Below the pieces are notes generated by a model. The model worked only from the letters and a program-made list of their open reading frames with translations. It ran no database searches and was not told the DNA's origin. From an uncultured virus (IMG/VR IMGVR_UViG_3300027969_000078) (taxonomy: Duplodnaviria; Heunggongvirae; Uroviricota; Caudoviricetes), in IMG/VR virus record IMGVR_UViG_3300027969_000078: a stretch of 64,000 nt of DNA; one strand, 5' to 3'. The translations under genes were made by a program, and so were the position numbers. Position 1 is the first letter of the stretch, and each line of letters starts with the position of its first letter. Below, piece after piece: positions 1 to 64,000 of this stretch.

Positions 1-127
1 TGATTGTTGTTCCACCTAGAATTGCAATAATCCCAGTACCGTTAGATGTGTAGTTATAGGCACCAGCGGTTGCACTAATTGCCGCAGTTTGAGCGCCTGC
101 AACCCCGCCAGGATAGTAAACAGAAAC
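1..127 (+). repeat. 127-bp exact direct repeat, copy 1
   Basis: tgattgttgttccacc...gtaaacagaaac is identical to 40636-40762; the copies diverge at 128 (c) vs 40763 (t). Confidence 0.97.
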
Positions 128-3100
128 CGTTGTAGGACCTGATGCACCTGTGGTTCCTTGCGTACCTTGAGTTCCTGTACCAGTTATTCCTTGTGTACCA
201 GTTAAGCCCTGAGTACCAGTAAGACCCGTTGTACCTTGTGCGCCAAAAGTACCTTGTGTACCTGTTGCGCCCTGAGTTCCTGTAATGCCCTGAGAACCTG
301 TAGCACCAATTGTGCCTTGATTTCCAGTTGTGCCTTGTAGTCCAGTTTGACCTTGGATACCAGCAACACCTTGGCTGCCAGTATTTCCTTGAATGCCATT
401 TAGACCTTGAACACCTTGGGAACCAGTAGCGCCTAATGTACCTTGAGTTCCAATTACACCTTGAGAACCAGTAACGCCTTGCGCTCCCGTATGTCCTTGA
501 ATTCCAATAGTGCCTTGCGCGCCCGTGGTTCCTTGTGCGCCATCTGCACCATTTGCGCCAGTAGCACCTTGCACGCCATTGATACCCTGAGAACCAGTAG
601 TACCTTGAGCACCATTAACGCCGTTTGTTCCTTGCGTTCCGTTGGTGCCTTGCGTTCCGTTAGCACCAGTTGTTCCCTGTGCGCCATTGGTTCCGTTAGT
701 ACCAGATGTGCCTTGTGTTCCGTTTAATCCTTGGGAACCAGCAATACCTTGCAAACCAATTGTGCCTTGCGCACCAGTATTTCCTGTTGTTCCTTGTGCG
801 CCCTTTGCGGCTAATACAGACCAATAGAAAGTATCTGTAATCGCAGTAGCAACAGGTACAAAGCGAAGTGCGGCATAAGATTGTCCGTTATATGTGACAA
901 CGCTATTAACCGCATACGCGAGGTCTACATCCCACGCACCATAGTTAATAAATCCAAGTCCTTGAATACCTTGAATGCCTGTAGTGCCTTGCGCACCTTG
1001 CGCACCAGTAATTCCCTGAGTGCCTTGCAAGCCAACGGTGCCTTGTGTTCCGTCATTACCTTGGATGCCGACTGCGCCTTGTGTGCCAGTTGTACCCTGA
1101 GCACCAATAGAACCCTGAGCGCCAATTAGACCTTGTGAACCCGTGTTACCAACAATGCCTTGCGTTCCGTTGCTACCCTGAATACCTTGTAGACCGACAG
1201 TACCTTGAATTCCGTTAGCACCATTTGTGCCTGAAGTTCCTTGTGAGCCTGTGGCACCAATAGCGCCTTGAATTGAATAAGCAACTTGAGTTGCTGTAAC
1301 AATTACAGAAGGCACATTTGGCGCAGCATCAAGAGCCGCTGGTGTTGCGATCTGAATTGCCGTGCTGTCTGAGGCGTAGAATAGTTGAATGTAATCGCCA
1401 GCGGTAAGAGGCAAGACAAAATTGACGGTCAGGACATCCATCTCATTAGTCTGCGTTAATGTTATGTCGCTGTTTGACTCTTGCACATAGGAACCATTTA
1501 CGCCAAGCCACGCTTGAAAGTTTTTGGTTGAAGCAGAAGTTGATTTAACTTGCAATGAGAAAGTAATGCTGTATGTGCCACTTGCAGTAAAGTCAATATG
1601 ACTTGAACTGCTTCGGTTTACACCAAAACTATCTGAGGTGTAGCCAATGTTAATTGCGTAAGCGGTGTTAATAGCGGCAGGTGTTTGTACTGTGTTATCG
1701 TAGAATGAACCGTAGTATGCAAGTGAACCACCAGCACCAGTAAGTCCCTGAACACCTTGCGCACCAAATTGACCTTGTACACCTTGCGTACCTTGAATTC
1801 CAGTATTGCCCTGAATACCAGTAATGCCCTGTACGCCTTGGCTACCAATTACTCCCTGAGTACCTTGCGCGCCAACAACGCCTTGGATTCCAATTGCGCC
1901 TTGCGTTCCTGTGACTCCCTGAGCACCAATTGTTCCTTGATGTCCTTCAAGACCTTGTGCGCCTTGGATTCCTCCTACGCCTTGCGCGCCAACAATTCCT
2001 TGCGTACCTTGCAAACCAAGTAGTCCCTGAGTACCCGTTGTTCCCTGTGAGCCAGTATTACCTGTTGAGCCTGTAATACCTTGCACACCTCCTAGTCCTT
2101 GCGCGCCCTGAACACCGACAGCACCTTGAGTACCAATTGCGCCCTGCGTACCTGTCGTACCTTGAGAGCCGTTGAGTCCTGAAGTACCCTGGGAGCCAAC
2201 AACACCCTGAACGCCTTGCAGACCAGTTGTTCCCTGAGTTCCTTGGGAACCAGTTACTCCTTGCGGACCTTCTAAACCTTGTGAACCAATTGCACCTTGT
2301 GTTCCGACAGTACCTTGCGAACCAGTTTGTCCGACAGTACCTTGCGCGCCCGTATTACCAAATGTTCCTTGACTTCCAATTGTTCCCTGCGCACCTGTAT
2401 CGCCAGTTGTACCTTGCGTACCCTGCATACCTGTAATGCCTTGGACACCGATTGTTCCTTGTGCGCCCTGTGCACCAGTCAATCCTTGTGTTCCCTGTGT
2501 GCCGTTAATTCCTTGAACGCCAATAATTCCTTGCGCACCCTGCGCACCTGTTTGTCCCTGAACACCTTGTGTTCCTTGCAGACCTACTGAACCTTGAATA
2601 CCAGTTAGTCCTTGGCTTCCCGTATTTCCTTGAACGCCTTGTAAACCAATAATGCCTTGAACGCCAGTCGTGCCTTGTGTTCCCTGAATACCTAAAGCGC
2701 CTTGAATTCCTGTTTGTCCTTGCGCACCAACAAGACCCTGCACGCCTTGTAAGCCTGTTAAGCCCGTTGTTCCTTGTACGCCAACCGCACCTTGCGCGCC
2801 TGTTGTACCCTGCACGCCAGTAGCCTGAAGGATGACAATAATTGGCGCGTTGTTTGCAAAACCAGTTGTGCCCGTACCTGCACTTGATACAAGCGTGACT
2901 GGAATGCTCCAGTAGGTTGTATTGTCAACTTTGTTTCCGCTTACTATCCACTTTTGAGTATTAAGTTGGCTGGTACTATCCTGTAAAGTAATAAAAGTAT
3001 TTGTTGCTATTGAAGTAAGCAATACATCAATGTTGGTTCCATTGGTTGTAGTATCGCTAATGCGTAATTGTGTGGCAGCGGTTTGTGTGGCTGTGTTATA

Positions 3101-3334
3101 CCCGACTTTTCCACTTGTAGGGTCGCCAGTTAGGTTAGCCGTAGTGATTGCATAGTCAAAGTAAGATGATGATGAACCGCTTGCACCAGTATTACCTTGA
3201 ATGCCTTGCGCTCCGCGTAAACCTTGGATACCTATACTGCCTTGAATACCAGTAGTACCTTGAATACCGCGATTACCCGCACCTGTTACAACTACAACTG
3301 GTACTGAACCATCTACAATATCGTAATTAGGCAT
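1..3334 (-). CDS. Collagen-like fibre protein, open at the window edge; about 1470 aa if A is circularised into 40635-39557
   Basis: Not in the ORF track. ATG at 3334 (MPNYDIVDGSVPVVVVTGAGNRGIQG); long G-X-Q-G-X-X tracts with three globular inserts; frame spot-checked at 1262-1320 and 2-170; ends GPTTVSVYYPGGVAG, matching the C-terminal part of the 39557-42922 protein. Confidence 0.9.
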   Translation of the reverse strand, partial: MPNYDIVDGSVPVVVVTGAGNRGIQGTTGIQGSIGIQGLRGAQGIQGNTGASGSSSSYFDYAITTANLTGDPTSGKVGYNTATQTAATQLRISDTTTNGTNIDVLLTSIATNTFITLQDSTSQLNTQKWIVSGNKVDNTTYWSIPVTLVSSAGTGTTGFANNAPIIVILQATGVQGTTGAQGAVGVQGTTGLTGLQGVQGLVGAQGQTGIQGALGIQGTQGTTGVQGIIGLQGVQGNTGSQGLTGIQGSVGLQGTQGVQGQTGAQGAQGIIGVQGINGTQGTQGLTGAQGAQGTIGVQGITGMQGTQGTTGDTGAQGTIGSQGTFGNTGAQGTVGQTGSQGTVGTQGAIGSQGLEGPQGVTGSQGTQGTTGLQGVQGVVGSQGTSGLNGSQGTTGTQGAIGTQGAVGVQGAQGLGGVQGITGSTGNTGSQGTTGTQGLLGLQGTQGIVGAQGVGGIQGAQGLEGHQGTIGAQGVTGTQGAIGIQGVVGAQGTQGVIGSQGVQGITGIQGNTGIQGTQGVQGQFGAQGVQGLTGAGGSLAYYGSFYDNTVQTPAAINTAYAINIGYTSDSFGVNRSSSSHIDFTASGTYSITFSLQVKSTSASTKNFQAWLGVNGSYVQESNSDITLTQTNEMDVLTVNFVLPLTAGDYIQLFYASDSTAIQIATPAALDAAPNVPSVIVTATQVAYSIQGAIGATGSQGTSGTNGANGIQGTVGLQGIQGSNGTQGIVGNTGSQGLIGAQGSIGAQGTTGTQGAVGIQGNDGTQGTVGLQGTQGITGAQGAQGTTGIQGIQGLGFINYGAWDVDLAYAVNSVVTYNGQSYAALRFVPVATAITDTFYWSVLAAKGAQGTTGNTGAQGTIGLQGIAGSQGLNGTQGTSGTNGTNGAQGTTGANGTQGTNGTQGTNGVNGAQGTTGSQGINGVQGATGANGADGAQGTTGAQGTIGIQGHTGAQGVTGSQGVIGTQGTLGATGSQGVQGLNGIQGNTGSQGVAGIQGQTGLQGTTGNQGTIGATGSQGITGTQGATGTQGTFGAQGTTGLTGTQGLTGTQGITGTGTQGTQGTTGASGPTTVSVYYPGGVAGAQTAAISATAGAYNYTSNGTGIIAILGGTTI

Positions 3335-3719
3335 TGCGCGAGACCTCTGCATCTACTTGTACTGTGCCGCGACCTAAGAAAATGGATTCGGCTTGGTTGG
3401 TTGGGATAAGGCGTAAATCCCACTCATACTTTCCAGGCGCGCAGTTAATTGCGAGACTGATTTGTACCTGTGGGGAAGTGGTTGCATTAAATACAATGCT
3501 TCCGTTTGCTACTGTGCCTTCTAACACCGCTGTACGCGCCATTGCACTCGTACGGAATTGTACTATAGGAGTATATCCCGCGAGGCTTATTGGTAAATCT
3601 AAATCAAAGTTTCCATTAGCATCTTGTTCACAGTATGAAAAAACAATAGCCCACTCCTGATACTGGCGTAATCTAAGGTTTAGCGGATCAGGCGTTTGAT
3701 TGAACGACTGTGCTGTCAT
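3327..3719 (-). CDS. BppU-N-like small structural/fibre-adaptor protein
   Basis: PISLAGYT...GKYEWDL...LGRGTVQVDAEVSR pattern; overlaps the collagen gene start. Confidence 0.55.
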   Translation of the reverse strand: MTAQSFNQTPDPLNLRLRQYQEWAIVFSYCEQDANGNFDLDLPISLAGYTPIVQFRTSAMARTAVLEGTVANGSIVFNATTSPQVQISLAINCAPGKYEWDLRLIPTNQAESIFLGRGTVQVDAEVSRNA

Positions 3720-5094
3720 TTGATTCTCCTATGGGAATGTTGCACTTAGGGCAGGTGCGTACTGATTTGGCATAAGGCGTCTTGCATTGTGGACAAAAAA
3801 CTGCCATTGCTGATAGGAAGTTGATTGCCGCTGAGCCTTCACTCAATTCGGTAAGCGCCCAGACTAATGCATCCATTCTGTCAGGCGAGTCCTGTGTAAT
3901 TCCTGGTTCGTATTCACACATTTGATCTTCTAATTCACCAAAGTATCCAACGTGATGTACACGCCCTTGTTCATATAGTGCTGCAATAGGCTCTGCGCGT
4001 AAGTGCTTTCCCCGTGTCGCTGTGACCTTCTTTGTGGAGACTGTCGGCTTTACCTGTTGCAGTAAATGTATTACAAGGTCGCCGCCGTTGTTTGTTTCAG
4101 CAACGATACGATCTGCCTTGTACTTTTCGTAGGATTTAACAGCCACGGTAGCCCACTCTAGAGGGCTTGCCTTTGTAGTGCTGTCATCCAAAACATAATA
4201 ATGTCCATCCGCGGTCATTCCGCAGGTAACAATTCCCGTACTATCACTATCCTCATTATTAGTAACCGCAGGGTCTACACCTACAACAACACGGCTGAAT
4301 GGCGGAATTGCGTCTAATTTAATTCGTGAGGCTTCAATGCCCGTGCGTGTCCATAATGCCCCAGGATTATCGTCAAGGATTTCACCAAATAGTTCTTGCC
4401 TACCTAAGCGAGTGTTCTCGTACTTATTCTGTAAGGTAATAAGTGTGCTTGCTGCAAGGTTGTCTTTGTTCTCATATGTACTACCGCGAGTAACTATTGT
4501 CTCAGGATCTTTTAGGATTTCCTTAACGATCTTAGTAGGTCGTGGGGTAGTGGTAACTATTACTTGTGGGTTCTGCCCTAATCGCAAACCAAATTGCAAT
4601 TGGTCAAATGTTTCAGGGCTAGCCCAAGCCGCTAACTCATCACACCAAGCACCGTGATGTTGCGGTCCGCGAAGTCGGTCAGGCTTCTCCGCACTAAATC
4701 CTTTTAATCGTGAGCCATTAGGCAGTATGTAAGAACTGCGTGACTTATTCCAAGCGTTAGGGTCATACACACCATAGCGAGTAAGTACGCTTATGATTCC
4801 AGACTCACCTTCAAAGCAGGTGTCAATAACGTCAGCACTTGTTGGTGCAACTACAGCCCAGCGTGTATTGGGATTAGTTACTGCCTTCCAAACTATCCAT
4901 TCCGCGCCCGTCCTCGTCTTGCCCCACCCGCGACCCGACAGGATCAGCCAAGTTCTCCAAGTTGTCTCTGGCGGTAACTGATTCGCTCTCGCTGATAGGT
5001 TCTGCCATTGCACTCTCGCCTGTGCTATTCGCATCGTCTCTTGTGAGTAACGCGGCAAGTTCTCTAACTGCTCTGTCAATACTGTCATCGCCAT
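3688..5094 (-). CDS. terL: Terminase large subunit (phage A)
   Basis: Walker A GRGWGKT, Walker B AWCDE, TTTP coupling motif, nuclease GVDPA...DRMDA; extra C-terminal CxxC...CxxC; start uncertain. Confidence 0.95.
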   Translation of the reverse strand: MAMTVLTEQLENLPRYSQETMRIAQARVQWQNLSARANQLPPETTWRTWLILSGRGWGKTRTGAEWIVWKAVTNPNTRWAVVAPTSADVIDTCFEGESGIISVLTRYGVYDPNAWNKSRSSYILPNGSRLKGFSAEKPDRLRGPQHHGAWCDELAAWASPETFDQLQFGLRLGQNPQVIVTTTPRPTKIVKEILKDPETIVTRGSTYENKDNLAASTLITLQNKYENTRLGRQELFGEILDDNPGALWTRTGIEASRIKLDAIPPFSRVVVGVDPAVTNNEDSDSTGIVTCGMTADGHYYVLDDSTTKASPLEWATVAVKSYEKYKADRIVAETNNGGDLVIHLLQQVKPTVSTKKVTATRGKHLRAEPIAALYEQGRVHHVGYFGELEDQMCEYEPGITQDSPDRMDALVWALTELSEGSAAINFLSAMAVFCPQCKTPYAKSVRTCPKCNIPIGESNDSTVVQSNA

Positions 5095-5482
5095 CCCAAG
5101 TTGTTATCTCTTGCTCAATCTTAATAGGCTTATCTAGCCCAAGCAATCGTGCCCTTCTTTCCATTAAGCGGATGATAGTCAGTACTGCTCTTGTGTCGCC
5201 TTTCATAGCAGAAGGCCATACAGCCACTTGGAGGCGGTCTAAGCGGTCAACTTCTTGTGTGCGTAGTTCATCCGCAGGTTGTTGCATCGTGCGCTTGATG
5301 GCCCTCTTATAGGCTGCATATGCACCTGTGTGGTCAGCATACCCAACTTCCTCAGCAATACGTTGCCAAGTTAGACCAGCACGGCGTAAGTCTAGTACCT
5401 TAATCTCTCTATCAACCAACCCTGGGCTTGGAACAGCCGCATTGTGATTTGACAGATGTGCGTCTTTTAGATTCTCATTCAT
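4874..5482 (-). CDS. Terminase small subunit-like HTH protein
   Basis: LDLRRAGLTWQRIAEEVGY HTH and RRARLLGLD; directly upstream of and overlapping terL. Confidence 0.75.
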   Translation of the reverse strand: MNENLKDAHLSNHNAAVPSPGLVDREIKVLDLRRAGLTWQRIAEEVGYADHTGAYAAYKRAIKRTMQQPADELRTQEVDRLDRLQVAVWPSAMKGDTRAVLTIIRLMERRARLLGLDKPIKIEQEITTWDGDDSIDRAVRELAALLTRDDANSTGESAMAEPISESESVTARDNLENLADPVGSRVGQDEDGRGMDSLEGSN

Positions 5483-6329
5483 ACTTTTTGTACTTTTCGT
5501 TTAGTATTTTAGGCACGGCGTTGTCCCACTTGATGAAGTGGTGAAGTCGCCTGTCGGTGATACCCATAGGCTTCACCTTAACACAGGATGGTGCCATCAT
5601 TACCGAGTAAAAGGACTTAACGTAAGTACCTAAATGTAAGTAAATATCCGTCAAGCCGCCTTTGACCTGTTGAGTCTGGGCTTGCTGTAACTGTGTTCGT
5701 GCCACAGTAAAGAATAGCCGTCCTCTAGACCCGTGCACCACATACGCATTGACATCTTCGTTAATCTTGCCAAAGAATTCAACAGGTCTATTTGTGCGAA
5801 AAAAGAACCCGTTCATAGCCTTGCGCATAAGTTGTTTGCGCCAATTCTGGTTAATGCCACCGATAAAGTCTCCGCCTTGACTAAATGCCACAGTATCAGC
5901 ATCCGAGGCAACCAAGAACTTCACAAAGGCATCTACAAGCCCATCAAAGTTTGTTATTAGTTTTGTGTGTAACTTACCATTGGATTCGGACTTATAGTAA
6001 AAGATGCTGTAATCATCATCAAATTGCAAGATATAGTCATAACCTAATTCTTTGGCTATGCGCTGCGATGCATTTCTGGCATACACCACGGCTCGTCTAT
6101 CATCCTGCGTATCAGCGACATCGGTAATAAGTGCCTCAGCCTTTTTGTCAAACTGAATTACATACTTATCACCATACATAGCAAAGTATTCTTCGGCTCT
6201 TTCATCCTCATTATCTATGATGATGTAGATTTCACCCGTGTAGTTAGACCTTCTTAAGGCTTGTACAGTCTTTACATTATCTGGTCGCCCATAGGTCAGG
6301 ATAAAGACAGCAAACTTATAGTCACTCAT
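5475..6329 (-). CDS. GT-A fold glycosyltransferase, GREB1/TAGT-like
   Basis: FILTYGRP start, YARN, QFDDD (DxD) and INEDV motifs. Confidence 0.7.
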   Translation of the reverse strand: MSDYKFAVFILTYGRPDNVKTVQALRRSNYTGEIYIIIDNEDERAEEYFAMYGDKYVIQFDKKAEALITDVADTQDDRRAVVYARNASQRIAKELGYDYILQFDDDYSIFYYKSESNGKLHTKLITNFDGLVDAFVKFLVASDADTVAFSQGGDFIGGINQNWRKQLMRKAMNGFFFRTNRPVEFFGKINEDVNAYVVHGSRGRLFFTVARTQLQQAQTQQVKGGLTDIYLHLGTYVKSFYSVMMAPSCVKVKPMGITDRRLHHFIKWDNAVPKILNEKYKKYE

Positions 6330-7065
6330 CTGATTCGGACTCTAATTCATCCACTCTAGCCATCAAATCAGCATAGCCGCGTGCAATAGCACTATCAAGG
6401 TCAATAATGACCAAGGCGGATGCTTCAAGTAGTTTTTGTACATTTGCTGGTGCGTGAGCGTAGTACTCAGCAATTTTGGAATAGTTAAATACAACGTGCC
6501 TATCTGCTGCCAACATAAGGAAGTTGTGCAACTCCGCATCAACCTTAGCCTCGGCTATTTCTGCCTTAAGTTGATTGGCTGTTGTGTCGTTAAATAATTC
6601 TAATAGTTTTGGCTGATCGCCTACAACCTCATAATGAGGGACACTAACTTTGTGCGTATACAAACTGGTGTCTGATACCTCGCGTGGCATATAGTCAGCC
6701 TCAAAGCCAAGGTCAATCAAATCCCAGTCAGAGTTCTCAAGTTCTAGTAATTGGGAAGCAAGTATTTCTTTATCCCACTCAGCCAATTCAGCGGTGCGGT
6801 TATCTGCAATCGCATATGCTTTAGCGGTATCGGCATCCCAGTTATCGGGAACTTCCGTAATTGCTATCTCATGCCAGCCTAGTTTTTGTGCGGCTTCTAG
6901 CGTTCCGTTGCCGGCAATCACTACGCCATTATGTACAACAATAGGCTTGCGCTGCCCAAACTTTTCAAGACTAGATGCTATTGCATCCAAGTTTTTTTCA
7001 GAGTGTTTTCTAGCGTTGTTGGGGTCAGCCATCAACTCCGAGATTAGTTTTTGTACTACCTTCAT
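6322..7065 (-). CDS. ParB/Srx N-terminal domain protein with extra C-terminal domain
   Basis: DPNNARKH...FGQRKPIVV...IAGNGT...ADNRTAELAEWD. Confidence 0.85.
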   Translation of the reverse strand: MKVVQKLISELMADPNNARKHSEKNLDAIASSLEKFGQRKPIVVHNGVVIAGNGTLEAAQKLGWHEIAITEVPDNWDADTAKAYAIADNRTAELAEWDKEILASQLLELENSDWDLIDLGFEADYMPREVSDTSLYTHKVSVPHYEVVGDQPKLLELFNDTTANQLKAEIAEAKVDAELHNFLMLAADRHVVFNYSKIAEYYAHAPANVQKLLEASALVIIDLDSAIARGYADLMARVDELESESDE

Positions 7066-7234
7066 ATGCCTTCAACTCTATTCTTGCATCCAGTAAATCA
7101 TCTACTTGCCCTAAGTAGAATTCTCGCTGGCTGTAGGTTAGCCTATTTCCATATCGGTCTTGCAATTTTGTACGCAAGTGACTTAAAGCCTCGTCTATAT
7201 CATCAACTGTTAGGTCATCTATAATCACTTGCAT
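7025..7234 (-). CDS. Hypothetical protein, probably leaderless
   Basis: ORF; TATACT 7 nt before the ATG at 7234. Confidence 0.55.
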   Translation of the reverse strand: MQVIIDDLTVDDIDEALSHLRTKLQDRYGNRLTYSQREFYLGQVDDLLDARIELKAYEGSTKTNLGVDG

Positions 7235-7284
7235 ATCTTGAAGTATAGACCTTTTCCAAGATACTGCGTAGATTATCACATAAC

Positions 7285-7446
7285 TTAACTAATGTGGCGT
7301 TTCATATACGCGTTTTGCAAATCGTCAATGTCGTAGTATCTTGCCCCACCGATTATCTTACTTTTGATGTCATCTTTTTTTGCCCATCTGTAGATGGTGG
7401 CTTGGGATACTTTAAACATCCTCATTGCTTCTTTAAGAGTCAGCAC
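7285..7446 (-). CDS. Xis/MerR-like (HTH_17) DNA-binding protein, 53 aa
   Basis: Hand-translated: MLTLKEAMRMFKVSQATIYRWAKK...GARYYDIDDL. Confidence 0.75.
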   Translation of the reverse strand: MLTLKEAMRMFKVSQATIYRWAKKDDIKSKIIGGARYYDIDDLQNAYMKRHIS

Positions 7447-8050
7447 TTAGCACCTTACCCAGCAAACGCCATTTAGCACTATCCCACGAAGTTCCACAGG
7501 CTCGGCACTTAATGTCATTAAAATTGGTCAATGTTTTGGGATCAACAAGCAACTTGGCACCGCATACTTCGCCCTTATCATCCTGCGCTGGGCAGGTGCC
7601 GATAGAAACTAGGTCGGACTTGTACCCCAAGACACTAGATATGCGGTTACTTATGTTGTTAATGTCTTTCGTAAGATTATCTAGTTCTTGGTAGTGCTCA
7701 AAAATCCACTCGGATTGACCCGTAATGTATTTGACCGTCATCTTGATTTTGTTAATTTCCTCGCCCCTGAATGTAATGCGAGTATGTTCACGCACGACTC
7801 TAATCTTTAATTCGTGCGCGGTTATTGGCTTGCTGATGCCCCCAGTACGCAAGTCCAATGTCTCTAATCGGACAGGGATAGGCGGTGTCTTACTTCCGCC
7901 TACCTTCTCTCCATACCCTTTACTGGGCAGCAATTCCTTTTCAAGTTCAAAGTATTTGTCTGGGAAAGCCTTTAATTTTGTCAAGGCAAAATCCCAGCAC
8001 GACTCACATACTGAACGTTCTGTGGATTTGCGGCACAGGACACATTTCAT
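7433..8050 (-). CDS. Zinc-finger protein (possible late regulator)
   Basis: CxxC pairs at both ends (CVLC/CESC; CPA...CG...CRAC). Confidence 0.6.
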   Translation of the reverse strand: MKCVLCRKSTERSVCESCWDFALTKLKAFPDKYFELEKELLPSKGYGEKVGGSKTPPIPVRLETLDLRTGGISKPITAHELKIRVVREHTRITFRGEEINKIKMTVKYITGQSEWIFEHYQELDNLTKDINNISNRISSVLGYKSDLVSIGTCPAQDDKGEVCGAKLLVDPKTLTNFNDIKCRACGTSWDSAKWRLLGKVLSADS

Positions 8051-8226
8051 AAGGAACGATGATCTCGTTTCGCCTTATACGCTTCTACCTGTTCGCGGTC
8101 ATAAAGAGCATTTCTGCCTACTTTCTCCACCCACACAATTTGTTTGCGGTATTGCATTTGGTAGAGGTTGTTAGGTGTTATGCCCAAAAGTTCACAAACT
8201 TCGGTGCTGGTAATTAAAACGGCCAT
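8047..8226 (-). CDS. Xis/MerR-like HTH protein, 59 aa
   Basis: Hand-translated: MAVLITSTEVCELLGITPNNLYQMQYRK...ALYDREQVE; ATGA overlap with the next gene. Confidence 0.7.
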   Translation of the reverse strand: MAVLITSTEVCELLGITPNNLYQMQYRKQIVWVEKVGRNALYDREQVEAYKAKRDHRSL

Positions 8227-8597
8227 TCTTGATTTCCCTCTGTTTTAGGTGCTGCCGTCTTGCGCTTTAAAGTGCCAACAACCGCAATCATTTTTGCTTT
8301 AACTTCAAAGCCTGACTTAATTTCACCATCGCGACCTTTATATTCAAATGCCTTTAGGTCGCCCTTTACAAGCAACTTGGTACCTTTTAGTGGTGTGTCT
8401 GCTGTCCACTCAGCCAAATCTCCTGTGGCGGTAATTTTCCACCATACTGTCTCGCCTAGTACCCACTCACCATTTTTGTATTCGCGTGGGGTTTCTGCGA
8501 GACTAAAATTGCTGACGGCAAAATCACCTTTTGCACCTTTAATGAATTTAAGTTCTGCGTCTCCGCCAGCGTTACCAATAATTTCTATCTGAGCCAT
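8214..8597 (-). CDS. ssb: Single-stranded DNA-binding protein
   Basis: IIGNAGGDAELKF...FSLA...KGTKLLVKG OB fold; C-terminal PF. Confidence 0.9.
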   Translation of the reverse strand: MAQIEIIGNAGGDAELKFIKGAKGDFAVSNFSLAETPREYKNGEWVLGETVWWKITATGDLAEWTADTPLKGTKLLVKGDLKAFEYKGRDGEIKSGFEVKAKMIAVVGTLKRKTAAPKTEGNQEWPF

Positions 8598-8925
8598 AAT
8601 TTTCACCTTCTGTTAGTTGATAGGAGCCTTCGTTGTCCAATAATACCTTACTTCCGTCTGGAAGGTGTAAGGGATACTCGGCGGGTTGCGCCCAACTTGG
8701 CACTATCCAACCCATCTCTATAGATTTCGCAGGGTTCATATGTATTGCATTGGTTCCCATATTGTGGCACTCGTGATGCACGGCTATAAGGTTGCAGACT
8801 TCATCCTTACCACCTTGCGACTTTAACCTGCGGTGGTGAAGTGCGAAGTTTTGACCTGCTTTGCCGCACGCTTCGCAGTAATTTCCAGCGCGGCTGAGTA
8901 CAACTTCCGCTATTTTTTTATCCAT
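8572..8925 (-). CDS. HNH endonuclease
   Basis: CEAC...LHHRRLKSQGG...NLIAVHHECH. Confidence 0.85.
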   Translation of the reverse strand: MDKKIAEVVLSRAGNYCEACGKAGQNFALHHRRLKSQGGKDEVCNLIAVHHECHNMGTNAIHMNPAKSIEMGWIVPSWAQPAEYPLHLPDGSKVLLDNEGSYQLTEGENYGSDRNYW

Positions 8926-9481
8926 TGGATACCATAAATTTGATCTCGCCTCCCGTAAAGACATCATACTTGGATGCCGCCTTAATTGCTATGCGTATAC
9001 AGTTTTTGGCTTTGGCTACAGTATCGGATTGTCCAGCCTTAAGTGCTTCAAGTGCGCCAAGAGCAAATCGTTCGCCTGAACCTGCCACATAAATGTTGTC
9101 GTTAGTTCTTTCCCACCCATAATCTTCGTCAATACGATAGATGCAACCTCGGACACAAATGATAAAGATATTGTCTTGCAGTACTGAACCTTCGTCTTTT
9201 TTGTACTCATAATCTGCCGCATCAAAGCACTTGCGTATGGATGGAATTAGAATACTTGTTACATATTTATCTAGGTTGTCTATTTTTATTGGCGGACATA
9301 CCCAAGCGTGTTCCAATAAGTTGATTCCGCGTACTGCACCAGCGCCAGCAATTATTGCTTCACCATTCTTAAATATCTTGCCCGCAGGTATGTCTATAGA
9401 AAATCCATCTTCGCCTGATGATTGCGAGTCTGACCCAATTACAGCCCACCCATTTCCTTCTATAGCGGCGATGGTGGTCAT
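8918..9481 (-). CDS. Ntn-hydrolase, HslV/proteasome beta-like protease (phage A)
   Basis: N-terminal MTT, SDSQ, AGSG motif; leaderless TAGAAT-N6-ATG. Confidence 0.8.
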   Translation of the reverse strand: MTTIAAIEGNGWAVIGSDSQSSGEDGFSIDIPAGKIFKNGEAIIAGAGAVRGINLLEHAWVCPPIKIDNLDKYVTSILIPSIRKCFDAADYEYKKDEGSVLQDNIFIICVRGCIYRIDEDYGWERTNDNIYVAGSGERFALGALEALKAGQSDTVAKAKNCIRIAIKAASKYDVFTGGEIKFMVSNG

Positions 9482-9505
9482 TGTTTAATTCTACCCTAGA
9501 CATAA

Positions 9506-9545
9506 GAGAACCCACAGGGAGGCAAATCGCTGTGGGTTCTCTTTT
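9506..9545. terminator. Intrinsic terminator-like hairpin
   Basis: gagaacccacag...ctgtgggttctc followed by a T run. Confidence 0.6.
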
Positions 9546-9606
9546 GTTACCGCTTCTCCGATAGGTAACATTTGCCGCAGGGAATCAGCCCTGCAACAAA
9601 ACTATA

Positions 9607-10026
9607 CTAATACCAAAAGTTGGTATCCCAAAATCTTAAAGCATTGCACGGGCTTCCATATCTGGAGTCTATGTAGGTTAAACCTAACCGAACCTGCTTA
9701 TGCACGGGTGTCTTGGGGTCTAGCCCTAGTATCTGTGGGATACCTCCTGCGTGGACTTGGACTTTTTTACCATTTCTTACAACCGTTACGGCTGTTTTAT
9801 TTCTGGCATCTGGTCGCCAGTTTGACTCATTAGTCCATAATTCCTTAAGGCATCCCCATTGGCTACGACCCCAACCAAAAACATGTAACTGCTTTTGTGC
9901 GCTAACTTTTGCCGCTTGCGCTGTGCGAACGTCTACCATTTGTGGCATTTTAGGACTGTGAGCCTCGGCTGGTGTTGCCAACAAAATACCTACCGCAAGT
10001 GCGGCTACTGAAAGGCATTTTGCCAA
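9607..10026 (-). CDS. Secreted lytic transglycosylase-like protein
   Basis: Signal-like N-terminus; CLKELWTNESNW...GIPQ...GLTYIDSRYGSPCNA. Confidence 0.8.
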   Translation of the reverse strand: MAKCLSVAALAVGILLATPAEAHSPKMPQMVDVRTAQAAKVSAQKQLHVFGWGRSQWGCLKELWTNESNWRPDARNKTAVTVVRNGKKVQVHAGGIPQILGLDPKTPVHKQVRLGLTYIDSRYGSPCNALRFWDTNFWY

Positions 10027-10189
10027 TAACTTCAGCCCTCACCCTTCTCCTTTACCGCAATCTTTACCATAGTTTCCTCCCGTTGATTAGATTCAGCATC
10101 GCTGTTTCCTTTCGTCGTTTGTATTGTCATACAGGTGTTGCACGACAACATCGTAGCCATAAGCCACTTTCCACATCCGAGACAATGCA

Positions 10190-10720
10190 CTACACCTTCC
10201 ATAGTCTGCTTACCTCATCTCGTAACTCATCTATTGTGCCATTGTTTGACAAATAATGATCAAAAGACCACGAATCCATATCGGTCTCTGACCTGTGGAG
10301 ATTGACTGGTGTGTCCTTTTCTATGCGGCTTATGCGCCAAATTTCCCCACCGCGCCACTTAATTTCTTCGGCTTCGTTCCTAAACCTTACATCTGATATG
10401 ACAACTTTGTCGGTTTTAGCCGTATTATGTAAGGTAAGTTCCACCCAGATTTGTGGGTCAATTAACTCTCGTCCGACCTCGGTTCCCATCACTTGCAGTA
10501 CGCGGCGAACCTCTGGCACTTGTTTGGCAATTTCCCAACCTTCAAGATCAACAACGTGCGCTAAGCGTAATCCGTCAAGGGTAACTATAGGGTTTAATCG
10601 GTAGCAAGCATTTTTGATAATGTCTGCAAACGCTATGCGTGAGTACCCGTAATCCTCCACCAGTATCTTGGCGACTGTATCTTTACCTGCCTGTGCATAT
10701 CCACTTAGTCCAATAATCAT
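10190..10720 (-). CDS. Deoxynucleoside monophosphate kinase
   Basis: IGLSGYAQAGKDT, LQVMGTEVGR, SDVRFRNE, HRSE. Confidence 0.9.
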   Translation of the reverse strand: MIIGLSGYAQAGKDTVAKILVEDYGYSRIAFADIIKNACYRLNPIVTLDGLRLAHVVDLEGWEIAKQVPEVRRVLQVMGTEVGRELIDPQIWVELTLHNTAKTDKVVISDVRFRNEAEEIKWRGGEIWRISRIEKDTPVNLHRSETDMDSWSFDHYLSNNGTIDELRDEVSRLWKV

Positions 10721-10935
10721 TTAAGTGCCTTCTCTCTTTGATATTTCTTTACGGCTTCGGTCTGTGCGGCTTTGCATTCAGTACAAGTTGGTTCACCCAT
10801 ATTTAGGTGGCGGCTATAACCTGCGCGTGTACCGCATTGCGCAATTTTCCGTTGCGTTCCTCGCCTTACCTTAGGCTTTGTGCCACCTTCGCAAGTTAAA
10901 CATTGGTAGGTTTTGGTGCAAAAACAATCAGCCAT
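10717..10935 (-). CDS. Small Cys/His zinc-binding protein
   Basis: CGTRAGYSRH...CTEC. Confidence 0.6.
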   Translation of the reverse strand: MADCFCTKTYQCLTCEGGTKPKVRRGTQRKIAQCGTRAGYSRHLNMGEPTCTECKAAQTEAVKKYQREKALK

Positions 10936-11090
10936 TAACTTGCATCCACCTCTCCTGCTCCACATTCTTCGCAATCGGGTAATTTTTCTCCATTAGGTAC
11001 TGGAGTCGGGTAATCCGTTAAGCACTCATAGCAGCGATATGTAAACGGGTAGCAGGATTTGCAGGTATAAGCACCGCAACCATATGTCAT
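10935..11090 (-). CDS. Small Cys-rich protein, 51 aa
   Basis: Hand-translated MTYGCGAYTCKSCYPFTYRCYEC...CEEC; TAATG coupling. Confidence 0.55.
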   Translation of the reverse strand: MTYGCGAYTCKSCYPFTYRCYECLTDYPTPVPNGEKLPDCEECGAGEVDAS

Positions 11091-11200
11091 TTGTTATTCA
11101 CAACTTTCCTCGCCACATTCAGAGCAGCAATCCCTGCATACACCATTGCTATTGCAAAATTCGTGTACGGTTTTGTACTGGTCACAGACATCACATTGGC

Positions 11201-11377
11201 TCATCTGTTATCCGTTTTATAGAAACCCGACCCGCGAAATACGGCAGGGGTAGGTGAAAAGATTTTGGTCATATTTTTGCCACACAAGGGGCACGCTGGG
11301 ATGCTGCCATCGTGGAAGCCTTGCTGTATCTCTATCATTGACTTATCATCATTACAACGAAATTCATATGTAGGCAT
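11201..11377 (-). CDS. FmdB-family zinc-ribbon protein
   Basis: MPTYEFRC...CPLCG...FRGSGFYKTD. Confidence 0.85.
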   Translation of the reverse strand: MPTYEFRCNDDKSMIEIQQGFHDGSIPACPLCGKNMTKIFSPTPAVFRGSGFYKTDNR

Positions 11378-11691
11378 TAGAATAGTTTCCAATCTTTAGG
11401 TGCGACAATCCATAAAGTACATTCGTTGCCTTCTGGATTTTTAACTGTTTTGCCACTATCGGCTATAAAGCCATCTATAACTAATGACCTGCGGCTGGCA
11501 CTTATACTCTGATGCTTGCCATTAAGTTTTGCCTCCAACTGAAAGTCGGCTGCCCCACCTGACTGATAGATGTAGTCATAGATTCTGCGGCGTATGCTGC
11601 CAGTTTTAGGAAGTGCTTTTTCGGCTGCTGCACGACTTGTATTACTGGCATAGTTGGCAATAAAGACCACATTGTCGTCAATGTTTGCCAT
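11377..11691 (-). CDS. Hypothetical winged-helix-like protein
   Basis: ORF in operon; TSRAAAE...SISASRRSLVIDGFI. Confidence 0.5.
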   Translation of the reverse strand: MANIDDNVVFIANYASNTSRAAAEKALPKTGSIRRRIYDYIYQSGGAADFQLEAKLNGKHQSISASRRSLVIDGFIADSGKTVKNPEGNECTLWIVAPKDWKLF

Positions 11692-11944
11692 TGGATGCAC
11701 CTAACGCTACGTTTGCACAAATATCTTGCACCGCTAGTAGTGCATTTTCCAGTCCGTTTTTCATAACACGCTTGCGGTCATCAGTTAAATCAATCGCACA
11801 TATTTCATCATAAATCCTGCCTCGGATTTGTGCCTCCAAGATGCGCACCATTGTTTTGACGGATTCTTGACCTTCTGGAGTGTCTAGAATTAGTTGACCA
11901 TCTTTCACTTTCCAATGGTTATCTTTGCAAATAATTTTCATCAT
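11678..11944 (-). CDS. Hypothetical protein
   Basis: ORF with GGAGG RBS. Confidence 0.55.
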   Translation of the reverse strand: MMKIICKDNHWKVKDGQLILDTPEGQESVKTMVRILEAQIRGRIYDEICAIDLTDDRKRVMKNGLENALLAVQDICANVALGASNGKH

Positions 11945-12022
11945 ATGCCTCCTTTTCAATGCTAAACATACCAAGCAAAACTGTTGGTGTGAGAAGGATC
12001 ACCGCGGTAACTATTAAAATTC

Positions 12023-12220
12023 CTAGCACGATTCCTCCTTAAAGTAGAAATTTTGACCGCATTTAATGCAGGTAACTTCTTGATCTACATTACCCCAGTC
12101 ATCTGTCTCAAAGTCCTCTTCCCAGATGTTGTCGCATTTATCGGTTTCCGCATATTCGCGGCAGACTATTTCTCGTGTGATTGTGTGTCCAAGAGTTCCA
12201 GACCCGTGCCAGTAACCCAT
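12023..12220 (-). CDS. Small zinc-ribbon-like protein
   Basis: C...C...CIKC; coupled in operon. Confidence 0.5.
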   Translation of the reverse strand: MGYWHGSGTLGHTITREIVCREYAETDKCDNIWEEDFETDDWGNVDQEVTCIKCGQNFYFKEESC

Positions 12221-12475
12221 TTATTCCACCAACTCTCTCATCATTTCGTTGAGTGCAGGGTAATCCAATTTGTCGGACATATAATCTGCTCCGTCTGGAG
12301 TAACCAAGTGCGTCATATAGTTTTGTAGTAGAAAACCAATATAAGGATTGTCGCGATCTGGATTGTCTTGCATAAATCCAACCGCACTTTTGTACAACGC
12401 CTCGGTATTGTTAATCCAAAGTGCCACATTCCAAGTATCGTAGTTCTTCCAGCCTTCGTAAGTTGTGTCGCTCAT
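12221..12475 (-). CDS. Conserved phage hypothetical protein
   Basis: YEGWKNYDTWNVALWI motif; GAGG RBS. Confidence 0.6.
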   Translation of the reverse strand: MSDTTYEGWKNYDTWNVALWINNTEALYKSAVGFMQDNPDRDNPYIGFLLQNYMTHLVTPDGADYMSDKLDYPALNEMMRELVE

Positions 12476-12650
12476 TATTTTACATCCTCCTCGTAAGTAC
12501 AAAGTTGGCATTGAATGAAATGTTGCCATTTGGCTGCTACTGACCACTTTAGGTGAGTGCTAAATACCAGCGAACCTTTGCTGTTGCACTTAGGGCAGAA
12601 ATCTGGAACCACTTTTCCGCCTACAGTTAATTTTGTAAGTTTTTCCATAA

Positions 12651-12842
12651 TTATGCCACCGCCTTCTGATTTTCTTCCTTGGATAATTTAAGAAGCCAGA
12701 TGGCTAGTGAGCGTGTGTAGATGCCGCGCTCAATTAAGCCGCGTAGTTCTGAGTATTTTGCAAAAGATTCCGCAGCATCCCAGTTTTTAAGATAAACAAC
12801 ATCTGCATAAAGTTCTGCAATTTTTGTATCCAATAAGTTCAT
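12651..12842 (-). CDS. Hypothetical protein
   Basis: ORF in operon. Confidence 0.5.
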   Translation of the reverse strand: MNLLDTKIAELYADVVYLKNWDAAESFAKYSELRGLIERGIYTRSLAIWLLKLSKEENQKAVA

Positions 12843-12843
12843 G

Positions 12844-13095
12844 TTATGCACCAACCTTGTAATAGACACGAGTAACGCGAGTTCCATCACGATTTTCTAT
12901 TTCAATACAACCTTCGTTATTTCCAAAATCGTAAGCAATTAATTTTTCGGGATCTGCATTCATTATTTTTTTAATACGCTTTTGACCTGCGACGGATTCT
13001 GCTTCGTCATAATTACCACCGCAGCCACAAGCACAACCAGTTTTTCCATTGTAAGTCTGTGTTGCATTTTCTAGCATTTGATTTGTTGATATCAT
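12844..13095 (-). CDS. Hypothetical protein with CACGCGG motif
   Basis: Strong GGAGG RBS; first gene after a repeated promoter. Confidence 0.65.
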   Translation of the reverse strand: MISTNQMLENATQTYNGKTGCACGCGGNYDEAESVAGQKRIKKIMNADPEKLIAYDFGNNEGCIEIENRDGTRVTRVYYKVGA

Positions 13096-13203
13096 TTTTG
13101 CCTCCTAATCGGTAACCCCTGATTGGGTTATGGCACTAATCTATATGGTTTTTGGTGGATGTAAACATCTACAGCGTTTCTTTTGTAACAACTTGATAAC
13201 TTT
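13096..13203 (-). promoter_or_regulatory. Repeated early promoter/leader, copy 1
   Basis: TTTACA-N16-TAGATT, upstream GTTATC-N5-GTTACA, AATCAG-loop hairpin, GGAGGCAAAA-ATG. Confidence 0.75.
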
Positions 13204-13624
13204 ATAGGTCGTCAAAACCGCCCGTAAGTTCAATGGATACCCCTGCTGGAAGTCCGTACTCCTTGGTAGCGTAGATGCTCACCACCTGCGAATCATCCAC
13301 ATAGGCGACCCCAGTTAAGGCATCAAGGATGCTGCGGATTTGCTTGTCTAGGTCTGGTGGAACCGTTGGCTGCTGTCTGGATACCGATTTTGGACGTTCA
13401 TATCTAAACTTCAATGTAATTGTTATCGCGCCTTCTATCGGCGTGCAACCCGCTTTAGCCGCTTCTTGTGCAACCAAAGATCGCCACGCCATTAAATCGG
13501 CTGACTTGTTATGAACTATGCGGTTGTTAAATGCACGCATAGAACCTTGCTGGATGGGTTTGCCTTCAACTTTGAAGGCGATGGTCAAATCTCTAGACTG
13601 ACCTTCTCGCCTTGTAGTAGACAC
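13202..13624 (-). CDS. rusA: RusA-like Holliday junction resolvase
   Basis: PDLDKQIRSILDALTGVAYVDDSQV. Confidence 0.9.
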   Translation of the reverse strand: MSTTRREGQSRDLTIAFKVEGKPIQQGSMRAFNNRIVHNKSADLMAWRSLVAQEAAKAGCTPIEGAITITLKFRYERPKSVSRQQPTVPPDLDKQIRSILDALTGVAYVDDSQVVSIYATKEYGLPAGVSIELTGGFDDL

Positions 13625-13776
13625 TTGCGAACCTTACTACCATTTGCATCAGTAAGTTGCATCTCATAAACAATTCCGTCTTGCTCGGAGTACTCAACGA
13701 GAAAACGATCTTTATGAATGACTACGGTATCGCCAGCCTGTACAGCACCTACATCTATACTCTTAAGAACAGTCAT
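13585..13776 (-). CDS. Small SH3-like hypothetical protein
   Basis: ORF with GGAGG RBS; VQAGDTV. Confidence 0.55.
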   Translation of the reverse strand: MTVLKSIDVGAVQAGDTVVIHKDRFLVEYSEQDGIVYEMQLTDANGSKVRKCLLQGEKVSLEI

Positions 13777-13877
13777 TTGTTCCTCCTATAGTCTTACAGG
13801 ATACCTTACTTAGCACAAATAAGCCGCAGAAGGCTATTTAAGAGGGTCGGCGTGTCGGAAGGTATATTTACCCAACT

Positions 13878-14237
13878 TTAGTCTGTTCCCTCGTCTATTG
13901 GCTTTGTGCGAGGTTTTTTTAGAGCCTCGCGCACATAGTCAGGCATAGGGATTGCAAAATGATTTATGAAGTCATCTGCATTAAAGGGCTGAGCCACGAT
14001 GGTTGGTTTTTCTGCTGGTTGCTTTAATTTTTTGGCAGCCATTAACAATGTTGCTCGGCTAAGTGGCATTCCGTCTAAGGCTACCGCCTCAACAAGTGGC
14101 AAAATCTTAGCAAAAGTGGTTTCCTTTAGAATTTGCTGCAACTGACCAGCCATTTGACCTCGTGCTGGTGCAATATCGCCCGTGTAATTTCTAAAGTACA
14201 CTTTAATAAGTTCTGCCACTTGTTCGTTTATGGTCAT
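13878..14237 (-). CDS. Hypothetical protein
   Basis: ATGA overlap with whiB. Confidence 0.6.
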   Translation of the reverse strand: MTINEQVAELIKVYFRNYTGDIAPARGQMAGQLQQILKETTFAKILPLVEAVALDGMPLSRATLLMAAKKLKQPAEKPTIVAQPFNADDFINHFAIPMPDYVREALKKPRTKPIDEGTD

Positions 14238-14602
14238 TTGTTAAAAGTAAAATCTCTCTCAACGGACAACACGGTCTGCACCAATGTTGATAAACCTATG
14301 TTAAGTGCTTTTAAGTCTCGCCTAAGCCATCCCATAACCCGTGTGTCCAGTTTGCCTGCATAAATATGGCGGCGTTCATCTTCGGATAAACCACCCCAAA
14401 ATCCATAAGGCTCAAAGGCTGTTGCTGCTTGTAGACATTCCTTTTGTATTGGACAGTCAAAGCACATTCTGCGTAAGTGGTTGTAGTTGAGTCCTTCAAT
14501 AAGTAACTCGGTTCGTGGGGTAAAGAATAGATCGGTCTCTAACCCTTGGCACGATGCGCGTTCCCATTCAATTTTATTTCTATCAACTACTTTCCTGTAC
14601 AT
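14234..14602 (-). CDS. whiB: WhiB-family Fe-S transcription factor
   Basis: WERASC...LFF...CFDCPIQKECL...GFWGGLSEDERR. Confidence 0.9.
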   Translation of the reverse strand: MYRKVVDRNKIEWERASCQGLETDLFFTPRTELLIEGLNYNHLRRMCFDCPIQKECLQAATAFEPYGFWGGLSEDERRHIYAGKLDTRVMGWLRRDLKALNIGLSTLVQTVLSVERDFTFNK

Positions 14603-15237
14603 CCGACCTCGCCTGACTGGTCATACCAAGCACAATAGTTTTTACAAAAGAATGCTGACTTTTCGGGCGCAGGTGGTTCTGTCCTAGATTTAATATCCGT
14701 AATCCAATCCAAACCTTGTTGCGCCATTTCGCGATTGTAAGGTTCGCTGTGGACTTTAATATCCTTTGATTGTCCGTCACGCGGAATTGCAACCAACGCA
14801 ACTTCGGCAACCATATGTCCTGCTTCCTCAATAAGGTATCCATACAGTTGTACTTGCATACGCTGTTGGTCATTTGGGAATTCAGCCAGTTTTTTCTTGG
14901 TGGTTGTTTTCCAGTCAATTACCGTACCAGTTGATTTAATAAATAAATCGCAATGACCTTTTAGATGTTCCGTTTCAAACGCTTGCTCAATTAGAAAATC
15001 ATCACCAAATGGATCTGCGGCTTCCATTGCACCAGCAATAGTCGCGTGTAGCGATGTGCCAATAATTGCGGCAAGGTGTTCTGTGTTGTCATTTGTTTTT
15101 GGTACTCCATTAAGGATGCTCCAAGCCTGTCGCCTACATCCGCCAACTGATGATGCACCTAACTGAGTTTGTTGCGAACGATCACGCTGTCCGTCTTGCT
15201 CATAAAGTGCCACCTTTAGAAGGTTTTGGATATCCAT
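14587..15237 (-). CDS. PD-(D/E)XK (Cas4/RecB-like) exonuclease
   Basis: C-RQ, GTSLH, GHCD...IDWKT, QVQLY and terminal CxxxC cluster. Confidence 0.85.
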   Translation of the reverse strand: MDIQNLLKVALYEQDGQRDRSQQTQLGASSVGGCRRQAWSILNGVPKTNDNTEHLAAIIGTSLHATIAGAMEAADPFGDDFLIEQAFETEHLKGHCDLFIKSTGTVIDWKTTTKKKLAEFPNDQQRMQVQLYGYLIEEAGHMVAEVALVAIPRDGQSKDIKVHSEPYNREMAQQGLDWITDIKSRTEPPAPEKSAFFCKNYCAWYDQSGEVGCTGK

Positions 15238-15367
15238 TAGCGGCTCCAGCCTGTAAGTAGTTTGTCGGTGATGCATTGGTTACAAAATCGGTGCTGACCG
15301 CCTAGATAATCTACTGTAAATAAATTCCTGCGCTTAGCACACAAAGGACATTTTTCCTTTGCCATAA

Positions 15368-15715
15368 CTACAACTCCATACTTGCTCGGACTGATACCGA
15401 GATAGACCGCGCAATATCTACCTGAGTGCGGATGCGGTTAGCATTTGCACGAGCCGCTTTTACCGAAGATTCCGCTACAGATAAGTTCATATGCAGTTCT
15501 GCATTTTCAATAAGTGCCACATCATCTCGTTGCACGCTGGTCAGTTTATGGTCTGGGTGTGCTACTGCCATACGCGAACGCGCCATAGATATTTCAAGAC
15601 TGGCTTTTGCTGTGTGGTAAGTATGTTCGCAAGCAACCAAATCTTGATGTGCTTCGTCAATTTCTTTGGATAAATCCAGCAATCGTCTTTCTACTTGCAT
15701 TGGGGTTAAACTCAT
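15368..15715 (-). CDS. Coiled-coil hypothetical protein
   Basis: ORF in recombination operon. Confidence 0.6.
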   Translation of the reverse strand: MSLTPMQVERRLLDLSKEIDEAHQDLVACEHTYHTAKASLEISMARSRMAVAHPDHKLTSVQRDDVALIENAELHMNLSVAESSVKAARANANRIRTQVDIARSISVSVRASMEL

Positions 15716-15945
15716 AGGTTGTCTCCAGTCGGTACTGCGTACAATTTAGTTTCGTATGTGTCTAATCTTGGCAATATAACTGCGGCATCTACGGCAATTT
15801 CATCTTCGTCTGTGGCAAGTCTAAGACCAGAGATTGACAACTTGCGTAGTACATCTTCGGCGTGTATATCCATTTTTTCTGCAAGTATTTTTGAAAAAAA
15901 CATTTGTTGTTGTATTGCTAGGACTCTGCCTTCTGGATGATTCAC
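15712..15945 (-). CDS. Hypothetical protein
   Basis: GTGA-coupled start at 15945. Confidence 0.5.
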   Translation of the reverse strand: MNHPEGRVLAIQQQMFFSKILAEKMDIHAEDVLRKLSISGLRLATDEDEIAVDAAVILPRLDTYETKLYAVPTGDNL

Positions 15946-16130
15946 GAGAACACCGCCACAGCACCTAGGATAATGTAGAAGCATCCTACAAAGAATGGAA
16001 TCCAAATAAGCATACGGATAATTGACCGCAGTTGGTAGTACTGACGTGTCTTGGTTGGTCGGTGTGTCCAAAAATAATCCAGCCAGTCCTTACCAAACCA
16101 AATTTCTATCCATTGTGGTGGTCGTGTCAT
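15942..16130 (-). CDS. Small membrane protein
   Basis: Hydrophobic C-terminal half; ATGA coupling. Confidence 0.5.
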   Translation of the reverse strand: MTRPPQWIEIWFGKDWLDYFWTHRPTKTRQYYQLRSIIRMLIWIPFFVGCFYIILGAVAVFS

Positions 16131-16681
16131 TTAGTTGCCTCCAAAGTTTTCTTGTGTGCGCCAATTAGTCCATTAATGGATACCCCGTTAATGTTAATGT
16201 GCAAAATACCTGCCTCTTGTGCGCCTGTGTAAAAGTTGCGAAGTTCCTCAATCGTTGTAATGTCGTTGATTTGTTCAATCGCGGTGATTGCGAGTGCTTC
16301 TTGTTCGGGAGATTGGTTAGGTTTTTGCATACGCTCCACTTTTTCCATTTCCTCGCGTGAAGGTCGTGTCTTGCGTGGGTCGGTGCCTTGTAAAGATAAT
16401 CCGCAAGCCAATGCGCGACCAATTGCGGAAGTCGTGCAGTTTTCCAGAGCCGAGGTTCTGTTTACATTTGATGAACCTACAATTTCCTCTGCGTAGTCCT
16501 GACCTTTTAGGATATCGCCAAGCCAAATTTGTGCCTGAACAATATATTGAAGTGGTTTACCAAAATCATCTCGCGTTGTTTCCACAAGATGAGTAATGAT
16601 GCGCAAGTCGGGATACTTTTCGTGCGCTTTTGCTATGCGTTCACCTACAGTTTCGTAAGATTCCAAGTCAAATTTTGCCAT
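16127..16681 (-). CDS. Putative single-strand annealing recombinase (Rad52/Sak-like)
   Basis: SALENCTTSAIGRALA motif; located with the exonuclease. Confidence 0.55.
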   Translation of the reverse strand: MAKFDLESYETVGERIAKAHEKYPDLRIITHLVETTRDDFGKPLQYIVQAQIWLGDILKGQDYAEEIVGSSNVNRTSALENCTTSAIGRALACGLSLQGTDPRKTRPSREEMEKVERMQKPNQSPEQEALAITAIEQINDITTIEELRNFYTGAQEAGILHININGVSINGLIGAHKKTLEATK

Positions 16682-16683
16682 AA

Positions 16684-16872
16684 TTAAGCACCTGCCTTAA
16701 CGAATCCGTTGTAAAGCCCTTGCTTGATGTCGTTGTCAATCCATTGTTCAGCATTACTTGTCCATTTAGAAATATCTGCTGTCCGTTGGATATTTCCGTC
16801 TGCTGATGTAATCGTGTAGCGCGTTCCATTTGTTTCTATTGTTTCGCCGTTTGTGTTTTTGTATATTGCCAT
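16684..16872 (-). CDS. Hypothetical protein
   Basis: GGAGG RBS downstream of a promoter copy. Confidence 0.6.
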   Translation of the reverse strand: MAIYKNTNGETIETNGTRYTITSADGNIQRTADISKWTSNAEQWIDNDIKQGLYNGFVKAGA

Positions 16873-16874
16873 TC

Positions 16875-16950
16875 CGTGCCTCCTTAATTACCTTACTGGG
16901 CGCCTTGCCCGTAGGATTGAATCTATATTGAATTAGGTTGAATGTAAACA
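16875..16950 (-). promoter_or_regulatory. Repeated early promoter, variant copy
   Basis: TTTACA-N17-TAGATT overlapping the 3' end of the glycosylase gene. Confidence 0.6.
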
Positions 16951-17426
16951 ACCGCTTGCAATAATTCTTGAGCGTTTCTTGTTTGTTTTTCTGTTCCAAG
17001 ATGCAGGGTTCCATCTGGGTGGCACCACACATAAGGCAGGTCTGCCGTGGCGTTGGCAAAGTCCTTGTAATAAACTGGGTCTTTGCGGTACAAGTTAGAC
17101 TGATGGGATGTATGTAGTGGGTTGTAACCCATCCACCAAGGTTCTTCGTACTGAAGATTGCCTTGCCATTCACCTAGAAATTTGTCTAGGAGTGAATCCT
17201 TAAAGCCGCGTTCCTGCCACTCGGCACATATTACTATGCCATAATGAACCAACGCTTGTTCGCAACCGCGCCACATAACTGTTGCTGGATGATTAACCCA
17301 ACCTTTTGTTTCGCCGCGTAAAGCACGCAAAACTTGCCACGCTTCCACTCGTTGCTTACCTAGCCGCTTATTATCCAACGCTTGTGCGGTAAACTTAAAA
17401 TCGTCGTAAGGCATAAATGTTTGCAC
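16923..17426 (-). CDS. Pyrimidine-dimer DNA glycosylase-like protein (MSMEG_6728/DenV-like)
   Basis: MQTFMPY...LDNKRLGKQRVEA...NHPATVMW...HQSNLYRKDP. Confidence 0.85.
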   Translation of the reverse strand: MQTFMPYDDFKFTAQALDNKRLGKQRVEAWQVLRALRGETKGWVNHPATVMWRGCEQALVHYGIVICAEWQERGFKDSLLDKFLGEWQGNLQYEEPWWMGYNPLHTSHQSNLYRKDPVYYKDFANATADLPYVWCHPDGTLHLGTEKQTRNAQELLQAVVYIQPNSI

Positions 17427-17568
17427 AATTACACAACCTGAAAAGGATTTGGTGCGTAATGCTCTAATACTTTAATGGCATTAAAGCAGGTAATACATAT
17501 TTGCCGTTCTGAACTATTTACATAAAATCCAAAAGCATGTGCCGATTCATTACAAAGTACGCATTTCA

Positions 17569-17838
17569 TTATTTTGCCTCCTTTTCTCTAATGCAGGAAT
17601 CCGTAATGACCGCGCTTGCACCAAAGATGCTTTCGCCTACCGAGATATTTGCAAGTGCGCCGCCGTATTGGTTTTGTAGATTTATCTTAATGTTAATCAT
17701 ATGAGAGTTTGATTCTGCAATTTCATCTGTAAGGTAACGAACCAAAGATGCCGCCTCGCGCTTGCTCATTTTTGCTAGTACTGCCACCTGCGTTACTTCT
17801 AATGTGTGTTCGGTTGTTGGTTGAGTTGTAATTGTCAT
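17569..17838 (-). CDS. Hypothetical protein
   Basis: GGAGG RBS; coupled. Confidence 0.6.
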   Translation of the reverse strand: MTITTQPTTEHTLEVTQVAVLAKMSKREAASLVRYLTDEIAESNSHMINIKINLQNQYGGALANISVGESIFGASAVITDSCIREKEAK

Positions 17839-18096
17839 TTAGTTTGCCTCCATTTTGATTAGTAGATTTGGTGCGAATTTGTGTGCGCAGGTTGAACCGA
17901 TTGGAAAGCAACCTTGCGAACTGTGTGAATCTGGATCGCCGCTGCCAGGAATGATAAGTTCCCAAGCGGTGCTTACCTCAAAGTAGAATGGGTTTTTGCC
18001 AAGTGCGCGGCCACATTCTGTGCAAAGATTTTCGTATGAATCTAGTGCCTTGCGATTAAGTGGTGCGCGGTCACCAGCGTTGTATTTGAAAGTCAT
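17839..18096 (-). CDS. Small zinc-binding protein
   Basis: CTECG...GCFPIGSTCA. Confidence 0.6.
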   Translation of the reverse strand: MTFKYNAGDRAPLNRKALDSYENLCTECGRALGKNPFYFEVSTAWELIIPGSGDPDSHSSQGCFPIGSTCAHKFAPNLLIKMEAN

Positions 18097-18213
18097 TTAT
18101 TTTGCCTCCTTAATTGCCTTCATAATTTCGTGTGTTTGATCTACTGCGTAGATAAGTGCCCAGATATCCTCTACGGATGTTGTTGCGATGATGCCGTTTT
18201 TGCGTGTTGCCAT

Positions 18214-18321
18214 TTTTTGCCTCCTATATATATAAACCCTGATTGGTTTATAGGAACTAATCTATATTGTTTCTATGGAATGTAAACCTCTACCGCGTTT
18301 CCTATGTAACTTTTAGATAAC
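18214..18321 (-). promoter_or_regulatory. Repeated early promoter/leader, copy 2
   Basis: TTTACA-N16-TAGATT, GTTATC-N5-GTTACA, hairpin tataaacc-AATCAG-ggtttata. Confidence 0.75.
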
Positions 18322-18325
18322 AGGT

Positions 18326-18354
18326 TTGACAAGGTTTTAGGTAGCCTTTAGGCT
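18326..18354 (+). promoter_or_regulatory. Sigma-A-like promoter facing the structured non-coding region
   Basis: TTGACA-N17-TAGGCT. Confidence 0.7.
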
Positions 18355-18359
18355 TCTCC

Positions 18360-18705
18360 TTGGAAACGCCGAGAATCGTCCTTCTCGGCGTTTTTCCTTT
18401 GGTTTGGTATATGGTCCACCCCACTACCGAGGTGGACGAATCTCGGGTGCGGCTGGCTACCGCATTAACCCACCGTTAGATGGTGCTTTTTTCCCTGATT
18501 GCTTATCAGGCGCGGTGGCAAGCGACAACCACCGAGCAACATTGGTATTCCTAAAACGAATTGCCTAGGAACGCACTACCAAACTAATTTTGCACACGGC
18601 GCAATTGGACTTCGGTTCCCAAAATCTATACCAAAAACCTCAGGTGACGGATTTGGCTTGTTCGCAAGCCATTTTCTGACCACTTCCTAGGCTCTGGATT
18701 TGGCA
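18360..18705 (+). ncRNA. Candidate structured ncRNA or structured origin
   Basis: About 9 helices, an H-type pseudoknot and two UUCG tetraloops; no convincing ORF. Confidence 0.5.
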
Positions 18706-18707
18706 CA

Positions 18708-18854
18708 AAAAAGTTATCTTAAAGTTATCTAATTTTCATCTATTACAAAAAAGTTATCTAAAAGTTATACAACCAACACGGATAAGGTTTACATCTACCG
18801 ACAACAATATAGAATAGAACCATAACCTAATCAGGGGTTATGAAAGGAGGCAAA
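18708..18854 (+). promoter_or_regulatory. Repeated early promoter/leader, copy 3, with four AAAGTTAT repeats
   Basis: TTTACA(18788)-N16-TAGAAT; cataacct-AATCAG-gggttatg; GGAGGCAAA-ATG. Confidence 0.75.
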
Positions 18855-18986
18855 ATGGACTACCAAGATTGGTACTCAACATTTGTTGAGGCTCCACGCA
18901 CAGCGGTAAAGAAACCAGTTATCTGCAAAAAATGTGGCGCAATAATTCGTGTTACACAAAGCACTAATAAATTGTGCAAATGCTAA
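18855..18986 (+). CDS. 43-aa Cys-containing protein, stand-alone transcription unit
   Basis: MDYQDWYSTFVEAPRTAVKKPVICKKCGAIIRVTQSTNKLCKC; own promoter, RBS and terminator. Confidence 0.7.
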   Translation: MDYQDWYSTFVEAPRTAVKKPVICKKCGAIIRVTQSTNKLCKC

Positions 18987-18990
18987 TAGG

Positions 18991-19018
18991 AGCCCCCGCT
19001 TAGGCGGGGGTGTTCTAT
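18991..19018. terminator. GC-rich hairpin between convergent genes
   Basis: cccccgc-ttag-gcggggg. Confidence 0.65.
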
Positions 19019-19019
19019 G

Positions 19020-20033
19020 TCAGTCTACAAATACTTGGTACTGTGCTGTTACGCGACCTTTAACTGGATCAACAAAGTGCAATCGTTGAGATGGAACACC
19101 GCTAACTGCCATTGAATCTCGTGCATATCTATTATCTGATTCAATGGAACCAGTCCAGTAAATGTTACCTGTTTGATCTGACATTGGTTCTTGTGCAAAG
19201 CGGTGATAATGACCTAGATAAATGTCATCAAATCTCCACTTGTATGCGCCAGCCTTCCATCTATTTCCTGCGGCTTGCCAAGCAGATGGGCTTGCAAAAC
19301 CTGCGCGGCCTACTTCATCACCGTGCATAAGTAATGCGCGATAGTTGCCAATTTCAACTTGCTGGATATCTTCTGGACAATCGTTCCAAGTTAAGCGCTT
19401 TTCATTGGATAACATTTGTCGTGCAAATTCATAGCACATTCTGTCCACGTTATCACCTTTTGGAACGTGATCGCGTTTGCTACCAATACGACCGTGATTG
19501 CCCCATTCCGCAACGACAGTCACATTTTCGAAATTAGCCAAATACACGCGCACGAAATCAACGAGGAGAAAACTAACAGTAGTAAATTGTGTAAATAAGG
19601 ATGCATCTATTTCCCATAACTGTGCTGAGTAATTAAATAAACCTTCAACCATATCCCCGCCAAACATAATCGTGCAATCTTTGACTGGGTGGTCGTTGCG
19701 TTGTACATCTGTTATGCGTACCGATTTGTTGGCAAATTCCAACACGCGCTGGCGCATAATATCTGAGTTGTAAGATGTGGTTACCTTTGAACCTTGCCAA
19801 TCGGTTGCGTGAATAAGTGCAACTTCGGGTTTGGACTTACGCGCATCTTTTTTTGGTGGCTGCACCGGCAAAATAGGGGGTAATGCCATCACAGCATCAT
19901 ATGCACCGCGATAAGTTGCTTCGGATAGGTCTGCGTTGCGTTGTTTTGCTTCCGCTAACTGGCGCTGAGTACGCGATAAGACTTGGCGTAACTGTTCAGA
20001 GTTATGTTCTTCGTTAATCGCGTCGCTTAGCAC
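19020..20033 (-). CDS. Calcineurin-like metallophosphoesterase with N-terminal coiled coil
   Basis: TDWQG, GDMVEG, GNHGR, HGD and GHYH motifs. Confidence 0.85.
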   Translation of the reverse strand: MLSDAINEEHNSEQLRQVLSRTQRQLAEAKQRNADLSEATYRGAYDAVMALPPILPVQPPKKDARKSKPEVALIHATDWQGSKVTTSYNSDIMRQRVLEFANKSVRITDVQRNDHPVKDCTIMFGGDMVEGLFNYSAQLWEIDASLFTQFTTVSFLLVDFVRVYLANFENVTVVAEWGNHGRIGSKRDHVPKGDNVDRMCYEFARQMLSNEKRLTWNDCPEDIQQVEIGNYRALLMHGDEVGRAGFASPSAWQAAGNRWKAGAYKWRFDDIYLGHYHRFAQEPMSDQTGNIYWTGSIESDNRYARDSMAVSGVPSQRLHFVDPVKGRVTAQYQVFVD

Positions 20034-20265
20034 AAGTGTGGCACCCTCCGTTGCGATGGCGCGTAATCGTGCTTACTGTTACATCTATTTTTTCCTTCTT
20101 GAATGCACGACCCAATACGCTTGCTTTAATGTTGCGATCATATAAGGCAGCCTCGGCAATTTGTTTGTCCTCTGTGTTTAACAAATCAAATGCCTTGCTC
20201 ACACTACATATAGAAGTGGACGGCGCTATAGCCGCTTCCGTCTTTATCGTATCCGATAAACCCAT
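20014..20265 (-). CDS. Small HTH-like protein
   Basis: STITRHRNGGCHTC; precedes the phosphoesterase. Confidence 0.5.
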   Translation of the reverse strand: MGLSDTIKTEAAIAPSTSICSVSKAFDLLNTEDKQIAEAALYDRNIKASVLGRAFKKEKIDVTVSTITRHRNGGCHTCAKRRD

Positions 20266-20350
20266 ACCCGTACCTTCCGTTAGAGTAGTAAAAGGATACA
20301 ACAAAAAACCCCCCACCGTGTAAGGTGAGGGGTAATTTGTGCGTGTTGAG

Positions 20351-20557
20351 TTACTTCTTAAGGAACGTCATTTCATCTTTAGGGTTAGCCCACTTGATAA
20401 TTACAGGAACAAGTGAGATCCAAACTGCGTTTACAGTCTGCTTCCAATCCTGAGCCGAGAAATCTAATGGCGATTTTCCAATAATGCCAATAGCCATAAT
20501 TCCGCTATAGACAAGGTACTTTCCCCATACTTCAAACAGTTTTAAGTTCAACTTCAT
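20351..20557 (-). CDS. Putative holin
   Basis: Two hydrophobic segments; adjacent to the endolysin. Confidence 0.55.
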   Translation of the reverse strand: MKLNLKLFEVWGKYLVYSGIMAIGIIGKSPLDFSAQDWKQTVNAVWISLVPVIIKWANPKDEMTFLKK

Positions 20558-21015
20558 TTTAGTCCTAACTTTTTTATTCGTAGTTTTACTTGCTCTGGTG
20601 TTTCTATGACCTCAAAGTGCATTTCATCGGGGCGTGAGGCATAGGAACCACCCCAACGCAAGCCGTACTTCTTTACCAATTCTTTTAGTGCAATTTCTTT
20701 AATCGGGTCAAATGTGCCTTTTTTGCCTAAAGGATGTTTGAGAGAATTAAGGTCTATTGCGGTTCCCGATGCGTGATTTGATAAACCTGTGGTCTGTCCT
20801 CGTACTGGTCTATAGGCATATGACCAGTCATCAAATGTTTTGCCTTCTAATTTTTCAATCTTTTCGTTAAATTCAGATGCAAATGCGGCAAGAATTACAC
20901 CCGCGCTTGCTTCACAACGCAGGGTAATGTCCGTACCCTTGATAGGGAAACCTTTGATTTTGATTTCGTTAGGGTCTTTGCTAGCAACCCAACCATTTTG
21001 GCTTTTTTCTATCAT
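20554..21015 (-). CDS. M15-family peptidase endolysin
   Basis: R...SNHASGTAIDLN...WGG...DEMHFE. Confidence 0.9.
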   Translation of the reverse strand: MIEKSQNGWVASKDPNEIKIKGFPIKGTDITLRCEASAGVILAAFASEFNEKIEKLEGKTFDDWSYAYRPVRGQTTGLSNHASGTAIDLNSLKHPLGKKGTFDPIKEIALKELVKKYGLRWGGSYASRPDEMHFEVIETPEQVKLRIKKLGLK

Positions 21016-21215
21016 TTTTTAACCAATTCCACTACCAAATCTTTTATGATTGCAACTTCGTGTTTTAAGCCAGTAAGTTCGTCTCTCATACTGCTGCCGC
21101 CATTAGGTTTAAGTTCATTAAGATAGTGCTTAACCAACCATCTTACGGATGTAGCAAATGCACTGATAATTGCTAAGACGGATACGATAAGACTTGCCCA
21201 GTTTTGTGCAGACAC
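21012..21215 (-). CDS. Small membrane protein of the lysis cassette
   Basis: N-terminal TM segment; LKPNGGSSMRD. Confidence 0.6.
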   Translation of the reverse strand: MSAQNWASLIVSVLAIISAFATSVRWLVKHYLNELKPNGGSSMRDELTGLKHEVAIIKDLVVELVKK

Positions 21216-21230
21216 AATTGCACCTTTCGG

Positions 21231-22706
21231 TTATGAGTTAGTGGCTAGTTTTTGTTCTAATTCTTCAACTTTGGCGGTAAGTTCCTTAATTGCTAAAGTC
21301 AAAAATACAGTTAAACGGTCATAAGACAATGAAAAAGGATCTCCCAACGGGTCAAGAATTACCGTTTTTTCTAGACCGCCACCAATATCATTTATGTCCT
21401 CAGCAAGAAATCCAATTTGCGTTTCGTTAGGTTCACCTTCTATTACAAAGTCGTCATCAGTTTTGTAAGTAATTGGTTTCATTGCCAATACTTTATCCAG
21501 CCAACCAGTTGTATTTATGTATTCAACATCCTGCTTAAATCTTTCTGAAGATGTTGTATATGCAACGCGTGAACTTGAGGTTACAACTACCATTGTTGAG
21601 CCTGAACCAGTAGCAATTCCAGGATAGACAATTGTATTTCTTTGGTCTAATTGCCCGTCAATACGCATTGCTGCAAAAGCGCGAGTATCCCCTGTAATGT
21701 TATTTGTACCAGTTGAGTTGGCAGAAAAACCTGAACCAGCGGAACCAGTAAGGGTTGCTGCTGAACCAGTTAATCTTGATTGCGGGTATCCGCTTACATC
21801 TGGGCTGGAACCGTAATTTAAGACAATGCCAGCGGTTCCAATACTTGAAACCCACCCCGCGTAAGATCCGCTACTTTTAAATCCAAGGGCATTTTGCGAA
21901 CCAACCATTGCAACTGAAGAACTACCTGTACTTGTTTGAACAACGCCACCAGTAATTGTGCTACCTGTAATTGCTCCACCAGTAATAGTTCCAGTACCTA
22001 CGCCAGTCAAGCCTGTGGCGCCAATAGACCAGCCATCAGTTAAAGTTGCGCCTGAACCTGTGCCAAAGTAGCCAGCATCGGCTCTAATGCTTCCTGTAAA
22101 TGTTCCAGAGTCAGCCGTAATGTTGCCCTTGATGTAAGCGCCTTGTGCTGATAAATAGCCAGTTGAACTTACAGTAAATATCTGCGATCCAGAACCCGCA
22201 TTAATTGTAATTGCATCCAATGTACCAGTTGTAATTGAACCAGCATCAATGTTTGCAATTATTAAGCCCGATACTGTGACGGAATTCCAAGTTGTGCCAC
22301 CAGCACCCGACCATTGTGCAATAACTTTATTGACATAAGGTGCCGAGGTTCCATATTGGTACCAAATATCGCCCGCTTGATTTGCGGTTGAACCTGGAGT
22401 TGATGTTGAATACCAAACTTTGCTTTTGCCATCAGCAGATGTTTGCGCTGTGGTGGCCTGAGTTGAAGCAATGGTTGCTTGTGACTGAGCAATAGTTGCC
22501 TGAGATGCCGCGTTATTGGCTGCAACCCCAGCATTAATTGCTTGTACTTGAGCCTCGTTTGCAACCGATTGCGAGTACAACGCCATATCTTGTGCTGATT
22601 CCGCATAATACATAGCCTGATCTGGTTGCGTTTCCAGTTTAGCCAAGCGGTCAGTAATGCTGTAGAAAATGTCTTTAAGATTAGGCGGTAAATTAACAAA
22701 CGCCAT
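21231..22706 (-). CDS. Tail fibre/spike with C-terminal S74 intramolecular chaperone
   Basis: G/T-rich beta repeats; SSERFKQDV...GFLAEDI...LAIKEL. Confidence 0.85.
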   Translation of the reverse strand: MAFVNLPPNLKDIFYSITDRLAKLETQPDQAMYYAESAQDMALYSQSVANEAQVQAINAGVAANNAASQATIAQSQATIASTQATTAQTSADGKSKVWYSTSTPGSTANQAGDIWYQYGTSAPYVNKVIAQWSGAGGTTWNSVTVSGLIIANIDAGSITTGTLDAITINAGSGSQIFTVSSTGYLSAQGAYIKGNITADSGTFTGSIRADAGYFGTGSGATLTDGWSIGATGLTGVGTGTITGGAITGSTITGGVVQTSTGSSSVAMVGSQNALGFKSSGSYAGWVSSIGTAGIVLNYGSSPDVSGYPQSRLTGSAATLTGSAGSGFSANSTGTNNITGDTRAFAAMRIDGQLDQRNTIVYPGIATGSGSTMVVVTSSSRVAYTTSSERFKQDVEYINTTGWLDKVLAMKPITYKTDDDFVIEGEPNETQIGFLAEDINDIGGGLEKTVILDPLGDPFSLSYDRLTVFLTLAIKELTAKVEELEQKLATNS

Positions 22707-24052
22707 TATGAAACCTGCCCATCCGCTAATTGTCTAGTCAATGTGACTGTAATTCTTGATGGACCATTTTCTCCTGGGTTCACGCTTATTGCAACAATGC
22801 GCATAATGTCTGTGTAGCCAAAAGGAAAAAAGTCGTCACGAATTTCAATACGCGCTTGATCTCCAACTTCATAGTCCGTGTAGTAAGGGTCTACATAAGG
22901 CGGTAAAACAATTTCAAGAGTTGTTGGTGGATAGGATGTGGCATTTAATTGACCTTTTGTAAGGTCTTTTAGTAGTTGCTGGTCTGGTATGTCCGTATAA
23001 CTAGCCGTGTCCTCTAACAATGGCCACGTTCCCGTGGGTCCAATAAGTGCTGGATCAATTGCTGTCGCTCTCAGGCTTTTATTGTTGGAACCATAACCTA
23101 AACCATACAACCTGTTTACTGCGCCACTTGCATCCTCTGGAAATTTGTATTCAACAACATTCCCTGGGAATTGAAATACTGTTGCTGTAGGTGATGTTGG
23201 TGAATAATCGGTACCTATACCAATTTCAAAGCGGTTATACAAAGCGCCTGAGGTTGTATTCCAGTAAGGTTGAATTCTAAAGTCAAAAAATCTTGCCGAT
23301 AAATCCTTAATTGCTTGATAAACAGGCTTAAGTTCGTAACCTTGATATTCCATTTTTGTGGAATATATTGAGGTTCCATTGTTGTACCTTAACCCCGTCT
23401 TTCCGTGTGGTGTTAGTGCTTCCGCGTATTGCATAAGTTGAGTAGCAATAACAGCAGGGTCGGTAAATGTGGCATAGACCTTATTTGTACTTATGCGCCT
23501 ACGCCCATAAAGAGACAACATCTCCGATGCCGCTATACCAAGACTTTGGTTTGATGAATCGTATTCACGCGCCCAGATAACTCCAGACCACACGGGAATA
23601 GCCGTCGCCGCCGATGGGTCGGTATAAATTACCCACAAAACAGTTTTACCAGGAATGGTGGCATCAAATGCATTGGCAGTATAAGCGTTAATTCCAGAGA
23701 GCAAAACGTGACCTTGAAAGTTTCCTACAGAGTTAAGTTGCGAACTAAAATTGACACCAGTAAAAGGCAATTCCGCAATAACTGGATTATCTTTATATGC
23801 CAAGCCGCCTGATGAATAAGTGCCAGTAGTTGTTTTGCTAATTCTAAATGTTGTGCTTGTCCGTGCGGTAACTACTACATCGGTGGCATTAAATTGTGAG
23901 GGCGATATGCCTGAAATAGTAACAACATCGCCCACCACAAAACTGTTTGTAGCCGTATAAGTTATGGTGGTGGATGTTCTAGTTGCACCAGTAATTGTAT
24001 AAGTAGGCTGGTAAAGGTTAGTTAGTAGGTATCTAAACTCAGCAATAGCCAT
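22706..24052 (-). CDS. Minor tail (Tal/ReqiPepy6 gp37-like) protein
   Basis: IAELPFTGVNFS...VWSGVIWAREYD; follows Dit. Confidence 0.7.
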   Translation of the reverse strand: MAIAEFRYLLTNLYQPTYTITGATRTSTTITYTATNSFVVGDVVTISGISPSQFNATDVVVTARTSTTFRISKTTTGTYSSGGLAYKDNPVIAELPFTGVNFSSQLNSVGNFQGHVLLSGINAYTANAFDATIPGKTVLWVIYTDPSAATAIPVWSGVIWAREYDSSNQSLGIAASEMLSLYGRRRISTNKVYATFTDPAVIATQLMQYAEALTPHGKTGLRYNNGTSIYSTKMEYQGYELKPVYQAIKDLSARFFDFRIQPYWNTTSGALYNRFEIGIGTDYSPTSPTATVFQFPGNVVEYKFPEDASGAVNRLYGLGYGSNNKSLRATAIDPALIGPTGTWPLLEDTASYTDIPDQQLLKDLTKGQLNATSYPPTTLEIVLPPYVDPYYTDYEVGDQARIEIRDDFFPFGYTDIMRIVAISVNPGENGPSRITVTLTRQLADGQVS

Positions 24053-24846
24053 TAGATATACGCGCTCCGATAAGTAATAGACATTGAACCCATTGTGCTT
24101 GCCCAACTACTAATTGAATCGGGTTCTAGACTTAACCATCCATTAGATGCTGCCGTCATTGCATTTCTATTAGGAAAACCATTGTCATAGATAACGCGAG
24201 TCAGCAAGTCAATTGTAAGCAAGCCGCCTGATAGGTTAGCAAATTCCATTGTAATTGTTCCATCAGAAATTGTGCCAGATGTGCTAGGCGAAACAATATA
24301 AATAACTGGGCAGGATGTAGCCCAACCATTGTTTGTGAGTGTTACACCAGCGCCAGTAACCGTTGTACCAATGTCTGTGTAATATCTTGGGTCGGGGAAA
24401 GATAACATAATGCGCGTTTGGATATATCCATAAGTAAAGTCCGCGTCAATGGGTGTAACAAGTCCACGAGAACGACCATACATACGCATATCGCCCGTGT
24501 TGGCATTTAAGCGATACTGAAATAGTTTTAGTTCATTTTGCGCTGGCGTATAGCCCGTGGGGTTTGGGTAGTATCCAATAGGTTGCGGTGCAAAAGCGGC
24601 TTGCAAATCCTTGTAGTTTGATTGCGCCGTTGCTGTAGAACTACCTAAGATTGTAATGTCAAGATACACAGTACGCTCGTCATAGAAATCGCGACCAGTA
24701 TATGAGCCATCAATGTAACCACGGTTGTCGTCCTGAATACGAAGGGGTGAGGTTCCACCCAAGCCCTCTACGTTAGTTACAAGATAAGGTGTTCCTGTGC
24801 CAATTGTAAGACCGTTAAAGACAAACTGATAGTTACTTAGTGTCAT
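24052..24846 (-). CDS. Distal tail protein (Dit)
   Basis: Follows TMP; FNGLTIG...DGSYTGRDFYDER...PDPRYY. Confidence 0.7.
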   Translation of the reverse strand: MTLSNYQFVFNGLTIGTGTPYLVTNVEGLGGTSPLRIQDDNRGYIDGSYTGRDFYDERTVYLDITILGSSTATAQSNYKDLQAAFAPQPIGYYPNPTGYTPAQNELKLFQYRLNANTGDMRMYGRSRGLVTPIDADFTYGYIQTRIMLSFPDPRYYTDIGTTVTGAGVTLTNNGWATSCPVIYIVSPSTSGTISDGTITMEFANLSGGLLTIDLLTRVIYDNGFPNRNAMTAASNGWLSLEPDSISSWASTMGSMSITYRSAYI

Positions 24847-26261
24847 TATTTAGTCCCTACTGGTACGCCATTTTTAGCGGCTTTAGCCATCTTTCGTTCA
24901 ATATCATTTGTGTTGGAAGCATACACCGTGACGTTTTGAATTGTGGTTGTACCGCCACCACCACCTGTTGTGGGCGTACCTGCGCCCGCTACGATTCCAG
25001 TCTCTTTTCCTGGTGCCACAAAACCTGCCAAACTTGGCGTTTTAATTTTTTTATCAGCAAGACTGTCCAACGATTTGGAAAACTCGCCAATAGATACGGC
25101 AAACTTATCAACGCCATCAGCCATACCTTTCAGAAATCCCATTCCTGGAATATAGGACATTGCTCGCATAAGTTTAGCAATTCCGCCTATAAGGTAACCA
25201 AATCCCTTAACGATCATTTGAATTCCAGTTACAATTCCCTTACGGAACCAGTCAAATTTATTCCACGCCGCCACAAATGCTGCACCTAGTATTACAAGAA
25301 GTCCTACAAAAAACATAATAGGGTTTGCTCTTATTGCAGCATTAAGTCCGTGCATAGCAAATGTAAATACGCTGGTTGATGCGGCTTGCGCGTATGTCCA
25401 AAATGCATATGCTTGTTGAACTGCCTTGACCGCTGCTGTCACCATTGCATAAGTTTTAAGAATACCCATAACTGTGAGCACAATTCCGCCAAAAACCAAT
25501 AGCGCAGTACCATTTGTGCTGATATATCCTATGAACGCGGAAAGTATTGGAAGAACATACATACCTATTGTTTCAAATAAGTTGCCCATCTTTTCTTTAA
25601 GTACGGCTACGCGGCCAGAAAAAGTCTCGGTGTATGCAATAGCCGAGCCGCCAATTTTCGCATTTAATTCATCAAACGCTTTGGCTATTGCTTTATTCTT
25701 AGGCAGGTTTTCATCAAGGGAAATGCCCATTTGCTTAAATGCTTTAGCGTTACCCATTGTGGCGCGCTGTAAAATTTGCGCTGCCGAACCAATACCAATT
25801 TGCTTATGTCTTGCAAAATCCGCCGACATAGCCAATAATTTTTGTGATTGCTCTACATCACCAGTAGCGGTGACCAAAGTTCCCATAGCGTTAATGACTT
25901 CGGAACCTTGAAAGCCTAACTGATAAAACGAATCTGCTGCGGCTAGGATGTCGCCTTGGGCTTTTGAACTTGTAACACCTACGTTGCTTAAAGCCATATT
26001 TAATCTTGTGGTTTCTACCTCAAGTTGTTTGACTTCGTTTTTGGCGCCATTGATTTCATTAACAAAAGTCATAATGCCAGTTGTTAAAAGATTTCCACCA
26101 AGTACACCAAGGATTGTGGTCTTTAGGCTTCCCAGCGAACCTTGCAATTTGCTTGCTTGCGAGCCAATTTTTGCAAGACCTTGATTTGCTTTAGCAACAC
26201 CAGATGCCACGCCAGAAGCATCAACCTGTACTTGCACACTTAATGGTGGAATCTCACTCAT
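24846..26261 (-). CDS. Tape measure protein (short, 471 aa)
   Basis: Ala/Gly-rich helical protein with TM-like segments and ANPI motif; follows the chaperones. Confidence 0.85.
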   Translation of the reverse strand: MSEIPPLSVQVQVDASGVASGVAKANQGLAKIGSQASKLQGSLGSLKTTILGVLGGNLLTTGIMTFVNEINGAKNEVKQLEVETTRLNMALSNVGVTSSKAQGDILAAADSFYQLGFQGSEVINAMGTLVTATGDVEQSQKLLAMSADFARHKQIGIGSAAQILQRATMGNAKAFKQMGISLDENLPKNKAIAKAFDELNAKIGGSAIAYTETFSGRVAVLKEKMGNLFETIGMYVLPILSAFIGYISTNGTALLVFGGIVLTVMGILKTYAMVTAAVKAVQQAYAFWTYAQAASTSVFTFAMHGLNAAIRANPIMFFVGLLVILGAAFVAAWNKFDWFRKGIVTGIQMIVKGFGYLIGGIAKLMRAMSYIPGMGFLKGMADGVDKFAVSIGEFSKSLDSLADKKIKTPSLAGFVAPGKETGIVAGAGTPTTGGGGGTTTIQNVTVYASNTNDIERKMAKAAKNGVPVGTK

Positions 26262-26686
26262 TATGCTCTCCTTAGGTGTTTAGCAATAATTTGCTGAATA
26301 ATGTTGCTTTTTCTAAATTGTTCTAATGCTGGCTGCATATAAGGAAAATGTTGCCCGTTCGTCCAAGTAGGCGCGCCACCCAATTCAACGGCTCTTGCAT
26401 AGACCATATACGCACCAGCCTCGGCAACATAAATACCAAAGCCGACTCGGTGACTTGAACCCCGAATACTACGGCGCAAGTTACCAGTAACGTTCATTGG
26501 CGGAAAACCCGATGCCGCAGGATAACCCACAGACTTACGATCACCTTTAATTTGTCTCATTGCAGTACCAGCAAGTTGCTGACCTATTTCGGCAGCAGCA
26601 ATACCAAGGACAATGTCTGCCTTTTGTTGGTACAAAGTCAAGGCTGCGGTAACTTCTGGCAAGTTATTTGTTACGCGCATTTTCAA
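26261..26686 (-). CDS. HK97 gp10-like tail completion protein
   Basis: TGNLRRSI...YARAVELG...PYMQPA. Confidence 0.75.
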   Translation of the reverse strand: MKMRVTNNLPEVTAALTLYQQKADIVLGIAAAEIGQQLAGTAMRQIKGDRKSVGYPAASGFPPMNVTGNLRRSIRGSSHRVGFGIYVAEAGAYMVYARAVELGGAPTWTNGQHFPYMQPALEQFRKSNIIQQIIAKHLRRA

Positions 26687-27199
26687 CCTCCACTACAATG
26701 TTGTTAATTGCTAAGACCCACGCAACTTTTTGCGCAGGTTGATTATCTACTTCTTCGGGTGTCCAACCAAATTCTTTTGCACATACATAGTATTCCCAAT
26801 GGTCATCGGGATATAGCATATCTTCGTGCCGCGAACTACCAAGCAATACATCTTTTAGTCGCTGGAGTTGGCGATATCTACTTTTGGGTCGTTTGCACTT
26901 CCTTCGGCCATATCAGGGAACAAGTAGTCCTGCGCTGACTTGGTTTCCTCAACCAGCACATTAAAGTCTTTTGGCGTGAGTTCTTCAAGCGATGCAATTC
27001 TAATTGCTGGCGGGATTAGATCAAACGACCATTCAACTATCATTACCGACAACAACCCGTTAATTAACGCAACGGCTTGCATCATTCCTTCTTCGTCTCC
27101 TGCCGCTTTAATGACTTTATTGCGGTCCTTAATAAGCAAGGTTGCAGGGTCGCGTAACTTGACTGTGGCTCCACTTGGGAGTGTAATTATTCTTGACAT
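26664..27199 (-). CDS. Tail assembly chaperones G (26855-27199) and GT via -1 frameshift
   Basis: Slippery C CCA AAA at 26888-26882; the -1 frame continues into ...LLGSSRHED...FGWTPEEVD. Confidence 0.8.
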
Positions 27200-27282
27200 T
27201 GGTTCCTTCCATCTGCCTTCGTTGGGTTTGGGTTGAACTGGGGTAGGGGAAGGCGGCCTACCCCAGCCAACATTGTCTCAGG

Positions 27283-28272
27283 TTACTGGTATGTACCTGA
27301 AGGTTTAGCGTTCTGGAGTGTCCACTTGATGTTGCTGTAGCCACCAGTTGAACCTGCATCGGTTGTGTTAGCAATAGCGCGAACATCAACATCAATTTCT
27401 ACAAAGTCCTTGTCGCGAGCAATAACAGCGGCTGTGTAAGCACCCTTTGTAACTGTAAATGCAATCTGTGTTGCTGATGCACCTGTTCCTTGTGACCAGT
27501 TAAGTGTCATTGCTGGTTGTGTGTTTGTAAGGTAACGAGTAAGTTCTGTATCATTTTCCATTACAAACTTAAACTTACCTTTAGTCTCAAGTGCGCCAAG
27601 AAATACCTGATAAGGGTCCTTTGTATTAGCAAGCCCAAAGATAGGCGTTACTGGACGAGTCAATGTAATATCGCCATCAACAACATTAGAAACTGTTGCT
27701 CCTGCAATAGATACCGTGGCAAGCCATACTGGCGTAGGTAGCACGGTTGAGAATGTGGGTGTTGGGGTTGATGCTGTTTGTGATAACCAGCCCATTGCTT
27801 TTGCATCATAGTCCAACAAACCATCTGCCGTGAACTTTAAAGTCATATCGCTAATTTGGATGCCAGGATATGCGCGTACATTTGCCGCATAAAAGTCGGT
27901 CAACGTAAACGCAGTAGGTTGAGCATCTGCTGCTACCGCCGAAGCATTCTTTAGCGAAATTGTGTGGGTGTAAGGTGCAGTTGAACCTGATGTCGCAACG
28001 CTACCCATAATTCCACCAAGTACATATCCGATAGTATCTGGGTAAACTGGGCCACCAAAGTCGTATGTTGAGTTACTGCGACCCTGAACATAAGCATAGT
28101 CTTTTACAAGCGAACCTTGCGCCATATCGGATGCTGTAAGTTCACCAATAACATCCGCAGGTTTTAACTTGGATGATTCAACTGCAATAAAATCTGTTGG
28201 TGCTACGGGAGTACCTTTGGTTACTTCTTTGGCAATACCTAAGTAACTCCGCGCTGTATTTTGTACTGTCAT
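27283..28272 (-). CDS. Major tail tube protein
   Basis: YLGIAKEVTKGTPVAPT N-terminus; position before the TAC genes. Confidence 0.85.
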   Translation of the reverse strand: MTVQNTARSYLGIAKEVTKGTPVAPTDFIAVESSKLKPADVIGELTASDMAQGSLVKDYAYVQGRSNSTYDFGGPVYPDTIGYVLGGIMGSVATSGSTAPYTHTISLKNASAVAADAQPTAFTLTDFYAANVRAYPGIQISDMTLKFTADGLLDYDAKAMGWLSQTASTPTPTFSTVLPTPVWLATVSIAGATVSNVVDGDITLTRPVTPIFGLANTKDPYQVFLGALETKGKFKFVMENDTELTRYLTNTQPAMTLNWSQGTGASATQIAFTVTKGAYTAAVIARDKDFVEIDVDVRAIANTTDAGSTGGYSNIKWTLQNAKPSGTYQ

Positions 28273-28439
28273 TCTTCATTCTCCTTAGTTACGGCAGGTG
28301 TTGCCTTTAGTGTTTTAACTTGCAAGACATCGGGTGCGGAAAAATCACTCGGCGCCTCAAAATTATCTCCTGGCTTTACTGTTACCCCAATGCTGGGGAA
28401 TACGCGCTCGCCTTCGCCTTTGTATACGAATGTAACCAT
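28269..28439 (-). CDS. Small hypothetical structural protein
   Basis: MVTFVYKGEGERVFP...VKPGD; GGGAG RBS. Confidence 0.55.
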   Translation of the reverse strand: MVTFVYKGEGERVFPSIGVTVKPGDNFEAPSDFSAPDVLQVKTLKATPAVTKENEE

Positions 28440-28447
28440 TTCTCTCC

Positions 28448-28981
28448 CTATGCCTGTATCATTTGAGTTACTGTAAAGCGCATTGACGCCCAAGTTTCGG
28501 TGGATGTTCCTTTTTGAGACATAGGTTCTCCATAAGTTACGTCTATTTGCGGTTCTGCACCTTGCCAAATCAACGCACCAGTTGGATCTCCAAAAGTGTG
28601 ATCCGAACGTAGTCGTTCCTTAAGGCAATCTATAACATAATCAAAATCATCCATCGCTTGCTCGGCGGTACGCGACAAGGAATGCTGGAACAATTGCAAA
28701 ATTACTGTGTAGTCAATGCGTTTCCAACCAGCGTGAGCGCCATCATCCGTGCCATTAAACCCACCTAGAGCAATACGCGTTTCTGTCTCTGACTCAATAA
28801 ATATGACCACCGCAACGCGACTTTGCTGGTTTGGTAGTGCATTAACTTGAAAGTCAATACGCTTAGGTAGTGAGGTAAAGACTTGGTTGATACCATCAAC
28901 TTGCGGCGGGTTAATAAAGTTGTAGAGAACTTGTCTAACCTGTGCACGACCAACGGTGCTGTTGGGGTTTGCATTACCCAT
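28448..28981 (-). CDS. Tail terminator-like protein
   Basis: Position; LRSDHTFG motif. Confidence 0.6.
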   Translation of the reverse strand: MGNANPNSTVGRAQVRQVLYNFINPPQVDGINQVFTSLPKRIDFQVNALPNQQSRVAVVIFIESETETRIALGGFNGTDDGAHAGWKRIDYTVILQLFQHSLSRTAEQAMDDFDYVIDCLKERLRSDHTFGDPTGALIWQGAEPQIDVTYGEPMSQKGTSTETWASMRFTVTQMIQA

Positions 28982-29875
28982 TTATCTAATCCTGCTGTAA
29001 GTGTCTAGGATACTGGCGGCTGTTCTTAACTCGTCAGCATATCTATCTGAACCAGGTGTAGCCATAGATGGTTGAGTTGAGACCATCATTGTCATTGAAC
29101 TATCACCACGCACTTTAAGGAACGCTGTGGTTACAAGAATTGCGGCTTGCTTAATTGCTGGTGGAAGTGCGCTAATTGCCGAACCAAACGCGTGCGGATA
29201 GCGTAATATGCGAGTAAGTGGAATTGTTGAGGAACCATAAGTGTAGGTACTTGCAACTGTAACATTTTCTGTATTTATTCCGTCATAAATTGTAAGCATT
29301 TGACCAGCAATAATTCCAGTAGGGTCTTGTACCGTAATTGCGGTTGCTCCAACAATAGATAAAGATGAGAAAGTTGTATTGGCATATCCAGCAACATATG
29401 TGTAATTTAGAAATACCGTGTTGCTTGGTCCACCATTGTAAGAACCAAATGATAGTGGTCCTTGCGAAGTCCAGTTACCTAGGTTGGCATTTGGAATAAT
29501 AATTTGTTGATCTTCAATCCAAGCAATAGAGCAATCGCCTAGCGAAGCCATATTGGTTGGGTAGCCATAATTGAATTCCGTTAATGCCACAATAGGACTA
29601 AAGCGCGGGTGAAATCTAATAGACCCATCGCCGCTCACGCGTGAGCGTTGCTGCTCGGTCTCTACAGTAGCGCCTAAAGTTTGGTTGCAGTATGTATCCA
29701 TCCAAGAGGATGCGCGGGCAATAACATTGCGCAATTCATTATCCTGAACTTCGGGATCTTGCGAGGAAAATACTAGGTTGTCTAAGTCAATAGCGGTAGG
29801 TGCGGCCCTGTATTCTTCAAGTGTAAGATAAGGAACTGTTAGTAACTGCGTGGTGTAACCATATCCATTAGCCAT
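28982..29875 (-). CDS. Head-tail adaptor
   Basis: IARASSWMDTYC...YVAGY...LPPAIKQAA. Confidence 0.75.
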   Translation of the reverse strand: MANGYGYTTQLLTVPYLTLEEYRAAPTAIDLDNLVFSSQDPEVQDNELRNVIARASSWMDTYCNQTLGATVETEQQRSRVSGDGSIRFHPRFSPIVALTEFNYGYPTNMASLGDCSIAWIEDQQIIIPNANLGNWTSQGPLSFGSYNGGPSNTVFLNYTYVAGYANTTFSSLSIVGATAITVQDPTGIIAGQMLTIYDGINTENVTVASTYTYGSSTIPLTRILRYPHAFGSAISALPPAIKQAAILVTTAFLKVRGDSSMTMMVSTQPSMATPGSDRYADELRTAASILDTYSRIR

Positions 29876-30122
29876 TTATCTCTCCACACTTGGAACATTG
29901 TTTGAAAAAGGAACCGAATCCGCACGCTTTGCACGGATAACCTTTAGCGGTTGTGACGCCGCTTGCACTTGCCTCAGTTAAGCCTTCGTCTTTTAATTTT
30001 TTAATAAGTTTTTTGTCGGTAACGTGGAACATTCCATCGCGGCTGGTACGCAGCACTCTTTGTCCTGTCTTAGTGCTTACGCCAAGTTCCTTCATACCTT
30101 TCGGTCCGATAATCTTTGTCAT
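29868..30122 (-). CDS. Small zinc-finger protein
   Basis: CKACGFGSFFKQCSKCG. Confidence 0.65.
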   Translation of the reverse strand: MTKIIGPKGMKELGVSTKTGQRVLRTSRDGMFHVTDKKLIKKLKDEGLTEASASGVTTAKGYPCKACGFGSFFKQCSKCGEING

Positions 30123-30126
30123 AGCG

Positions 30127-30197
30127 CTTCCCCCCATAGATTCGAACTATGATTCACAACTTCAAAGGCTGTTGTCCTGCCGTTGGACGAGAGGGAA
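30127..30197 (-). tRNA. tRNA-Gln(UUG), CCA not encoded
   Basis: TTCCCTC/GGGGGAA acceptor, GTCC/GGAC D arm, ACAGC-CTTTGAA-GTTGT anticodon arm, CATAG-TTCGAAT-CTATG T arm. Confidence 0.9.
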
Positions 30198-30248
30198 TCA
30201 TTTTGTTTGATGAGCAGTTTTAATTCGTGCTCAGGAACTTATTTAGTT

Positions 30249-30335
30249 TTACTTTTCTGTAATCATCTCGGCGGTTGATACATCATCTCTGCCGTGATTA
30301 TCGGCAGGTTGATTGCAACCACATTCAAGACACAT
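30249..30335 (-). CDS. 28-aa peptide MCLECGCNQPADNHG...
   Basis: TAATG coupling to the capsid stop; CxxCxC...H. Confidence 0.5.
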   Translation of the reverse strand: MCLECGCNQPADNHGRDDVSTAEMITEK

Positions 30336-32005
30336 TATGCAGAGACAATTCCCGATACAACACCGTTCCACGCTGGCGCGTAGCACATAAATGTGCCGCG
30401 GAAGTATGTAGAGAAGTCGTATGAGAATTGGTTAACAGGCCATTGGATACCCATATAGTCTTGCACAAGTACGTTTGCCCAGACATCAGATACCTCTGTG
30501 TCAGGAATTGGTAGTGTGTAAGAAAGTACAGGAGCAACGCCCTGTGGAAGCCAAGGGTGAACTGTGAGGTTTACCATCTTGCCAGTGATTTCGTTGTTAA
30601 GCGCGCCAATTACAGCACCGCCAACATAGTCACCAGTCTCTGTTTGTGAGAGATTTAGACGATAGTTTGCAGTTGAACCATTCTTGATTGTGTCTGAGAG
30701 TTGCTTACGATCTTGACCGTTGAGCAGGATCTCGTCTGGGTCAGCCTTTACGGCATCGTAAAGTTGTCCAAAGACTTGCTGGAATTCTGCGCCTGGGTTA
30801 GAGGTTGAGAATGTTGAGTTAATGGTGTTGATAGCACCTGAGATGGTTGGGTTAAGAACTGTTGGAAGAATTCCGTCATAACCTGTTGCGTATGCAGATG
30901 TATCTGTAGCCGCTGTTGAAGCAAGTGCGCCTGTTGTTGTGTATGGCGCTGTGTTGCCTGTTGTCTGAGTTGATGCAGCACCTTGAACAACAAATTGTGT
31001 TGAAGTTGTGCGACCCTGATAGAAGCAATTTGCTGTGCCAGTTGTTGTACCGACATAGATGCGGTAACCAATTGCGCCTGATACTGCTGACACATTGATT
31101 TGCAATACATCGCCAGCAGAAACTGCGTGTGATTGAACTGTTGAAACTACTGACTGACCAAATGCACCAGCATCAGAAGTGACATACACATAGTATGTTG
31201 TCGCCGCAAGTGCTGTCTGTGAACCAGATGCAACTGGTGATGTAAGAGTTACTGTTGCAGGAGCAGCAAGTGCGCCTGAGTAACCTGAACCTGTACCGCG
31301 AGCCATAAGCATCATACGTTCTTCCATCAACATTGTTGAGTAGAGAGTAGATGTGCTTGATAGTTGGCGAAGGTCTTGGTATCCCAAACCTGAGAAGTTC
31401 GCGTCAAACGAAACCTGATCAGATAGTGAGTATGAGTTGTAAGGAAGAACTAAATCATCCGCTGTGTAGGAGATTTGTGGTCCACGTTGGTACATAAGTG
31501 GCGTGGTTGATCCCGGAGCAAAGTCGTTCTGGGTGAACTGTGTAACGCCTGGCCAGATGTTTCCTTGACCGCCTGTACCTGTACCTGTGTAACCTGTGAT
31601 GCGCTTGATACGGTGTGATGTACCAATACCCTTCTTGCGAACGATCTTGTTACGCAAAGGTGTTGGACGTGGTGTAAGCATCTTTGCAGGTGCTTCCAAG
31701 TCAAACGCTGCGAATGATGTTGAAAGTGGGTTTGTAAGCGTGATTTCCTTAGCGATATCCGCTGAGATTGTACGCTGTGATGCAAGTGCTGTGTTAAGTG
31801 CTGATACTGCATCTGGTGAAAGTGACTTGTTTGCAACAAGTGCTTCCATTTGTGCAGTTGGGTCAGCCTGTGGTGCTACGCCTGGTGTGTGTGATGGGTT
31901 AGCAAATGACTTGTTGAGTGCTCCAAGATATTGTTCTTGAAGTTCAGCCGCTTCGCGTGGGGTTACATCACCGAACAGGTCTTTTGCTTTAGGCATCTGT
32001 GCCAT
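30335..32005 (-). CDS. Major capsid protein (phage A) with inserted Ig/FN3-like domain
   Basis: Follows protease/scaffold; FDLEAPAK...TPLRNKI; Thr-rich beta insert. Confidence 0.8.
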   Translation of the reverse strand: MAQMPKAKDLFGDVTPREAAELQEQYLGALNKSFANPSHTPGVAPQADPTAQMEALVANKSLSPDAVSALNTALASQRTISADIAKEITLTNPLSTSFAAFDLEAPAKMLTPRPTPLRNKIVRKKGIGTSHRIKRITGYTGTGTGGQGNIWPGVTQFTQNDFAPGSTTPLMYQRGPQISYTADDLVLPYNSYSLSDQVSFDANFSGLGYQDLRQLSSTSTLYSTMLMEERMMLMARGTGSGYSGALAAPATVTLTSPVASGSQTALAATTYYVYVTSDAGAFGQSVVSTVQSHAVSAGDVLQINVSAVSGAIGYRIYVGTTTGTANCFYQGRTTSTQFVVQGAASTQTTGNTAPYTTTGALASTAATDTSAYATGYDGILPTVLNPTISGAINTINSTFSTSNPGAEFQQVFGQLYDAVKADPDEILLNGQDRKQLSDTIKNGSTANYRLNLSQTETGDYVGGAVIGALNNEITGKMVNLTVHPWLPQGVAPVLSYTLPIPDTEVSDVWANVLVQDYMGIQWPVNQFSYDFSTYFRGTFMCYAPAWNGVVSGIVSA

Positions 32006-32034
32006 AAGTTTATATCCTTTTCGTTAAGTGTGAA

Positions 32035-34314
32035 TTAGTTTTGTGACTTAGGGCTTGCTTTTGCAATAAAATCACTTGCAAGTTCGCGGTATCCCTTAGC
32101 CAAAACTGGGTCGGTTGTTGCGTCAGCCTTAGCCTTGTATTGCGCTGCCTTTACAAGCAGGTCATTTTGGGCTGCATCTGACATTTTTGTTGCTGTGCGC
32201 TTAGGGCCACCTGCAACTGATTTTGATAGTGCCGTTGCTAGGTCAGATTCAAGTTTTACTGACTTCTCTACCGCTGACTTCTTTTCAGCAAGCAAGGTAT
32301 CAATCTCTACTTTAACCGAGTCCATCGCACTCTTAACGGCTTTCTCAATGAGGCTCTTTACGACCTCATCATCCTCAGACTCATCATCTTCGGAAACTTT
32401 TTTCTTTTCTTTATCCATATCTTCATCTTCTTCGTCAGCATCAACGGCTTTTGCCTCATCTGCTGGCTTTTGTTCTTCCGCTTCGCGTACTTCTTCTTCG
32501 GCGGTTTCAGCAGCAACGGCTGGACCTTCTGCGGTTTCTTCTTCCGCGGTCTCTCCATAAGCCTTTTCCACATCGTCATACCCGTGGGACTTACATTCTG
32601 CTGCAATATCATCTACGGCTTTGCGAGCCGCTGCATATCGTTCAATCATTTCTTCACGAGAAGGAATTGACTTGGATTCACCATTCATAGGCATTCCTTC
32701 TTCTTTGTTAATGGCAGACTTTGCTGCCCTGCGTTGTCTTGCCATTCTTGGCTCCTTAGTTGTTGTTGCTGATTTTATTGGACTATCATCGCCTTCCAAT
32801 ATAGCGTCATACACTGCTTCAATTTCTTCCATTCTGGAATCCAAATCATCAGCAAAACTAGCAAGAATTCTACTGTCAGCATTTCTTAATGAACTTGCTG
32901 CTTCATCCATACGAACCAATGCTGAGTCAAGTGCTGCCGCTCTTGCATCGTTGTCTTTGGCAAAATAAGCGCGTTCCAGTTGTTCATTGGCTTCCTTAAT
33001 GGAATCTTGCGCATCTGCGGTCATTTCTTCATCTTGCTCAGACAAATCTTCCACATAATCATCGTGATCTTCGTCATACAAATTATCTATGCCCATTGAA
33101 ATATCTTCGTTGCCTGAAATTGTATCGTTGATTGACTGTTGATCTGTTTCGTTAAAACCTGACTCGCTTGGCACATCAGCGGGCTTGTCCTCGTTAGAAG
33201 GTTTATCTTCGCCAGAAGGTTTATCCGACCCACCTCCGCCACTTGGACTATGATCTGACTGGTCGTGGTCACCGTGCTTTGTTATTGCTGACTTACGAAC
33301 CTTTATACCCTTGGCTGTTTTTTCTTCTCTGCCATAGTATCCGTCTAGAAATCCTTCAACTTCATCTATAAGATCCTGTATATCATTTTGCACGCGTTCG
33401 GCATCGCTGTGACTTACCTCGCTCATGCGATCAAAGGACACTTCTAAATCTCTAAGTGTATCTTCCATGTTGGATGTAAATTCGCGCTCGGATTGATTTT
33501 CAATTCCATCCAAGTAACCGCCAGCATCATTTAATGTATCTAGCGCCTCCCCTATTGCATCCGCGCTTTCGTTATCACCTGAGTCTCTTAATTCATCTTC
33601 TATATCGCCCAGTTCGTCGCGTATGTCCGAAATAGAGGTACTTACATTGTTGGCGGTTCTGTCGCCTTCAATTCTTGAATCAGTTTTTGAGTCGCCGCCA
33701 GAAGGTTTATCCTCGCCACTTGGCTTATCTGAACCGCCACCACCGCCGCTAGGTGAGTGGTCTGACTGGTCGTGATCGCCGTGCTTTGCAATATCGCTAG
33801 GTAGTGGCGCTTTGTATTCGTGCAATTCTTCAACCTGCACCAAACTTGACTCGCCTTCAACCGACTTAGCCAAAATTAACTTGGCTGACGGATTCGCAGG
33901 ACGATCTACTAAACTGACTTCAATAATCTGCCCGTCAATGATGCGACCATTTGCTGCCTTATTGTCGCGTACAACGCGTGGGGACTTAATGCCAATACTA
34001 AATCCTTGGTATACACCAGTCTCTACCTTCTTGGCAGCGATTGGGTCTACAACGTGAACGCCAATGTAATGACCATCCTTCTTTGACTCATATTCTTTGG
34101 CAATTCCAGCGGCTGATGGACCGTGCATCTCGCGAATGTTTCCGCCTGACTTGAACCACGCTGGCATAGCCTCATCAAGCCAAGCGGCATCACAAATTTG
34201 TGCATCCAAGTCCAATGTGTCATCGGTAGCCTTACCAAATACCATAAGAGTGCCGTCATCATTCTTATCGTACTTGACAATTTGTGCATAACTTGTTGTG
34301 TAGTTCATAGTCAT
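32035..34314 (-). CDS. Prohead protease-scaffold polyprotein with two acidic inserts
   Basis: NIREMH...GFSIG...EVSLVDRPANP protease; helical scaffold-like C-terminus. Confidence 0.85.
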   Translation of the reverse strand: MTMNYTTSYAQIVKYDKNDDGTLMVFGKATDDTLDLDAQICDAAWLDEAMPAWFKSGGNIREMHGPSAAGIAKEYESKKDGHYIGVHVVDPIAAKKVETGVYQGFSIGIKSPRVVRDNKAANGRIIDGQIIEVSLVDRPANPSAKLILAKSVEGESSLVQVEELHEYKAPLPSDIAKHGDHDQSDHSPSGGGGGSDKPSGEDKPSGGDSKTDSRIEGDRTANNVSTSISDIRDELGDIEDELRDSGDNESADAIGEALDTLNDAGGYLDGIENQSEREFTSNMEDTLRDLEVSFDRMSEVSHSDAERVQNDIQDLIDEVEGFLDGYYGREEKTAKGIKVRKSAITKHGDHDQSDHSPSGGGGSDKPSGEDKPSNEDKPADVPSESGFNETDQQSINDTISGNEDISMGIDNLYDEDHDDYVEDLSEQDEEMTADAQDSIKEANEQLERAYFAKDNDARAAALDSALVRMDEAASSLRNADSRILASFADDLDSRMEEIEAVYDAILEGDDSPIKSATTTKEPRMARQRRAAKSAINKEEGMPMNGESKSIPSREEMIERYAAARKAVDDIAAECKSHGYDDVEKAYGETAEEETAEGPAVAAETAEEEVREAEEQKPADEAKAVDADEEDEDMDKEKKKVSEDDESEDDEVVKSLIEKAVKSAMDSVKVEIDTLLAEKKSAVEKSVKLESDLATALSKSVAGGPKRTATKMSDAAQNDLLVKAAQYKAKADATTDPVLAKGYRELASDFIAKASPKSQN

Positions 34315-34323
34315 TTTTTCTCC

Positions 34324-34605
34324 TTATGCCGAGTAAGTAATAACGACGCAGCCAGCCGCAGACGCTGCCGCTGAAATTCCGTAAATAATGTCGCCAGCGC
34401 TTGCGTAGAAGGTTTGCGAATTGCTTGCTGCAAGTGTGCGCCCAATGGTTGCACCTGATGTAGTAATAGCGCTATCGCCCACAAAAATAGCCGCACTATG
34501 ACCATTGTAAACCGTAATTGGGGTTTGTGGCCTAGCGTTCTTGTCCACTTGGTGCAAAACTGATGCCGTTGTAAGCGTCTGGGTGTTTATATGCTTAAAT
34601 GCCAT
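34324..34605 (-). CDS. Small beta-rich structural protein
   Basis: AAGGAG RBS; in the head module. Confidence 0.55.
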   Translation of the reverse strand: MAFKHINTQTLTTASVLHQVDKNARPQTPITVYNGHSAAIFVGDSAITTSGATIGRTLAASNSQTFYASAGDIIYGISAAASAAGCVVITYSA

Positions 34606-34636
34606 TTTGTTCTCCTTAGATCATTTAGTATATCGG

Positions 34637-35443
34637 TTAATCAATGAAAATACTCTCGTCAGTATCGTCATTTGAACTTAGGTCAAAGTATGGCGCCAAA
34701 GCGCACATACAATTTGGATGGGCTGGCGGTTCGCTGTCGCCCGACGGGAAGGTATCACCTATGCCTATAGGGGAAGCATCTGCATTGTCTTGGCATAAGT
34801 CACAACCTTCCGCGACCAGCCACTCCACTTGATCAACCTGCGCTCGTTCGTATTCATCGCGTGAGGCTACGGACATTGCTCTACTCATCTCGGTCTGAGC
34901 AATAATTAAAGCCTGTGAAGGATCATCAATAATTGAGTCAATCATCTGCGCTGTTTGTTGAGGTGTAAAACCCTTTTCCAAACCAGTTGCTAACGCTGTG
35001 CCGATACGATCTAACTTGGTGCTTATTACTTCATCGGCAATTACTATCTTACGGGAGTCAAGTAAGGACTGTAAGCCACCTCTAGGCTTAACCAATGCTG
35101 CTGCACTAGGTAACCCAGGTTTCCAAGTAGACCAGTTTACTGTCGCTACGCTAACATCCTTCTTTAAACCTTTCAGGCGGGTTGAAGCAACCTTGGCACC
35201 CAGCGTATAACCATCCGCATACAAGCGCGCTAACGCAACTTGTACAGGTTTTTTGTCGGCTATTACTTGAGTACGAGCCCAGTCTCTAGCCGTTTTAGGC
35301 GAAACTGAACCACCTGCGGGGTGGGTTTCAGCCCAAGATTGGGCTATCGCATCACCATCCAGGGCAGACCTAAATGCTTTACGAATTCTAGTCGCGTTCT
35401 TTGCAGCAACTCTTACAACTACCGTCTTTTCAGGCCACTTCAT
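34637..35443 (-). CDS. MuF/gpF-like minor head protein
   Basis: IAQTEMSRA...CDLC...PPAHPNCMC. Confidence 0.85.
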   Translation of the reverse strand: MKWPEKTVVVRVAAKNATRIRKAFRSALDGDAIAQSWAETHPAGGSVSPKTARDWARTQVIADKKPVQVALARLYADGYTLGAKVASTRLKGLKKDVSVATVNWSTWKPGLPSAAALVKPRGGLQSLLDSRKIVIADEVISTKLDRIGTALATGLEKGFTPQQTAQMIDSIIDDPSQALIIAQTEMSRAMSVASRDEYERAQVDQVEWLVAEGCDLCQDNADASPIGIGDTFPSGDSEPPAHPNCMCALAPYFDLSSNDDTDESIFID

Positions 35444-37329
35444 TAGATACCTAGATAATGTTCCGCGTACCAACGAGCGCTATCTACATCCTTAGTATCA
35501 ACAAACTTATTTAAGATTTCGGCATATGTTTCATCTAGTACTTGAAATTCAAATGCTCGCGAAGGTGTTCCTTTGCGTAACCAGCGAAGGAATTTTTTTA
35601 CTTCTTCCTCAGCATCAACAGGTTTGGCTTCAGGCTTATCTTCAGGATTTGCCTCTACAGGTACTTCCTCCACAGGTTTTTCGTCAGCGACAGGTACTTC
35701 GTCAGCGGCAGGTTCTTCTTCCGTTCCAAATCCCGCAAGTGGGTCTACTGGAGGTACTGCTGGGATAAGACCATCAGGACCGAAGAAATAAATACTTGGA
35801 CCAGCGACAAGCATTGGCATATCAGCCTCAGGTGTTTCAATAAGAGGTAAACCAAGTTCCGCACGGTTCTCATTAAGGGTTATTGAACCATTCTTCTTGC
35901 GAATATCATCTCGCGATGCTGTCTCAGCAGTATTAGTGCGCTCGCTAGGTGCGAGGCGGAACTCTAGTTCGCGTGGCATCCCAAGAAAACGATATGAAAG
36001 TGCCGAAATCATTTGCGAAACCCAGTTAGCGGTAGGCAAGATGCCGATTGCTTCGCCTGATTGTGCCTCACCTTGCTGTAGACCTGATGCACCTAACCCG
36101 CCACCACCGCCATTGAACCCAATTTCAGATGGTAGTACGCCAAAGTGTCCAGTAATAGATGAGACTAAGTAGTTATCCATCGCATCCGAGAACTTATCTG
36201 AGTAACCTTCTTCAAAATGTAATTTGCCACCAGGAACTAACAAGCGCATACGATTACGCTGTGCTGTTTGTCCTGATAGATCGTCATTATAGATATCTTC
36301 ATATGCTCTGATTTGGTCAGGCGTCATAGTGGTTGATTCAGGCAACTCTAAGTATGACTTAGGCATTGTGCCATCTGTGAACTCTGAACGAATCCATTGT
36401 TGGCGACGCAAGTAAATATCAGCAAGTGGTAAGCAACGCTCTGTAGGAGATAGTCCATACACACTATTGGAACGACGATTGCGTACAAAATAAGCAAGGT
36501 CATCCGAGGTAAATTCGCCATCCGCAACCTCATCATCTATTCCAGCATTAAACTCTGAGCGTGGGAAGCCAAAAAGAATTTGTTGGAATGCTGGACCAGA
36601 ACTTGGCTCTGGGCGCATACCGCGATCATCAAGTAGGGGTTTAATAGTTGAACCGTCAAGGATTTGGAACCCTCTAATTTCACCGCCTACAGTTACCTGT
36701 GGCCATATAGCCCAAGCATCAAGAACATCTATTTCTTCCATCGCCATTGACAACCAGTCCACAAAAGACAAACCATTTTGAGGGTCTGGCGTTTCCCAAA
36801 ACTTACGCAAACGACCAATCTCTGCTGAAAACTCTTCGCGTGATTGAGCAAGCGCAGTAAGGTGATTACCACCTTGTTCCGAGATGATGCGCTCTGTTGC
36901 GGCTTCACTAAGCACAATGTCCCACTTTAGGGAAGTAATTTTAGACTTTCTTACTTCAATACAACGGCGCACGATATCAATTTGATCTGATACTGCACGC
37001 AAAGTCTTAAAAGGTACAAGTCTGTTATCAGATACGTTGATGTTTTGAGCAACTTGGAATTCATAACGGCGCGGGTCTGGGCGACCTGTATCTGTACGAA
37101 GCGGGTTAATGGCTCCAGGAAAGATAGGCATACCAGGAGCAAAAGGAACACTTGCAAGTAGCGGGTTACGAGGTAAGGCTGTACTTACATTTGAGCCGTA
37201 CTGAGTCTGGGCAATACCAGCAGCACTCTGCATTTGTTGCATAGTCATTGTTCCAGCACCAGCAGGAAGATTTGGTGCCTTAACGATTTCATCTGCAACG
37301 CGTTTTGCAAATCTGTCAAACAGACCCAT
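35443..37329 (-). CDS. Portal protein (phage A)
   Basis: IVRRCIE, YGLSPTE, FGVLPSEIG, TLNENRAELGLP. Confidence 0.9.
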   Translation of the reverse strand: MGLFDRFAKRVADEIVKAPNLPAGAGTMTMQQMQSAAGIAQTQYGSNVSTALPRNPLLASVPFAPGMPIFPGAINPLRTDTGRPDPRRYEFQVAQNINVSDNRLVPFKTLRAVSDQIDIVRRCIEVRKSKITSLKWDIVLSEAATERIISEQGGNHLTALAQSREEFSAEIGRLRKFWETPDPQNGLSFVDWLSMAMEEIDVLDAWAIWPQVTVGGEIRGFQILDGSTIKPLLDDRGMRPEPSSGPAFQQILFGFPRSEFNAGIDDEVADGEFTSDDLAYFVRNRRSNSVYGLSPTERCLPLADIYLRRQQWIRSEFTDGTMPKSYLELPESTTMTPDQIRAYEDIYNDDLSGQTAQRNRMRLLVPGGKLHFEEGYSDKFSDAMDNYLVSSITGHFGVLPSEIGFNGGGGGLGASGLQQGEAQSGEAIGILPTANWVSQMISALSYRFLGMPRELEFRLAPSERTNTAETASRDDIRKKNGSITLNENRAELGLPLIETPEADMPMLVAGPSIYFFGPDGLIPAVPPVDPLAGFGTEEEPAADEVPVADEKPVEEVPVEANPEDKPEAKPVDAEEEVKKFLRWLRKGTPSRAFEFQVLDETYAEILNKFVDTKDVDSARWYAEHYLGI

Positions 37330-37341
37330 TGTCACTCCTAT

Positions 37342-37356
37342 TGGTATTGTATTCCT
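37342..37356 (+). promoter_or_regulatory. Extended -10 leaderless promoter of the inverted cassette
   Basis: TGG-TATTGT-N6-ATG(37357); no RBS. Confidence 0.55.
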
Positions 37357-38355
37357 ATGAACTTAGTAGAGAAGGCAGTCTCTAATGGCGGCAAATTAGC
37401 CCCGTTAGTTATACCCAACGGTCTTACATCTGGAACAGGTTTGATGAACCCTTCCATTTATGTAGACCACGATAATGATATTCTGGTCAATCTTCGTCAC
37501 GTTAACTATACCTTAGTACACGCCGAAAACCAGCAAAGTTTTCCCAGTCGTTATGGTCCTTTGACCTACCTGCACCCTGAAAAAGATCAACGCTTGGTAA
37601 CCGAAAACTATTTGTGCCGCCTTGATAGCGACTTGAATATGGCCGACTTTACCAAGGTTGAAATGCAGTCGCTACACGAACCCATTTGGGAATTCGTGGG
37701 GCTTGAGGATGCTCGTGTTGTCCAATGGAACAATGAGTACTACCTTATTGGAGTCCGCAGAGACACCACCACAACTGGCATTGGTCGTATGGAATACACG
37801 CAGATTGACCTTGATAAGGCTAATTGGACAGCGAAGGAAATTCATCGCAAGCGCATAGCGGCTCCTGATGCGGATGACTCATACTGCGAAAAGAACTGGA
37901 TGCCTGTAGTAGATAGACCTTATACCTTCGTAAAGTGGACTATGCCTACCGAGGTTGTTTATTCCAGTCCATTTGGACAAGATACTGAGCAAATAATGTT
38001 GCGCCACACACCAGTACCTACCAAGGATCAACGAGGCGGCTCGCAGGTAATTAGGTGGGGCAATATGTACATCTGCATTACCCACGAAGTAGATTTGTTC
38101 AAGAATTACCTGCAACAAAAGGATGCCATCTACCGCCATCGCGTAGTTATATGGGATCAACAATTTAACTTTGCAGGTATGTCTGAGCCGTTTAGTTTCC
38201 TAGACGCCCGTGTGGAATTCTGTGTAGGTGCGGCTGAATACAATGGCAACTTGTTGGTCAGTTTTGGCTTTCAGGACAACGCGGCATTTGTACTGAGCGT
38301 GCCTAAAGTTGTTGTTGATGACCTTATTTTGGAAGGATTAAAGTATGAGCATTGA
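37357..38355 (+). CDS. Five-bladed beta-propeller glycosyltransferase/phosphorylase-like protein (GH130/GT91/GT108-like)
   Basis: NPSI, GLEDARVV, EKNWMP, RGGSQ and VEFCVG motifs; start moved to ATG 37357 to avoid the portal overlap. Confidence 0.6.
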   Translation: MNLVEKAVSNGGKLAPLVIPNGLTSGTGLMNPSIYVDHDNDILVNLRHVNYTLVHAENQQSFPSRYGPLTYLHPEKDQRLVTENYLCRLDSDLNMADFTKVEMQSLHEPIWEFVGLEDARVVQWNNEYYLIGVRRDTTTTGIGRMEYTQIDLDKANWTAKEIHRKRIAAPDADDSYCEKNWMPVVDRPYTFVKWTMPTEVVYSSPFGQDTEQIMLRHTPVPTKDQRGGSQVIRWGNMYICITHEVDLFKNYLQQKDAIYRHRVVIWDQQFNFAGMSEPFSFLDARVEFCVGAAEYNGNLLVSFGFQDNAAFVLSVPKVVVDDLILEGLKYEH

Positions 38356-38902
38356 GGACTTGGTAATTGACCTATCCAAAGACCCGTTCAACCCACAACT
38401 AAACTTTGATGCTGCCGAGGCATATCTGGCATTAAACCAGAGTGCTAGTGCCGTGTCGTTCTACCTACGCTGTGCTGAATATAGCAACAAAAGTTCTTTG
38501 CTCACCTACACATCCTTGCTCAGGATATCTCAGTGCTTTAACGACCAGACTGGTAGAGAACACAGCGTAAGCAACTGCATATTGCAGGCAATTACGGTAC
38601 AGCCTGATCGCCCAGAGGCTTGGCTGTTGTTGTCTAAGTTCTATGAGTCTATGGGTCAATGGCAAGAAGTTTATACATATGCGCACGTTGGACTTGGCTG
38701 TTATGGAGAAGAACAACTGCCAGCCGATATAGGTTACGCTGGGACTTATACGCTGTACTTCCAAAAGGCAATAGCCGCTTGGTGGATAGGTCGTAAGGAC
38801 GAGGCACTTAATACGCTTAAGATTCTATCTAGTATGGACATCAACCCTATGTACAAGGATGCCGTTGCCTATAACTTGGAGAAACTAAATGCTCTGCTTT
38901 GA
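38345..38902 (+). CDS. TPR-repeat protein
   Basis: SAVSFYLRCAE...QPDRPEAWLLLSKFYE...AAWWIGRKDEA. Confidence 0.8.
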   Translation: MSIEDLVIDLSKDPFNPQLNFDAAEAYLALNQSASAVSFYLRCAEYSNKSSLLTYTSLLRISQCFNDQTGREHSVSNCILQAITVQPDRPEAWLLLSKFYESMGQWQEVYTYAHVGLGCYGEEQLPADIGYAGTYTLYFQKAIAAWWIGRKDEALNTLKILSSMDINPMYKDAVAYNLEKLNALL

Positions 38903-39551
38903 TATTGGTGCAAATCGTGGCGACTTTACTTTTGCCGCACTAGATAAAGGTTATGATGTTGTTGCTATTGAAGCAGCGCCAAAAGTATTTGGTGAACTTG
39001 TCAGCAACTTTATCTATAACCCACACGTAACCCCACTTAAATATGCCGTAAGTGGTAGCGATTACGAACGCGTAGAGTTTTACGAAGCCGAGGAAGATGG
39101 TTTATCTACCATTAACCTTGACTGGCTTACGAATGAGTCTATGCCTTATGCGGGCAAACCTTACAGAACCATAGCCGCAACAACAATTACTCTTGACACA
39201 TTAGCCCTAAAGTACGGAGTGCCTGACCTTATCAAGATTGATGTTGAAGGTGCAGAATGGTCCGTGTTCAAAGGACTTAGTTCCAAGATGGGAACGATTG
39301 CCTTTGAGTGGACTTTAGAAACTATGGCTGACCATCAACTACAACTTGAGTATTTATTACACGGCGGTTATAGTCAAGTAGGGTGCCAATATATTGAACA
39401 TCATTGCCAACAACCTGATGTTTGGTTTGACCTTAAAACTTTTGACCTAAACGCTTGGCACAATAAGAATAAAGTCTTATGGGAAAGCGGTTATTGGAAA
39501 AAGTCAGGCTTACGCCCCACAGCCGATGTTGGAATGCTGTGGGTGCGTTAA
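38889..39551 (+). CDS. FkbM-family SAM-dependent methyltransferase
   Basis: FDIGANRG...AIEA...TLD...LIKIDVEGAE. Confidence 0.9.
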   Translation: MLCFDIGANRGDFTFAALDKGYDVVAIEAAPKVFGELVSNFIYNPHVTPLKYAVSGSDYERVEFYEAEEDGLSTINLDWLTNESMPYAGKPYRTIAATTITLDTLALKYGVPDLIKIDVEGAEWSVFKGLSSKMGTIAFEWTLETMADHQLQLEYLLHGGYSQVGCQYIEHHCQQPDVWFDLKTFDLNAWHNKNKVLWESGYWKKSGLRPTADVGMLWVR

Positions 39552-39556
39552 GCCGA

Positions 39557-42500
39557 TTACGAAGTTACCGTTGCTTTTGTTAGAACGATGGACCCAGGAC
39601 CAGTTACTGGTGTAACTGGAGTAAGTTTACTTGTGCGAGGATATGTGCTGCTTGCGTCAAAGTAACCCGACAGTACGCTACCGCTTCCGTTATTAGTGAG
39701 AACTGGTTTACCAAAAATGGGGCTTTGAGGCCCAGTGTATGAGTTCCAAGTAACTCCACCGTCTGTGGATGTTTTATACGCACCGCTTGTGCCAGCATCA
39801 CCGCCGCCTGCGATTGCAATAGTGCTACCAACCTGAGTGGCTAAGCCAAAGTCTCCAGAAAGACCTACATTGCTTGTATTTATCCAAGTACCATTTAAGG
39901 TTGCGCACCTAAAAACAGTACCATCGCTAGCAATGTAAACATATGAACCATCAAGATGTGTAAAGAAAAACGAACCAGGAGAATAAAACGCAGGAAATAG
40001 CCCGCTAGAAACATACTGTGTCCAAGTGCCACTGGTTGGGTTTGCGTTAGAGTTGGTCCAGAATGTGATTGTTCCAAATGAAGGTCTGTCGGTAATTATC
40101 CACATACCATTTGTATAAGTAATGCCTTGTAATCTACTACTTGACCACGCGCCGCCGTTATTGCTTGAAGTATAAGTTACATTGTCAGTAGATGCATAAA
40201 CTTCATTTGGGGTAACATAAACATATCTTCCATTCGCGTATGCCAGAGAAGGATAAAGTTCATTCTGCGCAGAAAGAAAATTGAAATTCCAGTTAATTCC
40301 ATCAGTTGAATTAACTGCAACGCCATTAGAAATCACAACAAATCCTTGTGGACCACCAACTGCATTTACGGGGCTGCTACTAAAAGGACCAGGGTTGTTG
40401 TATTGAGTCCAAGTTACCGCATCTGATGACAAGTAGTAGTATGAACCAGATGGCGGGATAGCAATGTACTTACCTAAACCTGACGAATAAGCAACAGTCA
40501 CGCCATATGAAGGCATAAAAAATGCAGCAGACTCTAGTGTGCTACCCGCTTCAAGTGCTTTTGCTGTAATCATAGAGATAGATGTTGCATTTGTAGCAAG
40601 CGTCGCGGTTCCTGCTGAAGTACCGTCTGAAGGTGTGATTGTTGTTCCACCTAGAATTGCAATAATCCCAGTACCGTTAGATGTGTAGTTATAGGCACCA
40701 GCGGTTGCACTAATTGCCGCAGTTTGAGCGCCTGCAACCCCGCCAGGATAGTAAACAGAAACTGGACTTTCAACCGACTGCCAAGATGAGGTTGTTCCAT
40801 TTGTACTAAGATACTTGCCTGAGTTGCCAGTTTGACTTGGCACTACATAAGTTGTAGAGTCGGTAGCCACAAGAGTCTTGCTAGATGGAATAGTTGTTCC
40901 ATTGATAGATGTAGCAGTAGCCACACCGAGCACTGGAGTTATAAGTGTTGGGGTATTATCTACTACAAATTTAGTACCAGTACCAGTCTGTGATGCAATA
41001 GATGTTGCTGCGCCCACAGAGGTAATTGGACCAGTTAGATTGGTTGGCGCTATGACTGTTGTATCAAGATAGTTCTTGGTTACTACATCTTGTGCATTGG
41101 TAGGGTTGCCAACACCAGTAATCTTGTTGGTTCCCATAGCAATAGCACCCGACATTGTTCCACCAGCAAGTGGAAGCATAGTGTCAGCGTAAGCCTTGGT
41201 AGACGCATCTGTACTAACTGTAGGAGTTCCAAGACCTGTAATCTTATTAGAACCCATTGCGATAGCGCCTGACATCGTGCCACCAGCAAGAGGCAACTTA
41301 TTGGCTGCGTTTGCTACTGTTGCATACGTTGACGAAAGATTTACTGCTCCAGTTAATCCATCAACCGATAGAACTGAGTCAGTTGGTGTAAGTAGTTCCT
41401 GCCAGTTTCCAAGCGTAGATGCTGGAGTTGCTGTCAGGATAAAGGTTTTATTAACATCTGTTCGTACTGCAACATCTCCAGTTTGAGCAGTAAGAGCAAG
41501 CATTGCGGACTGTGTGGAGACAACAAATGTATCAGTAATGGTAACGTCTGGAATCTGAGCAGTTGTCAACTTACCATCTGCACCAAGTGACGCGACTCCA
41601 TTTGCTGCTCCCTTTTGAGTCAAAGGAATCATCAAATCGGCGTATGCCTTTGTTGCCGCATCAGTGCTTAATGTTGGTGTTCCAAGACTTGTAATTTTGA
41701 AACCACCGTTAGATACATCTGCGGTTGGGTTAGCAATCTTGGTGCGAGCAATAGCAGCAGAGTTATCAATGTCAGCATCTACAATGGTTCCGTTAGCAAT
41801 CATTGCGCTAGTAACAGTTCCTGTATCTGCCACCGTTACGGCTGTGCCGCTAATCTTTGTTTTGTCTATTGCTGCAGCGGAATTTATATCAGCGTTAACA
41901 ATAGTTCCATTGGCAATCATTGTGCTTGTAACTGTTCCAGTATCTGATTGAGTTACAGCAGTTCCAGCAATCTTTGTTGCTGTGATAGCAGCAGAAGCAT
42001 TAATGTCAGCATCTATAATGGTGTTAGCACCAATGGCTACTGTAATGGAAGCGTTAGCAGTTCCATCGAATGATGCAGAAGTACCGCTTACATCTCCTGC
42101 AAGGCTAATTGTGCGACCTGCAGCAAGGGCTGTGGCTGTGGCTGCGTTACCTGTAGTAGAACCAGAAGAACCAGTTACATTGCCTGTCACATTGCCTGTA
42201 AGGTTACCTGTTACGTTACCAGTAAGGTTACCTGTAAATGTTCCTGCAATAGCACCAGTACCAGTAATAGTTGGGCTTGTTAAAGTCTTATTAGTAATTG
42301 TTTGAGTTGTATCAGTTCCCACCAGAGTTGTTGTAGCATCTGGAATAGTTACTGTACGGTCAGCCGTAGGGTCTGCAACCGTAAGAGTTGTTTCAAAAGC
42401 ATCTGGAGTAGCACCTTCAAATACAATGTTTCCATCACCAAGGGTGAGGCTTGTAATCGTAGGCGTTGTAATTACTGGGGCAGTTAGTGTCTTATTGGTA

Positions 42501-42922
42501 AGAGTTTGAGTCTTTGATGTACCTACTACGTTGCCTTCACCTGATGCAATACCATGCATAGGGTGAGTGATAGTGCCATCGTTGTATGCACCAGTTGCTT
42601 CGATGTGTAGGTTGGCTTCGCGGAAGTCGCGGCCAATTGCCATGTGGCGAATTGCTGCACCAGCAGAGTGAGCCTGTCCTGTACCAGCGTTTTCAATACC
42701 ACGTACAATTGTTAGTACGTTTGTGGCAACGGCGGTAACATCTACAATTTCTTCAAGCGCTGTATCTGGGTCGATAACAGCGGTAAATGTTGTGCCAGCA
42801 GGGATGTCTGCTCCACCACGCAACGCTGAGCCTGATACTACAGTAGCGGTTGTTGCCGTATCTGTAATGCCTGCTGCTAGAGTAGTTTGCTGGGAACGGG
42901 ATGAGTATTTTCTTGTTGTCAT
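39557..42922 (-). CDS. Tail fibre: phage B shaft plus Asp-box/BNR beta-propeller C-terminus
   Basis: TGNVTGNL, IVNADI and LPLAGGTMSGAIAMG repeats; C-terminal SSDAVTW, STDGINW, STDGGVTW. Confidence 0.85.
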   Translation of the reverse strand: MTTRKYSSRSQQTTLAAGITDTATTATVVSGSALRGGADIPAGTTFTAVIDPDTALEEIVDVTAVATNVLTIVRGIENAGTGQAHSAGAAIRHMAIGRDFREANLHIEATGAYNDGTITHPMHGIASGEGNVVGTSKTQTLTNKTLTAPVITTPTITSLTLGDGNIVFEGATPDAFETTLTVADPTADRTVTIPDATTTLVGTDTTQTITNKTLTSPTITGTGAIAGTFTGNLTGNVTGNLTGNVTGNVTGSSGSTTGNAATATALAAGRTISLAGDVSGTSASFDGTANASITVAIGANTIIDADINASAAITATKIAGTAVTQSDTGTVTSTMIANGTIVNADINSAAAIDKTKISGTAVTVADTGTVTSAMIANGTIVDADIDNSAAIARTKIANPTADVSNGGFKITSLGTPTLSTDAATKAYADLMIPLTQKGAANGVASLGADGKLTTAQIPDVTITDTFVVSTQSAMLALTAQTGDVAVRTDVNKTFILTATPASTLGNWQELLTPTDSVLSVDGLTGAVNLSSTYATVANAANKLPLAGGTMSGAIAMGSNKITGLGTPTVSTDASTKAYADTMLPLAGGTMSGAIAMGTNKITGVGNPTNAQDVVTKNYLDTTVIAPTNLTGPITSVGAATSIASQTGTGTKFVVDNTPTLITPVLGVATATSINGTTIPSSKTLVATDSTTYVVPSQTGNSGKYLSTNGTTSSWQSVESPVSVYYPGGVAGAQTAAISATAGAYNYTSNGTGIIAILGGTTITPSDGTSAGTATLATNATSISMITAKALEAGSTLESAAFFMPSYGVTVAYSSGLGKYIAIPPSGSYYYLSSDAVTWTQYNNPGPFSSSPVNAVGGPQGFVVISNGVAVNSTDGINWNFNFLSAQNELYPSLAYANGRYVYVTPNEVYASTDNVTYTSSNNGGAWSSSRLQGITYTNGMWIITDRPSFGTITFWTNSNANPTSGTWTQYVSSGLFPAFYSPGSFFFTHLDGSYVYIASDGTVFRCATLNGTWINTSNVGLSGDFGLATQVGSTIAIAGGGDAGTSGAYKTSTDGGVTWNSYTGPQSPIFGKPVLTNNGSGSVLSGYFDASSTYPRTSKLTPVTPVTGPGSIVLTKATVTS
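40636..40762 (+). repeat. 127-bp exact direct repeat, copy 2
   Basis: Identical to 1-127. Confidence 0.97.
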
Positions 42923-42930
42923 TTATCTAC

Positions 42931-43848
42931 CTATCGGCTGTAGTGGACGCGAATTGGATATTGGGATTGCTGTCTTGCTGTCTCTTCATTAAGGCGTTGC
43001 TGATAAAGAGCATAAAGTTGCTTAGTTGCCGACTGGCTAGCACCGTATGGACGCTTGTTATCTGTCTCATCGGCTTGTGGGCTAACCTGTGCTGCACGTG
43101 CTGGGTCTAGATATGTAAGAAGACGATATGCTGCGCCGAGAATTACTACGTCCCGTGTGGAATTTGGCAGACCAGTTTGTGTTGAATAGTCTTGTGTGTT
43201 TACTGTAAATGGTACTGGGTCTGTTGAATAAACAACTTTGATAGTACGACCTGGCTGAACATAGTCACCAATTGTGACAGTCTGTGCTCCAGCACCAAAT
43301 GCTGTGTTTGATGCAAGCGAATCCCATGACCAATGGCGAACTGGGAACCATTCCTGAGAAGGTCCAATGTCCTGCCACATGATTGACATGATGTTCATGA
43401 TGTTTAAGTTGTTGAATGCATAAGTTGTCTGTGCTGCATTGAACTCAAATGTTGTTGTTTTGACTGCAAAAATAGTTGAACCAAAGGCAGCAATAGTATC
43501 ATTGATTGCCTTCTTTACAACGTAGCGAGGGAAGGTTGGAGTAATTGTAACCTTTGTTCCAGCAGTGTGTGCATCTCTTCCTGTACCTAGGTAACCACGA
43601 CCCCAAGGCGGAACTGTGGCTGTATTAGATACACGGTCAAATGAGTCCAACCAGATAAGTTCTTCGTCAATCTCAATTGCTCCCTTACCGATGTTATCGG
43701 TTGAGGCTAATTGTAGAACAACTGGCGCAGCAATTGTTGATGCAGCGTCAGTTAGATTCTGAGTAATATAGGTTGCTCTATCCTGCTGGTATGTATAACC
43801 TGCAAGGTTGATGAGTACTTCATCAATCATATCGGAAAGATTTGGCAT
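42931..43848 (-). CDS. Podovirus head-tail adaptor/tail tubular A-like protein
   Basis: LSDMIDEV...AINDTI...VILGAAYRL; precedes the fibre. Confidence 0.6.
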   Translation of the reverse strand: MPNLSDMIDEVLINLAGYTYQQDRATYITQNLTDAASTIAAPVVLQLASTDNIGKGAIEIDEELIWLDSFDRVSNTATVPPWGRGYLGTGRDAHTAGTKVTITPTFPRYVVKKAINDTIAAFGSTIFAVKTTTFEFNAAQTTYAFNNLNIMNIMSIMWQDIGPSQEWFPVRHWSWDSLASNTAFGAGAQTVTIGDYVQPGRTIKVVYSTDPVPFTVNTQDYSTQTGLPNSTRDVVILGAAYRLLTYLDPARAAQVSPQADETDNKRPYGASQSATKQLYALYQQRLNEETARQQSQYPIRVHYSR

Positions 43849-44117
43849 TAATTTATAGTCCTCAATGCTGCAAGAGCAGATAGTCCAGTAGTAGATGCTA
43901 ACTCATTACAGATAGCGTTAAGATTCTTATAGTTATTAGGTTGACGATTAACATCAGCCTTATAGTTAAGAGCAGCGATTATACCCTTGCCAGTTGTCCC
44001 AGCCCAGGCATTGGCAGCACCCTGCGATGCTTTAAATGCGGTCATCAGTGGATAATTGCCACCATTTGCTAAACGATTAAGTTCAGCGGTCATTGATAAA
44101 CCAGGGGTGCTTGCCAT
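43848..44117 (-). CDS. Hypothetical protein
   Basis: TAATG-coupled ORF. Confidence 0.6.
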   Translation of the reverse strand: MASTPGLSMTAELNRLANGGNYPLMTAFKASQGAANAWAGTTGKGIIAALNYKADVNRQPNNYKNLNAICNELASTTGLSALAALRTIN

Positions 44118-44154
44118 AGCCTTAGCCTCTTTCTAAATTGTTTATTTGGTTTTA

Positions 44155-45045
44155 TTACTTAGGTGTGTTAGCATCCCAGCGTTTTCCTGCAGATAGTTTG
44201 GTAACTGCAGCCTTCGCCTTTGATGCTGCCTTTGATGCTGCAGGAGCAGCGGCCTTCTTAGCAACAGTCTTCTTAGCAGCAGTTGTTGTTGCCTTCTTTG
44301 CTACTGTTGAAACGCCTCTTGCCTTAGCAGCGGCTACCATTGCATCGTACTGTGATTGCGATACTGGCTTGCCTGCCTTGGCAGCGGCTCTTCCTGCTGC
44401 CACTGATGCTGTGTCTTTAATCTTTACAGATGCAGAAGAAGCCTTAGTTGCAGCCTTAGATACAACCTTTGGAGCAACCTTCTTGATTTCTCCAGTAAGT
44501 GCTGCTTGCGCCCACTTATTCTTCATTAGTCCAGGAGCAAGTTTGGTAGCAAGTGAAGCGCCTCTTCCGCGACTCGCAAGAAGAAGTCCTGCTGCTGCCA
44601 CTGTTCCAGCAACTGCTGCTGCTGTGCCCTTGTTGATTCCACCACCGCTTGACTTCTTTGCAGGAGTCTTCATTGGTGCTGGTGAATACTTTGTTGATGC
44701 CTTAGGCGCTGCTGCAGCCGATGGCTTGCTAGCGTACTTTGGGTTATAAACCTTCTGCTTAGGCGCTGATGCAGAACTTGCATTCTTTGGATTGTAAATC
44801 TTTTGCTTGGCTCCAGTTGATGCCGCTGCCTTCTTAGGTGCAGCACCAGTCGCAGCAGCGAAACGCTTATCTCCGTATAGGCGACGTGTTGCTTCTTGGT
44901 ATTCAGCAACAAGACCAGCCTGCGGTGACTTAGCGTTCATCTTAGCCAGTTTAAGGGCCTTAGCCATTCCCAATCCTTTGATATCATTAATCGTAGATTG
45001 TGATACCTTAACTTTCTTATTCCATGTGCTCTTATCAACAGCCAT
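44155..45045 (-). CDS. Lys/Ala-rich histone-H1-like protein
   Basis: AAKKTVAKKAAAPAASKA; internal KQKxYNPK repeat. Confidence 0.65.
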   Translation of the reverse strand: MAVDKSTWNKKVKVSQSTINDIKGLGMAKALKLAKMNAKSPQAGLVAEYQEATRRLYGDKRFAAATGAAPKKAAASTGAKQKIYNPKNASSASAPKQKVYNPKYASKPSAAAAPKASTKYSPAPMKTPAKKSSGGGINKGTAAAVAGTVAAAGLLLASRGRGASLATKLAPGLMKNKWAQAALTGEIKKVAPKVVSKAATKASSASVKIKDTASVAAGRAAAKAGKPVSQSQYDAMVAAAKARGVSTVAKKATTTAAKKTVAKKAAAPAASKAASKAKAAVTKLSAGKRWDANTPK

Positions 45046-45046
45046 G

Positions 45047-45325
45047 TTACCACTTTACCTTATCTGCCCAATATGCGGCACTCATTTTTCCTTTGGATAT
45101 ATTACTTGCATGTCTTGCCTTAAAAGACTTGCGTCGTGCAGCATATGCAGCAGACTCCCCAGCCTTCTTAGGGGAACCACTTACGCCCTGTTGGCCGAAG
45201 CGAATAGTTTTAACCTTGTCCCCAACCTTGGCCACAACAACGTGTGATTTCTTAGGATGTGTAGGTGTGCGCTTAGGCTTGTTAAAGCCTGACACACCTG
45301 CTCGCTTTAGTCTAGGGTCAATCAT
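45047..45325 (-). CDS. Basic phage protein (RFGQQG...SAAYWADKVKW family)
   Basis: Recognisable conserved phage motif. Confidence 0.7.
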   Translation of the reverse strand: MIDPRLKRAGVSGFNKPKRTPTHPKKSHVVVAKVGDKVKTIRFGQQGVSGSPKKAGESAAYAARRKSFKARHASNISKGKMSAAYWADKVKW

Positions 45326-45742
45326 TTAGCGAATCACTGGTCCGCGCATACCGCCGCCGCCGAGCATACCGCCACCCATACCGCGTCCTCCGCGTGGGGT
45401 TACCTTAACTACTGGCTTACTTGCATTTCTTCCTTTTTGTGCCTGCTTATCCAAAGTAGTCTTTGATGCTGCTTGCTTATTCTGCTTCTTAATAATCTGA
45501 GCGTTAGCCTTCTTTTCGTTGGCTGCCTTAACTTCCATAGCCTTGATTTGGTCAGCAAGTTTGCTAAGTCTAGCCATTTCAGCATTGGTAAACGGCTGGC
45601 GTGGTGTCATTGATGGGCTTAATCCTGGTAGAAGAGCCTTGCCAAGAACTGTTACCGAAGAACTAATCTTCATAGCATTTTTGCCTGCAGGATTACTGGC
45701 TGCTGGATTAGTGCTCTTCTTAGTTACTTTACGAACTGCCAT
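45326..45742 (-). CDS. Basic hypothetical protein with Gly/Arg/Met tail
   Basis: ORF in operon. Confidence 0.6.
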   Translation of the reverse strand: MAVRKVTKKSTNPAASNPAGKNAMKISSSVTVLGKALLPGLSPSMTPRQPFTNAEMARLSKLADQIKAMEVKAANEKKANAQIIKKQNKQAASKTTLDKQAQKGRNASKPVVKVTPRGGRGMGGGMLGGGGMRGPVIR

Positions 45743-45743
45743 T

Positions 45744-45923
45744 TTACTTACCCTTTTTCTTTACAACGCCAGAGACTTTCTTCAAGCGTGGATTAGCCTT
45801 TACTGCTTTCTTTGATGCTTTGCGAGCGCCAGCGGCTAGGATTGCTCCTGCGCGTTCCATAGGGATGCCCTGCTTTGCAGCAATCTTCTTCTGTACTGCT
45901 TTAAATCCTGGATGCTTCTTCAT
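45744..45923 (-). CDS. 59-aa basic protein
   Basis: Hand-translated MKKHPGFKAVQKKIAAKQG...AGAILAAGARKAS...NPRLKKV. Confidence 0.7.
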   Translation of the reverse strand: MKKHPGFKAVQKKIAAKQGIPMERAGAILAAGARKASKKAVKANPRLKKVSGVVKKKGK

Positions 45924-46151
45924 TTACTTTCTCCGATACTTGCTATCGTATTGCATCTTAAACTCGTCAACATACTGCTTGTATGTCCAGTCTCCTGCCC
46001 TGTAGGCTGCAGATTGCTTATACTGTGCTAGTGTTGGTGGTGTAAACTTAGGTGTTGGCGTTGCCTTTGGCTTTGGTGTTACCTTTGGTTTAGCAGTAGG
46101 CGTTGCCTTTGGCTTGATTGTTCCTAGTGGTTTCTTCATCATCCCTGCCAT
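45924..46151 (-). CDS. Pro/Lys-rich small protein
   Basis: PKATPT repeats. Confidence 0.6.
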   Translation of the reverse strand: MAGMMKKPLGTIKPKATPTAKPKVTPKPKATPTPKFTPPTLAQYKQSAAYRAGDWTYKQYVDEFKMQYDSKYRRK

Positions 46152-46153
46152 GA

Positions 46154-46321
46154 TTACATGCCCTTCTTGCGAACCATTGTTGACTTCTTAGCAACACGCT
46201 TAGCAGTCTTCTTGGCAACCTTCTTAGCGCCATATTCCTTTAGGCGCATAGCAGGAGATTCTGTCTTTTCGTGCTTCTTCATAGCAGCCATTGACTTGTA
46301 CTTCTCACCTTTTGCTGACAT
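46154..46321 (-). CDS. 55-aa basic protein
   Basis: Hand-translated MSAKGEKYKSMAAMKKHEKTE...AKKVAKK. Confidence 0.65.
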   Translation of the reverse strand: MSAKGEKYKSMAAMKKHEKTESPAMRLKEYGAKKVAKKTAKRVAKKSTMVRKKGM

Positions 46322-46749
46322 TATATTGCTCCAATTTCTTTAAGTGCTTCTACTGATTTGGTATTTATATCTTTTGCCTTAGGCATTGTATCAGCGTTGT
46401 AAGGCTTATTCAAAGTCTCACTTGCTGTATATGCTTCCTGTATATGGCGATGTGATGTTCCTGCTGGTTGGATGCCTTGGTCTCTAGCGTCCCTATAGGC
46501 GCTCAACTCAGCAGTCCATTTCTTCTCTGATATGTCTCTTGTTGCATCTCCTGTGCTTAACTGTAAAGACTTAGCCTTACAGCCAAAGCAATCAGGACCA
46601 CAGTTATTGTGGTCTACAAAAACATCATTAGATTTAAATGGTGTTAATGAAGTCTCTTCACATCCTGTACAACCATACGATGCTGGCTTCCAGTTGAAGT
46701 CCTCATCGAACTTAAATTCTAAAACTTTGCTTACGTGCTCATGTCCCAT
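46321..46749 (-). CDS. Zinc-binding hypothetical protein
   Basis: CTGC, H...C...CFGCK, AYRDARDQGIQP. Confidence 0.6.
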   Translation of the reverse strand: MGHEHVSKVLEFKFDEDFNWKPASYGCTGCEETSLTPFKSNDVFVDHNNCGPDCFGCKAKSLQLSTGDATRDISEKKWTAELSAYRDARDQGIQPAGTSHRHIQEAYTASETLNKPYNADTMPKAKDINTKSVEALKEIGAI

Positions 46750-46754
46750 TTGTC

Positions 46755-47027
46755 TTAAACCTCTGTAAAGTTTGCTTCTGTAACATCTACCCCACCAGCA
46801 ATCAGTGCTGCTTTGGTAGCATCGCTTACTTCATAGTTTCTTCCACCACGATATACTTCTTGATATGAGGATAACTCTGAATCTGTAAGATATCTAGCCT
46901 GATAGTACTCACCGTCTTCTTTGACGATGGTAATACCAACATCCAGTTTGTAGAAGTCGAATAGGCGTGAGCCCGTTCCTGATGGTCCTTCTGCTACTGT
47001 TGGTGTTTTAAACATCCAAGTTGCCAT
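46755..47027 (-). CDS. Hypothetical protein downstream of the capsid gene
   Basis: AAGGAGG RBS. Confidence 0.6.
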   Translation of the reverse strand: MATWMFKTPTVAEGPSGTGSRLFDFYKLDVGITIVKEDGEYYQARYLTDSELSSYQEVYRGGRNYEVSDATKAALIAGGVDVTEANFTEV

Positions 47028-47052
47028 TAGTCCTCCTTAGTGAACTTACTCC

Positions 47053-47080
47053 GTGACAGGGAGTTTCCCCCCTGCCACAG
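47053..47080 (-). terminator. Hairpin after the capsid gene
   Basis: On the - strand gtggcagggg...ccctgtcac. Confidence 0.45.
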
Positions 47081-47093
47081 CGTCAATTAACTA

Positions 47094-48281
47094 CTAGAGA
47101 GCAGCGATTGATGAGCCTGTTTCTAGGCGGTAAAGTGCTTCTTCACGGTAGCGTGCAAAGCCGAGTACGCCGTACCAACCCATTGGGCGGAAACGCATCA
47201 ACTTATCTGTTACGTTACCAATTACAACGTGTGGCTCTTCTGCAACAGCCTGAGCCATTGCTTGCTTTCCAGCAACGATTGTATTGAATACGCGAGTAAC
47301 AGGTGTTACTGTGAGTGTAGCAGTTCCGACAGTTCCTGAGTTAGCGACAGACACTGTAAGTGTAGTGTTTGTTGCACCAACTGAGATTGCTGTAATCTTT
47401 GCTGCAGTACCTACGTTAGTTCCAGAGATTTTATCTCCGACCTCAGCGCGGCCACCGAATGCGCCGTTTGCAACGACGATTGTGAACTCTCCAGAAACTC
47501 CGCTTACTGCAGGAGAGGTTGAGAGTGCTGTCTGGTCTGCACCTGACTTAGATGAGTACAAACGTGGTGACTCAACGAAGTATGCACCTTCGTAAGCACC
47601 GATTTCACCAGCCCAGATGTTCTCGTTTGACTGGTAGTTATGTGGGTCACGCCAGCCTGCAGCACCTGTCTCGGCGCGTAGGTCGTGTGATACTTCTGGG
47701 TGGATACCAACCCAGTACATTGAACCCTTGCGGTATGCAGCCTTGTTTGAACGCAACTTAGCGACAGCCTTACGGATGTCTGCTGAGTCGAGTGTTGAAG
47801 CAGCGGCTACTGTTCCTGTTGATGTTGCCGAACCACCGTAGATTACGTTAGTTCCGCCACGAAGGGTTTCCATTGCTACCTTGTCGATTGAATCTGCAAG
47901 GTTGAATGCGATTACGTTTGAAACTGCTGGGTCTACATCTGCAAGAGAGAATAGTTCCAACGCACGTGTCACAAGAACAGAGTTACCGTACTCGTTAAGA
48001 GTAATTGTAACCTGGTCTGGTGTTGACAATGCTACTGCATCTGGGTCAACTGTTTCTGACAATGTGCTTGTTGCTGCTGTTAGGTCAACGTACTTCTGTA
48101 GAACTACTGTTGAACCTGGGATTGATTGCTGTGCTGGAGTCTTGTCTGCGACTGAACGAATAAGTGGTTCGGCGCGGAGTGCGAACTCTAGAAGACGGTC
48201 GTACGCCTTCTGTACAAGACCTGCACCACCAACTGTACCTCCGAGAGAGGTACTTCCTGTGGATGTATATGCATTAGGCAT
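47094..48281 (-). CDS. Major capsid protein (phage B), N4 gp56-like
   Basis: TLSETVDP...LNEYGN...IHPEVSHDL...GEIG...DKLMRF...GWYG. Confidence 0.9.
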   Translation of the reverse strand: MPNAYTSTGSTSLGGTVGGAGLVQKAYDRLLEFALRAEPLIRSVADKTPAQQSIPGSTVVLQKYVDLTAATSTLSETVDPDAVALSTPDQVTITLNEYGNSVLVTRALELFSLADVDPAVSNVIAFNLADSIDKVAMETLRGGTNVIYGGSATSTGTVAAASTLDSADIRKAVAKLRSNKAAYRKGSMYWVGIHPEVSHDLRAETGAAGWRDPHNYQSNENIWAGEIGAYEGAYFVESPRLYSSKSGADQTALSTSPAVSGVSGEFTIVVANGAFGGRAEVGDKISGTNVGTAAKITAISVGATNTTLTVSVANSGTVGTATLTVTPVTRVFNTIVAGKQAMAQAVAEEPHVVIGNVTDKLMRFRPMGWYGVLGFARYREEALYRLETGSSIAAL

Positions 48282-48316
48282 ATGCGGTCACCTCCAAGTG
48301 ACTATGAACGGATAAA

Positions 48317-48799
48317 TTATTGTTGAGAACGAAGTATTGCTAGAATGTCCTCTTCGGATGTTGCTTGGGCCATTCTGTACTCTAAGTCGTTTGCTCGGTC
48401 TGGGCTGACTGCGTTCTGTGTCAGAGCATCCTGGTTGCGCAGTGATGCGCGGTCCTCTTGGCTCATAATAGAACTTTCTTCTGGTGCTTGGCTTAGACCA
48501 AATAAGTCCGCATTGTCATTGAGCCAGTTAGAAACTGAGTCCTCATTGATATCGTCCAAATCCTTCATTACTAAGCGAGCAGCCTTTTGATTGACGCCCT
48601 TCTTTTCTAGTGTAGACTTAACGATTGCCTCACGCTGCGCCTTGGAGAATCCTTCAAGTTGCTCTGTAAGTTCTTTAATACGCTTCTCGTCTGCACGCTT
48701 GGCTTTACGCAACTTTTTAAGTAAGTCGCTTCCATCCATCGGTGCTTCTTCGATTGTATCTAGTTCGTCGTCTTCGTCTTCCCAGTAGTTGTTGCTCAT
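48317..48799 (-). CDS. Scaffolding protein
   Basis: Acidic N-terminus, coiled coil, directly upstream of MCP. Confidence 0.75.
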   Translation of the reverse strand: MSNNYWEDEDDELDTIEEAPMDGSDLLKKLRKAKRADEKRIKELTEQLEGFSKAQREAIVKSTLEKKGVNQKAARLVMKDLDDINEDSVSNWLNDNADLFGLSQAPEESSIMSQEDRASLRNQDALTQNAVSPDRANDLEYRMAQATSEEDILAILRSQQ

Positions 48800-48921
48800 A
48801 GCAACGCCACCCTTCTATTCGTAGTTAGTTCGCAAGCCTCAGGCTCCAATCGGGGAACTGGTCTGGCTCTTGCTGTCGGTCTTATACGCTGACGGGGCCG
48901 ATAGGTCCGTTCAGGATTCTA

Positions 48922-50352
48922 TTATATTGCTCTATCTGCTCTGTTGCGAGAAGCAAGGCTTCGTGAGCCTGCTGCTCCAGAACGACCGCCGTAGCGTGCC
49001 GCTTCCTTCTCTGCTTCTAAGCGAATCTGCTCTTGTGCTGCAACGTTCTTCTCAAAGAGAGATTGCTGCATAGTTGTCTGTGCTTCCTCTGGCGTTACTG
49101 CCTTACCAGTGCTAATTTCAAGTAACTTCTCTAGAGGTCCTCTTCCTAGAGCGACGTTACCGAATTGGGCAAGAGAGGTATCGTAACCGAATCCTCTTGC
49201 TGCATAGTCTGCTGCAAGAGCCTTGGCAATCGTAAGTCCTTGAGACTTGGCTGCTGATAATACAGTTGTTTCTGCAATCTGCTTGGTAAGAGCAGCAGCG
49301 CCTTGCTTGCCCATCAACAAAGCCCTTGCAATAGCAGTTCTATCTGCTCCTGGAGCAATAGTCTCTAAGTCCTTTTTGAGGGCTGCTGGAGCATTGTCGA
49401 TTGCTGCAAACACATCATTAATGAGTGCTGTTGTCTCTGCGACAGATTTACCAGTTCCAAGAACATCTCCGAGGAACTCATTGGTGGCTAAATCTGGAAA
49501 TCCAGCGCGTGTCATAACTTCGCCAAGAGCGAATTGTGATTTGTAAAATTCTGCAATTGTTGGTACTTCAATTGCTTCTCCAGCAAGAGCCTTGTCCTGC
49601 AATGCGTAAACGCCCTTGAATCTTTTTGCAAATGGTGCAAGGTCTGGATTGTTACGTGCATCTTTTAGTGCCAAGTTTAGAGATTCATCAACTGTAGAAC
49701 CAGTCTTATAGTAACCTGATGTTACCTTGTAAAGTACATCAACCCATCCATTGGCAACTTCTTTTTCTCCAAAGAATGTGGCAAGAGTCCTTCTAAAGGT
49801 ATCAATAGCCATTGTTCGCTCTGGCTTTGGCGTTGGCTTTGAGCCATCCTTTGCCAGACCATTAGCATCTACATCTACTGGACCATCTTCTGTCTGAACA
49901 GTTCCAGACTTTATCCAACCAGTTCCAGTACCTGTATCAGTACCAGTACCAGTACCAGCGCCTGTTACTCCAGCAACAACTCCTGCGCCTAAACCACCTT
50001 GCGGTCCAACGGATGATGCAGAATCTGTTGTTGATGTAGTAGATTTAGGTGCTACTGGTCCAACAAATCCTGGCTCTCCTGGTTTAATTGCTGGAGTTGG
50101 CATAGTTACAGATGGGGTGAATCCTGGGATAACTCCAGAGGTAGGCGCTACTGGCGCTGTTACCTTAGGGGCTGGTGTCGCTGCTGGTGCTGCTGCCTTT
50201 GGGGCAGGAACATTAAGAACCTGTCCTGGTTTAATAAGACTTGGGTTGGCAATCTGTGGGTTAGCAGCCTTCATTGCTGCAAGAGATACTCCTGCTTTAG
50301 CAGCAAGAGCGCTCATGTTATCGCCAGGCTTTACCTTTACTGTATCTGCCAT
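48922..50352 (-). CDS. LysM-domain internal virion protein
   Basis: VKPGDNMSALA...ANPQIANPSLIKPGQVLNVP. Confidence 0.75.
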   Translation of the reverse strand: MADTVKVKPGDNMSALAAKAGVSLAAMKAANPQIANPSLIKPGQVLNVPAPKAAAPAATPAPKVTAPVAPTSGVIPGFTPSVTMPTPAIKPGEPGFVGPVAPKSTTSTTDSASSVGPQGGLGAGVVAGVTGAGTGTGTDTGTGTGWIKSGTVQTEDGPVDVDANGLAKDGSKPTPKPERTMAIDTFRRTLATFFGEKEVANGWVDVLYKVTSGYYKTGSTVDESLNLALKDARNNPDLAPFAKRFKGVYALQDKALAGEAIEVPTIAEFYKSQFALGEVMTRAGFPDLATNEFLGDVLGTGKSVAETTALINDVFAAIDNAPAALKKDLETIAPGADRTAIARALLMGKQGAAALTKQIAETTVLSAAKSQGLTIAKALAADYAARGFGYDTSLAQFGNVALGRGPLEKLLEISTGKAVTPEEAQTTMQQSLFEKNVAAQEQIRLEAEKEAARYGGRSGAAGSRSLASRNRADRAI

Positions 50353-51290
50353 TATAGACCTGCTCCCATTGCTCTAAGAAGCCCTACGGCTGCATCGCGT
50401 GCATCTTCGTTAGCCTTCTCGGTAAGTTCATACTGAGGGTCGTTCTTAGCCTTTAGTAGCAAATCATAGTATGATGGTTGCTTACCCTTGCCGTCTGGAC
50501 CAGCATAGTTAAGATATGACATTACAAGCGGATTGTCCATGCCAATTTCCTTCTGGTCTTTTTGCCATGTTGTTGCCAACATTTTAATAACAGGGGTTGC
50601 AATATCGTAAGTTGTAAGTTCTGGGTCTAGGGCAAAACGCTCAGCAAATTGTGGATATTCCTTCTTTGCAATCTGCTGTAGTTCTACTGTGTACTGCTTG
50701 ATGTCCTTCTTGCCCATTGCAATCTGCTTTGCAGCAACACGCATATCAGCATCTGAGACACCTAGAAGTTGGAACTTATCTACAATTCCACGCACCTGTG
50801 CAAGCACATCTAGTTGTTTAGCGCCAAGAGCGCCTTCATTTTTGAAGTCAATCTTTGTGAAGATAAAATCTTTAGCAAAATCTAAAGGCTTGAAGAATGA
50901 TGGGTATTCTTGTCGAGCAGTAGATTCAAAGACCTTCTTAAGAGCATCTTCTGTAGCGCCAGGAGTAATCTTGGTTCTAGAGGATTCAACGATTTTTTCA
51001 ATCTGTGCGTTCTGATTTTTCTCAAACTTCTTCATGAAGTCTTCAATATCGGCCTTACTTAACTGGCCAGCAAAACCCACTTCTTGCATTGCATCTTCAA
51101 GCATTGCTTTTGCACTATTAAATGTTAATCTGGTAACGTTAGTTCTAGATGTTGTTTGACTTGTATCTGTCGGTCCACCGCTACCTTGACCCATTAGTTG
51201 CGCCAAAAATGGTGCGATACTCGCTAATAGTGCAGCGTCCTGTGCATCCTGATTGGGAGTCACTGTTGCTGTTGTTGTCTCTTCACCCAT
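50352..51290 (-). CDS. Putative internal virion/ejection protein
   Basis: Helical; lies between the large virion genes. Confidence 0.5.
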   Translation of the reverse strand: MGEETTTATVTPNQDAQDAALLASIAPFLAQLMGQGSGGPTDTSQTTSRTNVTRLTFNSAKAMLEDAMQEVGFAGQLSKADIEDFMKKFEKNQNAQIEKIVESSRTKITPGATEDALKKVFESTARQEYPSFFKPLDFAKDFIFTKIDFKNEGALGAKQLDVLAQVRGIVDKFQLLGVSDADMRVAAKQIAMGKKDIKQYTVELQQIAKKEYPQFAERFALDPELTTYDIATPVIKMLATTWQKDQKEIGMDNPLVMSYLNYAGPDGKGKQPSYYDLLLKAKNDPQYELTEKANEDARDAAVGLLRAMGAGL

Positions 51291-54200
51291 TATCCAACCG
51301 CCTTTAGTGAGTCATTGTCAAAGTATTGTGTAATTATTGTTTCTAGATTTGGGTCCCACTGCTTAGCATTCTGAGCAACCCATTGGTTGTATCCATCACG
51401 GATGATTGCCTTGCGTGAGTCATAATCTGGAAGTGACTGGTACAGTGTGCTAAAGATATCTCTTGCCTTCATAAATAGACGAGCATCTTTCCAGAACTGC
51501 ACATCTTGACGGGCAGTCATGAACTTCTCATCTGTAGTGATAGCCTTGAACGCTCTAGCATACTTATATGATGTATCGCCACTTGCAGCAAGTTGGTACT
51601 CGTCGTACCATGCTTGGCTCTGGTCTTTAAAGGTTGTCTCAACTAGTTGGTCAAGAACGCCCTTTAGTTGTGGATGAGCACGTAGTGTTCTACCATCGGT
51701 AATCTTAGCCTCTAGCGCATCACGAACAAGGTTATAGTTGTTCCAAGTGCGTTGCTTCATGCGTTCACGTTCAACCTCTTGTGGGGTTAACTTGAAGTCA
51801 TTAAGACGCTTACTTGTACCTGGGAGAGTCAAGTTAGGGTCGCTCAAGAGATTGAGTATGTTAGTGGACTTCTCATCTTGAGTTCTAGGTAGGTCTGCTG
51901 TAAGCAACCCAACTAATCCAATATCAGACTTATCAATTGCTGCAAGAGCACCAACCAGGTCATCGTTGTCCTTGAAGACTCGCTTATAGGCTTCATAACT
52001 TGCAGGAATATTGAGTTCCTTATTCGAGCCAGTAAAGGTTACTCGGTCAACCATAAAGTTGGGACCAAGTAGTGCTATCATCTCGTCTCCAGCAAGGTCG
52101 CGTGCTTCCTGCTCGCCTTTACCTTCTGCAACGTACTTATCCTTAAGTTTGTAGAACAAGTTAGTGGTTCCACGCATAGGGTTAGTTTCTACCTTGTATG
52201 GTACACCAAAGATTGAAGAGAAGCCTGAGATGAACTTTTCAGCCCAAAGAGTTTTTACTTCTTTAAGAATTGTAGCATCTGATGGGAACTTCTTTTCAAT
52301 GCCCAATTCAACTAACATCTTGTGATAGTTATAAACTGAACGCCATGAAGAAAGATAGTCTGCCTTGCCTTGAGGGCCAGTGCCAGCATTGAATAGTGCG
52401 TTTGCCCAAGGTGGTGTCAACTGCTTTGTAATTGATGTAGGAGCACCATATGGGAAGATTACAGAATACCAGTCCGTTCCATTAATGTTAAGAGCCTCTT
52501 TGATACCGTCTTCTGTACCAGGAAACTCTTGCATTATCTTACCAACTGATAGCGCAGATATGAATGATGGTGATGGTTGGTTTAGTAGGAATCCAAGAGA
52601 CTTAGCGTTTAGTGCAATTCCTTCATCCATATAGCCCATACCCATGTCACCAGTACCAGGAAGAATCAAGTGTGTGATATCTTCGATGTTCTTGGTTGGG
52701 TTACCATTCTCATCTACGCCAAATGTTTGGAATGTTCTTCCATAGTTATTTACAAACTGTGCTGTTCTAACTGGATTATTTGCAGCCAGTCTTCCATAGC
52801 GATAGAAAGCGTTAACTGTTGCAGTTGGGAATGCTACGGCAAAGCGTGCATTGTGCAATAGTCGATTCTGGCGACGAATGGTGTACACAGTCTTCTCGAG
52901 TTCCTGGATTGCTTCACGACCAGCAGACTGGCGTAGAGCGTTCCATCGAGCAGGTGTCATCTCGATACCTTGTGATACAAGATATTCAGCCTTACGTGCC
53001 ATTGCATCAATTGCAACATCATCAAAGAATGCGTTACGGATTGGGTTTTCAGCCCGTGCCATACCTCTAAATATTCTTGCAGAGAAGTTATTAACTGCGT
53101 TGCTTAGGCTTTCGTAAGCGTTTGCTCCACCAATGTTGGCTGCTCCATAATTAAAGTTGCCAGGAACAATATCGTAAAGTTCATCAGTGTAGTTAGCAAG
53201 CATGGTCTGTAGTTCTTGACCAGTCACTTCACGGTTCAGAATTGCTGCACGTGCCTCATATGATGGGAATGTGCGATTTACTAACGCAACCTTATCCGCA
53301 AGATATGAGTTAACCTGTGAAGTATCTGTGATATCAAAAGCGCGTAGGTATCTAATACCAGCATCTGATACTGCCCACTTTTTCAACTGAGCCATTGATG
53401 TGTTAGCCAAGATGAGGTCCATAAGTGGGTCCCCACGCATTACACGGTTGGCAATGTATGTCAGTTCTTCAAAGTATAATGGGTCAGAGATTCTTATAAT
53501 ATCCATTGGAACCTTGCGCTCTACAAGAGACTTGCGAGTTCCTGTAGATAGTTCGCCAAGGAAGTTAAGGTCTGCAGTTCGTGCGTTGCTTACTTCTGCG
53601 CGAATTGCTGCGCTAAAGTTCTTGTCACCAGTTACGAAAGAATCAATAGATACGTATTCGCCATTAACCATGCGATACTGTGTTTCTTTTCCAAACCAGC
53701 GCTTCTTAAACTTAGCACTCTTGCCCCATACGTCAGCCTGGTCTTTAAGTGCTGTACCAAGTTCGCTGAGAACGTTATCTACGCTCTGGTATGCTGCTGC
53801 AACTGCATTATCTGCTGCAATAATTTCTTTTTTATTTGTAGTAAGTTTATTGATAGTTCTACGGTAGTTAGCAACAGCCTTCTTAGCCTTTGCAATCTCG
53901 CTAGCAGTTGCTGCAGAAGGTGCTTTAGCCTCAAGGAATGCTACACGGCGCTCTAGTGTGGTTACGCTAGGGATAGCCTCTTTAATACCAAGTGGCTTAA
54001 CTGCTGCGCGTAGGCTGAGTTCTGCTTCATCTAGTAGCCCTGATGCAACCTTGAGTTGCTCACGTGCTGCTGCAAGATGCTGTGCCTTTGTTCCTGGAGA
54101 TGTTCTACCAGATAGCAAATCTTCTAGTGATGCCTGAGCATCATCCTTGATTGCAGATAGGCGAGCATATTCAGACTTCTTGAACTCTACTGCCTTATTG

Positions 54201-56299
54201 ACAGCCTTGCGTTCGCTTCTATTTTTGATTTTAGAAAGTTTACCTAATGACCAGTTACCGCTATTACGCAAAGCATTTAGGCCAATATATGCTACATCGT
54301 TCCACAGGAATGACATACCCTGAGCAACTGTTGTACTAACAATAGGCTCACCAATTGACTGCTTGATGATGTACATTGGGCGTACTAGAACATCGAATGT
54401 CCATAAACGGTTAAGGTCGCGGAATACTTGAGCACCAAGGTCTGCTGTTGCTTTCGCTCCAGCCTTTATAGCACTCTTCTCGGTTGCTCTAATGAATTGT
54501 CCTTCAATAGCATCCCAAGGAGTAAAGCGATATGACTCAGTCATCTGACGGATAGTCTGTGGGTCTACAAGAATCTGTGCGCCATCATGGCCAATACCAA
54601 AGCCATTCTGCTTTACAGAGTCAATACCACGATTTACGTTACCACGAAATGCTGAGATGTGTGCGCTAATCTCTCTAGAATCATAGATTCCAGCCTTGTA
54701 TGCAAGCATACGACCGATAGCGTCATCAATCTTATCAAGTACCTCTACCTCGTTCTTGCCGAGGGAGCGCATGTACATATCTTCAAATTCTCTGCGAACG
54801 TCAGCAACTTTACGCTCTACGCTAGGTGATACCTTAATCGTGGCATCGCCATCACGGAATAACTTTATGTTATTCAAGAATGCGTTGAGTTCTATGCGAC
54901 CGTCGAGTGGACGTACGCCAGAGAATGTAACAAAGCCTAGTGGCTTATACTGTGCTTGACGTGTACCAAACTTAACTAACTTGACAGAGATTCTAGCAGC
55001 GCCTTTTCCTAGGCTTGTTTCAAAGATATCTGCAAAGTTATCAAATTCGCGTGAGGCGCTTGCAGAACGTACTGCTCTAATCTTTTCGCCAGCAGCAATT
55101 ACTGCACCCTTGCCTACGATTGGCTCGCGTGGCATGAATGATTTGCCGCCAGGAGTTAGGTTGTAATCTGGGTCAAAGAAGGCATCACGAATCTTTACAA
55201 ATTGTGGGTTGCTCTTGATTGCTGCATCGAATGCTGACTTTAGGCGTGGAACTGCTGGGCCTTCTGGAATGTAGGTCTTGCCAGTTTGTAGGAACTTTGA
55301 CTGCAATACTGCAGATGTTCCTGACATATCAAACAACTTATCTGGCGCTGTTTCAGCCAAGCGTCCAAGCGCTGCAAGGTTACCCTTATCTGCAAGCAAA
55401 AGGTCTTTTACTGCATCAGCATCTGTTGCTTCATGAATGAGTGGAATAAGTTTATCGTTAGTGCTATACTTAGACACTAGGTTGGTGATTAGTCCCCAGT
55501 CCTTGCTTTCAGCAAGAACAACTGCATGGTTGCCAGAGACTGTTTGTGAGCCAACTGTACCATTGCTTTTGGCGTACTGAATACCAGTTTCCATGTCATT
55601 AGCAAGTTGGTCGACTGTCTTTGTCTTAGTGTATATGCCAGCCTTGGTTAATCCAACCTTTGCTGGAACTGTTACTGCTCGACCAACGCCACCAAGGGCT
55701 GCTGTGCCAACAACAAAGTCACCCAAACCAGTAAACCAACGACCTACAGCATTGTCGACAAAGTTCTTCTTAATGCTTTCATCATTCCAAAGGTCAACCT
55801 CATTGAGGTCGATATTATTGGTAGATAGAACCATCTTAGACAATGGTGTTAGTCCAGGGACTAATTCAGACTTAATAAGTGCTTGGAACTGTGATACCTT
55901 TGCGCTGCGGTCATAAGCAGCCTTGATATCCTTGAATTGAAAGCCTTCTTCGTACTCGCCCTTTTTGTAGAGTGGTGAGTTAACGTCGTTTAGTAATCCA
56001 ATTGTAGAAATTGGGCGAAAGATGTAGGGAGAGATTACTTCTTCGTTGAGTTTAACTGCACCCTGGAGAAGTTTATCTGCAACACCCTTTGTAGCCTTCT
56101 TAACGCCACCATAAAGACCAGCATCTGGCACTTTTGTAAGTCCAGCATCAATTCCTGCTAGAGCACCCTTTACTGTATCGTAAAGAACCTGCTCTTTTTC
56201 TTGCTCTTCCTTACTAAGATACGCGCCACCGCCTGTGGCTCTTTTAAGAGCGGTAGGAATTGCTGCAACGGAACTGATGAAATCATTCCACCATGCCAT
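51290..56299 (-). CDS. Large internal virion/ejection protein (1669 aa)
   Basis: Size, helical composition and position in a podovirus head module. Confidence 0.6.
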   Translation of the reverse strand: MAWWNDFISSVAAIPTALKRATGGGAYLSKEEQEKEQVLYDTVKGALAGIDAGLTKVPDAGLYGGVKKATKGVADKLLQGAVKLNEEVISPYIFRPISTIGLLNDVNSPLYKKGEYEEGFQFKDIKAAYDRSAKVSQFQALIKSELVPGLTPLSKMVLSTNNIDLNEVDLWNDESIKKNFVDNAVGRWFTGLGDFVVGTAALGGVGRAVTVPAKVGLTKAGIYTKTKTVDQLANDMETGIQYAKSNGTVGSQTVSGNHAVVLAESKDWGLITNLVSKYSTNDKLIPLIHEATDADAVKDLLLADKGNLAALGRLAETAPDKLFDMSGTSAVLQSKFLQTGKTYIPEGPAVPRLKSAFDAAIKSNPQFVKIRDAFFDPDYNLTPGGKSFMPREPIVGKGAVIAAGEKIRAVRSASASREFDNFADIFETSLGKGAARISVKLVKFGTRQAQYKPLGFVTFSGVRPLDGRIELNAFLNNIKLFRDGDATIKVSPSVERKVADVRREFEDMYMRSLGKNEVEVLDKIDDAIGRMLAYKAGIYDSREISAHISAFRGNVNRGIDSVKQNGFGIGHDGAQILVDPQTIRQMTESYRFTPWDAIEGQFIRATEKSAIKAGAKATADLGAQVFRDLNRLWTFDVLVRPMYIIKQSIGEPIVSTTVAQGMSFLWNDVAYIGLNALRNSGNWSLGKLSKIKNRSERKAVNKAVEFKKSEYARLSAIKDDAQASLEDLLSGRTSPGTKAQHLAAAREQLKVASGLLDEAELSLRAAVKPLGIKEAIPSVTTLERRVAFLEAKAPSAATASEIAKAKKAVANYRRTINKLTTNKKEIIAADNAVAAAYQSVDNVLSELGTALKDQADVWGKSAKFKKRWFGKETQYRMVNGEYVSIDSFVTGDKNFSAAIRAEVSNARTADLNFLGELSTGTRKSLVERKVPMDIIRISDPLYFEELTYIANRVMRGDPLMDLILANTSMAQLKKWAVSDAGIRYLRAFDITDTSQVNSYLADKVALVNRTFPSYEARAAILNREVTGQELQTMLANYTDELYDIVPGNFNYGAANIGGANAYESLSNAVNNFSARIFRGMARAENPIRNAFFDDVAIDAMARKAEYLVSQGIEMTPARWNALRQSAGREAIQELEKTVYTIRRQNRLLHNARFAVAFPTATVNAFYRYGRLAANNPVRTAQFVNNYGRTFQTFGVDENGNPTKNIEDITHLILPGTGDMGMGYMDEGIALNAKSLGFLLNQPSPSFISALSVGKIMQEFPGTEDGIKEALNINGTDWYSVIFPYGAPTSITKQLTPPWANALFNAGTGPQGKADYLSSWRSVYNYHKMLVELGIEKKFPSDATILKEVKTLWAEKFISGFSSIFGVPYKVETNPMRGTTNLFYKLKDKYVAEGKGEQEARDLAGDEMIALLGPNFMVDRVTFTGSNKELNIPASYEAYKRVFKDNDDLVGALAAIDKSDIGLVGLLTADLPRTQDEKSTNILNLLSDPNLTLPGTSKRLNDFKLTPQEVERERMKQRTWNNYNLVRDALEAKITDGRTLRAHPQLKGVLDQLVETTFKDQSQAWYDEYQLAASGDTSYKYARAFKAITTDEKFMTARQDVQFWKDARLFMKARDIFSTLYQSLPDYDSRKAIIRDGYNQWVAQNAKQWDPNLETIITQYFDNDSLKAVG

Positions 56300-56308
56300 T
56301 TCTACCCC

Positions 56309-56518
56309 CTAGAAGTCTCGTTTAATATACAGTTTTTCGTTTCCACCTTTTACATCATCCTGAGTGACTCCCATAATGAATGCATCACGGTCTTCTACGG
56401 ACTTCCAAGGTATCATAGCAAGTTCAAATACTATTCCTGCGTTCTGATAACCAAGTGAACTAGCAAACTTATCTACGTTATCAAAAAAACTACCAGGCAA
56501 AAATGTCAAATCTGCCAT
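56309..56518 (-). CDS. Hypothetical protein
   Basis: Coupled ORF. Confidence 0.55.
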   Translation of the reverse strand: MADLTFLPGSFFDNVDKFASSLGYQNAGIVFELAMIPWKSVEDRDAFIMGVTQDDVKGGNEKLYIKRDF

Positions 56519-56973
56519 TATCGAGCCATTAAGTAGTTAACAAATCGTTTAAATGAATCTGGAGCGTCCTTAGAACGCGCAGCAATTACCAATTCTGGTA
56601 GATATTGCTTAGCAATTAGAGTATTCTCATCTGGACGTGTATTATTCTGGAACTGTGATGGCAAAGCCTCTGAACCAGGACCAGGACCAAAGTCTACACC
56701 TGCTGTAATAGGCTCTGCTGGACGCGCAGTTGGGTCCATAAGTGTTCCAAGTTGAGGAAAGTTCATTCCGCCGTATGTTGGGTCTGGAGCAGGTGCTGAT
56801 GCCTTAACTGAACTCACTGCTTGGTTTCCCTCTACGCGTTGATTATTGACTTGCTGATTTTGTCCGTAAGCGAAACCAGTATAGTTTCCACTTTGACCAG
56901 CGCCACCTGTACCTGAAACGTTAGCAGGATTATATTGTGGGCCACCATTGGCTCCGCCACGATTTTCTGCCAT
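56518..56973 (-). CDS. Hypothetical virion-module protein
   Basis: PTARPAEPITAG...GPGPG; GGAGG RBS. Confidence 0.6.
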   Translation of the reverse strand: MAENRGGANGGPQYNPANVSGTGGAGQSGNYTGFAYGQNQQVNNQRVEGNQAVSSVKASAPAPDPTYGGMNFPQLGTLMDPTARPAEPITAGVDFGPGPGSEALPSQFQNNTRPDENTLIAKQYLPELVIAARSKDAPDSFKRFVNYLMAR

Positions 56974-56981
56974 TGTTCCTC

Positions 56982-57548
56982 CTATGAGTATTGTTTAAAT
57001 GTATAAATAGGCTCAGAGCACATATTATCATATTTGATTGCAATGGCGATAGCCTTGCGAATCATTGTCTCTGCCTGATTGACTGTCTTTACTTTTTCCA
57101 CACCCAACGCTGCCAATGCACCGAGGGCAACATCTCCGCCAGAACCCATAACATATACATTGCGAACATCGGTATCCCAAGAATAGTCATCCGAGACCGA
57201 GAAGACTTGGCCTTTGACTGAGATAAGGAATCCACCTTCGTTTTGCGCAACATCGCCGTCCTCTTTAATATCTATTCCTGCATCAATAAAGTTCTTACGC
57301 ATCTGAGGAATAAACTTCTGCGTCATGTATAGATTTAAATCTTCTTTAAGCGTAGGCTTTGGCTGTACATAGCCATAGTGTAGCACGTTGCTTGTACGTG
57401 ATGAACCACAACCAGCAATCAATACTCCATTGTTTTCTACAATCTTTGGAGTCTTGCTTACTTGAAACCTACCGTGTTCATCGCTAAGGCGAGAATCACA
57501 CCCTAGTACCGACCATCCGTCACCCTGAATCGCTACTAACGTAGTCAT
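56982..57548 (-). CDS. Ntn-hydrolase, HslV/proteasome beta-like protease (phage B)
   Basis: MTTLVA...CDSR...PKI...MGSGG. Confidence 0.8.
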   Translation of the reverse strand: MTTLVAIQGDGWSVLGCDSRLSDEHGRFQVSKTPKIVENNGVLIAGCGSSRTSNVLHYGYVQPKPTLKEDLNLYMTQKFIPQMRKNFIDAGIDIKEDGDVAQNEGGFLISVKGQVFSVSDDYSWDTDVRNVYVMGSGGDVALGALAALGVEKVKTVNQAETMIRKAIAIAIKYDNMCSEPIYTFKQYS

Positions 57549-57550
57549 CA

Positions 57551-59320
57551 TTATCCCCTAGTTGTTACTCGTCCCGTTGCCTTGCCGCTACCGCTAAGGG
57601 TAGATAAGATTGTTTGTAAGTCTGGTGGTGGTGCTTGTGGAGCCATTCCTTCTGGAGGAAGGCCTCCTGCTGGAGCCGCTCCTGGAACAGGGGACGGCTG
57701 CTCAACAGGGGAAGGTGCAGCCCCAACAGGAGGAACTGGTTGCTGTGGAGCAAATATCTCTGAGATAGCATCTTCTAGGCTTACACCTTTTTGACGCGCA
57801 GTGATAACTCCTGCAATCTTGGTTACTATATCTGCTGGATTTCCACCTGATGTTGCCATCGCTGGAATAGCCTGCGCCATAGCGGTGATACCGCCAAGAA
57901 GTGACTGACGCATGTTTTCAATTTCAATCTTTTCAAGTTCCTGTGTAACGTTAACTGTGAATGGTAGTTCACGCATGGCCATATCTTTAGAGATAAGACC
58001 GCCGCCTAGAGCCTGTAGCATGAAGATAAGGCCCTGTGCTGGGTTAAGACCAGCAAGCATACCGTAGCGTACATCAGCCGAGTAATCGTTCTTGATGTCC
58101 TTGCTTGGTCGGTATGTAATCTCGTAAGGTGAGCCAGAGTCGACACCACGAATGGTCTTTTCTGCTGGATAAATCTTCTCATCAACTTCAAAGCAAAGGC
58201 TGATGATGTCGCGCAAAGATGCAGCAAAGATTGCTTGCGCTGCCTTGACCTGGGTATCAAAGGCTCCCATAAGAGCCTGAACGCCTTGGCCAGTAACGAT
58301 GCTTGCATCAATGTTACCAGAACGTCCTTCTGGGTAACGAGTACCAGCGCGAAGTTCTTGGTTGAGCAGTGCTGACTCAGTAAATGCGCCTTGTGGTAGA
58401 GACAATTCTACACGTCGAACGCCAGCAGGGTTGGCGGTACGAATAACCGCATCGCCACCCAACTGGAGTTCTTGTACGTCTTGAGGTAGTACGATTGGTG
58501 CTTGAACACTCTTCTCTGCTGCTTCCATTGCCAATAGGGCGAAACGGTTGCGGAGAAGTTGAATACCTAATACGTCGTCGAATTGTCCACGCAGTTCACC
58601 ATCAATGGATGGCTTACGCGCCACGACAACCATCATCTTACCTAGCGGATTGGCTGCGTAAGATAAAACTAAATTCTGTCTTGTTGGCAAGTAGATAAGA
58701 GACTGGTCTTTATCGTAGTACCGAATGAGTTCTAGTTGTGAATACAAGTCCTGCTTGTATCCGTTTGGCCCTAGAAGTTCACGCTCATACTCTGGGAACT
58801 GTGTAACCAGTTCTCCAAGGGTCATGAGATATCGTTTAGCAAATGCGACACAGCGCCCGTAGCGGTCAAATTCTGGGTAAGCCCCAATTGGATTTTCTAC
58901 GCGAATGCGAGGCATCTTTGCTTCTTCGTCCAATTCAATCATGAAAGGAACGAAACCGTATGTTAGATACCAATCAGCACCAGAGTACATCTGGATTGAA
59001 AGGTCTGAGTGTGAGAAATAGTTAGATGCAATACGGGTGCGCTTATCAGCAAAAGCACGTGCTTTATCGCTGACTGAGTTAGCCGCTGAGCAGTTTACTG
59101 CTGGAAGCGGAGCCATGACTTCGGATAGGTCACGGGCTACAACATCAATGAAGTTAGCAACTACGTTGGCATCTACGCCATCTGGAAAAAAATCAGGGTA
59201 TACCTGTGAGATTTTACCCTTGCGGACAGCAAGAACATCCTGGTTGCGAGCATCGCGCTCGCTATTGCGATAGCGCAACGCTTCAACGCGTGCGGCTACC
59301 TGCTCCATTGTTAATGCCAT
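57551..59320 (-). CDS. Portal protein (phage B)
   Basis: Downstream of terL; 589 aa; Pro-rich tail. Confidence 0.8.
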   Translation of the reverse strand: MALTMEQVAARVEALRYRNSERDARNQDVLAVRKGKISQVYPDFFPDGVDANVVANFIDVVARDLSEVMAPLPAVNCSAANSVSDKARAFADKRTRIASNYFSHSDLSIQMYSGADWYLTYGFVPFMIELDEEAKMPRIRVENPIGAYPEFDRYGRCVAFAKRYLMTLGELVTQFPEYERELLGPNGYKQDLYSQLELIRYYDKDQSLIYLPTRQNLVLSYAANPLGKMMVVVARKPSIDGELRGQFDDVLGIQLLRNRFALLAMEAAEKSVQAPIVLPQDVQELQLGGDAVIRTANPAGVRRVELSLPQGAFTESALLNQELRAGTRYPEGRSGNIDASIVTGQGVQALMGAFDTQVKAAQAIFAASLRDIISLCFEVDEKIYPAEKTIRGVDSGSPYEITYRPSKDIKNDYSADVRYGMLAGLNPAQGLIFMLQALGGGLISKDMAMRELPFTVNVTQELEKIEIENMRQSLLGGITAMAQAIPAMATSGGNPADIVTKIAGVITARQKGVSLEDAISEIFAPQQPVPPVGAAPSPVEQPSPVPGAAPAGGLPPEGMAPQAPPPDLQTILSTLSGSGKATGRVTTRG

Positions 59321-59347
59321 TGTTATCCTAACGATTAAAGGGGAGAA

Positions 59348-59653
59348 TTATTTCTTTTTAGCAATTTCACGCATAATTGGATTAACCTCACGGCGAATGA
59401 TTGCTGCGCCACGAGCCAAAGTGCGTTGACGGTCTAAAATTCTTTTATCCTGAATTTGTTTTTTTTGTTCAGCAGATAACTTTTCTGCTCCCTTTGGCAA
59501 AGTAAAGAGAGTGTCTTTTGGTAGTTTATTGAATCGTCTCTGTTGGTCAAGCGTCATTGGAAATTCATATACATCATTTGGCTTGTAAACCTTTGCCACA
59601 GCCTTACCGCCTTGGCCTGTAATGCCAGCAACTTTTCGAGGTTTCATTGTCAT
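59348..59653 (-). CDS. Basic hypothetical protein
   Basis: Shares GIxGxGG..VxKxYK with its neighbour. Confidence 0.55.
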   Translation of the reverse strand: MTMKPRKVAGITGQGGKAVAKVYKPNDVYEFPMTLDQQRRFNKLPKDTLFTLPKGAEKLSAEQKKQIQDKRILDRQRTLARGAAIIRREVNPIMREIAKKK

Positions 59654-59654
59654 T

Positions 59655-59957
59655 TTACTTCTTCTTTTTCTTTAGGTTTTGTCTATCAATTTCTAGTTGC
59701 TTCTGAAAAGAAATAGTTTCGGGAGACTCTACTGGAATAGTTCTAAATGCATACTTTAGTTTTTCCAAAAACGACTTTTGATTACCAGTTTCTTTGTAAT
59801 CTTTACCTACGTTTCTTCCTCCAGTGCCAGAAATACCACTTGTTGTTCTTGCGGTTAAGTCGGTGCTGTAACGTCTTGCTGTTGCCCTACCCACGACTGC
59901 AGCCTTAACCTTAGCCTTTGGTGTCATAGGCTTTGGTGAATATGATGTTGATGCCAT
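59655..59957 (-). CDS. Basic hypothetical protein
   Basis: GAGG RBS; GISGTGGRNVGKDYK. Confidence 0.55.
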   Translation of the reverse strand: MASTSYSPKPMTPKAKVKAAVVGRATARRYSTDLTARTTSGISGTGGRNVGKDYKETGNQKSFLEKLKYAFRTIPVESPETISFQKQLEIDRQNLKKKKK

Positions 59958-59970
59958 TTTATTTTCCTCT

Positions 59971-61833
59971 TTAGTATTGGTTTGACCATTGTGTGGCAAA
60001 TTCGTCGTCTAAGTTAATTGCCATTCTGCGTTGCGTCTGAGCGCGAGTAGCCCACCTGTTATTAGCATACTGTGATGCCTGGCTTGAGCGTTGCATCATC
60101 TCTCTAATACGGATGATTGTAAACCACAGGGCCATTACAACGTCCGTAGGGTTCTTAGTATCTGGCTTCCAGGTAATAAGTTCCTGTACTAACGTCTTAA
60201 GGCCTTCTGAGCCTTCATTGCTAGGCAGTTCAATCAGGTTGTTATCCTGGAATCTACCATCACGGGTATTACCAAAGAGGGTAGCCATAGATGCCACACC
60301 GAAAGATGTGTCCCACTTGTTCTTGCCAGTAAAGTGTGAGTTTAACTGGGTTCCATATCCTGCCAAGAAGTTACGTAGATTGTCATCCAGGGCGTAAGCC
60401 TTCTGGTGAGCGTTAATTTCAATACGTAGTTCCTGTGGCCGATACTTGTCGACCCACTCTTCAATCAAACTTTGAATCTTAGCAGGTGTAGGCTCTGTCA
60501 TATTGACAGCATCTAGGACGTAGATACGCCCATCTGCCCTGTTATAGGTACATACGACGGCTCCTGTGGCTCCTGCCATAGCAGGGTCAAGTCCGATAAT
60601 GGTATAACCTTCAACGTGCTGTGGATGTCCTGGTGCTCCAGGCTTTAACGGTCCACGCTTTCGCATTCCGTTGACGCTTCCTGCAACGCAGGTTGGTGAG
60701 AAGATGGAATCTTCTTGTACGTCTTCTTGCTGGTAGACCATAGCCCATACCGACGGAGCGACCTCAGAGCGACGCTTAAAGAGAGAAGGTCCGTCCCACT
60801 TGGGATATAGCCCATCATCTAGCACCTCGTCCAGGTCGTTTTCCTGCTGGTCTGTAGCAGGCCATAAAGTTTGCCAGTTCTTTGGTTTTTCATCAAACTG
60901 CAATACTGCTGGCATAGCGCAATATGTGAAAGGGGTCTTGCCACCTGTCCACTGCGAGCCATCTCTAATCATCTTGTAGAGGTCTACAGATGCCACACGG
61001 GTTCCTACAATGATAAGTTTACCGTGTCGTCCCAAACGGGTTATAACTTCCTTTTGCAACCACTCAATTTGTTTTTCCCACTCATGAGCATTAGAACCCA
61101 TCACCACGTCATCTAGGATAATTAAGTCGGCGCGTGCTCCGTAAATCTGCGAACCAAAGCCCAGTGCTTGAACCGTAGGGTCCTTTTCACCTGAGTCACG
61201 TCCTGTGCCTAGATAAATCATGTCGGCAGACCATTGTGTAGCATCTGCCTTATACCCACCATTAGGGCCAAAGGCCGTCTGTAGTTTCATATATCCTGGG
61301 TGGGATAGTCGGGTTTTAATTGCACCCAAAAATTTACGAGCCATACCCTGGGTCTTAGAGACAATGATTACTCGCGTATTAGGGTTGGTCACAATCTTGT
61401 AAGTTACGTAGTTGGTTGTGATAGTAGTGGATTTGGCGTGCTCAGGTGGCACGTTAATCAACACACGGTTCGGGTCGCCTGGCTCGTAGGTCATACCAGA
61501 AGGTAGCCAACGAGGGGTCTTTCCCTCTATCAAATCAATCCAGTCTAGTTGATGGTCAAAAAGACGTGAATCGAGGAATTGCTCTGAAAACTCATGGAAG
61601 GGCATTTCCTTCATATCGGCTAGGTCAGCCTTAATACCTTTGCCAGCAAGTCTGGCTTTATCAGCGGCAGCCTTAAAGTCGGCATTTTGCATTGACCACT
61701 GACGGAAGGCGGTGTCCTGACGGTCTACGGCAGCCATAGCGGCTGTGACGGTCGCACCTTGCTCTAGAAGAGCCAGTACTTTAGCCTGGGCTTCTTCCTT
61801 GGTATAACTCTGTTTTCCTGCTTTGCGTCCCAT
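59971..61833 (-). CDS. terL: Terminase large subunit (phage B) with N-terminal HTH-like extension
   Basis: PPEHAKST Walker A variant, GARADLIILDD, VGTR, GLDPA, DVVMALW. Confidence 0.92.
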   Translation of the reverse strand: MGRKAGKQSYTKEEAQAKVLALLEQGATVTAAMAAVDRQDTAFRQWSMQNADFKAAADKARLAGKGIKADLADMKEMPFHEFSEQFLDSRLFDHQLDWIDLIEGKTPRWLPSGMTYEPGDPNRVLINVPPEHAKSTTITTNYVTYKIVTNPNTRVIIVSKTQGMARKFLGAIKTRLSHPGYMKLQTAFGPNGGYKADATQWSADMIYLGTGRDSGEKDPTVQALGFGSQIYGARADLIILDDVVMGSNAHEWEKQIEWLQKEVITRLGRHGKLIIVGTRVASVDLYKMIRDGSQWTGGKTPFTYCAMPAVLQFDEKPKNWQTLWPATDQQENDLDEVLDDGLYPKWDGPSLFKRRSEVAPSVWAMVYQQEDVQEDSIFSPTCVAGSVNGMRKRGPLKPGAPGHPQHVEGYTIIGLDPAMAGATGAVVCTYNRADGRIYVLDAVNMTEPTPAKIQSLIEEWVDKYRPQELRIEINAHQKAYALDDNLRNFLAGYGTQLNSHFTGKNKWDTSFGVASMATLFGNTRDGRFQDNNLIELPSNEGSEGLKTLVQELITWKPDTKNPTDVVMALWFTIIRIREMMQRSSQASQYANNRWATRAQTQRRMAINLDDEFATQWSNQY

Positions 61834-62429
61834 GTTATTTCCTGTCCCTAAACGGTGATTTAACGCTTCTTAGAAACGGCATAACTTTCCCACCTGTATT
61901 ACAAAAAATTCAAAAATCTATATATATAGGAGCGGAGTCTTAAACGGAGCGACTCCGTATATATTTATCTATATACTATAGAAGACCCGTTCAAACGGGT
62001 CTTTTCCGAGTGGGTTGGGAAAGTATTTTCCCGAACCCCTTTATCTTAAGCGTACGATGTGACGTACGTCACACATCCCGAGGAGTACTTAAAGTACTCT
62101 GAAGGGGGGCAATTAAATATAACAGAAAATTATTTAGGGAGTATATATATATAAAAGAACCTCGATTTAATAAATCTCGGGTCAAACATTGCGCTTGCGC
62201 GCATATTCTGCGCTCTTTATTGTTGTGGGAATTGTGAATGAGTGACTATCCCCCGAAGGGGTTTAGATAATAGATATTCCCCCCGATAAAATAAAATATA
62301 ATCGGTGAAGGTGTCGGCATCTCTCGCGCCCGACTTATACCACGCCCGCGCCTATGCTCCCCGCCATATTCCCCCGCGTGTCGGCTCACGCTCCCGCGCT
62401 CACGCTCAACCCGCCCGCGCTCCCGCCCG

Positions 62430-62443
62430 TTCGGTTAACCGAA
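62430..62443. repeat. Palindrome TTCGGTTAACCGAA, copy 1 of 3 (others at 63335-63348 and 63430-63443)
   Basis: Exact 14-bp palindrome seen three times near early promoters. Confidence 0.85.
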
Positions 62444-62571
62444 TGACCCCCGACCCGCCAAAGAAATCACCCCCCCGACCCTTGCGCTTGGTGTTGCGAT
62501 ATTGGAAATCGTGGTATCGTTCTCTTATGCCAAACGGCATTCAGTACCCAACCAGAAATGAGAAATAAAAA

Positions 62572-63168
62572 ATGGCTACAAAGTCAAAGGCTCCAAAGTC
62601 AGTAGAAATCAAGGCTCCAAAGATTGCAACCGCTTGGAATGGTGTCTGCACCACTTCTGCAAAGTCGGAGAATGAAATCGTGAAAGCGATTGAGAACCTT
62701 AGCGCGACCCTAATTCTTGAGTCCCGCCTATCAGTTGCCGACCAGAAGAAGTTCATCAAAGGCTTGGAAGATAGTGGCAAGGTGTCCTCATTCGTGAAGT
62801 CATCTCACGCGCCAGCGCTCCCAACTTGGTCAAAGTTGCGCGCCCTACACGCGGACTTCCGCGCCCTACCTATCGCCAAGCAACTCTCAACCGCCGCCGC
62901 ATCATACGACCTTCTTGGCGCTGGCAAGGGTGAGCAATATAAGACCCTAGAAATCTTGACCAAAGAAATCGCGGGTGTTCGCAAGAATAAGGCTGAGAAG
63001 GCTAAAGCGGGAGCATCAACACCCGCAAAGGCTAAGGCTCCAAAGGATACGCTGAAAGACATCCTCGCATTCTTCACCGCGTTGGATACTTCTACCCTAG
63101 AAGATGCTCAACTGGACACCCTAGTAGAAATCCAGTTCATCTTAGAAGGTAAGATGGCAAGCGCATAA
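62572..63168 (+). CDS. Hypothetical protein, first gene of the divergent early region
   Basis: 198-aa ORF; upstream TGG-TATCGT; downstream terminator. Confidence 0.75.
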   Translation: MATKSKAPKSVEIKAPKIATAWNGVCTTSAKSENEIVKAIENLSATLILESRLSVADQKKFIKGLEDSGKVSSFVKSSHAPALPTWSKLRALHADFRALPIAKQLSTAAASYDLLGAGKGEQYKTLEILTKEIAGVRKNKAEKAKAGASTPAKAKAPKDTLKDILAFFTALDTSTLEDAQLDTLVEIQFILEGKMASA

Positions 63169-63180
63169 GCAAGAAGAAGA

Positions 63181-63211
63181 TAGCCCCCGCGAAAGCGGGG
63201 GTTATTTTTTT
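63181..63211 (+). terminator. Intrinsic terminator
   Basis: agcccccgc-gaaa-gcgggggtt followed by a T run. Confidence 0.9.
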
Positions 63212-63354
63212 GCCCAAAAATTCGGCCGACACAAACCAACACAAACCGAATACTGGCAAGGAACGACCAGCGACAAGAAACTTTTTTCCGACACAAACAA
63301 ATCACAGGGCAGGGCAGGCAAGAGATTAGCGGCGTTCGGTTAACCGAATGGTAC

Positions 63355-63383
63355 TTGACGGATATTTAGCCATAGGGTAGACT
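63355..63383 (+). promoter_or_regulatory. Sigma-A-like promoter
   Basis: TTGACG-N17-TAGACT. Confidence 0.75.
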
Positions 63384-63460
63384 AGTGTCTATCAGCGAGG
63401 CTCCTGCCTAGTTGGTATCCAACCTAGTGTTCGGTTAACCGAACAGAGAGTGAGAACGAA

Positions 63461-63595
63461 ATGTTAGACCTGAATGAGTTAAGCGCTCACTTAGAAGTAC
63501 AGACCAACATTCTAAATGAGAAGCGAGCAGAGCAAGAAAAGTACGAGCAAGGCGTTCGTGCTATCAAAGAAGCAACCAACAAGGAGATGATGTAA
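63461..63595 (+). CDS. 44-aa hypothetical protein
   Basis: Hand-translated; TAATG coupling. Confidence 0.55.
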   Translation: MLDLNELSAHLEVQTNILNEKRAEQEKYEQGVRAIKEATNKEMM

Positions 63596-63771
63596 TGAGC
63601 CAGCCAACAGGAGTAGCACTACGCGTTACCAACAAAGACGGCAAGGAGTCGTTTCCATCATATGAGGCTTGGGGTTGGGATAAGGTCAATGATATTATTC
63701 AGGGAACCTTAGCCATTGACCACGTTGCAAAGGTTGAAATCGTAGACGTTAATATCAGAGAGGGTATGTAA
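63595..63771 (+). CDS. 58-aa hypothetical protein
   Basis: AAGGAG RBS; TAATG coupling. Confidence 0.6.
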   Translation: MSQPTGVALRVTNKDGKESFPSYEAWGWDKVNDIIQGTLAIDHVAKVEIVDVNIREGM

Positions 63772-63884
63772 TGATTACTTGGAGCATTGACGACCCGAAT
63801 GGTCTTAATGATGATGAACTAGAAGTATTTAGAGCAGATATACAAGATGCTATTGACGGCGTTGTAGAAGATTGGGGCATTTGA
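63771..63884 (+). CDS. 37-aa acidic hypothetical protein
   Basis: GAGG RBS; coupled. Confidence 0.5.
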   Translation: MITWSIDDPNGLNDDELEVFRADIQDAIDGVVEDWGI

Positions 63885-63909
63885 CCAAAACTTATGCAGG
63901 TGGTAGACT
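63881..63909 (+). promoter_or_regulatory. Sigma-A-like promoter
   Basis: TTGACC-N17-TAGACT; downstream sequence resembles that of the 63355 promoter. Confidence 0.75.
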
Positions 63910-64000
63910 AGTCTTATTGGCGAGCCTACCTTTCGTTGGGTAGGGTAGGCTGGTGGCTCACGATAGGCATTTACGCAGGTGCGAGTCCTGCGGTGAGCGC

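Follow-up and report, generated by a model that had tools for sequence, protein, structure and literature searches.

Exchange of receptor-binding domains behind a retained anchor, across phage genera and morphotypes, has been described for E. coli tailspikes (PMC10408124), and a similar exchange of RBP domains has been reported in Klebsiella (bioRxiv 10.64898/2026.05.12.724579). Cross-morphotype exchange of tip domains is already known, and the locus analysed here resembles these cases, as far as the portions of the two reports drawn on here go, in that a lineage-specific N-terminal part precedes a C-terminal domain common to distant phages and that identity mirrors how recent the exchange was. 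By contrast with what these portions describe, one stalk is here a triple helix of collagen and the other a fibre of podovirus type, the hosts are Actinobacteria, the tip, a predicted propeller, has no sequence match in Pfam, PHROG or PDB, and no conserved DNA motif flanks its 5' end; the words 'propeller' and 'collagen' are absent from the main text of the Klebsiella preprint. A second point of comparison is provided by the Planktophila phages LanE43AprE7 (E7) and F5 (OX376640, OX376641; PMC10202952), in which a 5-kb variable island has been linked to host recognition. Phages of 'Ca. Nanopelagicales', an abundant freshwater order, are without CRISPR-based host links (PMC10202952).

The window, a 64-kb stretch recorded as one uncultured virus, is a chimera in which the assembler wrongly joined two phages of lake Actinobacteria that occur together, called here A and B. 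Its features are listed below.

1-40762: phage A, siphovirus-type
1..127, no strand: assembly overlap, the first 127 bp of the shared module (a 123-bp overlap in another assembly)
128..3352, minus strand: collagen stalk of the A side fibre, 1,075 aa (Pfam Collagen)
3327..3719, minus strand: 130-aa gene before the collagen fibre (phrog_1084)
3688..5094, minus strand: A terminase large subunit, terL (PHROG)
14234..14602, minus strand: A WhiB-like regulator (phrog_472; PF02467 over cut-off)
21231..28272, minus strand: A long-tail module, with S74-chaperone tail protein, minor tail, Dit, tape measure and tail tube (PHROG, Pfam)
35443..37335, minus strand: A portal (phrog_2662, phrog_12)
37357..39551, plus strand: three-gene block, weak GH130-like, TPR and FkbM methyltransferase (Pfam), A only
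39557..40762, minus strand: shared 401-aa fibre-tip module, A's allele, predicted beta-sandwich (~1-66) and beta-propeller (~85-388)
40431..40762, no strand: 332-bp repeat identical in A and B, the assembler's crossing point (allele comparison, X1 depth, X2 contig start)
40763..42922, minus strand: B tail-fibre stalk, 720 aa (phrog_38058; 100% match to contig L002)
42931..43848, minus strand: B head-tail adaptor candidate (PF24175 SU10 adaptor, 22.5 bits, below the cut-off of 27)
47094..61833, minus strand: B capsid, large internal-protein candidates, portal and terminase (PHROG), with major head at 47094-48281, portal at 57551-59320 and terL at 59971-61833

As a previous sequence-only reading of this DNA had stated, positions 1-127 are an exact copy of 40636-40762, and no other exact repeat of at least 20 bp, direct or inverted, was found anywhere in the 64 kb. 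This repeat is the assembly overlap where circle A closes. The proposal that A is a circle of 40,635 bp holds, because an independent contig of 40,790 bp matches it at 99.99% with a 155-bp end overlap. B is separate at about 38.8 kb. Its contig of 38,700 bp starts and finishes within the module: the start lies at module nt 210 and leads into B's next gene, and the finish lies 123 bp into the module. Completeness was 100 for A and 98 for B. It had also been claimed that the contig crossed from A into B through an identical fibre segment and that the two phages are otherwise unrelated; both claims are borne out, A and B each being known as separate contigs and sharing outside the module only one 109-bp blastn match, which argues for a recent transfer of the module. 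The identical stretch is longer than the 127 bp claimed and extends over 332 bp (40431-40762). Another assembly breaks at the same join as the window, with an overlap of 123 bp, and one contig of run X2 begins at 40431. Overlaps of fixed length recur at contig ends, with 127 bp in the window and 123 bp in L002, L004, L005, L007 and the end repeat of a third phage, C.

Mis-resolution of repeats by De Bruijn assemblers is known in metagenome assembly. The fixed-length overlaps at contig ends are the likeness to it here, whereas the repeat is in this case a biologically meaningful transferred segment rather than a transposon or rRNA. The assembler mis-joined the two genomes because a recently swapped fibre tip is genuinely present in both: the 332-bp identity, longer than its overlap, joined B's incoming path to A's outgoing path, and the contig then followed circle A all the way around, ending on the repeat's first 127 bases. 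Both fibres enter the shared segment in frame at VSVYYPGG, as had been noticed (collagen ORF 2-3352 and ORF 39557-42922). ORF 39557-42922 is B's stalk on A's allele and not a real protein, because the alleles are identical over 332 bp and then 93.5% identical to the stop codon. In the real genome of A, the stalk runs into the module as a 1,476-aa ORF, which is whole in contig L001.

The coverage comparison proposed by the earlier reading gave a step of about 3:1 at the join and a peak on the shared part; the values are contig depths, and X1 may be the source of the window. In X1, depth was 36.5 for A, 55.6 for the shared bin and about 9-15 for B pieces, and X2 had the same step from A (11.8) to B pieces (2.5-4.5). 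Whether sharing extends over 37357-39551 had been raised as a question; this segment belongs to A only, having a depth of 36.5-38 in X1, like the rest of A. A and B were both present in X1 and X2; run X4 contained diverged relatives only and run X3 thin B coverage, and neither was counted as support. The loose end at 40762 in X1 is A's collagen sequence. It should be noted that none of the X1-X4 pieces listed bridges 40762|40763, so the evidence for the junction between B's stalk and the module comes from the window, from L002 and from a reading frame that stays open, all of which may stem from a single sample.

The module is shared over all 1,206 bp, as had been supposed, but its copies are not identical, B's allele matching at 93.5% over the 996 bp seen. 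The Asp-box assignment made earlier agrees with motifs resembling S-x-D-G-x-x-W in nearly invariant columns, but no Pfam model matched the module (nothing at E<=0.05). PHROG and PDB sequence searches gave no match, and an ESM Atlas search gave leads under 0.8 only. Modelling from an alignment of 30 rows gave a poor result at first (pLDDT 58), and the second model, of middling confidence (pLDDT 66, pTM 0.62), was used. In the fold search, residues ~85-388 of this model were predicted to form a beta-propeller (Z 18.8, range 18-19; rmsd 3.9; 290 aligned). The module is alike in fold and motifs to the Asp-box (BNR) beta-propellers (YCF48, sortilin, GH74, DUF6242-type phage repeats), and 22 of the 30 members of a wider alignment match DUF6242. 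It shares the propeller fold with seven-bladed lectins such as PLL, the lectin match being tied with unrelated propellers; identity to known propellers was 5-13% in the wide fold search, with no match above the rest. No relative of the N-terminal sandwich was found outside the four holders, and the last strand (390-396) of the model might, at a guess, pair with it. As a check of catalytic residues, the arginines were compared by eye in the alignment of the holders, and none is kept in all of them. Trimer prediction for the collagen end with the sandwich scored 0.34 against a mark of 0.42. Neither an origin of the module as a stand-alone tip gene nor homology to an accessory protein of ~100 aa found support, HMM and profile tests not being significant (hhalign probability at most about 1%, in the range of column shuffles); the likeness is one seen by eye only.

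At least four phages hold the module: A, B, C and D. Amino acid identity is 80% for C and 38-41% for D, with the same start and stop, and C, like A, carries it on a collagen fibre outside the tail module. It was absent from 79/79 B-, 37/37 A- and 21/21 C-relative loci, a test that covered relatives of A, B and C; many of these loci are incomplete, the whole fibre gene being visible in 57, 9 and 4 of them, respectively. In A, B and C it occupies the place of the relatives' short stalk end and several separate tip genes. A metagenome scan returned holder C only, again, a GTDB scan one weak match (57 residues, 33%) that is not a holder, and INPHARED phages no module match; a scan with the 3' flank recovered B, C and six loci matching outside the module context. 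Blanks from word-index protein searches mean little, because these missed known holders. No description of the module was found among the listed results of the literature searches; the supplements of PMC10202952 may describe fibre genes.

A is assigned to the siphovirus morphotype on gene content, with tape measure, Dit and tail tube and without a sheath match, and only 2/58 of its ORFs matched E7. The 130-aa gene before its fibre is a probable fibre anchor or collar; the counterpart in C matches phrog_1084 and phrog_3304 ('L-shaped tail fiber protein assembly'). The three-gene block was found in 21 of the 24 A-relative loci examined and also beside D's fibre. B appears to be of podovirus type, a morphotype judged from gene content, chiefly that of the window: no tube or tape measure was matched by PHROG among its genes in the window, and its 754-aa 'nozzle' has no named match. 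Its terminase is 84% identical to those of cultured 'Ca. Planktophila' phages, its capsid, portal and terminase are 82-84% and its adaptor candidate 87% identical to those of E7. B is near E7 and F5 in size (38.8 versus 38.9-39.1 kb) and likewise has WhiB, a sigma-like gene (match below cut-off) and synteny. Its stalk is collinear with those of relatives as far as the conserved ...GKYLSTNGTTSSW motif. E7 has a 559-aa fibre ending ...FMLMGA and a 5-kb island of tip genes, whereas B has the fused module, which is absent from both E7 and F5. The gap from the fibre to the next conserved gene measures 917-3,897 bp in all 26 B relatives with both genes visible. In E7 it is 5.0 kb long, in B 72 bp. 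By size and position, the E7 interval appears to be the variable island of PMC10202952.

The module alleles are mosaic. Over nt 333-660, 27 sites join B and C against 5 joining A and B, whereas over nt 661-1203, where A and B are about 95% identical, 132 sites join A and B against 6. In A, B and C the first homologous base is the same to within one position, and 7-15 of the 45 bases upstream of it agree; the A/D junction is in register (30/45 alike), making collagen the older context. At the 3' end, B and C stop 11 nt past the stop codon, native DNA resuming within about 1 and 10 bases, and A's end lies 11 nt earlier. The module ends coincide almost to the base across lineages. The A/B module pair has a dN/dS of 0.36 against 0.08-0.09 in two control gene pairs, which are more diverged, and divergence can itself lower dN/dS. 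Predicted loops cover 56% of positions and hold 19/25 (76%) of the A/B substitutions. The module's transfer would have been an in-frame, non-homologous fusion where stalk and tip meet, made during co-infection, and its likeliest source would be a QG-collagen phage, unsampled and of the same kind as A and D. Once the module was present in several lineages, homologous recombination of alleles would have produced the patchwork.

A single hybrid genome of A and B, suggested by a window that reads through both junctions unbroken and in frame, is hardly tenable, since A forms a circle by itself, B carries a different allele over the 3' part of the module and then its own next gene, depth differs about threefold, and the contig would carry two packaging and capsid sets, the terminase, portal and capsid genes of A and those of B. 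A recent swap between unrelated phages, as the earlier reading had it, stands, but its direct form, one event from A to B or the reverse with no third party, is disfavoured by the allele mosaic and the flank. The 332 identical bp, the ~95% identity over nt 661-1203, the presence of both phages in X1 and X2 and the A/D register speak for a direct gift, which is nonetheless rather unlikely: B's middle third is nearer to C, A's stop seems to have formed with native A-lineage sequence, and the donor was probably a third, A-like phage, because the stop TAG and 11 further bases common to B and C are missing from A.

The coinciding ends could also mean that the module moves as a discrete fixed-end cassette by a sequence- or structure-directed mechanism. 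The common first base despite so little upstream likeness and the common 3' end of B and C before native DNA would fit this; however, the ends, inspected by eye, show neither a terminal repeat nor a target duplication nor a recombinase, A's end lies 11 nt short of that of B and C, the 5' end can be accounted for by selection to keep the first strand intact, and no more than two independent 5' events are needed. It is thus quite improbable that lytic actinophages differing in morphotype exchange the tip by mobilising it as a near-fixed-end unit, replacing a multi-gene tip cassette in one step; if true, this would be directed host-range switching across morphotypes and not chance fusion filtered by selection. 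Finally, the module could be shared and mobile but a structural, flotation or accessory adhesion cap that does not determine host, so that sharing would say little on hosts. Similar propellers are indeed found among unrelated proteins by the hundred, with 634 matches at E<=0.001, and A and C each have a separate tail-tip protein besides the collagen fibre, which may be accessory in A because A has its own tail tip. We consider this unlikely, since in B the module forms the end of the one fibre gene found and stands in for the entire variable island, and substitutions gather in predicted loops. DNA transfer between lytic phages needs, moreover, a shared cell, whatever the role of the cap.

Position and variation thus suggest for the preferred reading, a swapped receptor-recognition tip, that the module binds a receptor, probably as a trimer-borne, non-catalytic and sugar-binding tip. 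If it moved during co-infection, the phages would probably overlap in host, and we infer a host shared by A and B. WhiB (PF02467), which we take as a marker of an actinobacterial host, scored over cut-off in all three complete holders (A, B and C); D had no match, its record being only 19% complete. Shared WhiB and shared runs are compatible with a common host of A and B without proving it. C's endolysin is 79% identical to that of E7, and only B combines the WhiB, sigma-like gene and close terminase of the Nanopelagicales phages of the E7/F5 family. The hosts of the holders probably overlap, most likely in 'Ca. Nanopelagicales'.

Taken together, a chimeric record, a predicted receptor-recognition tip swapped between its two phages and a probable overlap of their hosts are likely the best explanation of the whole. 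The record being a chimera, the genomes of A and B should be split. Two siphovirus lineages and a relative of the cultured Planktophila phages are linked by a near-identical fibre tip, base-level breakpoints are available for a swap caught almost in the act, and the 401-aa tip, contained in a single gene, offers a compact candidate for a receptor-binding protein, open to tests on cultured strains.

The sequence-only reading held that the contig crosses from a siphovirus-type phage, A (window 1-40762), into a podovirus-type phage, B (40763 onward), through an identical fibre segment. The repeat is exact, as window 1-127 is identical to 40636-40762 and no other exact repeat of at least 20 bp occurs in the window. 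Two ORFs, that of the collagen (2-3352) and that of the fibre (39557-42922), read into the repeat in frame, each from VSVYYPGG onward. Family scans likewise recovered the two claimed phages, with terminase, portal, tape measure, Dit, tail tube and WhiB genes in A and a second terminase, portal and capsid in B. The separate genomes were located by an exact search for the 25 bases that open the segment; two IMG/VR contigs matched. The contig 3300027734_000132 (40,790 bp) is A alone, at 99.99% identity, and its ends overlap by 155 bp, which confirms that A is a circle of 40,635 bp; it carries a 1,476-aa ORF made of collagen and the module, the 401-aa tip that ends the fibres of A (allele at 39557-40762) and B. 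The contig 3300009164_000164 (38,700 bp) is B alone and matches window 40640-64000 at 100%. It starts at module base 210, as do two contigs of A (L004 and L005), and ends 123 bp into the module. Because the match of B to A from module base 210 lasts exactly 123 bases before the two diverge, the identical stretch through which the contig crosses is 332 bp long (40431-40762); the identity of 86 bp of it, absent from B's contig, would follow from assembly logic, and B would then be a circle of about 38,786 bp. Usual maximal k values of assemblers are 127 and 123.

Contigs from two public sequencing runs were consistent with A and B as separate genomes. In X1, which may be the source of the window, the proposed depth check at 40762 gave 36.5-38 for A, 42-50 for the module's diverged part, 55.6 for the identical bin and 9-15 for the B pieces listed, and the loose end at 40762 is the collagen of A. 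In X2, the depth of A was 11.8 compared to 2.5-4.5 for the B pieces, and one contig begins at 40431. No piece bridging the 40762/40763 junction was found among the run contig pieces listed. The A-B join in the contig is an artefact, and ORF 39557-42922 therefore combines the stalk of B with the module allele of A.

The sharing of the module between A and B is real. The claim of an identical shared segment held in part: the module is common to both phages up to the stop codon, but identity is confined to the 332 bp, past which B's own allele is 93.5% identical to that of A (65 differences in 996 bp). The 754-aa gene of B begins 72 bp after this allele. Outside the module, a single blastn match (109 bp, 77%) connects A with B; it lies in a small gene preceding the endolysin. 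This membrane-protein-like gene (window 21094-21214; L007:3354-3459 in B) shows 74-77% DNA identity among A, B and C and is the only three-way match besides the module; the endolysin region is also common to B and C. An HslV-family peptidase is encoded in A (window 8918-9481), B (56982-57551), C and the cultured phage E7 (LanE43-AprE7).

Two further phages hold the module. C (3300013006_000009) is complete at 32,850 bp and has a long-tail gene set; its collagen differs from that of A but ends in the module too, at 80% identity. C also carries two similar tandem tail-tube-like genes (139 and 129 aa, L006:1179-1988). In D (3300025410_000105, a fragment with a ribonucleotide reductase gene), the module is 38-41% identical with the same start and stop. 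Among the best 150 of 634 matches in a search of 1.84 billion representatives, full-length alignment was confined to the protein of D, one fragment covered the C-terminal third and the others matched propeller repeats.

Relatives were collected via neighbouring conserved genes, yielding 79 loci for B (the best 80 of 132 less B itself), 37 for A and 21 for C. The module was found in none of these 79, 37 and 21 loci, of which 57, 9 and 4, respectively, show the fibre gene in full. Complete B-type fibres came in 50 distinct forms: a short ...LMGA-type motif closes 38 of them, and 21 contain a PSQTGNSGKYLTT...W motif, six residues past which B's stalk departs from its relatives. All 26 B relatives with both genes visible have 917-3,897 bp of accessory genes between the fibre and the next conserved gene, and the collagens of A's and C's relatives have other ends, mostly followed by further genes. 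Since relatives without the module have accessory genes or other ends there, the module stands in for a variable tip cassette in three lineages. In E7, the place of B's module is taken by a 5.0-kb interval after the fibre; judging by its size and position, this appears to be the 5-kb island of Planktophila phages that has been linked to host recognition (PMC10202952).

A protein of about 100-110 aa without Pfam match adjoins the 3' side of fibre genes ending in the ...LMGA-type motif, in 35 B-type podovirus loci, two A-type siphoviruses, D and E7. It may belong to a plug-and-socket system for tip proteins common across morphotypes. The long collagen side-fibre block of A and most of its relatives is placed at a distance from the tail module, with the terminase on one side and the portal on the other, and is missing in three more distant relatives (L140-L142). 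Collagen fibre genes also have a GH130-like/TPR/FkbM trio as neighbour, oriented either way, in 21 of the 24 loci of A relatives and in phage D, which is unrelated.

Features of the fibre regions
L041:8699-9001, post-fibre protein
L055:4786-5115, post-fibre protein
L129:4505-4813, post-fibre protein
L143:7008-7340, post-fibre protein
L023:9844-10149, post-fibre protein (D)
L148:23261-23587, post-fibre protein
Window 3327-39551, across the circle's join, collagen side-fibre block of A
Window 37357-39551, GH130-like/TPR/FkbM trio of A
L023:3001-5228, GH130-like/TPR/FkbM trio of D

The module alleles are mosaic. Over nt 1-332 A and B are identical; over nt 333-660 B is nearer C (27 sites versus 5), and over nt 661-1203 A is nearer B (132 sites versus 6). 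As C differs at about 12% of sites within nt 1-332, the A/B identity there is not frozen by constraint. The sequences of A, B and C 5' of the first codon show no relationship, with 7-15 of 45 bases alike, whereas A and D share 30 of 45 bases in register; this agreement, part of which is collagen periodicity, suggests that a QG-type collagen is the module's older home. The trio genes are also neighbours common to A and D. A glycosyltransferase gene follows the collagen of C, and the products of this gene and of the trio may serve to modify fibre or host surface. On the 3' side, B and C share TAG and 11 bases before lineage-native DNA. In C this DNA is what is left of a deleted native gene, its last codons; in B it is an element that three relatives also have. 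The element (L007:1010-1045; kept in L041, L043 and L087) is short, intergenic, of dyad symmetry and located 5' of the 754-aa gene, a possible regulator site or terminator. The module of A stops at a TAA apparently formed with native sequence found in its closest relative. The donor would be an unsampled A/D-like phage; its module would have been fused in frame at the domain edge by a non-homologous event, and homologous shuffling of alleles would have come afterwards. The breakpoints coincide closely across lineages, and inspection by eye showed no recombination site at them.

The better structural model of the module (pLDDT 66, pTM 0.62) predicts a beta-rich domain (about residues 1-66), a propeller (about 85-388) and a last strand (390-396). 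Against solved propellers, Z scores were 17-19, with the PLL lectin at the top, tied with unrelated proteins; no sequence match was found in Pfam, PHROG or PDB. The A/B dN/dS is 0.36, and two control pairs, more diverged, gave 0.08-0.09. Predicted loops hold 19 of the 25 substitutions. The module is probably non-catalytic and a glycan-binding putative tip.

Regarding the host, A, B and C each have a WhiB match that exceeds the cut-off. The terminase of B is 83.6% identical to those of OX376640 and OX376641 (LanE43-AprE7 and AprF5), cultured phages of 'Ca. Planktophila' (PMC10202952). The portal, capsid and adaptor of B are 82-87% identical to those of E7 and the endolysin of C 79%, whereas A has little in common with E7. 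A and B likely have a shared or overlapping host.

Swaps of C-terminal receptor-binding domains between genera and morphotypes are documented (PMC10408124; bioRxiv 10.64898/2026.05.12.724579), and the module of A and B belongs to this kind of exchange. The present case combines an uncatalogued module, its collagen-to-podovirus transfer and exact breakpoints.
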